DNA of 64,000 nucleotides from Camelus dromedarius. Lineage: Eukaryota. The position numbers and the translations under genes were made by a program. The DNA is taken from positions 2,604,001 to 2,668,000 of the forward strand of contig NC_087436.1 in NCBI RefSeq assembly GCF_036321535.1. Direction: 5' to 3'. Below are positions 1 through 64,000 of this stretch, in pieces (positions within the stretch are counted from its first letter, which is position 1; the number at the start of each line of letters is the position of its first letter). The notes below the pieces were generated by a model, which worked only from the letters and a program-made list of their open reading frames with translations, made no database searches and was not told the origin of the DNA.

Positions 1-1990
1 AAACTTTTACTCTGGTCTCTCAGTCTGTTTCCTAGTGCCGGTTTGAAGTTCCTGCAGTTTTCACTGTCAAACCGAGATGGAGCTAGTACCTCCCCATATA
101 TATGTATGGATTGGAGTTTGCAAATGAAAAGAAACTTTGTGTTCCCAAGAAGCTAAGTGAAGGACGGCTTATACACACACTTATCTCTCAGAACTGAACA
201 TGTGGAGAGACGTTCATTCATCTAGCACAAAGGGAACGGGTTGCAGGAGAAACTTTTACTCTGGTCTCTCAGTCTGTTTCCTAGTGCCTGTTTGAAGTTC
301 CTGCAGATTTCACTGTAAAACCGATTTGGAGCTAGTACCTCCACATAAATATGTATGGAGTGGAGTTTGCAAGTGAATAGAAACTTTGTGTTCCCAACAA
401 GCTAGGTGAATTACGGCTTTCACACACACTTATCTCTGAGAACTGAGCATGTGGAGAGATTTTCGTTCATCTAGCACAAAGGGAACGTGTTACTGGAGAA
501 ACTTTTACTGTGGTTTCTCAGACTATTTCCTAGTGCCTGTTTGAAGTTCCTGCAGTTTTCACTGTAAAACCAAGTTGGAGCTAGTACCTCCCCATAAATA
601 TATATGGAGTGGAGTTTGCAACTGAAAAGAAACTTTGTGTTCCCAACAAGCTAGGTGAAGAACGGCTTTCACACACACTTATCTCTGAGAACTGAGCATG
701 TGGAGAGACGTTCGTTCATCTAGCGCAAAGTGAACGGGTTGCAGGAGAAACTTTAACTCTGGTCTCTCAGTCTGTTTCCTAGTGCCGGTTTGAAGTTCCT
801 GCAGTTTTCACTGTAAAACCGAGTTGGAGCTAGTACCTCCCCATAAATATATATGGAGTGGAGTTTGCAACTGAAAAGAAACTTTGTGTTCCCAACAAGC
901 TAGGTGAAGGACGGCTTTCACACACACTTATCTCTGAGAACTGAGCATGTGGAGAGACGTTCGTTCATCTAGCACAAAGGGAACGTGTTGCAGGAGAAAC
1001 TTTGACTCTGGTCTCTCAGTCTGTTTCCTAGTGCCGGTTTGAAGTTCCTGCAGTTTTCACTGTCAAACCGAGATGGAGCTAGTACCTCCCCATATATATT
1101 TATGGATTGGTGTTTGCAAATGAAAAGAAACTTTGTGTTCCCAAGAAGCTAGGTGAAGGACGGCTTATACACACCTTATCTCTCAGAACTGAGCATGTGG
1201 AGAGACGTTCATTCATCTAGCACAAAGGGAACGGGTTGCAGGAGAAACTTTTACTCTGGTCTCTCAGTCTGTTTCCTAGTGCCTGTTTGAAGTTCCTGCA
1301 GATTTCACTGTAAAACCGATTTGGAGCTAGTACCTCCACATAAATATGTATGGAGTGGAGTTTGCAAGTGAAAAGAAACTTTGTGTTCCCAACAAGCTAG
1401 GTGAATTACGGCTTTCACACACACTTATCTCTGAGAACTGAGCATGTGGAGAGATTTTCGTTCATCTAGCACAAAGGGAACGTGTTACAGGAGAAACTTT
1501 TACTGTGGTTTCTCAGTCTATTTCCTAGTGCCGGTTTGAAGTTCCTGCAGTTTTCACTGTAAAACCGAGTTGGAGCTTGTACCTCCCCATAAATATATAT
1601 GGAGTGGAGTTTGCAACTGAAAAGAAACTTTGTGTTCCCAACAAGCTAGGTGAAGGAAGGCTTTCACACACACTTATCTCTGAGAACTGAGCATGTGGAG
1701 AGACGTTCGTTCATCTAGCACAAAGGGAACGGGTTGCAGGAGAAACTTTGACTCTGGTCTCTCAGTCTGTTTCCTAGTGCCGGTTTGAAGTTCCTGCAGT
1801 TTTCACTGTCAAACCGAGATGGAGCTAGTACCTCCCCATATATATGTATGGATTGGAGTTTGCAAATGAAAAGAAACTTTGTGTTCCCAAAAGCTAGGTG
1901 AAGGACGGCTTTCACACACACTTATCTCTCAGAACTGAGCATGTGGAGAGACGTTCGTTCATCTAGCACAAAGGGAATGGGTTGCAGGAG
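1..1990 (+). repeat. Degenerate 4-mer/3-mer sub-HOR (A-B-C-D-A'-B'-C'-A'')
   Basis: A-type monomers (GTCAAACCGAGATGG, GATTGG, CAAATG) start at 1, 997 and 1743. B-type monomers (GCCTGT, CAGATT, CCGATTT, GAATTACGG, GAGATTTTCG) start at 250 and about 1245. Confidence 0.85.
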
Positions 1991-2514
1991 AAACTTTTAC
2001 TCTTGTTTCTCAGTCTGTTTCCTAGTGCCGGTTTGAAGTTCCTGCAGTTTTCACTGTAAAACCGAGTTGGAGCTAGTACCTCCCCATAAATATATATGGA
2101 GTGGAGTTTGCAACTGAAAAGAAACTTTGTGTTCCCAACAAGCTAAGTGAAGGACGGCTTTCACACACACTTATCTATGAGAACTGAGCATGTGGAGAGA
2201 CGTTCGTTCATCTAGCACAAAGGGAACGTGTTGCAGGAGAAACTTTTACTCTGGTCTCTCAGTCTGTTTCCTAGTGCCGGTTTGAAGTTCCTGCATTTTT
2301 CACTGTCAAACCGAGTTGGAGCTAGTACCACCCCATATATATGTATGGAGTGGAGTTTGCAACTGAAAAGAAACTTTGTGTTCCCAAGAAGCTAGGTGAA
2401 GGACGGCTTTCAAACACACTTATCTCTCAGAACTGAGCATGTGGAGAGACGTTCCCTCATCTAGCACAAAGAGAACGGGTTGCAGGAGAAACTTTTCTCT
2501 CATTTCTCAGTCTA

Positions 2515-5500
2515 TTTCCTAGTGCCGGTTAGAAGTTCCTGCATGTTTCACTGTAAAACCGAGTTGGAGCTTGTACTTCCGCATATATATTTATGGAGTG
2601 GAGCTTGCAACTGAAAAGAAACTTTGTGTTCCCAACAAGCTAGGTGAAGAACGGCTTTCACACACACATATATCTCAGAACTGAGCATGTGGAGAGACGT
2701 TCGTTCATCTAGCACAAAGGGAACTGGTTGCAGGAGAAACTTTTACTCTGGTTTCTCAGTATGTTTCCTGTTGCCGCTTTGAAGTTCCTGCAGTTTTCAC
2801 TGTAAAAAAGAGTTGGAGCTAGTACCTCCCCATATATATGTATGGAGTGGAGATTGCAATTGAAGAGAAAATTTGTGTTCCCAACAAGCTATGTGAAGGA
2901 CGGCTTTCACACACAGTTAACTCTCAGAACTGAGCATGTGGAGAGACGTTCATTCATCTAGCACAAAGAGAACGGTTTGCAGGGGAAAGTTTTACTCTGG
3001 TTTCTCAGAGAATTTCCTAGTGCCGTTTTGAAGTTCGTTTAGTTTTCACTGTAAAACCGAGTTGGTGCTAGTACCACCCCATATATATGTATGTAGTGGA
3101 GTTTGCAACTGAAAAGAATCTTTGAGTTCCAATCAAGCTAGGTGAAGGACGGCTTTCACACACACTTATCTCTCAGAACTGAGCATGTGGAGAGACGTTC
3201 GTTCATCTAGCACAAAGAGAACGGTTTGCAGGGGAAAGTTTTACTCTGGTTTCTCAGACTATTTCCTAGTGCCGGTTTGAAGTTCCTGCAGGTTTCACTG
3301 TAAAACCGAGTTTCAGCTAGTACCTCCCCATATATATGTATGGAGTGAAGTTTGCAAATGAAAAGATACTTTGTGTTCCCAAGAAGCGATGTGAATTACG
3401 GCTTTCACACACACTTATCTCTCAGAACTGAGCATGAGGAGAGACGTTCGTTCATCTAGCAGAAAGGGAACGGGTTGTAGGAGAAACTTTTACTCTGGTT
3501 TCTCAGTCTGTTTCCTAGTGTCGGTATGAAGTTCCTGCAGTTTTCACTGTAAAACCGAGTTGGAGCTAGTACCTCTACATAAATATGTATGGAGTGGAGT
3601 TAGCAACTGAACAGAAACTTTGTGTTCCCAACAAGCTAGGTGAAGGACGGCTTTCACACACATATTTCTCTCAGAACTGAGCATGTGGAGAGACGTTCGT
3701 TCATCTAGCAGAAAGGGAACGTGTTGTAGGAGAAACTTTTACTCTGGTTTCTCAGTCTGTTTCCTAGTGCCGGTTTGAAGTTCCTGCAGTTTTCACTGTC
3801 AAACCGAGTTGGAGCTAGTACCTCCCCATATATATGTATGGAGTGGAGTTTGCAACTGAAAAGAAACTTTGTGTTCCCAACAAGCTAGGTGAAGGACGGC
3901 TTTCACACACACTTATCTTTCACAACTGAGCATGTGGAGAGACTTTCGTTCATCTAGCACAAAGGGAACTGGTTGCAGGAGAAACTTTTACTCTGGTTTC
4001 TAATTCTTTTTCGTAGAGCCGGGTTGAAGTTCCTGCAGTTTTCACTGTAAAATCGAGTTGGAGCTAGTACTTCCCCATATATATGTATGGAGTGGGGTTT
4101 GCAACTGAAAAGAAACTTTGTGTTCCCAACAAGCTAGGTGAAGGACGGCTTTCACACACAATTATCTCTCAGAACTGAGCATGTGGAGAGACGTTCATTC
4201 ATCTAGCACAAAGGGAACTGTTTGCAGGAGAAACTTTTACTCTGGATTCTCATTCTGTTTCCTAGTGCCGGTTTGAATTTCCTGCAGTTTTCACTATAAA
4301 ACCGAGTTGGAGCTAGTACCTCCCCATATATATGTATGGAGTGGAGTTTGCAACTGAAACGAAACTTTGTGTTCCCAACAACCTAGTTGAAGGACGGCTT
4401 TCACACACACTTATCTCTCAGAACTGAGCATGTGGAGAGACGTTCGTTCATCTAGCACAAATGGAACGGGTTGCAGGAGAAACTTTTATTTGGTTTCTCA
4501 GTCTGTTTCCTAGTGCCTGTTGGAAGTTCCTGCAGATTTCACTGTAAAACCGAGTTGGAGCTAGTACCTCCACATAAATATGTATGGAGTGGAGTTTGCA
4601 AGTCAAAAGAAACTTTGTGTTCCCAACAAGCTAGGTGAATCACGGCTTTCACACACAATAATCTCTGAGAACTGGGCATGTGGAGAGACTTTCGATCATC
4701 TAGCACAAAGGGAACGGGTTACAGGAGAAATTTTACTCTGGTTTCTCAGTCTATTTCCTAGTGCCGGTTTGAAGTTCCTGCAGTTTTCACTGTAAAACCG
4801 AGTTGGAGCTAGTACCTCCCCATAAATATGTATGGAGTGGTGTTTGCAAATGAACAGAAACTTTGTGTTCCCAACAAGCTAGGTGAAGGACGGCTTTCAC
4901 ACACATATTTCTCTCAGAACTGAGCATGTGGAGAGACGTTCATTCATCTAGCAGAAAGGGAACGGGTTGTAGGAGAAACTTTTCTCTGGTTTCTCAGTCT
5001 GTTTCCTAGTGCCGGTTAGAAGTTCCTGCATGTTTCACTGTAAAACCGAGTTGGAGCTTGTACTTCCGCATATATATTTATGGAGTGGAGCTTGCAACTG
5101 AAAAGAAACTTTGTGTTCCCAACAAGCTAGGTGAAGAACGGCTTTCACACACACATATATCTCAGAACTGAGCATGTGGAGAGACGTTCGTTCATCTAGC
5201 ACAAAGGGAACTGGTTGCAGGAGAAACTTTTACTCTGGTTTCTCAGTATGTTTCCTGTTGCCGCTTTGAAGTTCCTGCAGTTTTCACTGTAAAAAAGAGT
5301 TGGAGCTAGTACCTCCCCATATATATGTATGGAGTGGAGATTGCAATTGAAGAGAAAATTTGTGTTCCCAACAAGCTATGTGAAGGACGGCTTTCACACA
5401 CAGTTAACTCTCAGAACTGAGCATGTGGAGAGACGTTCATTCATCTAGCACAAAGAGAACGGTTTGCAGGGGAAAGTTTTACTCTGGTTTCTCAGAGAAT

Positions 5501-7504
5501 TTCCTAGTGCCGTTTTGAAGTTCGTTTAGTTTTCACTGTAAAACCGAGTTGGTGCTAGTACCACCCCATATATATGTATGTAGTGGAGTTTGCAACTGAA
5601 AAGAATCTTTGAGTTCCAATCAAGCTAGGTGAAGGACGGCTTTCACACACACTTATCTCTCAGAACTGAGCATGTGGAGAGACGTTCGTTCATCTAGCAC
5701 AAAGAGAACGGTTTGCAGGGGAAAGTTTTACTCTGGTTTCTCAGACTATTTCCTAGTGCCGGTTTGAAGTTCCTGCAGGTTTCACTGTAAAACCGAGTTT
5801 CAGCTAGTACCTCCCCATATATATGTATGGAGTGAAGTTTGCAAATGAAAAGATACTTTGTGTTCCCAAGAAGCGATGTGAATTACGGCTTTCACACACA
5901 CTTATCTCTCAGAACTGAGCATGAGGAGAGACGTTCGTTCATCTAGCAGAAAGGGAACGGGTTGTAGGAGAAACTTTTACTCTGGTTTCTCAGTCTGTTT
6001 CCTAGTGTCGGTATGAAGTTCCTGCAGTTTTCACTGTAAAACCGAGTTGGAGCTAGTACCTCTACATAAATATGTATGGAGTGGAGTTAGCAACTGAACA
6101 GAAACTTTGTGTTCCCAACAAGCTAGGTGAAGGACGGCTTTCACACACATATTTCTCTCAGAACTGAGCATGTGGAGAGACGTTCGTTCATCTAGCAGAA
6201 AGGGAACGTGTTGTAGGAGAAACTTTTATTCTGGTTTCTCAGTCTGTTTCCTAGTGCCGGTTTGAAGTTCCTGCAGTTTTCACTGTCAAACCGAGTTGGA
6301 GCTAGTACCTCCCCATATATATGTATGGAGTGGAGTTTGCAACTGAAAAGAAACTTTGTGTTCCCAACAAGCTAGGTGAAGGACGGCTTTCACACACACT
6401 TATCTTTCACAACTGAGCATGTGGAGAGACTTTCGTTCATCTAGCACAAAGGGAACTGGTTGCAGGAGAAACTTTTACTCTGGTTTCTAATTCTTTTTCG
6501 TAGAGCCGGGTTGAAGTTCCTGCAGTTTTCACTGTAAAATCGAGTTGGAGCTAGTACTTCCCCATATATATGTATGGAGTGGGGTTTGCAACTGAAAAGA
6601 AACTTTGTGTTCCCAACAAGCTAGGTGAAGGACGGCTTTCACACACAATTATCTCTCAGAACTGAGCATGTGGAGAGACGTTCATTCATCTAGCACAAAG
6701 GGAACTGTTTGCAGGAGAAACTTTTACTCTGGATTCTCATTCTGTTTCCTAGTGCCGGTTTGAATTTCCTGCAGTTTTCACTATAAAACCGAGTTGGAGC
6801 TAGTACCTCCCCATATATATGTATGGAGTGGAGTTTGCAACTGAAACGAAACTTTGTGTTCCCAACAACCTAGTTGAAGGACGGCTTTCACACACACTTA
6901 TCTCTCAGAACTGAGCATGTGGAGAGACGTTCGTTCATCTAGCACAAATGGAACGGGTTGCAGGAGAAACTTTTATTTGGTTTCTCAGTCTGTTTCCTAG
7001 TGCCTGTTGGAAGTTCCTGCAGATTTCACTGTAAAACCGAGTTGGAGCTAGTACCTCCACATAAATATGTATGGAGTGGAGTTTGCAAGTCAAAAGAAAC
7101 TTTGTGTTCCCAACAAGCTAGGTGAATCACGGCTTTCACACACAATAATCTCTGAGAACTGGGCATGTGGAGAGACTTTCGATCATCTAGCACAAAGGGA
7201 ACGGGTTACAGGAGAAATTTTACTCTGGTTTCTCAGTCTATTTCCTAGTGCCGGTTTGAAGTTCCTGCAGTTTTCACTGTAAAACCGAGTTGGAGCTAGT
7301 ACCTCCCCATAAATATGTATGGAGTGGTGTTTGCAAATGAACAGAAACTTTGTGTTCCCAACAAGCTAGGTGAAGGACGGCTTTCACACACATATTTCTC
7401 TCAGAACTGAGCATGTGGAGAGACGTTCATTCATCTAGCAGAAAGGGAACGGGTTGTAGGAGAAACTTTTCTCTGGTTTCTCAGTCTGTTTCCTAGTGCC
7501 GGTT
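2515..7504 (+). repeat. Tandem duplication of a 10-monomer block (2487-bp period, 2 copies)
   Basis: Rare variants recur at +2487: GGTTAGAAG at 2531/5018, and identical ORFs at 4580/7067. I noticed only one difference (3742 C vs 6229 T). The junction lies within 5002-5017. Confidence 0.95.
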
Positions 7505-8208
7505 TGAAGTTCCTGCAGTTTTCACTGTAAAACCGAGTTGGAGCTAGTACCTCCCCATATATATGTATGGAGTGGTGTTTGCAACTGAAAAGAAAGTTTG
7601 TGTTCCCAACAAGTTAGGTGAAGGACGGCTTTCACACACACTTATCTCTCAGAAATGAGCATGTGGAGAGACGTTCGTTCATCTAGCACAAAGGGAACGG
7701 GTTGCAGGAGAAACTTTTACTCTGGTTTGTCAGTCTGTTTCCTAGTGCCGGTTTGAAGTTCCTGCAGTTTTCACTGTAAAACCAAGTTGGAGCTAGTACC
7801 TCCCCATAAATATATATGGAGTGGAGTTTGCAACTGAAAAGAAACTTTGTGTTCCCAACAAGCTAGGTGAAGAACGGCTTTCACACACACTTATCTTTGA
7901 GAACTGAGCATGTGGAGAGACGTTCGTTCATCTAGCGCAAAGTGAACGGGTTGCAGGAGAAACTTTTACTCTGGTCTCTCAGTCTGTTTCCTAGTGCCGG
8001 TTTGAAGTTCCTGCAGTTTTCACTGTAAAACCGATTTGGAGCTAGTACCTCCCCATAAATATATATGGAGTGGAGTTTGCAACTGAAAAGAAACTTTGTG
8101 TTCCCAACGAGCTAGGTGAAGGACGTCTTTCACACACACTTATCTCTGAGAACTGAGCATGTGGAGAGACGTTCGTTCATATAGCACAAAGGGAACGTGT
8201 TGCAGGAG

Positions 8209-11200
8209 AAACTTTTACTCTGGTCTCTCAGTCTGTTTCCTAGTGCCGGTTTGAAGTTCCTGCAGTTTTCACTGTCAAACCGAGATGGAGCTAGTACCTC
8301 CCCATATATATGTATGGATTGGAGTTTGCAAATGAAAAGAAACTTTGTGTTCCCAAGAAGCTAAGTGAAGGACGGCTTATACACACACTTATCTCTCAGA
8401 ACTGAACATGTGGAGAGACGTTCATTCATCTAGCACAAAGGGAACGGGTTGCAGGAGAAACTTTTACTCTGGTCTCTCAGTCTGTTTCCTAGTGCCTGTT
8501 TGAAGTTCCTGCAGATTTCACTGTAAAACCGATTTGGAGCTAGTACCTCCACATAAATATGTATGGAGTGGAGTTTGCAAGTGAATAGAAACTTTGTGTT
8601 CCCAACAAGCTAGGTGAATTACGGCTTTCACACACACTTATCTCTGAGAACTGAGCATGTGGAGAGATTTTCGTTCATCTAGCACAAAGGGAACGTGTTA
8701 CTGGAGAAACTTTTACTGTGGTTTCTCAGACTATTTCCTAGTGCCTGTTTGAAGTTCCTGCAGTTTTCACTGTAAAACCAAGTTGGAGCTAGTACCTCCC
8801 CATAAATATATATGGAGTGGAGTTTGCAACTGAAAAGAAACTTTGTGTTCCCAACAAGCTAGGTGAAGAACGGCTTTCACACACACTTATCTCTGAGAAC
8901 TGAGCATGTGGAGAGACGTTCGTTCATCTAGCGCAAAGTGAACGGGTTGCAGGAGAAACTTTAACTCTGGTCTATCAGTCTGTTTCCTAGTGCCGGTTTG
9001 AAGTTCCTGCAGTTTTCACTGTAAAACCGAGTTGGAGCTAGTACCTCCCCATAAATATATATGGAGTGGAGTTTGCAACTGAAAAGAAACTTTGTGTTCC
9101 CAACAAGCTAGGTGAAGGACGGCTTTCACACACACTTATCTCTGAGAACTGAGCATGTGGAGAGACGTTCGTTCATCTAGCACAAAGGGAACGTGTTGCA
9201 GGAGAAACTTTTACTCTGGTCTCTCAGTCTGTTTCCTAGTGCCGGTTTGAAGTTCCTGCAGTTTTCACTGTCAAACCGAGATGGAGCTAGTACCTCCCCA
9301 TATATATTTATGGATTGGTGTTTGCAAATGAAAAGAAACTTTGTGTTCCCAAGAAGCTAGGTGAAGGACGGCTTATACACACACATATCTCTCAGAACTG
9401 AGCATGTGGAGAGACGTTCATTCATCTAGCACAAAGGGAACGGGTTGCAGGAGAAACTTTTACTCTGGTCTCTCAGTCTGTTTCCTAGTGCCTGTTTGAA
9501 GTTCCTGCAGATTTCACTGTAAAACCGATTTGGAGCTAGTACCTCCACATAAATATGTATGGAGTGGAGTTTGCAAGTGAAAAGAAACTTTGTGTTCCCA
9601 ACAAGCTAGGTGAATTACGGCTTTCACACACACTTATCTCTGAGAACTGAGCATGTGGAGAGATTTTCGTTCATCTAGCACAAAGGGAACGTGTTACAGG
9701 AGAAACTTTTACTGTGGTTTCTCAGTCTATTTCCTAGTGCCGGTTTGAAGTTCCTGCAGTTTTCACTGTAAAACCGAGTTGGAGCTTGTACCTCCCCATA
9801 AATATATATGGAGTGGAGTTTGCAACTGAAAAGAAACTTTGTGTTCCCAACAAGCTAGGTGAAGGACGGCTTTCACACACACTTATCTCTGAGAACTGAG
9901 CATGTGGAGAGACGTTCGTTCATCTAGCACAAAGGGAACGGGTTGCAGGAGAAACTTTGACTCTGGTCTCTCAGTCTGTTTCCTAGTGCCGGTTTGAAGT
10001 TCCTGCAGTTTTCACTGTCAAACCGAGATGGAGCTAGTACCTCCCCATATATATGTATGGATTGGAGTTTGCAAATGAAAAGAAACTTTGTGTTCCCAAA
10101 AGCTAGGTGAAGGACGGCTTTCACACACACTTATCTCTCAGAACTGAGCATGTGGAGAGACGTTCGTTCATCTAGCACAAAGGGAATGGGTTGCAGGAGA
10201 AACTTTTACTCTGGTTTCTCAGTCTGTTTCCTAGTGCCGGTTTGAATTTCCTGCAGTTTTCACTGTAAAACCGAGTTGGAGCTAGTACCTCCCCATAAAT
10301 ATATATGGAGTGGAGTTTGCAACTGAAAAGAAACTTTGTGTTCCCAACAAGCTAAGTGAAGGACGGCTTTCACACACACTTATCTATGAGAACTGAGCAT
10401 GTGGAGAGACGTTCGTTCATCTAGCACAAAGGGAACGTGTTGCAGGAGAAACTTTTACTCTGGTCTCTCAGTCTGTTTCCTAGTGCCGGTTTGAAGTTCC
10501 TGCATTTTTCACTGTCAAACCGAGTTGGAGCTAGTACCACCCCATATATATGTATGGAGTGGAGTTTGCAACTGAAAAGAAACTTTGTGTTCCCAAGAAG
10601 CTAGGTGAAGGACGGCTTTCAAACCCACTTATCTCTCAGAACTGAGCATGTGGAGAGACGTTCCCTCATCTAGCACAAAGAGAACGGGTTGCAGGAGAAA
10701 CTTTTCTCTCATTTCTCAGTCTATTTCCTAGTGCCGGTTAGAAGTTCCTGCATGTTTCACTGTAAAACCGAGTTGGAGCTTGTACTTCCGCATATATATT
10801 TATGGAGTGGAGCTTGCAACTGAAAAGAAACTTTGTGTTCCCAACAAGCTAGGTGAAGAACGGCTTTCACACACACATATATCTCAGAACTGAGCATGTG
10901 GAGAGACGTTCGTTCATCTAGCACAAAGGGAACTGGTTGCAGGAGAAACTTTTACTCTGGTTTCTCAGTATGTTTCCTGTTGCCGCTTTGAAGTTCCTGC
11001 AGTTTTCACTGTAAAAAAGAGTTGGAGCTAGTACCTCCCCATATATATGTACGGAGTGGAGATTGCAATTGAAGAGAAAATTTGTGCTCCCAACAAGCTA
11101 TGTGAAGGACGGCTTTCACACACAGTTAACTCTCAGAACTGAGCATGTGGAAGGACGTTCATTCATCTAGCACAAAGAGAACGGTTTGCAGGGGATAGTT

Positions 11201-11420
11201 TTACTCTGGTTTCTCAGACTATTTCCTAGTGCCGTTTTGAAGTTCGTTTAGTTTTCACTGTAAAACCGAGTTGGTGCTAGTACCACCCCATATATATGTA
11301 TGTAGTGGAGTTTGCAACTGAAAAGAATCTTTGAGTTCCAATCAAGCTAGGTGAAGGACGGCTTTCACACACACTTATCTCTCAGAACTGAGCATGTGGA
11401 GAGACGTTCGTTCATCTAGC
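8209..11420 (+). repeat. Copy of monomers 1-13 at a 33-monomer offset (8208-8209 bp)
   Basis: The same ordered diagnostic variants occur as in 1 to about 3210, for example CTGAACATG, GAATAGAAAC, AGCGCAAAGTG and TCTATGAG. Identical ORFs lie at 1715/9924. Confidence 0.9.
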
Positions 11421-14400
11421 ACAAAGGGAACGGGTTGCAGGAGAAACTTTTACTCTGGTTTCTCAGTCTGTTTCCTAGTGTCGGTATGAAGTTCCTGCAG
11501 TTTTCACTGTAAAACCGAGTTGGAGCTAGTACCTCTACATAAATATGTATGGAGTGGAGTTAGCAACTGAACAGAAACTTTGTGTTCCCAACAAGCTAGG
11601 TGAAGGACGGCTTTCACACACATATTTCTCTCAGAACTGAGCATGTGGAGAGACGTTCGTTCATCTAGCAGAAAGGGAACGTGTTGTAGGAGAAACTTTT
11701 ACTCTGGTTTCTCAGTCTGTTTCCTAGTGCCGGTTTGAAGTTCCTGCAGTTTTCACTGTCAAACCGAGTTGGAGCTAGTACCTCCCCATATATATGTATG
11801 GAGTGGGGTTTGCAACTGAAAAGAAACTTTGTGTTCCCAACAAGCTAGGTGAAGGACGGCTTTCACACACACTTATCTTTCACAACTGAGCATGTGGAGA
11901 GACTTTCGTTCATCTAGCACAAAGGGAACTGTTTGCAGGAGAAACTTTTACTCTGGATTCTCATTCTGTTTCCTAGTGCCGGTTTGAATTTCCTGCAGTT
12001 TTCACTATAAAACCGAGTTGGAGCTAGTACCTCCCCATATATATGTATGGAGTGGAGTTTGCAACTGAAACGAAACTTTGTGTTCCCAACAACCTAGTTG
12101 AAGGACGGCTTTCACACACACTTATCTCTCAGAACTGAGCATGTGGAGAGACGTTCGTTCATCTAGCACAAATGGAACGGGTTGCAGGAGAAACTTTTAC
12201 TCTGGTTTCTCAGTCTGTTTCCTAGTGCCTGTTTGAAGTTCCTGCAGATTTCACTGTAAAACCGAGTTGGAGCTAGTACCTCCACATAAATATGTATGGA
12301 GTGGAGTTTGCAAGTCAAAAGAAACTTTGTGTTCCCAACAAGCTAGGTGAATCACGGCTTTCACACACAATAATCTCTGAGAACTGGGCATGTGGAGAGA
12401 CTTTCGATCATCTAGCACAAAGGGAACGGGTTACAGGAGAAATTTTACTCTGGTTTCTCAGTCTATTTCCTAGTGCCGGTTTGAATTTCCTGCAGTTTTC
12501 ACTGTAAAACCGTGTTGGAGCTAGTACCTCCCCATAAATATGTATGGAGTGGTGTTTGCAACTGAACAGAAACTTTGTGTTCCCAACAAGCTAGGTGAAG
12601 GACTGCTTTCACACACATTTTTCTCTCAGAACTGAGCATGTGGAGAGACGTTCGTTCATCTAGCAGAAAGGGAACTGGTTGTAGGAGAAAGTTTTACTCT
12701 GGTTTCTCAGTCTGTTTCCTAGTGCCGGTTTGAAGTTCCTGCAGTTTTCACTGTAAAACCGAGTTGGAGCTAGTACCTCCCCATATATATGTGTGGAGTG
12801 GTGTTTGCAACCGAAAAGAAACTTTGTGTTCCCAACAAGTTAGGTGAAGGACGGCTTTCACACACAGTTATCTCTCAGAACTGAGCATGTGGAGAGACGT
12901 TCGTTCATCTAGCACAAAGGGAACTTGTTGCAGGAGAAACTTTTACTCTGGTTTCTCAGTCTGTTTCCTAGTGCCGGTTTGAAGTTCCTGCAGTTTTCAC
13001 TGTAAAAACGAGTTGGAGCTAGTACCTCCCCATAAATATATATGGAGTGGAGTTTGCAACTAAAAAGAAACTTTGTGTTCCCAACAAGCTAGGTGAAGGA
13101 CGGCTTTCACACACAATTATATCTGAGAACTGAGCATGTGGAGAGACGTTCGTTCATCTTGCACAAAGGGAACGTGTTGCAGGAGAAACTTTTACTCTGG
13201 TCTCACAGTCTGTTTCCTAGTGCCGGTTTGAAGTTCCTGCAGTTTTCACTGTCAAACCGAGTTGGAGCTAGTACCTCCCCATATATATGTATGGAGTGGA
13301 GTTTGCAACTGAAAAGAAACTTTGTGTTCCCAACAAGCTAAGTGAAGGACGGCTTTCACAGACACGAATCTCTCAGAACTGAGCATGTGGAGAGACGTTC
13401 CCTCATCTAGCACAAAGAGAACGGGTTGCAGGGAAACTTTTCTCTGGTTTCTCAGTCTGTTTCCTAGTGCCGGTTTGAAGTTCCTGCAGTTTTCACTGTA
13501 AAACCGAGTTGGAGCTAGTACCTCCCCATATATATGTATGGAGTGGAGATTGGAATTGAAGAGAAACTTTGTGTTCCCAAGAAGCTTTGTGAAAGATGGC
13601 TTTCACACACAATTATCTCTCAGAACTGAGCATGTGGAGAGACGTTCATTCATCTAGCACAAAGAGAACGGGTTGCAGGGGAAACTTTACCCTGGTTTCT
13701 CAGACTATTTCCTAGTGCCGTTTGGATGTTCCTGCAGGTTTCACTGTAAAACCGAGTTGGAGCTAGTACCTCCCCATATATATGTATGGAGTGGAGTTTG
13801 CAAATGAAAAGAAACTTTGTGTTCCCAGAAGCTAGGTGAAGGACGGCTTTCACACACATTTTTCTCTCAGAACTGAGCATGTGGAGAGACGTTCGTTCAT
13901 CTAGCAGAAAGGGAACGGTTTGTAGGAGAAACTTTTACTCTGGTTTCTCAGTCTGTTTCCTAGTGCCGGTTTGAAATTCCTGCAGTTTTCACTGTAAAAC
14001 CGAGTTGGAGCTAGTACCTACCCATATGTAAGTATGGAGTGGTGTTTTCAACTGAAAAGAAACTTTGTGTTCCCAACAAGTTAGGTGAAGGACGGCTTTC
14101 ACACACACTTATCTCTGAGAACTGAGCATGTGGAGAGACGTTCGTTTATCTAGCACAAAGGGAACGGGTTGCAGGAGAAACTTTTACTCTGGTCTCTCAG
14201 TCTGTTTCCTAGTGCCTGTTTGAAGTTCCTGCAGATTTCACTGTAAAACCGATTTGGAGCTAGTACCTCCACATAAATATGTATGGAGTGGAGTTTGCAA
14301 GTGAAAAGAAACTTTGTGTTCCCAACAAGCTAGGTGAATTACGGCTTTCACACACACTTATCTCTGAGAACTGAGCATGTGGAGAGATTTTCGTTCATCT

Positions 14401-17400
14401 AGCACAAAGGGAACGTGTTACAGGAGAAACTTTTACTGTGGTTTCTCAGTCTATTTCCTAGTGCCGGTTTGAAGTTCCTGCAGTTTTCACTGTAAAACCG
14501 AGTTGGAGCTTGTACCTCCCCATAAATATATATGGAGTGGAGTTTGCAACTGAAAAGAAACTTTGTGTTCCCAACAAGCTAGGTGAAGGACGGCTTTCAC
14601 ACACACTTATCTCTGAGAACTGAGCATGTGGAGAGACGTTCGTTCATCTAGCACAAAGGGAACGGGTTGCCGGAGAAACTTTGACTCTGGTCTCTCAGTC
14701 TGTTTCCTAGTGCCGGTTTGAAGTTCCTGCAGTTTTCACTGTCAAACCGAGATGGAGATAGTACCTCCCCATATATATGTATGGATTGGAGTTTGCAAAT
14801 GAAAAGAAACTTTGTGTTCCCAAAAGCTAGGTGAAGGACGGCTTTCACACACACTTATCTCTCAGAACTGAGCATGTGGAGAGACGTTCGTTCATCTAGC
14901 ACAAAGGGAATGGGTTGCAGGAGAAACTTTTACTCTGGTTTCTCAGTCTGTTTCCTAGTGCCGGTTTGAAGTTCCTGCAGTTTTCACTGTAAAACCGAGT
15001 TGGAGCTAGTACCTCCCCATAAATATATATGGAGTGGAGTTTGCAACTGAAAAGAAACTTTGTGTTCCCAACAAGCTAAGTGAAGGACGGCTTTCACACA
15101 CACTTATCTATGAGAACTGAGCATGTGGAGAGACGTTCGTTCATCTAGCACAAAGGGAACGTGTTGCAGGAGAAACTTTTACTCTGGTCTCTCAGTCTGT
15201 TTCCTAGTGCCGGTTTGAAGTTCCTGCATTTTTCACTGTCAAACCGAGTTGGAGCTAGTACCACCCCATATATATGTATGGAGTGGAGTTTGCAACTGAA
15301 AAGAAACTTTGTGTTCCCAAGAAGCTAGGTGAAGGACGGCTTTCAAACACACTTATCTCTCAGAACTGAGCATGTGGAGAGACGTTCCCTCATCTAGCAC
15401 AAAGAGAACGGGTTGCAGGAGAAACTTTTCTCTCATTTCTCAGTCTATTTCCTAGTGCCGGTTAGAAGTTCCTGCATGTTTCACTGTAAAACCGAGTTGG
15501 AGCTTGTACTTCCGCATATATATTTATGGAGTGGAGCTTGCAACTGAAAAGAAACTTTGTGTTCCCAACAAGCTAGGTGAAGAACGGCTTTCACACACAC
15601 ATATATCTCAGAACTGAGCATGTGGAGAGACGTTCGTTCATCTAGCACAAAGGGAACTGGTTGCAGGAGAAACTTTTACTCTGGTTTCTCAGTATGTTTC
15701 CTGTTGCCGCTTTGAAGTTCCTGCAGTTTTCACTGTAAAAAAGAGTTGGAGCTAGTACCTCCCCATATATATGTACGGAGTGGAGATTGCAATTGAAGAG
15801 AAAATTTGTGCTCCCAACAAGCTATGTGAAGGACGGCTTTCACACACAGTTAACTCTCAGAACTGAGCATGTGGAAGGACGTTCATTCATCTAGCACAAA
15901 GAGAACGGTTTGCAGGGGATAGTTTTACTCTGGTTTCTCAGACTATTTCCTAGTGCCGTTTTGAAGTTCGTTTAGTTTTCACTGTAAAACCGAGTTGGTG
16001 CTAGTACCACCCCATATATATGTATGTAGTGGAGTTTGCAACTGAAAAGAATCTTTGAGTTCCAATCAAGCTAGGTGAAGGACGGCTTTCACACACACTT
16101 ATCTCTCAGAACTGAGCATGTGGAGAGACGTTCGTTCATCTAGCACAAAGGGAACGGGTTGCAGGAGAAACTTTTACTCTGGTTTCTCAGTCTGTTTCCT
16201 AGTGTCGGTATGAAGTTCCTGCAGTTTTCACTGTAAAACCGAGTTGGAGCTAGTACCTCTACATAAATATGTATGGAGTGGAGTTAGCAACTGAACAGAA
16301 ACTTTGTGTTCCCAACAAGCTAGGTGAAGGACGGCTTTCACACACATATTTCTCTCAGAACTGAGCATGTGGAGAGACGTTCGTTCATCTAGCAGAAAGG
16401 GAACGTGTTGTAGGAGAAACTTTTACTCTGGTTTCTCAGTCTGTTTCCTAGTGCCGGTTTGAAGTTCCTGCAGTTTTCACTGTCAAACCGAGTTGGAGCT
16501 AGTACCTCCCCATATATATGTATGGAGTGGGGTTTGCAACTGAAAAGAAACTTTGTGTTCCCAACAAGCTAGGTGAAGGACGGCTTTCACACACACTTAT
16601 CTTTCACAACTGAGCATGTGGAGAGACTTTCGTTCATCTAGCACAAAGGGAACTGTTTGCAGGAGAAACTTTTACTCTGGATTCTCATTCTGTTTCCTAG
16701 TGCCGGTTTGAATTTCCTGCAGTTTTCACTATAAAACCGAGTTGGAGCTAGTACCTCCCCATATATATGTATGGAGTGGAGTTTGCAACTGAAACGAAAC
16801 TTTGTGTTCCCAACAACCTAGTTGAAGGACGGCTTTCACACACACTTATCTCTCAGAACTGAGCATGTGGAGAGACGTTCGTTCATCTAGCACAAATGGA
16901 ACGGGTTGCAGGAGAAACTTTTACTCTGGTTTCTCAGTCTGTTTCCTAGTGCCTGTTTGAAGTTCCTGCAGATTTCACTGTAAAACCGAGTTGGAGCTAG
17001 TACCTCCACATAAATATGTATGGAGTGGAGTTTGCAAGTCAAAAGAAACTTTGTGTTCCCAACAAGCTAGGTGAATCACGGCTTTCACACACAATAATCT
17101 CTGAGAACTGGGCATGTGGAGAGACTTTCGATCATCTAGCACAAAGGGAACGGGTTACAGGAGAAATTTTACTCTGGTTTCTCAGTCTATTTCCTAGTGC
17201 CGGTTTGAATTTCCTGCAGTTTTCACTGTAAAACCGTGTTGGAGCTAGTACCTCCCCATAAATATGTATGGAGTGGTGTTTGCAACTGAACAGAAACTTT
17301 GTGTTCCCAACAAGCTAGGTGAAGGACTGCTTTCACACACATTTTTCTCTCAGAACTGAGCATGTGGAGAGACGTTCGTTCATCTAGCAGAAAGGGAACT

Positions 17401-20400
17401 GGTTGTAGGAGAAAGTTTTACTCTGGTTTCTCAGTCTGTTTCCTAGTGCCGGTTTGAAGTTCCTGCAGTTTTCACTGTAAAACCGAGTTGGAGCTAGTAC
17501 CTCCCCATATATATGTGTGGAGTGGTGTTTGCAACCGAAAAGAAACTTTGTGTTCCCAACAAGTTAGGTGAAGGACGGCTTTCACACACAGTTATCTCTC
17601 AGAACTGAGCATGTGGAGAGACGTTCGTTCATCTAGCACAAAGGGAACTTGTTGCAGGAGAAACTTTTACTCTGGTTTCTCAGTCTGTTTCCTAGTGCCG
17701 GTTTGAAGTTCCTGCAGTTTTCACTGTAAAAACGAGTTGGAGCTAGTACCTCCCCATAAATATATATGGAGTGGAGTTTGCAACTAAAAAGAAACTTTGT
17801 GTTCCCAACAAGCTAGGTGAAGGACGGCTTTCACACACAATTATATCTGAGAACTGAGCATGTGGAGAGACGTTCGTTCATCTTGCACAAAGGGAACGTG
17901 TTGCAGGAGAAACTTTTACTCTGGTCTCACAGTCTGTTTCCTAGTGCCGGTTTGAAGTTCCTGCAGTTTTCACTGTCAAACCGAGTTGGAGCTAGTACCT
18001 CCCCATATATATGTATGGAGTGGAGTTTGCAACTGAAAAGAAACTTTGTGTTCCCAACAAGCTAAGTGAAGGACGGCTTTCACAGACACGAATCTCTCAG
18101 AACTGAGCATGTGGAGAGACGTTCCCTCATCTAGCACAAAGAGAACGGGTTGCAGGGAAACTTTTCTCTGGTTTCTCAGTCTGTTTCCTAGTGCCGGTTT
18201 GAAGTTCCTGCAGTTTTCACTGTAAAACCGAGTTGGAGCTAGTACCTCCCCATATATATGTATGGAGTGGGGATTGCAATTGAAGAGAAACTTTGTGTTC
18301 CCAAGAAGCTTTGTGAAAGATGGCTTTCACACACAATTATCTCTCAGAACTGAGCATGTGGAGAGACGTTCATTCATCTAGCACAAAGAGAACGGGTTGC
18401 AGGGGAAACTTTACCCTGGTTTCTCAGACTATTTCCTAGTGCCGTTTGGATGTTCCTGCAGGTTTCACTGTAAAACCGAGTTGGAGCTAGTACCTCCCCA
18501 TATATATGTATGGAGTGGAGTTTGCAAATGAAAAGAAACTTTGTGTTCCCAGAAGCTAGGTGAAGGACGGCTTTCACACACATTTTTCTCTCAGAACTGA
18601 GCATGTGGAGAGACGTTCGTTCATCTAGCAGAAAGGGAACGGTTTGTAGGAGAAACTTTTACTCTGGTTTCTCAGTCTGTTTCCTAGTGCCGGTTTGAAA
18701 TTCCTGCAGTTTTCACTGTAAAACCGAGTTGGAGCTAGTACCTACCCATATGTAAGTATGGAGTGGTGTTTTCAACTGAAAAGAAACTTTGTGTTCCCAA
18801 CAAGTTAGGTGAAGGACGGCTTTCACACACACTTATCTCTGAGAACTGAGCATGTGGAGAGACGTTCGTTTATCTAGCACAAAGGGAACGGGTTGCAGGA
18901 GAAACTTTTACTCTGGTCTCTCAGTCTGTTTCCTAGTGCCTGTTTGAAGTTCCTGCAGATTTCACTGTAAAACCGATTTGGAGCTAGTACCTCCACATAA
19001 ATATGTATGGAGTGGAGTTTGCAAGTGAAAAGAAACTTTGTGTTCCCAACAAGCTAGGTGAATTACGGCTTTCACACACACTTATCTCTGAGAACTGAGC
19101 ATGTGGAGAGATTTTCGTTCATCTAGCACAAAGGGAACGTGTTACAGGAGAAACTTTTACTGTGGTTTCTCAGTCTATTTCCTAGTGCCGGTTTGAAGTT
19201 CCTGCAGTTTTCACTGTAAAACCGAGTTGGAGCTTGTACCTCCCCATAAATATATATGGAATGGAGTTTGCAACTGAAAAGAAACTTTGTGTTCCCAACA
19301 AGCTAGGTGAAGGACGGCTTTCACACACACTTATCTCTGAGAACTGAGCATGTGGAGAGACGTTCGTTCATCTAGCACAAAGGGAACGGGTTGCCGGAGA
19401 AACTTTGACTCTGGTCTCTCAGTCTGTTTCCTAGTGCCGGTTTGAAGTTCCTGCAGTTTTCACTGTCAAACCGAGATGGAGCTAGTACCTCCCCATATAT
19501 ATGTATGGATTGGAGTTTGCAAATGAAAAGAAACTTTGTGTTCCCAAAAGCTAGGTGAAGGACGGCTTTCACACACACTTATCTCTCAGAACTGAGCATG
19601 TGGAGAGACGTTCGTTCATCTAGCACAAAGGGAATGGGTTGCAGGAGAAACTTTTACTCTGGTTTCTCAGTCTGTTTCCTAGTGCCGGTTTGAAGTTCCT
19701 GCAGTTTTCACTGTAAAACCGAGTTGGAGCTAGTACCTCCCCATAAATATATATGGAGTGGAGTTTGCAACTGAAAAGAAACTTTGTGTTCCCAACAAGC
19801 TAAGTGAAGGACGGCTTTCACACACACTTATCTATGAGAACTGAGCATGTGGAGAGACGTTCGTTCATCTAGCACAAAGGGAACGTGTTGCAGGAGAAAC
19901 TTTTACTCTGGTCTCTCAGTCTGTTTCCTAGTGCCGGTTTGAAGTTCCTGCATTTTTCACTGTCAAACCGAGTTGGAGCTAGTACCACCCCATATATATG
20001 TATGGAGTGGAGTTTGCAACTGAAAAGAAACTTTGTGTTCCCAAGAAGCTAGGTGAAGGACGGCTTTCAAACACACTTATCTCTCAGAACTGAGCATGTG
20101 GAGAGACGTTCCCTCATCTAGCACAAAGAGAACGGGTTGCAGGAGAAACTTTTCTCTCATTTCTCAGTCTATTTCCTAGTGCCGGTTAGAAGTTCCTGCA
20201 TGTTTCACTGTAAAACCGAGTTGGAGCTTGTACTTCCGCATATATATTTATGGAGTGGAGCTTGCAACTGAAAAGAAACTTTGTGTTCCCAACAAGCTAG
20301 GTGAAGAACGGCTTTCACACACACATATATCTCAGAACTGAGCATGTGGAGAGACGTTCGTTCATCTAGCACAAAGGGAACTGGTTGCAGGAGAAACTTT

Positions 20401-23400
20401 TACTCTGGTTTCTCAGTATGTTTCCTGTTGCCGCTTTGAAGTTCCTGCAGTTTTCACTGTAAAAAAGAGTTGGAGCTAGTACCTCCCCATATATATGTAC
20501 GGAGTGGAGATTGCAATTGAAGAGAAAATTTGTGCTCCCAACAAGCTATGTGAAGGACGGCTTTCACACACAGTTAACTCTCAGAACTGAGCATGTGGAA
20601 GGACGTTCATTCATCTAGCACAAAGAGAACGGTTTGCAGGGGATAGTTTTACTCTGGTTTCTCAGACTATTTCCTAGTGCCGTTTTGAAGTTCGTTTAGT
20701 TTTCACTGTAAAACCGAGTTGGTGCTAGTACCACCCCATATATATGTATGTAGTGGAGTTTGCAACTGAAAAGAATCTTTGAGTTCCAATCAAGCTAGGT
20801 GAAGGACGGCTTTCACACACACTTATCTCTCAGAACTGAGCATGTGGAGAGACGTTCGTTCATCTAGCACAAAGGGAACGGGTTGCAGGAGAAACTTTTA
20901 CTCTGGTTTCTCAGTCTGTTTCCTAGTGTCGGTATGAAGTTCCTGCAGTTTTCACGGTAAAACCGAGTTGGAGCTAGTACCTCTACATAAATATGTATGG
21001 AGTGGAGTTAGCAACTGAACAGAAACTTTGTGTTCCCAACAAGCTAGGTGAAGGACGGCTTTCACACACATATTTCTCTCAGAACTGAGCATGTGGAGAG
21101 ACGTTCGTTCATCTAGCAGAAAGGGAACGTGTTGTAGGAGAAACTTTTACTCTGGTTTCTCAGTCTGTTTCCTAGTGCCGGTTTGAAGTTCCTGCAGTTT
21201 TCACTGTCAAACCGAGTTGGAGCTAGTACCTCCCCATATATATGTATGGAGTGGGGTTTGCAACTGAAAAGAAACTTTGTGTTCCCAACAAGCTAGGTGA
21301 AGGACGGCTTTCACACACACTTATCTTTCACAACTGAGCATGTGGAGAGACTTTCGTTCATCTAGCACAAAGGGAACTGTTTGCAGGAGAAACTTTTACT
21401 CTGGATTCTCATTCTGTTTCCTAGTGCCGGTTTGAATTTCCTGCAGTTTTCACTATAAAACCGAGTTGGAGCTAGTACCTCCCCATATATATGTATGGAG
21501 TGGAGTTTGCAACTGAAACGAAACTTTGTGTTCCCAACAACCTAGTTGAAGGACGGCTTTCACACACACTTATCTCTCAGAACTGAGCATGTGGAGAGAC
21601 GTTCGTTCATCTAGCACAAATGGAACGGGTTGCAGGAGAAACTTTTACTCTGGTTTCTCAGTCTGTTTCCTAGTGCCTGTTTGAAGTTCCTGCAGATTTC
21701 ACTGTAAAACCGAGTTGGAGCTAGTACCTCCACATAAATATGTATGGAGTGGAGTTTGCAAGTCAAAAGAAACTTTGTGTTCCCAACAAGCTAGGTGAAT
21801 CACGGCTTTCACACACAATAATCTCTGAGAACTGGGCATGTGGAGAGACTTTCGATCATCTAGCACAAAGGGAACGGGTTACAGGAGAAATTTTACTCTG
21901 GTTTCTCAGTCTATTTCCTAGTGCCGGTTTGAATTTCCTGCAGTTTTCACTGTAAAACCGTGTTGGAGCTAGTACCTCCCCATAAATATGTATGGAGTGG
22001 TGTTTGCAACTGAACAGAAACTTTGTGTTCCCAACAAGCTAGGTGAAGGACTGCTTTCACACACATTTTTCTCTCAGAACTGAGCATGTGGAGAGACGTT
22101 CGTTCATCTAGCAGAAAGGGAACTGGTTGTAGGAGAAAGTTTTACTCTGGTTTCTCAGTCTGTTTCCTAGTGCCGGTTTGAAGTTCCTGCAGTTTTCACT
22201 GTAAAACCGAGTTGGAGCTAGTACCTCCCCATATATATGTGTGGAGTGGTGTTTGCAACCGAAAAGAAACTTTGTGTTCCCAACAAGTTAGGTGAAGGAC
22301 GGCTTTCACACACAGTTATCTCTCAGAACTGAGCATGTGGAGAGACGTTCGTTCATCTAGCACAAAGGGAACTTGTTGCAGGAGAAACTTTTACTCTGGT
22401 TTCTCAGTCTGTTTCCTAGTGCCGGTTTGAAGTTCCTGCAGTTTTCACTGTAAAAACGAGTTGGAGCTAGTACCTCCCCATAAATATATATGGAGTGGAG
22501 TTTGCAACTAAAAAGAAACTTTGTGTTCCCAACAAGCTAGGTGAAGGACGGCTTTCACACACAATTATATCTGAGAACTGAGCATGTGGAGAGACGTTCG
22601 TTCATCTTGCACAAAGGGAACGTGTTGCAGGAGAAACTTTTACTCTGGTCTCACAGTCTGTTTCCTAGTGCCGGTTTGAAGTTCCTGCAGTTTTCACTGT
22701 CAAACCGAGTTGGAGCTAGTACCTCCCCATATATATGTATGGAGTGGAGTTTGCAACTGAAAAGAAACTTTGTGTTCCCAACAAGCTAAGTGAAGGACGG
22801 CTTTCACAGACACGAATCTCTCAGAACTGAGCATGTGGAGAGACGTTCCCTCATCTAGCACAAAGAGAACGGGTTGCAGGGAAACTTTTCTCTGGTTTCT
22901 CAGTCTGTTTCCTAGTGCCGGTTTGAAGTTCCTGCAGTTTTCACTGTAAAACCGAGTTGGAGCTAGTACCTCCCCATATATATGTATGGAGTGGGGATTG
23001 CAATTGAAGAGAAACTTTGTGTTCCCAAGAAGCTTTGTGAAAGATGGCTTTCACACACAATTATCTCTCAGAACTGAGCATGTGGAGAGACGTTCATTCA
23101 TCTAGCACAAAGAGAACGGGTTGCAGGGGAAACTTTACCCTGGTTTCTCAGACTATTTCCTAGTGCCGTTTGGATGTTCCTGCAGGTTTCACTGTAAAAC
23201 CGAGTTGGAGCTAGTACCTCCCCATATATATGTATGGAGTGGAGTTTGCAAATGAAAAGAAACTTTGTGTTCCCAGAAGCTAGGTGAAGGACGGCTTTCA
23301 CACACATTTTTCTCTCAGAACTGAGCATGTGGAGAGACGTTCGTTCATCTAGCAGAAAGGGAACGGTTTGTAGGAGAAACTTTTACTCTGGTTTCTCAGT

Positions 23401-23595
23401 CTGTTTCCTAGTGCCGGTTTGAAATTCCTGCAGTTTTCACTGTAAAACCGAGTTGGAGCTAGTACCTACCCATATGTAAGTATGGAGTGGTGTTTTCAAC
23501 TGAAAAGAAACTTTGTGTTCCCAACAAGTTAGGTGAAGGACGGCTTTCACACACACTTATCTCTGAGAACTGAGCATGTGGAGAGACGTTCGTTC
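9424..23595 (+). repeat. 19-mer higher-order repeat, 4724-bp unit, three tandem copies
   Basis: Equivalent monomer starts are at 9454, 14178 and 18902. ORF triplets 12292/17016/21740, 13093/17817/22541 and 13650/18374/23098 are each spaced by exactly 4724. Only a handful of SNPs separate the copies. Confidence 0.97.
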
Positions 23596-23625
23596 ATCTA
23601 GCACAAAGGGAACGGGTTGCAGGAG

Positions 23626-26600
23626 AAACTTTGACTCTGGTCTCTCAGTCTGTTTCCTAGTGCCGGTTTGAAGTTCCTGCAGTTTTCACTGTCAAACCGA
23701 GATGGAGCTAGTACCTCCCCATATATATGTATGGATTGGAGTTTGCAAATGAAAAGAAACTTTGTGTTCCCAAAAGCTAGGTGAAGGACGGCTTTCACAC
23801 ACACTTATCTCTCAGAACTGAGCATGTGGAGAGACGTTCGTTCATCTAGCACAAAGGGAACGGGTTGCAGGAGAAACTTTTACTCTGGTTTCTCAGTCTG
23901 TTTCCTAGTGCCGATTTGAAGTTCCTGCAGTTTTCACTGTAAAACCGAGTTGGAGCTAGTACCTTCCCATAAATATATATGGAGTGGAGTTTGCAACTGA
24001 AAAGAAACTTTGTGTTCCCAACAAGCTAAGTGAAGGACGGCTTTCACACACACTTATCTATGAGAACTGAGCATGTGGAGAGACGTTCGTTCATCTAGCA
24101 CAAAGGGAACGTGTTGCAGGAGAAACTTTTACTCTGGTCTCTCAGTCTGTTTCCTAGTGCCGGTTTGAAGTTCCTGCATTTTTCACTGTCAAACCGAGTT
24201 GGAGCTTGTACCACCCCATATATATGTATGGAGTGGAGTTTGCAACTGAAAAGAAACTTTGTGTTCCCAAAAAGCTAGGTGAAGGACGGCTTTCAAACAC
24301 ACTTATCTCTCAGAACTGAGCATGTGGAGAGACGTTCCCTCATCTAGCACAAAGAGAACGGGTTGCAGGAGAAACTTTTCTCTCATTTCTCAGTCTATTA
24401 CCTAGTGCCGGTTAGAAGTTCCTGCATGTTTCACTGTAAAACCGAGTTGGAGCTTGTACTTCCGCATATATATTTATGGAGTTGAGCTTGCAACTGAAAT
24501 AAACTTTGTGTTCCCAACAAGCTAGGTGAAGAACGGCTTTCACACACACATATATCTCAGAACTGAGCATGTGGAGAGACGTTCGTTCATCTAGCACAAA
24601 GGGAACTGGTTGCAGGAGAAACTTTTACTCTGGTTTCTCAGTATGTTTCCTGTTGCCGCTTTGAAGTTCCTGCAGTTTTCACTGTAAAAAAGAGTTGCAG
24701 CTAGTACCTCCCCATACATATGTACGGAGTGGAGATTGCAATTGAAGAGAAAATTTGTGCTCCCAACAAGCTATGTGAAGGACGGCTTTCACACACAGTT
24801 AACTCTCAGAACTGAGCATGTGGAGAGACGTTCATTCATCTAGCACAAAGAGAACGGTTTGCAGGGGAAAGTTTTACTCTGGTTTCTCAGAGTATTTCCT
24901 AGTGCCGTTTTGAAGTTCGTTTAGTTTTCACTGTAAAACCGAGTTGGTGCTAGTACCACCCCATATATATGTATGTAGTGGAGTTTGCAACTGAAAAGAA
25001 TCTTTGAGTTCCAATCAAGCTAGGTGAAGGACGGCTTTCACACACACTTATCTCTCAGAACTGAGCATGTGGAGAGACGTTCGTTCATCTAGCACAAAGA
25101 GAACGGTTTGCAGGGGAAAGTTTTACTCTGGTTTCTCAGACTATTTCCTAGTGCCGGTTTGAAGTTCCTGCAGGTTTCACTGTAAAACCGAGTTTCAGCT
25201 AGTACCTCCCCATATATATGTATGGAGTGGAGTTTGCAAATGAAAAGATACTTTGTGTTCCCAAGAAGCGATGTGAATTACGGCTTTCACACACACTTAT
25301 CTCTCAGAACTGAGCATGAGGAGAGACGTTCGTTCATCTAGCAGAAAGGGAACGGGTTGTAGGAGAAACTTTTACTCTGGTTTCTCAGTCTGTTTCCTAG
25401 TGTCGGTATGAAGTTCCTGCAGTTTTCACTGTAAAACCGAGTTGGAGCTAGTACCTCTACATAAATATGTATGGAGTGGAGTTAGCAACTGAACAGAAAC
25501 TTTGTGTTCCCAACAAGCTAGGTGAAGGACGGCTTTCACACACATATTTCTCTCAGAACTGAGCATGTGGAGAGACGTTCGTTCATCTAGCAGAAAGGGA
25601 ACGTGTTGTAGGAGAAACTTTTACTCTGGTTTCTCAGTCTGTTTCCTAGTGCCGGTTTGAAGTTCCTGCAGTTTTCACTGTCAAACCGAGTTGGAGCTAG
25701 TACCTCCCCATATATATGTATGGAGTGGAGTTTGCAACTGAAAAGAAACTTTGTGTTCCCAACAAGCTAGGTGAAGGACGGCTTTCACACACACTTATCT
25801 TTCACAACTGAGCATGTGGAGAGACTTTCGTTCATCTAGCACAAAGGGAACTGGTTGCAGGAGAAACTTTTACTCTGGTTTCTAATTCTTTTTCCTAGAG
25901 CCGGGTTGAAGTTCCTGCAGTTTTCACTGTAAAATCGAGTTGGAGCTTGTACTTCCCCATATATATGTATGGAGTGGGGTTTGCAACTGAAAAGAAACTT
26001 TGTGTTCCCAACAAGCTAGGTGAAGGACGGCTTTCACACACAATTATCTCTCAGAACTGAGCATGTGGAGAGACGTTCGTTCATCTAGCACAAAGGGAAC
26101 TGTTTGCAGGAGAAACTTTTACTCTGGATTCTCATTCTGTTTCCTAGTGCCGGTTTGATTTTCCTGCAGTTTTCACTATAAAACCGAGTTGGAGCTAGTA
26201 CCTCCCCATATATATGTATGGAGTGGAGTTTGCAACTGAAACGAAACTTTGTGTTCCCAACAACCTAGTTGAAGGACGGCTTTCACACACACTTATCTCT
26301 CAGAACTGAGCATGTGGAGAGACGTTCGTTCATCTAGCACAAATGGAACGGGTTGCAGGAGAAACTTTTACTCTGGTTTCTCAGTCTGTTTCCTAGTGCC
26401 TGTTTGAAGTTCCTGCAGATTTCACTGTAAAACCGAGTTGGAGCTAGTACCTCCACATAAATATGTATGGAGTGGAGTTTGCAAGTCAAAAGAAACTTTG
26501 TGTTCCCAACAAGCTAGGTGAATCACGGCTTTCACACACAATAATCTCTGAGAACTGGGCATGTGGAGAGACTTTCGATCATCTAGCACAAAGGGAACGG

Positions 26601-27090
26601 GTTACAGGGGAAATTTTACTCTGGTTTCTCAGTCTATTTCCTAGTGCCGGTTTGAAGTTCCTGCAGTTTTCACTGTAAAACCGAGTTGGATCTAGTACCT
26701 CCCCATAAATATGTATGGAGTGGTGTTTGCAACTGAACAGAAACTTTGTGTTCCCAACAAGCTAGGTGAAGGACTGCTTTCACACACATTTTTCTCTCAG
26801 AACTGAGCATGTGGAGAGACGTTCGTTCATCTAGCAGAAAGGGAACTGGTTGTAGGAGAAAGTTTTACTCTGGTTTCTCAGTCTGTTTCCTAGTGCCGGT
26901 TTGAAGTTCCTGCAGTTTTCACTGTAAAACCGAGTTGGAGCTAGTACCTCCCCATATATATGTATGGAGTGGTGTTTGCAACCGAAAAGAAACTTTGTGT
27001 TCCCAACAAGTTAGGTGAAGGACGGCTTTCACACACACTTATCTCTCAGAACTGAGCATGTGGAGAGACGTTCGTTCATCTAGCACAAAG
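23626..27090 (+). repeat. Longer variant of the left-domain HOR, retaining two monomers that the 19-mer lacks
   Basis: Monomer order matches 1743 to about 4975. It includes the AAGCGATGTGAATT monomer (about 25265) and the TTCTAATTCTTTT monomer (about 25880), neither of which occurs in 9424-23595. Confidence 0.88.
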
Positions 27091-30000
27091 AGAACGGGTT
27101 GCAGGAGAAACATTTACTCTGGTTTCTCAGTCTGTTTCCTAGTGCCGGTTTGAAGTTCCTGCAGTTTTCACTCTAAAACCGAGTTTGAGCTAGTACCTCC
27201 CCATATATATGTATGGAGATGTGTTTGTAACTGAAAAGAAACTTTGTGTTCCCAACAAGTTAGGTGAAGGACGGCTTTCACACACACTTATCTCTCAGAA
27301 CTGAGCATGTGGAGAGACGTTCGTTCATCTAGCAGAAAGGGAACGGGTTGCAGGAGAAACTTTTACTCTGGTTTCTCAGTCTGTTTCCTAGTGCCGGTTT
27401 GAAGTTCCTGCAGTTTTCACTGTACAATCGAGTTGGAGCTAGTACCTCCCCATATATATGTATGGAGTGGGGATTGCAATTGAAAAGAAACTTTGTGTTC
27501 CCAACAAGCTAGGTGAAGGACGGCTTTCACACACACTTATCTCTCAAAACTGAGCATGTGGAGAGACGTTCGTTCATCTAGCACAAAGGGAACTGGTTGC
27601 AGGAAAAACTTTAACTCTGGTTTCTCAGTCTGTTTCCTAGTGCCGGTTTGAATTTCCTGCAGTTTCCACTGTAAAACAGAGTTGGAGCTAGTACATCCCC
27701 ATATATATGTATGGAGTGGATTTTGCAACTGAAAAGAAACTTTGTGTTCCCAACAACGTAGATGAAGGACGGCTTTCACACACACTTATCTCTCAGAACT
27801 GAGCATGTGGAGAGACGTTCGTTCATCTAGCACAAAGGGAACGGTTTGCAGGAGAAACTTTTACTCTGGTTTCTCAGTCTATTTCCTAGTGCCGGTTTGA
27901 AGTTCCTGCAGTTTTCACTTTAAAACCGATTCGGAGCTAGTACCTCCCCATATATATGTATGGAGTGGTGTTTGCAACTGAAAAGAAACTTTGTGTTCCC
28001 AACAAGTTAGGTGAAGGACGGCTTTCACACACATTTATCTCTCAGAACTGAGCATGTGGAGAGACGTTCGTTCATCTAGCACAAAGGGAACGGGTTGCAG
28101 GAGAAACTTTAACTCTGGTTTCTCAGTCTGTTTCCTAGTGCCGGTTTGAAGTTCCTGCAGTTTTCACTGTAAAACCGAGTTGGAGCTAGTACCTCCCCAT
28201 ATATATGTATGGAGTGGTGTTTGCAACTGAAAAGAAACTTTGTGTTCCCAACAAGTTAGGTGAAGGACGGCTTTCACACACACTTATCTCTCAGAACTGA
28301 GCATGTGGAGAGACGTTCGTTCATCTAGCATAAAGGGAACGGGATGCAGGAGAAACTTTTACTCTGGTTTCTCAGTCTGTTTCCTAGTGCCGGTTTGAAG
28401 TTCCTGCAGTTTTCACTGTAAAACCGAGTTGGAGCTAGTACCTCCCCATAAATATATATGGAGTTGAGTTTGCAACTGAAAAGAAACTTTGTGTTCCCAA
28501 CAAGCTAGGTGAAGGCGGCTTTCACACACACTTATCTCTGAGAACTGAGCATGTGGAGAGACGTTCGTTCATTTAGCACAAAGAGAACGGGTTGCAGGAG
28601 AAACTTTACTCTGGATTCTCATTCTATTTCCTAGTGCCGGTTTGAAGTTCCTGCAGTTTTCATTTTAAAACCGAGTTGGAGCTAGAACCTACCCATATAT
28701 AAGTATGGAGTGGAGTTTGCAACTGAAAAGAAACTTTGAGTTTCCAACAAGCTAGGTGAAGGACGGCTTTCACACACAGTTATCTCTCAGAACTGAGCAT
28801 GTGGGGAGACGTTCGTTCATCTAGCACAAAGGAAAAGGGTTGCAGGGGAAAATTTTACTCTGGTTTCTCAGTCTGTTTCCTAGTGCCCGTTTGAAGTTCC
28901 TGTAGTTTTCACTTTAAACCGAGTTGGAGACACTATCTCCCATATATATATGTATGGAGTGGAGTTTGAAAGTGAAAAGAAACTTTGTGTTCCCTAGAAG
29001 CTAGATGAAGGACGGCTTTCACACACACTTATCTCTCAGAACTGAGCATGTGGAGAGACGTTCCCTCATCTAGCACAAAGAGAACGGGTTGCAGGAGAAA
29101 CTTTTCACTGGTTTCTCAGTCTATTTCCTAGTGCCGGTTTGAAGTTCCTGCATGTTTCAGTGTAAAACCGAGTTGGAGCTAGTACTTCCCCATATATATT
29201 TATGGAGTGGAGTTTGCAACTGAAAAGAAACTTTTTGTTCCCAACAAGCTAGGTGAAGAACGGATTTCACACACACATATATCTCAGAACTGAGCATGAG
29301 GAGGGGCGTTCGTTCATCTAGCACAAAGGGAAATGGTTGCAGGAGAAACTTTTACTCTGGTTTCTCAGTATGTTTTCTGTTGCCGCTTTGAAGTTCCTGC
29401 AGTTTTCACTGTAAAACCGAGTTGGAGCTAGTACATCCCCATAAATATGTATGGAGTGGAGTTTGCAACTGTAAAGAAACTTTGTGTTCCCAACAAGCTA
29501 GGTGAAGGACGGCTTTCACACACACTTATCTCTCAGAAATGAGCATGTGGAGAGACGTTCGTTCATTTAGCACAAAGGGAACGGGTTGCAGGAGAAACTT
29601 TTACTCTGGTTTCTCAGTCTGTTTCCTAGTGCCGGTTTGAAGTTCCTGAAGTTTTCACTGTAAAACCGAGTTGGAGCTAGTACCTCCCCATATATATGTA
29701 TGGAGTGGAGTTTGCAACTGAAAAGAAGCTTTGTGTTCCAAACAAGCTAGGTGAAGGACGGCTTTCACACACACTTATCTCTCAGAACTGAGCATGTGGA
29801 GAGACGTTCGTTCATCTTGCAAAAAGGGAACGGTTTGCAGGAGAAATTTTACTCTGGTTTCTCAGTCTGTTTCCTAGTACCGGTTTGTTGTTCCTGCAGT
29901 TTTCACTGTAAAACCGATTTGGAGCTAGTACCTCCTCATATATATGTATGGAGTGGAGTTTGCAAATGAAAAGAAACTTTGTGTACCCAAGAAGCTTTGT

Positions 30001-30509
30001 GAAAGACAGCTTTCACACACACTTATCTCTCAGAACTGAGCATGTGGAGAGAAGTTCATTCATCTAGCACAAAGAGAACGGGTTGCAGGGGAAACTTTAC
30101 TCTGGTTTCTCAGAATTTTTCCTAGTGCCGGTTTGAAGTTCCTGCACGTTTCACTGTAAAACCGAGTTGGAGCTTGTACCTCCCCATATATATGTATGGA
30201 TTGGAGTTTGCAAATGAAAAGAAACTTTGTGTTCCCAAGAATCTATGTGAAAGACGGCTTTCACACACACTTATCTCTCAGAACTGAGCATGTGGAGAGA
30301 CGTTCATTCATCTAGCACAACGAGAACGGGTTGCAGAAGAAACTTTTACTCTGGTTTCTCAGTATATTTCCTAGTGCCGGTTTGAAGTTCCTGCAGTTTT
30401 CACTGTAAAACCGAGTTGGAGCTAGTACCTCCCCATAAATATGTATGGAGTGGTGTTTGCAACTGAACAGAAACTTTGTGTTACCAACAAGCTAGGTGAA
30501 GGACGGCTT

Positions 30510-32450
30510 TCACACACATTTTTCTCTCAGATCTGGGCATGTGGAGAGACGTTCGTTCATCTAGAAGAAAGGGAACGGGTTGTAGGAGAAACTTTTACTC
30601 TGGTTTCTCAGTCTGTTTCCTAGTGCCGGTTTGAAGTTCCTGCAGTTTTCACTGTAAAACCGAGTTGGAGCTAGTACCACCCCATATATATGTATGGAGT
30701 GGTGTTTGCAACTGAAAAGAAACTTTGTGTTCCCAACAAGCTAGGTGAAGGACGGCTTTCACACACACTTATCTCTCAGAACTGAGCATGAGGAGAGACG
30801 TTCGTTCATCTAGCACAAAGGGAACGGGTTGCTGGAGAAACTTTTACTCTGGTTTCTCAGTCTGTTTCCTAGTGCCTGTTTGAAATTCCTGCAGATTTCA
30901 CTGTAAAACCGAGTTGGAGCTAGTACCTCCACATAAATATATATGGAGTGGAGTTTGCAAGTGAAAAGAAACTTTGTGTTCCCAACAAGCTAGGTGAAGG
31001 ACGGCTTTCACACACACTTATCTCTGAGAACTGAGCATGTGGAGAGACTTTCGTTCATCTAGCAAAATGGGAACGTGTTACAGGAGAAACTTTTACTCTG
31101 GTTTCTCAGTCTATTTCCTTGTGCCGGTTGGAAGTTCCTGCAGTTTTCACTGTAAAACCGAGTTGGAGCTAGTACCTCCCCATAAATATGTATGGATTGG
31201 TGTTTGTAACTGAACAGAAACTTTGTGTTCCCAACAAGCTATGTGAAGGACGGCTTTCACACACATTTTTCTCTCAGAACTGAGCATGTGGAGAGACGAT
31301 CGTTCATCTAGCAGAAAGGGAACGGGTTGTAGGGGAAACTTTTACTTTGATTTCTCAGTCTGTTTCCTAGTGCCGGTTTGAAGTTCCTGCAGTTTTCACT
31401 GTAAAACCGAGTTGGAGCTAGTACCTCCCCATATATATGTATGGAGTGGAGTTTGCAACTGTAAAGAAACTTTGTGTTCCCAACAAGCTAGGTGAAGGAC
31501 GGCTTTCACACACATTTTTCTCTCAGATCTGAGCATGTGGAGAGACGTTCATTCATCTAGAAGAAAGGGAACGGGTTGTAGGAGAAACTTTTACTCTGGT
31601 TTCTCAGTCTGTTTCCTAGTGCCGGTTTGAAGTTCCTGCAGTTTTCACTGTAAAACCGAGTTGGAGCTAGTACCACCCCATATATATGTATGGAGTGGTG
31701 TTTGCAACTGAAAAGAAACTTTGTGTTCCCAACAAAGCTAGGTGAAGGACGGCTTTCACACACACTTATCTCTCAGAACTGAGCATGTGTAGAGACGTTC
31801 GTTCATCTAGCACAAAGGGAACGGGTTGCAGGAGAAACTTTTACTCTGGTTTCTCAGTCTGTTTCCTAGTGCCTGTTTGAAATTCCTGCAGATTTCACTG
31901 TAAAACCGAGTTGGAGCTAGTACCTCCACATAAATATATATGGAGTGGAGTTTGCATGTGAAAAGAAACTTTGTGTTCCCAACAAGCTAGGTGAAGGACG
32001 GCTTTCACACACACTTATCTCTGAGAACTGAGCATGTGGAGAGACTTTCGTTCATCTAGCAAAATGGGAAGGTGTTACAGGAGAAACTTTTACTCTGGTT
32101 TCTCAGTCTATTTCCTTGTGCCGGTTGGAAGTTCCTGCAGTTTTCACTGTAAAACCGAGTTGGAGATAGTACCTCCCCATAAATATGTATGGAGTGGTGT
32201 TTGTAACTGAACAGAAACTTTGTGTTCCCAACAAGCTAGGTGAAGGACGGCTTTCACACACATTTTTCTCTCAGAACTGAGCATGTGGAGAGACGATCGT
32301 TCATCTAGCAGAAAGGGAACGGTTTGTAGGGGAAACTTTTACTTTGATTTCTCAGTCTGTTTCCTAGTGCCGGTTTGAAGTTCCTGCAGTTTTCACTGTA
32401 AAACCGAGTTGGAGCTAGTACCTCCCCATATATATGTATGGAGTGGTGTT
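30510..32450 (+). repeat. 4-monomer tandem duplication (996-997 bp period)
   Basis: CAGATCT occurs at about 30530/31526 and TACTTTGATT at 31344/32341. AAAATGGG and CCTTGTGCCGGTTGG are also paired at this offset. Several differences separate the copies. Confidence 0.82.
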
Positions 32451-35400
32451 TGCAACTGAAAAGAAACTTTGTGCTCCCAACAAGTTAGGTGAAGAACGGC
32501 TTTCACACACACTTATCTCTCAGAACTGAGCATGTGGAGAGACGATCGTTCATCTAGCACAAAGGGAAATGGTTGCAGGCGAAACTTTTACTCTGGTTTC
32601 TCAGTCTGTTTCCTAGTGCCTGTTTGAAATTCCTGCAGATTTCACTGTAAAACCGAGTTGGAGCTAGTACCTCCACATAAATGTATATGGAGTGGAGTTT
32701 GCAAGTGAAAAGAAACTTTGTGTTCCCAACAAGCTAGGTGAAGGACGGCTTTCACACACACTTATCTCTGAGAACTGAGCATGTGGAGAGACTTTCGTTC
32801 ATCTAGCAAAATGGGAACGTGTTACAGGAGAAAATTTTACTCTGGATTCTCAGTCTGTTTCCTAGTGCTGGTTTGAAGTTCCTGCAGTTTTCACTGTAAA
32901 ACAGAGTTGGAGCTAGTACCTCCCCATATATATGTATGGATTGGTGTTTGCAACTGAAAAGAAACTTTGTGTTCCCAACAAGTTAGGTGAAGAACGGCTT
33001 TCACACACACTTATCTATCAGAACTGAGCATGTGGAGAGACGTTCGTTCATCTAGCACAAATGGAACGTGTTGCAGGAGAAACTTTTACTCTGGTTTCTC
33101 AGTCTGTTTCCTAGTGCCAGTTTGAATTTCCTGCAGTTTTCACTGTAAAACCGTGTTGGAGCTAGTACCCCCCATAAATATATATGGAGTGGTGTTTGCA
33201 AGTGAAAAGAAACTTTGTGTTCCCAACAAGCTAAGTGAAGGACGGCTTTCACACACACTTATCCTTGAGAACTGAGCATGTGGAGAGACGTTTGTTCATC
33301 TAGCACAAAGGGAACGTGTTGCAGGAGAAACTTTTACTCTGGTCTCTCAGTCTGTTTCCTAGTGCCGGTTTGAAGTTCCTGCAGTTTTCACTGTAAAACC
33401 GAGTTGGAGCTAGTACCTCCCCATAAATATGTATGGAGTGGTGTTTGCAACTGAACAGAAACTTTGTGTTCCCAACAAGCTACTTGAAGGACGGCTTTCA
33501 CACACATTTTTCTCTCAGATCTGAGCATGTGGAGAGACGTTCGTTCATCTAGAAGAAAGGGAACGGGTTGTAGGAGAAACTTTTACTCTGGTTTCTCAGT
33601 CTGTTTCCTAGTGCCGGTTTGAAGTTCCTGCAGTTTTCACTGTAAAACGGAGTTGGAGCTAGTACCACTCCATATATATGTATGGAGTGGTGTTTGCAAC
33701 TGAAAAGAAACTTTGTGTTCCCAACAAGTTAGGTGAAGGACGGCTTTCACACACACTTATCTCTCAGAACTGAGCATGTGGAGAGACGTTCGTTCATCTA
33801 GCACAAAGGGAACGGGTTGCAGGGGAAACTTTTACTCTGGTTTCTCAGTCTGTTTCCTAGTGCCTGTTTGAACTTCCTGCAGATTTCACTGTAAAACCGA
33901 GTTGGAGCTAGTACCTCCACATAAATATATATGGAGTGGAGTTTGCAAGTGAAAAGAAACTTTGTGTTCCCAACAAGCTAGGAGAAGGACGGCTTTCACA
34001 CACACTTATCTCTGAGAACTGAGCATGTGGAGAGACTTTCGTTCATCTAGCAAAAACGGAACGTGTTACAGGAGAAACTTTTACTCTGGTTTTCAGTCTA
34101 TTTCCTTGTGCCGGTTGGAAGTTCCTGCAGTTTTCACTGTAAAACCGAGTTGGAGCTAGTACCTCCCCATATATATGTATGGAGTGGAGTTTGCAACTAA
34201 AAAGAAACTTTGTGTTCCCAACAAGTTAGGTGAAGGACGGCTTTCACACACATTTATCTCTCAGAACTGAGCATGTGGAGAGACGTTCTTTCATCTAGCA
34301 CAAAGGGAACGGGTTGCAGGTGAAATTTTACTCTGGTTTCTCATTCTGTTTCCTAGTGCCGGTTTGAAGTTTATGCAGTTTTCACTGTAAAACCGAGTTG
34401 GAGCTACTACCTCCCCATATATATGTATGGAGTGGAGTTAGCAACTGAAAAGAAAATTTGTGTTCCCAACAAGCTAGGTGAAGGACGGCTTTCACACACA
34501 CTTATCTCTCAGAAATGAGCATGTGGAGAGACGTTCGTTCATCTAGCACAAAGGGAACGGGATGCAGGAGAAACTTTTACTCTGGTTTCTCAGTCTGTTT
34601 CCTAGTGCCGGTTTGAAGTTCCTGCAGTTTTCACTCTAAAACCGAGTTGGAGCCAGTACCTCCCATAAATATGTATGGAATGGTGTTTGCAACTGAACAG
34701 AAACTTTGTGTTCCCAACAAGCTAGGTGAAGGACGGCTTTCACACACACATATCTCTCAGAACTGAGCATGTGGAGAGACGTTCTTTCATCTAGCACAAA
34801 GGGAAAGTGTTGCAGGAGAAACTTTTACTCTGGTCTCTCAGTCTGTTTCCTAGTGCCGGTTTGAAGTTCCTGCAGTTTTCACTGTAAAACCGAGTTGGAG
34901 CTAGTACCTCCCCATATATATGTATGGAGTGGAGTTTGCAACTGAAAAGAAACTTTGTGTTCCCAACAAGTTAGGTGAAGGACGGCTTTCACACACACTT
35001 ATCTATCAGAACTGAGCATGTGGAGAGACGTTCTTTCATCTAGCACAAAGGGAACGGGATGCAGGAGAAACTTTTACTCTGGTTTCTCAGTCTGTTTCCT
35101 AGTGCCGGTTTGAAGTTCCTGCAGTTTTCACTCTTAAACCGAGTTGGAGCCAGTACCTCCCATAAATATGTATGGAGTGGTGTTTGCAACTGAACAGAAA
35201 CTTTGTGTTCCCAACAAGCTAGGTGAAGGACGGTTTCACACACACTTATCTCTCAGAACTGAGCATGTGGAGAGACGTTCGTTCATCTAGCACAAAGGGA
35301 ACGTGTTGCATGAGAAACTTTTACTCTGGTCTCTCAGTCTGTTTCCTAGTGCCGGTTTGAAATTCCTGAAGTTTTCACTGTAAAACCGAGTTGGAGCTAG

Positions 35401-35559
35401 TACATACCCATAAATATGTATGGAGTGGAGTTTGCAACTGCAAAGAAACTTTGTGTTCCCAACAAGCTAGGTGAATGACCGCTTTCATACACACTTATCT
35501 CTCAGAACTGAGCATGTGGAGAGACGTTCGTTCATCTAGCACAAAGGGAAAGTGTTGCA

Positions 35560-36800
35560 GGAGAAACTTTTACTCTGGTTTCTCAGTCTGTTTCCTAGTG
35601 CCGGTTTGAATTTCCTGCAGTTTTCACTGTAAAACCGAGTTGGAGCTAGTACCCCCCATAAATATATATGGAGTGGTGTTTGCAAGTGAAAAGAAACTTT
35701 GTGTTCCCAACAAGCTAGGTGAAGGACGGCTTTCACACTCACTTATCTCTGAGAACTGAGCATGTGGAGAGACGTTCGTTCATCTAGCACAAAGGGAACG
35801 TGTTGCAGGAGAAACTATTACTCTGGACTCTCAGTCTGTTTCCTAGTGCCGGTTTGAAGTTCCTGCAGTTTTCACTGTAAAACCGAGTTGGAGCTAGTAC
35901 CTCCCCATATATATGTATGGAGTGGAGTTTGCAACTGAAAAGAAACTTTGTGTTCCCAACAAGTTAGGTGAAGGACGGCTTTCACACACACTTATCTCTC
36001 AGAACTGAGCATGTGGAGAGACGTTCTTTCATCTAGCACAAAGGGAACGGGTTGCAGGTGAAACTTTTACTCTGGTTTCTCATTCTGTTTCCTAGTGCCG
36101 GTTTGAAGTTTATGCAGTTTTCACTGTAATACCGAGTTGGAGCTAGTACATCCCCATATATATGTATTGAGTGGAGTTAGCAACTGAAAAGAAAATTTGT
36201 GTTCCCAACAAGCTAGGTGAAGGACGGCTTTCACACACACTTATCTCTCAGAACTGAGCATGTGGAGAGACGTTCGTTCATCTAGCACAAAGGGAACGGG
36301 ATGCAGGAGAAACTTTTACTCTGGTTTCTCAGTCTGTTTCCTAGTGCCGGTTTGAAGTTCCTGCAGTTTTCACTCTAAAACCGAGTTGGAGCCAGTACCT
36401 CCCATAAATATGTATGGAATGGTGTTTGCAACTGAACAGAAACTTTGTGTTCCCAACAAGCTAAGTGAAGGACGGCTTTCACACACACTTATCTCTCAGA
36501 ACTGAGCATGTGGAGAGACGTTCGTTCATCTAGCACAAAGGGAACGTGTTGCAGGAGAAACTTTTACTCTGGTCTCTCAGTCTGTTTCCTAGTGCCGGTT
36601 TGAAATTCCTGAAGTTTTCACTGTAAAACCGAGTTGGAGCTAGTACCTCCCCATATATATGTATGGAGTGGAGTTTGCAACTGCAAAGAAACTTTGTGTT
36701 CCCATCAAGCTAGGTGAATGACCGCTTTCATACACACTTATCTCTCAGAACTGAGCATGTGGAGAGACGTTCGTTCATCTAGCACAAAGGGAACGTGTTG
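35560..36800 (+). repeat. 5-mer module (1243 bp), one copy
   Basis: Ordered markers are TACCCCCCA, CAGGTGAAAC, GTTTATGCAG, GCCAGTACCTCCC and GAATGACC. GAATGACC occurs at 35473 and 36716. Confidence 0.8.
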
Positions 36801-39539
36801 CAGGAGAAACTTTTACTCTGGTCTCTCAGTCTGTTTCCTAGTGCCGGTTTGAAGTTACTGCAGTTTTCACTGTAAATCCGTGTTGGAGCTAGTACCTCCC
36901 CATATATATGTATGGAGTGGACATTGCAACTGAAAAGAAACAATGTGTTCCCAACAAGCTAGGTGAAGGACGGCTTTCACACACACTTCCTCTCAGAACT
37001 GAGCATGTGGAGAGACGTTCGTTCATCTAGCACAAAGGGAACGTGTTACAGGAGAAACTTTTACTCTGGTTTCTCAGTCTATTTCCTAGTGCCGGTTGGA
37101 AGTTCCTGCAGTTTTCACTGTAAAACCGAGTTGAAGCTAGTACCTCCCCATAAATATGTATGGAATGGTGTTTGCAACTGAACAGAAACTTTGTGTTCCC
37201 AACAAGCTAGGTGAAGAACGGCATTCACACACATTTTTCTCTCAGAACTGAGCATGTGGAGAGACGTTCGTTCATCTAGCACAAAGGGAACGGGTTGCAG
37301 GAGAAACTTTTACTCTGGTTTCTCAGTATGTTTCCTAGTGCCGGTTTGAATTTCCTGCAGTTTTCACTGTAAAACCGAGTTGGAGCTAGTACCTCCCCAT
37401 AAATATATATGGAGTGGGGTTTGCAACTGAAAAGAAACTTTGTGTTCCTAACAAGCTAGGTGAAGGACGGCTTTCACACACACTTATCTCTCAGAACTGA
37501 GCATGTGGAGAGACGTTCGTTCATCTAGCACAAAGGGAACGTGTTGCAGGAGAAACTTTTACTCTGGACTCTCAGTCTGTTTCCTAGTGCCGGTTTGAAG
37601 TTCCTGTAGTTTTCACTGTCAAACCGAGTTGGAGCTAGTACCTCCACATAAATATGTATGGAGTGGAGTTTGCAAGTGAAAAGAAACTTTTTGTTCCCAA
37701 CAAGCTAGGTGAAGGACGGCTTTCACACACACTTATCTCTGAGAACTGAGCATGTGGAGAGACTTTCGTTCATCTAGCACAAAGGGAACGTGTTACAGGA
37801 GAAACTTTTACTCTGGTTTCTCAGTCTATTTCCTAGTGCCGGTTGGAAGTTCCTGCAGTTTTCACTGTAAAACCGAGTTGGAGCTAGTACCTCCCCATTA
37901 ATATGTATGGAGTGGTGTTTGCAACTGAACAGAAACTTTGTGTTCCCAACAAGCTAGGTGAAGGACGGCTTTCACACACATTTTTCTCTCAGAACTGAGA
38001 ATGTGGAGAGACGTTCGTTCATCTAGCAGAAAGGGAACGGGTTGTAGGGGAAACTTTTACTCTGGTTTCTCAGTGTGTTTCCTAGTGCCCGTTTGAAGTT
38101 CCTATAGTTTTCACTTTAAACCGAGTTGGAGACACTACCTCCCATATATATATGTATGGAGTGGAGTTTGAAAGTGAAAAGAAACTTTGTGTTCCCTAGA
38201 AGCTAGGTGAAGGACGGCTTTCACACACACTTATCTCTCAGAACTGAGCATGTGGAGAGACGTTCCCTCATCTAGCACAAAGAGAACGGGTTGCAGGAGA
38301 AACTTTTCTCTGGTTTCTCAGTCTGTTTCCTAGTGCCGGTTTGAAGTTCCTGCAGTTTTCACTTTAAAACCGAGTTGGAGTTAGTACCTCCCCATAAATA
38401 TGTATGGAGTGGTGTTTGCAACTGAACAGAAACTTTGTGTTCCCAACAAGCTACTTGAAGGACGGCTTTCACACACATTTTTCTCTCAGATCTGAGCATG
38501 TGGAGAGACGTTCGTTCATCTAGAAGAAAGGGAACGGGTTGTAGGAGAAACTTTTACTCTGGTTTCTCAGTCTGTTTCCTAGTGCCGGTTTGAAGTTCCT
38601 GCAGTTTTCACTGTAAAACGGAGTTGGAGCTAGTACCACCCCATATATATGTATGGAGTGGTGTTTGCAACTGAAAAGAAACTTTGTGTTCCCAACAAGT
38701 TAGGTGAAGGACGGCTTTCACACACACTTATCTCTCAGAACTGAGCATGTGGAGAGACGTTCGTTCATCTAGCACAAAGGGAACGGGTTGCAGGAGAAAC
38801 TTTTACTCTGGTTTCTCAGTCTGTTTCCTAGTGCCTGTTTGAACTTCCTGCAGATTTCACTGTAAAACCGAGTTGGAGCTAGAACCTCCACATAAATATA
38901 TATGGAGTGGAGTTTGCAAGTGAAAAGAAACTTTGTGTTCCCAACAAGCTAGGAGAAGGACGGCTTTCACACACACTTATCTCTGAGAACTGAGCATGTG
39001 GAGAGACTTTCGTTCATCTAGCAAAAAGGGATCGTGTTACAGGAGAAAATTTTACTCTGGTTTCTCAGTCTATTTCCTTGTGCCGGTTGGAAGTTCCTGC
39101 AGTTTTCACTGTAAAACTGAGTTGGAGCTAGTACCTCCCCATAAATATGTATGGAGTGGTGTTTGTAACTGAACAGAAACTTTGTGTTCCCAACAAGCTA
39201 GGTGAAGGACGGCTTTCACACACATTTTTCTCTCAGAACTGAGAATGTGGAGAGACGATCGTTCATCTAGCAGAAAGGGAACGGGTTGTAGGGGAAACTT
39301 TTACTTTGATTTCTCAGTCTGTTTCCTAGTGCTGGTTTGAAGTTCCTGCAGTTTTCACTGTAAAACCGAGTTGGAGCTAGTACCTCCTCATATATATGTA
39401 TGGAGTGGTGTTTGCAACTGAAAAGAAACTTTGTGTTCCCAACAAGTTAGGTGAAGAACGGCTTTCACACACACTTATCTCTCAGAACTGAGCATGTGGA
39501 GAGACGTTCGTTCTTCTAGCACAAATGGAACGGGTTGCA

Positions 39540-42500
39540 GTAGAAACTTTTACTCTGGTTTCTCAGTCTGTTTCCTAGTGCCGGTTTGAATTTCCTGCAG
39601 TTTTCACTGTAAAACCGAGTTGGAGCTAGTACCCCCCATAAATATATATGGAGTGGTGTTTGCAAGTGAAAAGAAACTTTGTGTTCCCAACAAGCTAGGT
39701 GAAGGACGGCTTTCACACTCACTTATCTCTGAGATCTGAGCATGTGGAGAGACGTTCGTTCATCTAGCACAAAGGGAACGTGTTGCAGGAGAAACATTTA
39801 CTCTGGTCTCTCAGTCTGTTTCCTAGTGCCGGTTTGAAGTTCCTGCAGTTTTCACTGTAAAACCGAGTTGGAGCTAGTACCTCCCCATATATATATATGG
39901 TGTGGAGTTTGCAACTGAAAAGAAACTTTGTGTTCCCAACAAGTTAGGTGAAGGACGGCTTTCACACACACTTATCTATCAGAACTGAGCATGTGGAGAG
40001 ACGTTCTTTCATCTAGCACAAAGGGAACGGGTTGCAGGTGAAACTTTTACTCTGGTTTCTCATTCTGTTTCCTAGTGCCGGTTTGAAGTTTATGCAGTTT
40101 TCACTGTAAAACCGAGTTGGAGCTAGTACCTCCCCATATATATTTATGGAGTGGAATTAGCAACTGAAAAGAATATTTGTGTTCCCAACAAGCTAGGTGA
40201 AGGACGGCTTTCACACACACTTATCTCTCAGAACTGAGCATGTGGAGAGACGTTCGTTCATCTAGCACAGAGGGAACGGGATGCAGGAGAAACTTTTACT
40301 CTGGTTTCTCAGTCTGTTTCCTAGTGCCGGTTTGAAGTTCCTGCAGTTTTCACTCTAAAACCGAGTTGGAGCCAGTACCTCCCATAAATATGTATGGAGT
40401 GGTGTTTGCAACTGAACAGAATCTTTGTGTTCCCAACAAGCTAGGTGAAGGACGGCTTTCACACTCACTTATCTCTCAGAACTGAGCATGTGGAGAGACG
40501 TTCGTTCATCTAGCACAAAGGGAACGTGTTGCAGGAGAAACTTTTACTCTGGTCTCTCAGTCTGTTTCCTAGTGCCGGTTTGAAATTCCTGAAGTTTTCA
40601 CTGTAAAACCGAGTTGGAGCTAGTACATACCCATAAATATGTATGGAGTGGAGTTTGCAACTGCAAAGAAACTTTGTGTTCCCAACAAGCTAGGTGAATG
40701 ACCGCTTTCATACACACTTATCTCTCAGAACTGAGCATGTGGAGAGACGTTCGTTCATCTAGCACAAAGGGAACGTGTTGCAGGAGAAACTTTTACTCTG
40801 GTTTCTCAGTCTGTTTCCTAGTGCCGGTTTGAATTTCCTGCAGTTTTCACTGTAAAACCGAGTTGGAGCTAGTACCCCCCATAAATATATATGGAGTGGT
40901 GTTTGCAAGTGAAAAGAAACTTTGTGTTCCCAACAAGCTAGGTGAAGGACGGCTTTCACACTCACTTATCTCTGAGAATTGAGCATGTGGAGAGACGTTC
41001 GTTCATCTAGCACAAAGGGAAAGTGTTGCAGGAGAAACTTTTACTCTGGTCTCTCAGTCTGTTTCCTAGTGCCGGTTTGAAGTTCCTGCAGTTTTCACTG
41101 TAAAACCGAGTTGGAGCTAGTACCTCCCTATATATATGTATGGAGTGGAGTTTGCAACTGAAAAGAAACTTTGTGTTCCCAACAAGTTAGGTGAAGGACG
41201 GCTTTCACACACACTTATCTCTCAGAACTGAGCATGTGGAGAGACGTTCTTTCATCTAGCACAAAGGGAACGGGTTGCAGGTGAAACTTTTACTCTGGTT
41301 TCTCATTCTGTTTCCTAGTGCCGGTTTGAAGTTTATGCAGTTTTCACTGTAAAACCGAGTTGGAGCTAGTACCTCCCCATATATATGTATGGAGTGGAGT
41401 TAGCAACTGAAAAGAAAATTTGTGTTCCCAACAAGCTAGGTGAAGGACGGCTTTCACACACACTTATCTCTCAGAACTGAGCATGTGGAGAGACGTTCGT
41501 TCATCTAGCACAAAGGGAACGGGATGCAGGAGAAACTTTTACTCTGGTTTCTCAGTGTGTTTCCTAGTGCCGGTTTGAAGTTCCTGCAGTTTTCACCCTA
41601 AAACCGAGTTGGAGCCAGTACCTCCCATAAATATGTATGGAGTTGTGTTTGCAACTGAACAGAAACTTTGTGTTCCCAACAAGCTAGGTGAAGGACGGCT
41701 TTCACACACACTTATCTCTCAGAACTGAGCATGTGGAGAGACGTTCGTTCATCTAGCACAAAGGGAACGTGTTGCAGGAGAAACTTTTACTCTGGTCTCT
41801 CAGTCTGTTTCCTAGTGCCGGTTTGAAATTCCTGAAGTTTTCACTGTAAAACCGAGTTGGAGCTAGTACATACCCATAAATATGTATGGAGTGGAGTTTG
41901 CAACTGCAAAGAAACTTTGTGTTCCCAACAAGCTAGGTGAATGACCGCTTTCATACACACTTATCTCTCAGAACTGAGCATGTGGAGAGACGTTCGTTCA
42001 TCTAGCACAAAGGGAACGTGTTGCAGGAGAAACTTTTACTCTGGTTTCTCAGTCTGTTTCCTAGTGCCGGTTTGAAGTTTATGCAGTTTTCACTGTAAAA
42101 CGGAGTTGGAGCTAGTACCTCCCCATATATATTTATGGAGTGGAGTTAGCAACTGAAAAGAAAATTTGTGTTCCCAACAAGCTAGGTGAAGGACGGCTTT
42201 CACACACACTTATCTCTCAGAACTGAGCATGTGGAGAGACGTTCGTTCATCTAGCACAAAGGGAACGGGATGCAGGATAAACTTTTACTCTGGTTTCTCA
42301 GTCTGTTTCCTAGTGCCGGTTTGAAGTTCCTGCAGTTTTCACTCTAAAACCGAGTTGGAGCCAGTACCTCCCATAAATATGTATGGAGTGGTGTTTGCAA
42401 CTGAACAGAAACTTTGTGTTCCCAACAAGCTAGGTGAAGGACGGCTTTCACACACACTTATCTCTCAGAACTGAGCATGTGGAGAGACGTTCGTTCATCT

Positions 42501-42780
42501 AGCACAAAGGGAACGGGATGCAGGAGAAACTTTTACTCTGGTCTCTCAGTCTGTTTCCTTGTGCCGGTTTGAAATTCCTGAAGTTTTCACTGTAAAACCG
42601 AGTTGGAGCTAGTACATACCCATAAATATGTATGGAGTGGAGTTTGCAACTGCAAAGAAACTTTGTGTTCCCATCAAGCTAGGTGAATGACCGCTTTCAT
42701 ACACACTTATCTCTCAGAACTGAGCATGTGGAGAGACGTTCGTTCATCTAGCACAAAGGGAACGTGTTGCAGGAGAAACT
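39540..42780 (+). repeat. 5-mer module tandem (2 x 1243 bp) followed by a 3-mer partial copy (746 bp)
   Basis: GAATGACC occurs at 40696, 41939 and 42685. ORFs at 39516/40759 are spaced by 1243. Confidence 0.85.
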
Positions 42781-44290
42781 TTTACTCTGGTCTCTCAGTC
42801 TGTTTCCTAGTGCCGGTTTGAAGTAACTGCAGTTTTCACTGTAAATCCGTGTTGGTGCTAGTACCTCCCCATATATATGTATGGAGTGGAGATTGCAACT
42901 GAAAAGAAACAATGTGTTCCCAACAAGCTAGTTGAAGGACGGCTTTCAGACACACTTCCTCTCAGAACTGAGCATGTGGAGAGACGTTCGTTCATCTAGC
43001 ACAAAGGGAACGTGTTACAGGAGAAACTTTTACTCTGGTTTCTCAGTCTATTTCCTAGTGCCGGTTGGAAGTTCCTGCAGTTTTCACTGTAAAACCGAGT
43101 TGGAGCTAGTACCTCCCCATAAATATGTATGGAATGGTGTTTGCAACTGAACAGAAACTTTGTGTTCCCAACAAGCTAGGTGAAGGACGGCATTCACACA
43201 CATTTTTCTCTCAGAACTGAGCATGTGGAGAGACGTTCGTTCATCTAGCACAAAGGGAACGGGTTGCAGGAGAAACTTTTACTCTGGTTTCTCAGTATGT
43301 TTCCTAGTGCCGGTTTGAAGTTCCTGCAGTTTTCACTGTAAAACCGAGTTGGAGCTAGTACCTCCCCATAAATATATATGGAGTGGGGTTTGCAACTGAA
43401 AAGAAACTTTGTGTTCCTAACAAGCTAGTTGAAGGACGGCTTTCACACACACTTATCTCTGAGAACTGAGCATGTGGAGAGACGTTCGTTCATCTAGCAC
43501 AAAGGGAACGTGTTGCAGGAGAAACTTTTACTCTGGACTCTCAGTCTGTTTCCTAGTGCCGGTTTGAAGTTCCTGTAGTTTTCACTGTCAAACCGAGTTG
43601 GAGCTAGTACCTCCACATAAATAAGTATGGAGTGGAGTTTGCAAGTGAAAAGAAACTTTTTGTTCCCAACAAGCTAGGTGAAGGACGGCTTTCACACACA
43701 CTTATCTCTGAGAACTGAGCATGTGGAGAGACTTTCGTTCATCTAGCACAAAGGGAACGTGTTACAGGAGAAACTTTTACTCTGGTTTCTCAGTCTATTT
43801 CCTAGTGCCGGTTGGAAGTTCCTGTAGTTTTCACTGTAAAACCGAGTTGGAGCTAGTACCTCCCCATAAATATGTATGGAGTGGTGTTTGCAACTGAACA
43901 GAAACTTTGTGTTCCCAACAAGCTAGGTGAAGGACGGCTTTCACACACATTTTACTCTCAGAACTGAGCATGTGGAGAGACGTTCGTTCATCTAGCAGAA
44001 AGGGAACGGGTTGTAGGGGAAACTTTTACTCTGGTTTCTCAGTCTGTTTCCTAGTGCCCGTTTGAAGTTCCTATAGTTTTCACTTTAAACCGAGTTGGAG
44101 ACACTACCTCCCATATATATATGTATGGAGTGGAGTTTGAAAGTGAAAAGAAACTTTGTGTTCCCTAGAAGCTAGGTGAAGGACGGCTTTCACACATACT
44201 TATCTCTCAGAACTGAGCATGTGGAGAGACGTTCCCTCATCTAGCACAAAGAGAACGGGTTGCAGGAGAAACTTTTCTCTGGTTTCTCAG
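42070..44290 (+). repeat. Copy of about 36100-38320 at a 24-monomer offset (5969 bp)
   Basis: CCCATCAAG occurs at 36701/42670 and GGAGACACTA at 38128/44097. Matching ORFs lie at 36963/42932. Confidence 0.87.
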
Positions 44291-47200
44291 AATTTTTCCT
44301 AGTGCCGGTTTGAAGTTCCTGCAGGTTTCACTGTAAAACCGAGTTGGAGCTTGTACCTCCCCATATATATGTATGGAGTGGAGTTTGCAAATGAAAAGAA
44401 ACTTTGTGTTCCCAAGAATCTATGTGAAAGACGGCTTTCACACACACTTATCTCTCAGAACTGAGCATGTGGAGAGACGTTCATTCATCTAGCACAAAGA
44501 GAACGGGTTGCAGGAGAAACTTTTACTCTGGTTTCTCAGTATATTTCCTAGTGCCGGTTTGAACTTCCTGCAGTTTTCACTGCAAAACCGAGTTGGAGCT
44601 AGTACCTCCCCATAAATATGTATGGAGTGGTGTTTGCAACTGAACAGAAACTTTGTGTTCCCAACAAGCTAGGTGAAGGACGGCTTTCACACACATTTTT
44701 CTCTCAGATCTGAGCATGTGGAGAGACGTTCGTTCATCTAAAAGAAAGGGAACGGGTTGTAGGAGAAACTTTTACTCTGGTTTCTCAGTCTGTTTCCTAG
44801 TGCCGGTTTGAAGTTCCTGCAGTTTTCACTGTAAAACCGAGTTGGAGCTAGTACCACCCCATATATATGTATGCAGTGGTGTTTGCAACTGAAAAGAAAC
44901 TTTGTGTTCCCAACAAGCTAGGTGAAGGACGGCTTTCACACACATTTTTCTCTCAGATCTGAGCATGTGGAGAGACGTTCGTTCATCTAGAAGAAAGGGA
45001 ACGGGTTGTAGGAGAAACTTTTACTCTGGTTTCTCAGTCTGTTTCCTAGTGCCGGTATGAAGTTCCTGCAGTTTTCACTGTAAAACCGCGTTGGAGCTTG
45101 TACCACCCCATATATATGTATGGAGTGGTGTTTACAACTGAAAAGAAACTTTGTGTTCCCAACAAGTTAGGTGAAGGACGGCTTTCACACACACTTATCT
45201 CTCAGAACTGAGCATGTGGAGAGACGTTCGTTCATCTAGCACAAAGGGAACGGGTTGCAGGAGAAACTTTTACTCTGGTTTCTCAGACTGTTTCCTAGTG
45301 CCTGTTTCAAATTCCTGCAGATTTCACTGTAAAACCAAGTTGGAGCTAGTACCTCCACATAAATATATATGGAGTGGAGTTTGCAAGTGAAAAGAAACTT
45401 TGTGTTCCCAACAAGCTAGGTGAAGGACGGCTTTCACACACACTTATCTCTGAGAACTGAGCATGTGGAGAGACTTTCGTTCATCTAGCAAAATGGGAAC
45501 GTGTTACAGGAGAAACTTTTACTCTGGTTTCTCAGTCTATTTCCTTGTGCCGGTTGGAAGATCCTGTAGTTTTCACTGTAAAACCGAGTTGGAGCTAGTA
45601 CCACCCCATAAATATGTATGGAGTGGTGTTTGTAACTGAACAGAAACTTTGTGTTCCAAACAAGCTAGGTGAAGGACGGCTTTCACACACATTTTTCTCT
45701 CAGAACTGAGCATGTGGAGAGACGATCGTTCATCTAGCAGAAAGGGAACGGGTTGTAGGGGAAACTTTTACTTTGATTTCTCAGTCTGTTTCCTAGTGCC
45801 GGTTTGAAGTTCCTGCAGTTTTCACTGTAAAACCGAGTTGGAGCTAGTACCACCCCATATATATATATGGAGTGGTGTTTGCAACTGAAAAGAAACTTTG
45901 TGTTCCCAACAAGTTAGGTGAAGAACGGCTTTCACACACACTTATCTCTCAGAACTGAGCATGTGGAGAGACGTTCGTTCATCTAGCACAAATTGAACGG
46001 GTTGCAGGAGAAACGTTTACTCTGGTTTCTCAGTCTGTTTCCTAGTGCCGGTTTGAATTTCCTGCAGTTTTCACTGTAAAACCGAGTTGGAGCTAGTACC
46101 CCCCATAAATATATATGGAGTGGTGTTTGCAAGTGAAAAGAAACTTTGTGTTCCCAACAAGCTAGGTGAAGGACGGCTTTCACACACACTTATCTCTGAG
46201 AACTGAGCATGTGGAGAGACGTTCGTTCATCTAGCACAAAGGGAACGTGTTGCAGAAGAAACTTTACTCTGGTCTCTCAGTCTGTTTCCTAGTGCCGGTT
46301 TGAAGTTCCTGCAGTTTTCACTGTCAAACCGAGTTGGAGCTAGAACCTCCCCATATATATGTATGGAGTGGAGTTTGCAACTGAAAAGAAACTTTGTGTT
46401 CCCAACAAGCTAGGTGTAGGACGGCTTTCACACACACTTATCTCTCAGAACTGAGCATGTGGAGAGACGTTCTTTCATCTAGCACAAAGGGAACGGGTTG
46501 CAGGTGAAACTTTTACTCTGGTTTCTCATTCTGTTTCCTAGTGCCGGTTTGAAGTTTATGCAGTTTTCACTGTAAAACCGAGTTGGAGCTAATACCTCCC
46601 CATATATATGTATGGAGTGGAGTTAGCAACTGAAAAGAAAATTTGTGTTCCCAACAAGCTAGGTGAAGGACGGCTTTCACACACACTTATCTCTCACAAC
46701 TGAGCATGTGGAGAGACGTTCGTTCATCTAGCAAAAAGGGAACGGGTTGCAGGAGAAACTTTTACTCTGGTTTATCAGTCTGTTTCCTAGTGCCGGTTTG
46801 AAGTTCCTGCAGTTTTCACACTAAAACCGAGTTGGAGCCAGTACCTCCCATAAATATGTATGGAGTGGTGTTTGCAACTGAACAGAAACTTTGTGTTCCC
46901 AACAAGCTAGGTGAAGGACGGCTTTCACACACACTTATCTCTCAGAACTGAGCATGTGGAGAGACGTTCGTTCATCTAGCACAAAGGGAACGTGTTGCAG
47001 GAGAAACTTTTACTCTGGTCTCTCAGTCTGTTTCCTAGTGCCGGTTTGAAATTCCTGAAGTTTTCACTGTAAAACCGAGTTGAAGCTAGTACATACCCAT
47101 AAATATGTATGGAGTGGAGTTTGAAACTGCAAAGAAACTTTGTGTTCCCAACAAGCTAAGTGAATGACCGCTTTCATACACACTTATCTCTCAGAACTGA

Positions 47201-48544
47201 GCATGTGGAGAGACGTTCGTTCATCTAGCACAAAGGGAACGTGTTGCAGGAGAAACTTTTACTCTTGTCTCTCAGTCTGTTTCCTAGTGCCGGTTTGAAG
47301 TTACTGCAGTTTTCACTGTAAATCCGTGTTGGAGCTAGTACCTCCCCATATATATGTATGGAGTGGAGATTGCAACTGAAAAGAAACTATGTGTTCCCAA
47401 CAAGCTAGGTGAAGGACGGCTTTCACACACACTTCCTCTCAGAACTGAGCATGTGGAGAGACGTTCGTTCATCTAGCACAAAGGGAACGTGTTACAGGAG
47501 AAACTTTTACTCTGGTTTCTCAGTATATTTCCTAGTGCCGGTTGGAAGTTCCTGCAGTTTTCACTGAAAAACCGAGTTGGAGCTAGTACCTCCCCATAAA
47601 TATGTATGGAATGGTGTTTGCAACTGAACAGAAACTTTGTGTTCCCAACAAGCTAGGTGAAGGACGGCATTCACACACATTTTTCTCTCAGTACTGAGCA
47701 TGTGGAGAGACGTTCTTTCATCTAGAACAAAGGGAACGGGTTGCAGGAGAAACTTTTACTCTGGTTCTCAGTATGTTTCCTAGTGCCGGTATGAATTTCC
47801 TGCAGTTTTCACTGTAAAACCGAGTTGGAGCTAGTACCTCCCCATAAATATATATGGAATGGGGTTTGCAACTGAAAAGAAACTTTGTGTTCCTAACAAT
47901 CTAGGTGAAGGACGGCTTTCACACACACTTATCTCTGAGAACTGAGCATGTGGAGAGACGTTCGTTCATCTAGCACAAAGGGAACGTGTTGCATGAGAAA
48001 CTTTTACTCTGGACTCTCAGTCTGTTTCCTAGTGCCGGTTTGATGTTCCTGCAGTTTTCACTGTCAAATCGAGTTGGAGCTACTACCTCCACATAAATAT
48101 GTATGGAGTGGAGATTGCAAGTGAAAAGAAACTTTTTGTTCCCAACAAGCTAGGTGAAGGACGGCTTTCACACACATTTATCTCTCAGAATTAAGCATGT
48201 GGAGAGACGTTCTTTCATCTAGCACAAAGGGAACGGGTTGTAGGGGAAACTTTTACTCTGGTTTCTCAGTCTGTTTCCTAGTGCCGGTTTGAAGTTCCTG
48301 CAGTTTTCACTGTAAAACCGAGTTGGAGCTTGTACCTCCCCATATATATGTATGGAGTGGTGTTTGCTACTGAAAAGAAACTTTGTGTTCCCAACAAGTT
48401 AGTTGAAGGACGGCTTTCACACACACTTATCTCTCAGAACTGAGCATGTGGAGAGACGTTCGTTCATCTAGCACAAAGGGAACGGGTTGCAGGAGAAACT
48501 TTTACTCTGGTTTCTCAGTCTGTTTCCTAGTGCCGGTTTGAATT

Positions 48545-51544
48545 TCCTGCAGTTTTCACTGTAAAACAGAGTTGGAGCTAGTACCTCCCCATAAATATAT
48601 ATGGAGTGGAGTTTGCAACTGAAAAGAAACTTTGTGTTCCCAACAAGTTAGGTGAACGAAGGCTTTCACACACACTTATCTCAGAACTGAGCATGTGGAG
48701 AGACGTTCGTTCATCTAGCAAAAAGGGAACGTGTTGCAGGAGAAACTTTTACTCTGGACTCTCAGTCTGTTTCCTAGTGCCGGTTTGAAGTTACTGCAGT
48801 TTTCACTGTAAAACCGTGTTGGAGCTAGTACCTCCCCATATATACGTATGGAGTGGAGTTTGAAACTGAAAATTAACTTTGTGTTCCCAACAAGCTAGGT
48901 GAAGGACGGCTTTCACACACAGTTCCTCTCAGAAATGAGCATGTGGAGAGAAGTTCGTTCATCTAGCACAAAGGGAACGGGTTGCAGGAGAAACTTTTAC
49001 TCTGGTTTCTCAGTCTGTTTCCTAGTGCCTGTTTGAAGTTCCTGCAGATTTCACTGTAAAACCGAGTTGGAGCTAGTACCTCCACATAAATATGTATGGA
49101 GTGGAGTTTGCAAGTGAAAAGAAACTTTTTGTTCCCAACAAGCTAAGTGAAGGACGGCTTACACACACACTTATCTCTGAGAACTGAGCATGTGGAGAGA
49201 CTTTCGTTCATCTAGCACAAAGGGAACGTGTTACAGGAGAAACTTTTTCTCTGGTTTCTCAGTCTATTTCCTAGTGCCTGTTGGAAGTTCCTGCAGTTTT
49301 CACTGTAAAACCGAGTTGGAGCTAGTACCTCCCCATAAATATGTATGGAGTGGTGTTAGCAACTGAACAGAAACTTTGTGTTCCCAACAAGCTAGGTGAA
49401 GGACGGCTTTCACACACATTTTTCTCTCAGAACTGAGCATGTGGAGAGACGTTCGTTCATCTAGCAGAAAGGGAACGGGTTGTAGGGGAAACTTTTACTC
49501 TGGTTTCTCAGTCTGTTTCCTAGTGCCGGTTTGAAGTTCCTGCAGTTTTCACTGTAAAACCGAGTTGGAGCTAGTACCTCCCCATATATATGTATGGAGT
49601 GGTGTTTGCAACTGAAAAGAAACTTTGTGTTCCCAACAAGTTAGGTGAAGGACGGCATTCACACACACGAATCTCTCAGAACTGAGCATGTGGAGAGACG
49701 TTCGTTCATCTAGCACAAAGGGAACGGGTTGCAGGAGAAACTTTTACTCTGGTTTCTCAGTCTGTTTCCTAGTGCCGGTTTGAATTTCCTGCAGTTTTCA
49801 CTGTAAAACCGAGTTGGAGCTAGTACCTCCCCATAAATATATATGGAGTGGGGTTTGAAACTGAAAAGAAACTTTGTGTTCCCAACAAGCTAGGTGAAGG
49901 ACGGCTTTCACACACACTTATCTCTGAGAACTGAGCATGTGGAGAGACGTTCGTTCATCTAGCACAAAGGGAACGTGTTACAGGAGAAACTTTTACTCTG
50001 GACTCTCAGTCTGTTTCCTAGTGCCGGTTTGTAGTTCCTGCAGTTTTCACTGTAAAACAGAGTTGGAGCTAGTACCTCCCCATAAATATATATGGAGTGG
50101 AGTTTGCAACTGAAAAGAAACTTTGTGTTCCCAACAAGTTAGGTGAACGAAGGCTTTCACACACACTTATCTCAGAACTGAGCATGTGGAGAGACGTTCG
50201 TTCATCTAGCACAAAGGGAACGTGTTGCAGGAGAAACTTTTACTCTGGACTCTCAGTCTGTTTCCTAGTGCCGGTTTGAAGTTACTGCAGTTTTCACTGT
50301 AAAACCGTGTTGGAGCTAGTACCTCCCCATATATATGTATGGAGTGGAGTTTGAAACTGAAAATTAACTTTGTGTTCTCAACAAGCTAGGTGAAGGACGG
50401 CTTTCACACACAGTTCCTCTCAGAAATGAGCATGTGGAGAGAAGTTCGTTCATCTAGCACAAAGGGAACGGGTTGCAGGAGAAACTTTTACTCTGGTTTC
50501 TCAGTCTGTTTCCTAGTGCCTGTTTGAAGTTCCTGCAGATTTCACTGTAAAACCGAGTTGGAGCTAGTACCTCCACATAAATATGTATGGAGTGGAGTTT
50601 GCAAGTGAAAAGAAACTTTTTGTTCCCAACAAGCTAAGTGAAGGACGGCTTACACACACACTTATCTCTGAGAACTGAGCATGTGGAGAGACTTTCGTTC
50701 ATCTAGCACAAAGGGAACGTGTTACAAGAGAAACTTTTACTCTGGTTTCTCAGTCTATTTCCTAGTGCCTGTTGGTAGTTCCTGCAGTTTTCACTGTAAA
50801 ACCGAGTTGGAGCTAGTACCTCCCCATAAATATGTATGGAGTGGTGTTTGCAACTGAACAGAAACTTTGTGTTCCCAACAAGCTAGGTGAAGGACGGCTT
50901 TCACACACATTTTTCTCTCAGAACTGAGCATGTGGAGAGACGTTCGTTCATCTAGCAGAAAGGGAACGGGTTGTAGGGGAAACTTTTACTCTGGTTTCTC
51001 AGTCTGTTTCCTAGTGCCGGTTTGAAGTTCCTGCAGTTTTCACTGTAAAACCGAGTTGGAGCTAGTACCTCCCCATATATATGTATGGAGTGGTGTTTGC
51101 AACTGAAAAGAAACTTTGTGTTCCCAACAAGTTAGGTGAAGGACGGCATTCACACACACTAATCTCTCAGAACTGAGCATGTGGAGAGACGTTCGTTCAT
51201 CTAGCACAAAGGGAACGGGTTGCAGGAGAAACTTTTACTCTGGTTTCTCAGTCTGTTTCCTAGTGCCGGTTTGAATTTCCTGCAGATTTCACTGTAAAAC
51301 CGAGTTGGAGCTAGTACCTCCCCATAAATATATATGGAGTGGGGTTTGAAACTGAAAAGAAACTTTGTGTTCCCAACAAGCTAGGTGAAGGACGGCTTTC
51401 ACACACACTTATCTCTGAGAACTGAGCATGTGGAGAGACGTTCGTTCATCTAGCACAAAGGGAACGTGTTGCAGGAGAAACTTTTACTCTGGACTCTCAG
51501 TCTGTTTCCTAGTGCCGGTTTGTAGTTCCTGCAGTTTTCACTGT
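48545..51544 (+). repeat. 6-monomer tandem duplication (1491-bp period)
   Basis: ORFs lie at 48606/50097. The copies share AAAACAGAG, GAACGAAGG, the 2-bp deletion TTATCTCAG and AAATTAAC. GTTTGTAGTT occurs at about 50030/51521. Confidence 0.9.
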
Positions 51545-54500
51545 CAAACCGAGTTGGAGCTAGTACCTCCCCATATATATGTATGGAGTGGAGTTTGCAA
51601 CTGAAAAGAAACTTTGTGTTCCCAACAAGCTTGGTGAAGGACGGCTTTCACACACACTTATCTCTCAGAACTAAGCATGTGGAGAGACGTTATTTCATCT
51701 AGCACAAAGGGAACGGGTTGTAGGGGAAACTTTTACTCTGGTTTCTCAGTCTGTTTCCTAGTGCCGGTTTGAAGTTCCTGCAGATTTCACTGTAAAATCG
51801 ATTTGGAGCTAGTACCTCCCCATATATATGTATGGAGTGGTGTTTGCAACTGAAAAGAATCTTTGTGTTCCCAACAAGTTAGGTGAAGGACGGCATTCAC
51901 ACACACTTATCTCTCAGAACTGAGCATGTGGAGAGACGTTCGTTCATCTAGCACAAAGGGAACGGGTTGCAGGAGAAACTTTTACTCTGGTTTCTCAGTC
52001 TGTTTCCTAGTGCCGGTTTGAATTTCCTGCAGTTTTCACTGTAAAACCGAGTTGGAGCTCGTACCTCCCCATAAATTTATATGGAGTGGGTTTGAAACTG
52101 AAAAGAAACTTTGTGTTCCCAACAAGCTAGGTGAAGGACGGCTTTCACACACAATTATCTCTGAGAAATGAGCATGTGGGAGACGTTCGTTCATCTAGCA
52201 CAAAGGGAACGTGTTGCAGGAGAAACTTTTACTCTGAACTCTCAGTCTGTTTCCTAGTGCCGATTTGAAGTTCCTGCAGTTTTCACTGTCAAAGCGAGTT
52301 GGAGATAGTACCTCCCCATATATATGTATGGAGTGGAGTTTGCAACTGAAAAGAAACTTTGTGTTCCCAACAAGCTAGGTGAAGGACGGCTTTCACACAC
52401 ACTTATCTCTCAGAACTAAGCATGTGGAGAGACGTTCTTTCATCTAGCACAAAGGGAACGGGTTGTAGGGGAAACTTTTACTCTGGTTTCTCAGTCTGTT
52501 TCCTAGTGCCGGTTTGAAGTTCCTGCAGTTTTCACTGTAAAACCGAGTTGGAGCTAGTACCACCCCATATATATGTATGGAGTGGTGTTTGCTACTGAAA
52601 AGAAACTTTGTGTTCCAAACAAGTTAGGTGAAGGACGGCTTTCACACACACTTATCTCTCAGAACTGAGCATGTGGATAGACGTTCGTTCATCTAGCACA
52701 AAGGGAACGGTTTGCAGGAGAAACTTTTACTCTGGTTTCTCAGTCTTTTTCCTAGTGCCGGTTTGAATTTCCTGCAGTTTTCACTGTAAAACCGAGTTGG
52801 AGCTAGTACCTCCCCATAAATATATATGGAGTGCCGTTTGCAACTGAAAAGAAACTTTGTGTTCCCAACAAGTTAGGTGAACGAAGGCTTTCACACACAC
52901 TTATCTCTCAGAACTGAGCATGTGGAGAGACGTTCGTTCATCTAGCAGAAAGGGAACGGGTTGCTGGAGAAACTTTTACTCTGGTTTCTCAGTCTGTTTC
53001 CTAGTGCCGGTTTGAATTTCCTGCAGTTTTCACTGTAAAACCGAGTTGGAGCTAGCACCTCCCCATAAATATATATGGAGTGGAGTTTGCAACTGAAAAG
53101 AAACTTTGTGTTCCCAACAAGCTAGGTGAAGGACGGCTTTCACACACACTTATCTTGAGAACTGAGCATGTGGAGAGACGTTCGTTCATCTAGCACAAAG
53201 GGAAAGTGTTGCAGGAGAAACTTTTACTCTGGTCTCTCAGTCTGTTTCCTAGTGCCGGTTTGAAGTTCCTGCAGTTTTCACTGTCAAACCGAGTTGGAGC
53301 TAGTACCTCCCCTTATATATGTATGGAGTGCAGTTAGCAACTGAAAAGAAAATTTGTGTTTCCAACAAGCTAGGTGAAGGACGGCTTTCACACACACTTA
53401 TCTCTCACAACTGAGCATGTGGAGAGACGTTCGTTCATCTAGCACAAATGGAAAGGGTTGCAGGAGAAACTATACTCTGTTTCCTCAGTCTGTTTCCTAG
53501 TGCCCGTTTGAAGTTCCTGCAGTTTTCACTGTCAAACCGAGTTGGAGCTAGTACCTCCCCATATATATGTATGGAGTGGAGTTTGCAACTGAAAAAAACT
53601 ATGTGTTCCCAACAAGCTAGGTGAAGTACGGCTTTCACACACACTTATCTCTCAGAACTGAGCATGTGGAGAGACGTTCGTTCATCTAGCACAAAGGGAA
53701 CGGGTTGCAGGAGAAACTTTTACTCTGAACTCTCAGTCTGTTTCCTAGTGCCTGTTTGAAGTTCCTGCAGATTTCACTGTAAAACCGAGTTGGAGCTAGT
53801 ACCTCCACATAAATATGTATGGAGTGGAGTTTGCAAGTGAAAAGAAACTTTTTGTTCCCAACAAGCTAAGTGAAGGACGGCTTACACACACACTTATCTC
53901 TGAGAACTGAGCATGTGGAGAGACTTTCGTTCATCTAGCACAAAGGGAACGTGTTACAAGAGAAACTTTTACTCTGGTTTCTCAGTCTATTTCCTAGTGC
54001 CTGTTGGTAGTTCCTGCAGTTTTCACTGTAAAACCGAGTTGGAGCTAGTACCTCCCCATAAATATGTATGGAGTGGTGTTTGCAACTGAACAGAAACTTT
54101 GTGTTCCCAACAAGCTAGGTGAAGGACGGCTTTCACACACATTTTTCTCTCAGAACTGAGCATGTGGAGAGACGTTCGTTCATCTAGCAGAAAGGGAACG
54201 GGTTGTAGGGGAAACTTTTACTCTGGTTTCTCAGTCTGTTTCCTAGTGCCGGTTTGAAGTTCCTGCAGTTTTCACTGTAAAACCGAGTTGGAGCTAGTAC
54301 CTCCCCATATATATGTATGGAGTGGTGTTTGCAACTGAAAAGAAACTTTGTGTTCCCAACAAGTTAGGTGAAGGACGGCATTCACACACACTAATCTCTC
54401 AGAACTGAGCATGTGGAGAGACGTTCGTTCATCTAGCACAAAGGGAACGGGTTGCAGGAGAAACTTTTACTCTGGTTTCTCAGTCTGTTTCCTAGTGCCG

Positions 54501-56710
54501 GTTTGAATTTCCTGCAGATTTCACTGTAAAACCGAGTTGGAGCTAGTACCTCCCCATAAATATATATGGAGTGGGGTTTGAAACTGAAAAGAAACTTTGT
54601 GTTCCCAACAAGCTAGGTGAAGGACGGCTTTCACACACACTTATCTCTGAGAACTGAGCATGTGGAGAGACGTTCGTTCATCTAGCACAAAGGGAACGTG
54701 TTGCAGGAGAAACTTTTACTCTGGACTCTCAGTCTGTTTCCTAGTGCCGGTTTGTAGTTCCTGCAGTTTTCACTGTCAAACCGAGTTGGAGCTAGTACCT
54801 CCCCATATATATGTATGGAGTGGAGTTTGCAACTGAAAAGAAACTTTGTGTTCCCAACAAGCTTGGTGAAGGACGGCTTTCACACACACTTATCTCTCAG
54901 AACTAAGCATGTGGAGAGACGTTATTTCATCTATCACAAAGGGAACGGGTTGTAGGGGAAACTTTTACTCTGGTTTCTCAGTCTGTTTCCTAGTGCCGGT
55001 TTGAAGTTCCTGCAGATTTCACTGTAAAATCGAGTTGGAGCTAGTACCTCCCCATATATATGTATGGAGTGGTGTTTGCAACTGAAAAGAATCTTTGTGT
55101 TCCCAACAAGTTAGGTGAAGGACGGCATTCACACACACTTATCTCTCAGAACTGAGCATGTGGAGAGACGTTCGTTCATCTAGCACAAAGGGAACGGGTT
55201 GCAGGAGAAACTTTTACTCTGGTTTCTCAGTCTGTTTCCTAGTGCCGGTTTGAATTTCCTGCAGTTTTCACTGTAAAACCGAGTTGGAGCTCGTACCTCC
55301 CCATAAATTTATATGGAGTGGGTTTGAAACTGAAAAGAAACTTTGTGTTCCCAACAAGCTGGGTGAAGGACGGCTTTCACACACAATTATCTCTGAGAAA
55401 TGAGCATGTGGGAGACGTTCGTTCATCTAGCACAAAGGGAACGTGTTGCAGGAGAAACTTTTACTCTGAACTCTCAGTCTGTTTCCTAGTGCCGATTTGA
55501 AGTTCCTGCAGTTTTCACTGTCAAAGCGAGTTGGAGATAGTACCTCCCCATATATATGTATGGAGTGGAGTTTGCAACTGAAAAGAAACTTTGTGTTCCC
55601 AACAAGCTAGGTGAAGGACGGCTTTCACACACACTTATCTCTCAGAACTAAGCATGTGGAGAGACGTTCTTTCATCTAGCACAAAGGGAACGGGTTGTAG
55701 GGGAAACTTTTACTCTGGTTTCTCAGTCTGTTTCCTAGTGCCGGTTTGAAGTTCCTGCAGTTTTCACTGTAAAACCGAGTTGGAGCTAGTACCTCCCCAT
55801 AAATATATATGGAGTGCCGTTTGCAACTGAAAAGAAACTTTGTGTTCCCAACAAGTTAGGTGAACGAAGGCTTTCACACACACTTATCTCTCAGAACTGA
55901 GCATGTGGAGAGACGTTCGTTCATCTAGCAGAAAGGGAACGGGTTGCTGGAGAAACTTTTACTCTGGTTTCTCAGTCTGTTTCCTAGTGCCGGTTTGAAT
56001 TTCCTGCAGTTTTCACTGTAAAACCGAGTTGGAGCTAGCACCTCCCCATAAATATATATGGAGTGGAGTTTGCAACTGAAAAGAAACTTTGTGTTCCCAA
56101 CAAGCTAGGTGAAGGACGGCTTTCACACACACTTATCTTGAGAACTGAGCATGTGGAGAGACGTTCGTTCATCTAGCACAAAGGGAAAGTGTTGCAGGAG
56201 AAACTTTTACTCTGGTCTCTCAGTCTGTTTCCTAGTGCCGGTTTGAAGTTCCTGCAGTTTTCACTGTCAAACCGAGTTGGAGCTAGTACCTCCCCTTATA
56301 TATGTATGGAGTGCAGTTAGCAACTGAAAAGAAAATTTGTGTTTCCAACAAGCTAGGTGAAGGACGGCTTTCACACACACTTATCTCTCACAACTGAGCA
56401 TGTGGAGAGACGTTCGTTCATCTAGCACAAATGGAAAGGGTTGCAGGAGAAACTATACTCTGTTTCCTCAGTCTGTTTCCTAGTGCCCGTTTGAAGTTCC
56501 TGCAGTTTTCACTGTCAAACCGAGTTGGAGCTAGTACCTCCCCATATATATGTATGGAGTGGAGTTTGCAACTGAAAAAAACTATGTGTTCCCAACAAGC
56601 TAGGTGAAGTACGGCTTTCACACACACTTATCTCTCAGAACTGAGCATGTGGAGAGACGTTCGTTCATCTAGCACAAAGGGAACGGGTTGCAGGAGAAAC
56701 TTTTACTCTG
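50495..56710 (+). repeat. 13-mer duplication whose second copy lacks one monomer (offset 3232, then 2983)
   Basis: B-type monomers start at 50482/53714, and the copies share TTACAAGAG, GCTCGTACC and GAGTGCCG. ORFs at 53435/56418 are spaced by 2983. The TCCAAAC/GGATAG markers (about 52560-52750) are missing from copy 2. Confidence 0.9.
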
Positions 56711-58129
56711 GTTTATCAGTCTGTTTCCTAGTGCCGGTTTGAAGTTCCTTCAGTTTTCATTGTAAAATCGATTTGGAGCTAGTACCTCCCCATAAAAATG
56801 TATGGAGTGGAGTTTGCAACTGAAAAGAAACTTTGTGTTCCCAACAAGCTAGGTGAATTAAGGCTTTCACACACACTTATCTCTGAGAACTGAGCATGTG
56901 GAGAGACTTTCGTTCATCTAGCAAAAAGGGAACGTGTTGCAGGAGAAACTTTTACTCTGGTCTCTCAGTCTGTTTCCTAGTGCCGGGATGAAGTTCCTGC
57001 AGTTTTCACTGTAAAACCGATTTCGAGCTAGTACATCCCCATATATATGTATGGAGTGGAGTTTGCAAGTGAAAAGAAACTTTGTGTTCCCAAGAAGCTA
57101 GGTGAAGGACGGCTTTCACACACACTTATCTCTGAGAACTGAGCATGTGGAGAGAAGTTCGTTCATCTAGCACAAAAGGAACGTGTTGCAGGAGAAACTT
57201 TTACTCTGGTCTCTCATTCTGTTTCCTAGTGCCGGTTTGATGTTACTTCAGTTTTCACTGTAAAACCGTGTTGGAGCTAGTACCTCCCCATATATATTTA
57301 TGGAGAGGAGTTTGCAACAGAAAAGAAACTTTGTGTTCCCAACAAGCTAGTTGAAGTACGGCTTTCACACCCACTTATCTCTCAGAACTGAGCATGTGGA
57401 GAGACGTTCGTTCATCTAGCACAAAGGGAACGGGTTGCAGGAGAAACTTTTACTCTGGTTTCTCAGTCTGTTTCCTAGTGCCGGTTTGAAGTTCCTGCAG
57501 TTTTCACTGTAAAACCGAGTTGGAGCTAGTACCTCCCCATATATATGTATGGAGTGGAGTTTGCATCTGAAAAGAAACTTTGTGTTCCCAACAAGCTAGG
57601 TGAATGACCGCTTTCACTCACACATATCTCTGAGAAATGAGCATGTGGAGAGACGTTCGTTCATCTAGCACAAAGGGAACGTGTTGCAGGAGAAACTTTT
57701 ACTCTGGTCTCTCAGTTTGTTTCCTAGTGCCGGTTTGAAGTTACTGCAGTTTTCACTGTAAAACCGTGTTGGAGCTAGTACCTCCCCATATATATGTATG
57801 GAGTGGAGTTTGCAACTGAAAAGAAACTTTGTGTTCCCAACAAGCTAGGTGAAGGACGGCTTTCACACACACTTCCTCTCAGAACTGAGCATGTGGAGAG
57901 ACGTTCGTTCATCTAGCACAAAGGGAACGGGTTGCAGGAGAAACTTTTACTCTGGTTTCTCAGTCTGTTTCCTAGTGCCGGTTGGAATTTCCTGCAGTTT
58001 TCACTGTAAAACCGAGTTGGAGCTAGTACCTCCCCATATATATGAATGGAGTGGAGTTTGCAACTGAAAAGAAACTTTGTGTTCCCAACAAGCTAGGTGA
58101 ATGACGTCTTTCACACACACTTATCTCTC

Positions 58130-61100
58130 AGAACTGACCATGTGGAGAGACGATCGTTCATCTAGCACAAAGGGAAGGGTTTGCAGGAGAAACTTTTACT
58201 CTGGTTTCTCAGTCTGTTTCCTAGTGCCGGTTTGAAGTTCCTGCAGTTTTCACTGTCAAACCGAGTTGGAGCTAGTACCTCCCCATATATATGTACGGAG
58301 TGGAGTTTGCAACTGAAAAGAAACTTTGTGTTCCCAACAAGCTAGGTGAATGACGGCTTTCACACACACTTATCTCTCAGAACTGAGCATGTGGAGAGAC
58401 GATCGTTCATCTAGCACAAAGGGAAGGGTTTGCAGGAGAAACTTTTACTCTGGTTTCTCAGTCTGTTTCCTAGTGCCGGTTTGAAGTTCCTGCAGTTTTC
58501 ACTGTCAAACCGAGTTGGAGCTAGTACCTCCCCATATATATGTATGGAGTGGAGTTTGCAACTGAAAAGAAACTTTGTGTTCCCAACAAGCTAGGTGAAG
58601 GACGGCTTTCACACACACTTATCTCTCAGAACGAAGCATGTGGAGAGACGTTCTTTCATCTAGCACAAAGGGAACGGGTTGTAGGGGAAACTTTTTCTCT
58701 GGTTTCTCAGTCTGTTTCCTAGTGCCGGTTTGAAGTTCCTGCAGTTTTCACTGTAAAACCGAGTTGGAGCTAGTACCTCCCCATATATATGTATGGAGTG
58801 GTGTTTGCTACTGAAAAGAAACTTTGTGTTCCCAACAAGTTAGGTGAAGGACGGCTTTCACACACACTTATCTCTCAGAAATGAGCATGTGGAGAGACGT
58901 TCGTTCATCTAGCACAAAGGGAACGGGTTGCAGGAGAAACTTTTACTCTGGTTTCTCAGTCTGTTTCCTAGTGCCGGTTTGAATTTCCTGCAGTTTTCAC
59001 TGTAAAACCGAGTTGGAGCTAGTACCTACCCATAAATATATATGGAGTGGTGTTTGCAACTGAAAAGAAACTTTGTGTTCCCAACAAGTTAGGTGAACGA
59101 AGGCTTTCACACACACTTATCTCTCAGAACTGAGTATGTGGAGAGAAGTTCGTTCATCTAGCACAAAGGGAACGTGTTGCAGGAGAAACTTTTACTCTGG
59201 TCTCTCAGTCTATTTCCTAGTGCCGGTTTCAAGTTACTGCAGTTTTCAGTGTAAAACCGTGTTGGAGCTAGTAATTCCCCATATATATGTATGGAGTGGA
59301 GTTTGCAACTGAAAATTAACTTTGTGTTCCCAACAAGCTAGGTGAATGACGGCTTTCACACACACTTCCTCTCAGAAATGAGCATGTGGAGAGAAGTTCG
59401 TTCATCTAGCACAAAGGGAACGGGTTGCAGGAGAAACTTTTACTCTGGTTTCTCAGTCTGTTTCCTAGTGCCTGTTTGAAGTTCCTGCAGATTTCACTGT
59501 AAAACCGAGTTGGAGCTAGTACCTCCACATAAATATGTATGGAGTGGAGTTTGCAAGTGAAAAGAAACTTTTTGTTCCCAACAAGCTAGGTGAAGGACGG
59601 CTTTCACACACACTTATCTCTGAGAACTGAGCATGTGGAGAGACTTTCGTTCATCTAGCACAAAGGGAACGTGTTACAGGAGAAACTTTTACTCTGGTTT
59701 CTCAGTCTATTTCCTAGTGCCGGTTGGAAGTTCCTGCAGTTTTCACTGTAAAACCGAGTTGGAGCTAGTACCTCCCCATAAATATGTATGGAGTGGTGTT
59801 TGCAACTGAACAGAAACTTTGTGTTCCCAACAAGCTAGGTGAAGTACGGCTTTCACACACATTTTTCTCTCAGAACTGAGCATGTGGAGAGACGTTCGTT
59901 CATCTAGCAGAAAGGGAACGTGTTGTAGGGGAAACTTTTACTCTGGTTTCTCAGTCTGTTTCCTAGTGCCGGTTTGAAGTTCCTGCAGTTTTCACTGTAA
60001 AACCGAGTTGGAGCTAGTACCTCCCCATATATATGTATGGAGTGGTGTTTGCAACTGAAAAGAAACTTTGTGTTCCCAACAAGTTAGGTGAAGGACGGCA
60101 TTCACACACACTAATCTCTCAGAACTGAGCATGTGGAGAGACGTTCGTTCATCTAGCACAAAGGGATCGGGTTGCAGGAGAAACTTTTACTGTGGTTTCT
60201 CAGTCTGTTTCCTAGTGCCGGTTTGAATTTCCTGCAGTTTTCACTGTAAAAGCGAGTTGGAGCTAGTACCTCCCCATAAATATATATGGAGTGGGGTTTG
60301 AAACTGAAAAGAAATTTTGTGTTCCCAACAGGCTAGGTGAAGGACGGCTTTCACACACAGTTATCTCTGAGAACTGAGCATGTGGAGAGACGTTCGTTCA
60401 TCTAGCACAAAGGGAACGGGTTGCAGGAGAAACTTTTACTCTGGTTTCTCAGTCTGTTTCCTAGTGCCGGTTTGAAGTTCCTGCAGTTTTCACTGTCAAA
60501 CCGAGTTGGAGCTAGTACCTCCCCATATATATGTATGGAGTGGAGTTTGCAACTGAAAAGAAACTTTGTGTTCCCAACAAGCTAGGTGAAGGACGGCTTT
60601 CACACACACTTATCTCTCAGAACGAAGCATGTGGAGAGACGTTCTTTCATCTAGCACAAAGGGAACGGGTTGCAGGAGAAACTTTTACTCTGGTTTCTCA
60701 GTCTGTTTCCTAGTGCCGGTTTGAATTTCCTGCAGTTTTCACTGTAAAACCGAGTTGGAGCTAGTACCTACCCATAAATATATATGGAGTGGAGTTTGCA
60801 ACTGAAAAGAAACTTTGTGTTCCCAACAAGTTAGGTGAACGAAGGCTTTCACACACACTTATCTCTCAGAACTGAGTATGTGGAGAGAAGTTCGTTCATC
60901 TAGCACAAAGGGAACGTGTTGCAGGAGAAACTTTTACTCTGGTCTCTCAGTCTATTTCCTAGTGCCAGTTTCAAGTTACTGCAGTTTTCACTGTAAAACC
61001 GTGTTGGAGCTAGTAATTCCCCATATATATGTATGGAGTGGAGTTTGCAAATGAAAATTAACTTTGTGTTCCCAACAAGCTAGGTGAATGACGGCTTTCA

Positions 61101-64000
61101 CACACACTTCCTCTCAGAAATGAGCATGTGGAGAGAAGTTCGTTCATCTAGCACAAAGGGAACGGGTTGCAGGAGAAACTTTTACTCTGGTTTCTCAGTC
61201 TGTTTCCTAGTGCCTGTTTGAAGTTCCTGCATATTTCACTGTAAAACCGAGTTGGAGCTAGTACCTCCACATAAATATGTATGGAGTGGAGTTTGCAAGT
61301 GAAAAGAAACTTTTTGTTCCCAACAAGCTAGGTGAAGGACGGCTTTCACACACACTTATCTCTGAGAACTGAGCATGTGGAGAGACTTTCGTTCATCTAG
61401 CACAAAGGGAACGTGTTACAGGAGAAAGTTTTACTCTGGTTTCTCAGTCTATTTCCTAGTGCCGGTTGGAAGTTCCTGCAGTTTTCACTGTAAAACCGAG
61501 TTGGAGCTAGTACCTCCCCATAAATATGTATGGAGTGGTGTTTGCAACTGAACAGAAACTTTGTGTTCCCAACAAGCTAGGTGAAGTACGGCTTTCACAC
61601 ACATTTTTCTCTCAGAACTGAGCATGTGGAGAGACGTTCGTTCATCTAGCACAAAGGGAACGTGTTGTAGGGGAAACTTTTACTCTGGTTTCTCAGTCTG
61701 TTTCCTAGTGCCGGTTTGAAGTTCCTGCAGTTTTCACTGTAAAACCGAGTTGGAGCTAGTACCTCCCCATATATATGTATGGAGTGGTGTTTGCAACTGA
61801 AAAGAAACTTTGTGTTCCCAACAAGTTAGGTGAAGGACGGCATTCACACACACTAATCTCTCAGAACTGAGCATGTGGAGAGACGTTCGTTCATCTAGCA
61901 CAAAGGGAACGGGTTGCAGGAGAAACTTTTACTGTGGTTTCTCAGTCTGTTTCCTAGTGCCGGTTTGAATTTCCTGCAGTTTTCACTGTAAAAGCGAGTT
62001 GGAGCTAGTACCTCCCCATAAATATATATGGAGTGGGGTTTGAAACTGAAAAGAAATTTTGTGTTCCCAACAGGCTAGGTGAAGGACGGCTTTCACACAC
62101 AGTTATCTCTGAGAACTGAGCATGTGGAGAGACGTTCGTTCATCTAGCACAAAGGGAACGTGTTGCAGGAGAAACTTTTACTCTGGACTCTCAGTATGTT
62201 TCCTAGTGCCGGTTTGAAGTTCCTGCAGTTTTCACAGTCAAACCGAGTTGGAGCTAGTACATCCCCATATATATGTATGGAGTGGAGTTTGCAACTGAAA
62301 AGAAACTTTGTGTTCCCAACAAGCTAGGTGAAGGACGGCTTTCACACACACTTATCTCTCAGAACTGACCATGTGGAGAGACGATCGTTCATCTAGCACA
62401 AAGGGAAGGGTTTGCAGGAGAAACTTTTACTATGGTTTCTCAGTCTGTTTCCTAGTGCCGGTTTGAAGTTCCTGCAGTTTTCACTGTCAAACCGAGTTGG
62501 AGCTAGTACCTCCCCATATATATGTATGGGGTGGAGTTTGCAACTGAAAAGAAACTTTGTGTTCCCAACAAGCTAGGTGAATGACGGCTTTCACACACAC
62601 TTATCTCTCAGAACTGAGCATGTGGAGAGACGATCGTTCATCTAGCACAAAGGGAAGGGTTTGCAGGAGAAACTTTTACTCTGGTTTCTCAGTCTGTTTC
62701 CTAGTGCCGGTTTGAAGTTCCTGCAGTTTTCACTGTCAAACCGAGTTGGAGCTAGTAACTCCCCATATATATGTATGGAGTGGAGTTTGCAACTGAAAAG
62801 AAACTTTGTGTTCCCAACAAGCTAGGTGAAGGACGGCTTTCACACACACTTATCTCTCAGAACGAAGCATGTGGAGAGACGTTCTTTCATCTAGCACAAA
62901 GGGAACGGGTTGTAGGGGAAACTTTTTCTCTGATTTCTCAGTCTGTTTCCTAGTGCCGGTTTGAAGTTCCTGCAGTTTTCACTGTAAAACCGAGTTGGAG
63001 CTAGTACCTCCCCATATATATGTATGCAGTGGTGTTTGCTACTGAAAAGAAACTTTGTGTTCCCAACAAGCTATGTGAAGGACGGCTTTCACACACACTT
63101 ATCTCTCAGAACTGAGCATGTGGAGAGACATTCGTTCATCTAGCACAAAGGGAACGGTTTGCAGGAGAAACTTTTACTCTGGTTTCTCAGTCTGTTTCCT
63201 AGTGCCTGTTTGAAGTTCCTGCAGATTTCACTGTAAAACCGAGTTGGAGCTAGTACCTCAACATAAATATGTATGGAGTGGAGTTTGCAAGTGAAAAGAA
63301 ACTTTTTGTTCCCAACAAGCTAGGTGAAGGACGGCTTTCACACACACTTATCTCTGAGAACTGAGCATGTGGAGAGACTTTCGTTCATCTAGCACAAAGG
63401 GAACGTGTTACAGGAGAAACTTTTACTCTGGTTTCTCAGTCTATTTCCTAGTGCCGGTTGGAAGTTCCTGCAGTTTTCACTGTAAAACCGAGTTGGAGCT
63501 AGTACCTCCCCATAAATATGTATGGAGTGGTGTTTGCAACTGAACAGAAACTTTGTGTTCCCAACAAGCTAGGTGAAGGACGGCTTTCACACACATTTTT
63601 CTCTCAGAACTGAGCATGTGGAGAGACGTTCGTTCATCTAGCAGAAAGGGAACGGGTTGTAGGGGAAACTTTTACTCTGGTTTCTCAGTCTGTTTCCTAG
63701 TGCCGGTTTGAAGTTCCTGCAGTTTTCACTGTAAAACCGAGTTGGAGCTAGTACCTCCCCATATATATGTATGGAGTGGTGTTTGCAACTGAAAAGAAAC
63801 TTTGTGTTCCCAACAAGTTAGGTGAAGGACGGCATTCACACACACTAATCTCTCAGAACTGAGCATGTGGAGAGACGTTCGTTCATCTAGCACAAAGGGA
63901 ACGGGTTGCAGGAGAAACTTTTACTGTGGTTTCTCAGTCTGTTTCCTAGTGCCGGTTTGAATTTCCTGCAGTTTTCACTGTAAAAGCGAGTTGGAGCTAG
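58130..64000 (+). repeat. Three length-variant copies of one HOR (7-, 8- and 9-monomer offsets)
   Basis: AACGAAGCAT occurs at about 58630/60621/62861 (ORFs spaced 1991 and 2240). AAAGCGAG occurs at about 60250/61992/63984 (1742 and 1992). CTGACCATG occurs at about 58134/62365. Confidence 0.85.

Follow-up and report, generated by a model that had tools for sequence, protein, structure and literature searches.

A 249-bp camelid candidate centromere repeat array: overlapping in-register duplications and a transversion-rich substitution spectrum

The window analysed here, a stretch of 64,000 bp from Camelus dromedarius, is filled by a single tandem array that continues past both of its edges (Table 1). 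TRF reported one array spanning positions 1-64000, with a period of 249, 257.3 copies and 92% matches, and monomer decomposition yielded 257 full monomers plus an 86-bp end piece, all on the same strand. The full monomers measure 247-250 bp (14 of 247 bp, 52 of 248 bp, 190 of 249 bp and one of 250 bp), share a mean identity of 95.6% with their own consensus (n=257) and carry 3-21 differences from it, with at least 14 differences in 66 of the 257. The consensus has a GC content of 45.0%, one PstI site, one MspI site and 6 CpG. Neither TRF nor the decomposition revealed an inversion or an insertion, transposons included, within the 64 kb, and no sub-repeat was found inside the 249-bp monomer (top circular self-match of 0.34 versus a mean of 0.25). 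When both strands were scanned with the nine core bases of the CENP-B box, no site had 0 or 1 mismatch and 4 sites had 2 mismatches; the closest match in the consensus has 3 mismatches. A coding role was rejected, the longest stop-free frame in the window being 116 codons. An RNA gene was likewise rejected (an Rfam search of positions 1-3000 gave a single match of 20.6 bits versus a threshold of 40), as was special folding of a single dimer (z = -1.45, 7 of 100 shuffles being equally good). RNA run X21 contained 266 satellite reads among 12.9 million, in both directions and with 56% continuing into unlike sequence, and gave no evidence of a defined satellite transcript.

Table 1. Positions of the array and of its duplicated blocks in the window
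Feature	Position	Strand	Details
Head-to-tail 249-bp camelid satellite array	1..64000	+	257.3 copies, uninterrupted
Example monomer	1..249	+	11 differences from window consensus
Offset-33 block	1..11426	+	1-3217 copied at 8209-11426; 12.9 monomers, 99.5%
10-monomer tandem duplication	2515..7504	+	1 internal difference, 99.96%
Older 4-monomer tandem duplication	7751..9928	+	98.4%; nested within the 33- and 19-offset blocks
19-monomer unit (4724 bp), three tandem copies	9454..23625	+	9454-14177, 14178-18901, 18902-23625
Offset-88 copy of 1659-4978	23542..26861	+	13.4 monomers, 99.1%
Twelve-monomer stretch, close relatives in the window few	26859..29843	+	mean nearest-neighbour distance 9.5 differences
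4-monomer tandem duplication	30484..32446	+	98.8%
Partial blocks, offsets 21 and 24	35049..44290	+	about 98.7-98.8%; offset 21: 35049-36822 vs 40271-42045; offset 24: 36169-38321 vs 42138-44290
5-monomer duplication 39542-42076 and overlapping 3-monomer duplication 41307-42791	39542..42791	+	~98.7%
6-monomer duplication 48544-51544 and overlapping 13-monomer duplication 50499-56710	48544..56710	+	99.3% and 99.9-100%
7-monomer duplication 58904-62160 and 3-monomer block recurring at offsets 8 and 15	58904..63914	+	99.5% (7-monomer duplication)

The sequence-only reading of this DNA had held that the satellite could not be assigned to a known family. The monomer is, however, the published candidate centromere repeat of Lama glama (Melters et al. 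2013). By hand alignment, the window consensus differs from the '>lama_glama' entry in supplement 1 of that study by 13 substitutions and 1 gap over 249 columns (~94% identity), and lama_glama was the sole entry of the supplement matched by window motifs. As these 14 differences fall within the array's own spread, the window belongs to the lama_glama repeat family. The two share sequence over the whole monomer, a GC content of 45% and high abundance: the llama repeat is listed in Table S1 with 248 nt, 45% GC and 2.9% of the genome (PMC4053949), and in each of the short-read runs X1, X4 and X8, 271,535-430,691 contigs fell on one monomer, with end-to-start joints (contig depth here is not copy number). 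Judged by its sequence, the window sits within an array of the 248/249-bp repeat, the most abundant tandem repeat of camelids and a family already known. Melters 2013 neither names nor maps the repeat, and the words 'llama' and 'lama' are absent from its main text (PMC4053949). It was also argued that a match to a satellite with described HORs would remove the novelty; a published match does exist, but Melters 2013 describes no HOR ('not found' in Sanger reads, the test being multimers inside single reads; PMC4053949), whereas the window has duplications of 3 to 19 monomers.

Other identities were tried and rejected. Prospero autumnale PaB6, a pericentromeric repeat of the same length and similar GC (249 bp, 44%), carries TTAGGG seven times per monomer (PMC4273535) and is unrelated: the window contains TTAGGG zero times and CCCTAA once, and the PaB6 primer has no match. 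The unit length of the alpaca satellites VpaSat01-20 is 1.8-8.5 kb. Of the three all-centromere probes from that survey, two have forward primers without a match in the window, and the opening 400 letters of each of the 14 listed consensus sequences, compared by eye, showed no likeness (PMC13751797). An exact 22-letter satellite pattern gave 0 matches in metagenome and viral contigs, the papers listed by a full-text literature search with a satellite motif all deal with EGFR, and the accessible parts of PMC10880262, PMC6598621, PMC13477059 and PMC13456413 hold nothing further on the 249-bp repeat.

To describe the organisation of the array, we defined a block as a run of three or more monomers, each with no more than 5 differences. 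The window contains 33 such blocks, whereas 200 shuffles of the monomer order gave 0.05 on average and never more than 2, and 201 of its 257 monomers (78%) lie inside duplicated blocks. These counts bear out the earlier claim of one monomer family in local HOR-like blocks. Among the offsets then proposed, 3, 4, 5, 6, 7, 8, 10, 12, 13, 19, 24 and 33 were recovered but 9 was not, as only 1 of 248 pairs stayed within 5 differences, which is background (6-11 such pairs were counted at each of offsets 3-8, 10 and 12). Extra offsets were found, among them 15, 17, 20, 21 and 88, and the window has 27 distinct block offsets. Full or nearly full tandem units comprise 3, 4, 5, 6, 7, 10, 13/12 and 19 monomers; the blocks at offsets 8, 24 and 33 are partial and span 36-39% of it, so that offset and repeat unit do not always coincide. 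Most of the supposed HORs are single in-register duplications, and a fixed multi-monomer unit repeated many times is absent: the maximum is three copies, reached by the 19-mer only. Of the 197 monomer pairs that differ at no more than 2 positions, the 19-mer holds 42, which makes it a period that dominates locally.

The blocks overlap and nest, which allows several events to be ordered. The window edge truncates the offset-33 block on its left; farther on, two losses of single monomers shift its match to offsets 32 and 31, and the offset-88 copy is free of these losses. The 10-monomer duplication is among the youngest events. The 13-monomer duplication is younger than the 6-monomer duplication that it overlaps, and its second copy has lost one monomer, hence the offsets 13/12. 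The twelve monomers at 26859..29843 separate a young domain on the left from an older one in the middle. Some blocks are so similar (no difference in 3.9 monomers at offset 12, a single one in 10 monomers at offset 10) that assembly artefacts, through read tiling or haplotype mixing, come to mind; we consider this highly improbable, as the identities form a gradient between 97.7 and 100% and the nesting order is consistent, the three copies of the 19-mer are separated by 6, 4 and 8 bases and length changes are all of whole monomers or 1-2 bp.

The block pattern was compared with a simulation of neutral duplication, deletion and conversion, with divergence matched to the window (48 runs; an earlier set of 6 runs was set aside as over-diverged, with 49-121 differences and Ti/Tv of 0.94-1.76). 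The simulated range brackets the window's values for the number of blocks and of offsets, for coverage and for the tandem count. The simulation fails in one respect: neighbouring monomers of the window are not more alike than distant ones (19.8 versus 19.4 differences), which exceeds all 48 runs (maximum 18.9). Block ends appeared by eye to cluster near the monomer boundary, but a breakpoint hot spot was rejected for the 62 ends (p=0.26, scan; p=0.21, Rayleigh; reference of 150 simulated arrays). These data bear on the idea that selection, or a drive for a preferred unit, is turning the short offsets into fixed-period HORs like those of primate alpha satellite, the 19-mer being a winner that begins to spread. 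Its three copies at 99.8-99.9% and the lack of 1- and 2-monomer duplications (no pair with 5 or fewer differences among 256 and 255, respectively) would fit this idea; however, it is very unlikely given the 27 offsets, a top-offset share (0.18) that the neutral simulation reaches at the top of its range, the unclustered breakpoints and the lack of stable monomer classes at fixed positions in the window.

A hint of conversion comes from interior differences between duplicate copies, where the allele was also present outside the duplicate family in 67 of 93 cases versus 51 expected (p=0.0006, the differences being partly non-independent). Some clusters of differences have a nearby donor and many are without any. 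Turnover of the array is probably homology-directed, with whole monomers gained or lost in register through duplications (some 3-19 monomers or more at a time) and single-monomer losses, and perhaps with short conversion tracts between nearby monomers; overlapping events in succession would create many local offsets and no fixed period. The repair pathway behind this turnover is one that we infer, unequal exchange being indistinguishable from break-induced replication or single-strand annealing in one static sequence.

The substitution spectrum is a useful side result, and a more interesting one than the block architecture. Pairwise Ti/Tv in the window is 0.42 (95% interval 0.29-0.58). Changes to A or T dominate, with 237 seen out of 361 possible ones versus 103 out of 386 for changes to G or C; the six commonest changes (C>T, G>T, C>A, A>T, G>A and T>A) all end in A or T, and the six rarest all end in G or C. 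The spectrum leans likewise in the short reads of X1, X4 and X8. Under the A-rule, dAMP is put in opposite abasic or otherwise unreadable bases during repair synthesis, and an A/T-ending spectrum is what such insertion would be expected to leave; biased conversion perhaps removes further transitions. The A/T direction of the changes thereby suggests a testable mechanism. A 2026 human centromere pangenome preprint leaves open whether the transversion-rich spectrum extends to other satellites (PMC13684623); it does extend to this camelid candidate repeat, which is unrelated to alpha satellite and without CENP-B boxes. We suggest, tentatively, that actively turning-over mammalian centromeric satellites might have a mutational process of their own, independent of sequence family and CENP-B. 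If true, a low Ti/Tv combined with excess A>T would mark active centromeric arrays throughout the mammals from sequence alone.

Taken together, the array is probably best explained as a camelid candidate centromere repeat with in-register homology-directed turnover, forming a scaffold of the regional-centromere type. This scaffold would be non-coding, with CENP-A chromatin or flanking heterochromatin kept epigenetically and without CENP-B. The 249-bp satellite is a likely candidate for a centromeric role, and the low Ti/Tv, as in active human arrays, may be counted in its favour by analogy. Melters 2013 called the llama repeat candidate centromere DNA by abundance alone and names exceptions to that rule, e.g., maize knobs and tammar (PMC4053949); in equids, satellites are reported to be uncoupled from centromere function. 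The array could also belong to the same family but lie in pericentromeric or short-arm heterochromatin rather than in the kinetochore-bearing core. The ~8% pairwise monomer divergence, the two-copy state of most blocks and the large heterochromatic blocks near camelid centromeres speak for such a location, as do variants that are frequent in the three short-read runs, e.g., at monomer positions 201 and 229, but absent from the window, which is hence a local subfamily. However, 78% of the monomers lie in recent duplicates, several at least 99.8% identical, so turnover is recent; the Ti/Tv resembles, by analogy, that of active and not of old human arrays; and no transposon interrupts the 64 kb. 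We therefore regard a heterochromatic location as possible but doubtful, and favour the candidate centromere array. Among the papers listed by our literature searches we found no CENP-A, FISH or methylation data for the 249-bp repeat, no camelid CENP-A study and no characterisation of camelid centromeres, and the 2026 alpaca satellite survey set centromeric loci aside (PMC13751797). The window provides a monomer-level map of a candidate repeat array and can serve directly as a probe in CENP-A and FISH studies.

The view that the blocks were born locally in a non-alphoid satellite agrees with the in-register duplications and the 249-bp monomer. The contrast drawn with fixed-period primate HORs overstated the novelty in the light of Arabidopsis, of nested HORs in human arrays (PMC10053651) and of the neutral simulation: a many-offset patchwork is ordinary satellite architecture. 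In Arabidopsis CEN178, mutation has been measured to proceed by in-register duplications of variable size, register being kept in 56 of 56 large centromeric indels (insertions of 1-31 and deletions of 1-18 units; bioRxiv 10.1101/2025.06.02.657473). CEN178 resembles the window in its mosaic junctions, its lowered transition share and the variable size of its in-register duplications and deletions, and may do so in its short non-allelic conversions; it is a plant repeat of 178 bp, the likeness lies in organisation, and its events were seen in mutation-accumulation lines whereas those of the window are reconstructed from one array. Bovid centromeric satellite I (Drung cattle) is a different repeat, counted between species consensus sequences and with transversions that mostly involve G, but it is likewise artiodactyl and transversion-rich (71 transversions and 34 transitions; PMC9008013). 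Human active alpha-satellite arrays differ from the window by their 171-bp monomer, many-copy fixed-period HORs and CENP-B boxes, all three absent here, and resemble it in whole-unit indels, nested duplications (PMC13684623, PMC10053651) and low Ti/Tv, ~0.55 where ~2.3 is expected (PMC13684623, 2026 preprint) versus 0.42 in the window.

The window consists entirely of one tandem array (257.3 copies with a period of 249 by TRF) of flat GC content (43–44%). Decomposition yielded 257 full monomers of 247–250 bp, with 95.6% identity to their own consensus and an average monomer-monomer distance of 19.4 differences. Inverted copies of the monomer were not found within the 64-kb window, nor was a sub-repeat inside the 249-bp monomer. 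Monomer positions 191–210 constitute a possible candidate site for protein binding or repair anchoring, as judged from sequence.

Coordinates of features within the window
Feature	Window positions	Description
Few-duplicate monomer island	26859–29843	Between the young left domain and the older middle domain
Least variable monomer stretch (monomer positions 191–210)	e.g. 191–210; present in every copy	0.7–2.2% variation; up to 8.5% elsewhere
Reads of RNA run X21	1–249	266 of 12.9 million reads; low level, both directions

When short motifs of the window were searched against the supplementary files of Melters et al. 2013 (PMC4053949), the sole entry matched was the Lama glama candidate centromere repeat (248 nt, 45% GC, genome share 2.9%, 2n=74, HOR "not found"). 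A hand alignment of this repeat with the window consensus (45.0% GC) showed 13 substitutions and one gap over 249 columns (∼94%), and 66 of the 257 window monomers are at least as distant from the consensus as the llama repeat. By sequence comparison, the satellite family is already catalogued. A search of the literature found no paper naming, mapping or functionally testing the 249-bp repeat; the alpaca satellites described in the accessible part of PMC13751797 are of 1.8–8.5 kb and non-centromeric. The monomer carries one MspI and one PstI site. As these are the enzymes reportedly used in the restriction-enzyme satellite studies of Vidal-Rioja (1987 and 1994), an older name for the repeat may exist. 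In public short-read data, contigs on one monomer with end-to-start joints numbered 271,535–430,691 in three runs, and 14 of the 24 runs listed contained half or more of the words sampled. Frequent variants lie at monomer positions 99, 115 and 239 in the window, whereas the best supported among those listed in the three runs lie at 201, 229 and 111, which suggests array-specific subfamilies.

We infer that the window is probably a centromeric array. Counted against this role are the known exceptions to the abundance rule for centromere repeats, the absence from the window of the CENP-B box, scanned for with its generally known motif, and the lack of CENP-A or FISH results for the 249-bp repeat in the literature searched. 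The alternative, a flanking heterochromatic array likewise made of the 249-bp family, appears unlikely.

The array is rich in duplicated blocks: near-identical monomers form 33 runs three or more monomers long, compared with 0.05 in shuffled monomer order, and these span 201 of the 257 monomers. Block analysis recovered every offset listed by the sequence-only reading except 9. Full or near-full tandem units are present only at 3, 4, 5, 6, 7, 10, 13/12 and 19 monomers, the 19-mer being the only one in three copies. Close monomer pairs were absent in the window at offsets 1 (0/256) and 2 (0/255), and the minimum duplication size may be about three monomers (750 bp). Despite the absence of one- and two-monomer duplications, three single-monomer losses occurred.

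The order of events was read from block identities. Within the leftmost 27 kb, the copies at offsets 88 (99.1%) and 33 (99.5%) were made after an old 4-mer duplication (98.4%). Offset 33 becomes 32 and then 31 through two single-monomer losses, which are common to all three 19-mer copies and missing in the offset-88 copy; the losses are therefore older than the triplication (99.8–99.9%). With 99.96% identity, the 10-mer duplicate belongs to the youngest events. On the right side, a 13-mer duplication, whose second copy lacks one monomer, overlaps a 6-mer duplication (99.3%).

We compared this organization with neutral simulations in which duplications and deletions arose at random but in register, together with point changes and short conversions (four settings, 12 runs each). 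The best-matched setting gave 15–107 blocks (33 observed), 12–58 offsets (27 observed), a coverage of 0.46–0.86 (0.78 observed) and 3–11 tandem units (7 observed), and the high-conversion setting gave too few blocks and too little coverage. Window neighbours are as unlike as distant monomers, with no duplication of one or two monomers among them, and on this point all 48 simulation runs failed. No breakpoint clustering within the monomer was found. Differences between duplicate copies share an allele with other monomers in 67 of 93 cases, compared with 51 expected, an excess that hints at conversion. In-register turnover could proceed by unequal exchange, break-induced replication or single-strand annealing.

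The substitution spectrum is rich in transversions. Pairwise Ti/Tv is 0.42 (column bootstrap interval 0.29–0.58), ranging from 0.34 to 0.46 across three array parts and from 0.37 to 0.46 after leaving out monomers with indels or clustered changes. Saturation is not the cause, as simulations given a Ti/Tv of 2.1, in a model without CpG hypermutability, gave values of 1.16 or more throughout when divergence was matched. Relative to the consensus, which sets the polarity, 237 of 361 possible changes to A/T were seen, compared with 103 of 386 to G/C, the variants not being independent events. A/T sites show 37 transitions versus 81 A-T swaps, A>T and T>A are about twice as frequent in the window as A>G and T>C, and CpG sites carry 176 transversions and 46 transitions, with no CpG decay. 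The Ti:Tv skew is weaker in single-lineage variants (55:75) than in those of at least four lineages (30:87; p=0.007), and its trend with variant frequency is non-monotonic (commonest class, 10:20). Short-read contigs of three runs agree: at sites variable in at least 5% relative to the first window monomer, 11 of which are that monomer's own deviations, the incomplete transition:transversion counts are 8:38 (X1), 11:35 (X4) and 8:37 (X8). From known biochemistry, the A-rule, by which dAMP is inserted opposite abasic or unreadable bases during repair synthesis, could cause the changes towards A/T; the steady 45% GC of the consensus would then call for an opposing force, for instance biased conversion.

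The value for comparison is a mammalian, rather than camelid genome-wide, Ti/Tv of ∼2, taken from the accessible text of PMC13684623. That text gives active human alpha satellite a Ti/Tv of 0.55 where 2.3 would be expected, a departure most marked in active arrays, and leaves extension to other satellites as a question. Counting against novelty are one HSat1A block with a similar Ti/Tv (same text) and, in the portions available, a cattle satellite comparison (34 transitions, 71 transversions; PMC9008013) and fewer transitions in Arabidopsis centromeres (bioRxiv 10.1101/2025.06.02.657473). The architecture, found undescribed for the 249-bp camelid repeat, is likewise of a known kind: nested HORs are described for human arrays in the available part of PMC10053651, and the same event repertoire that we infer here was, according to the accessible text of the Arabidopsis study, directly observed in mutation-accumulation lines.
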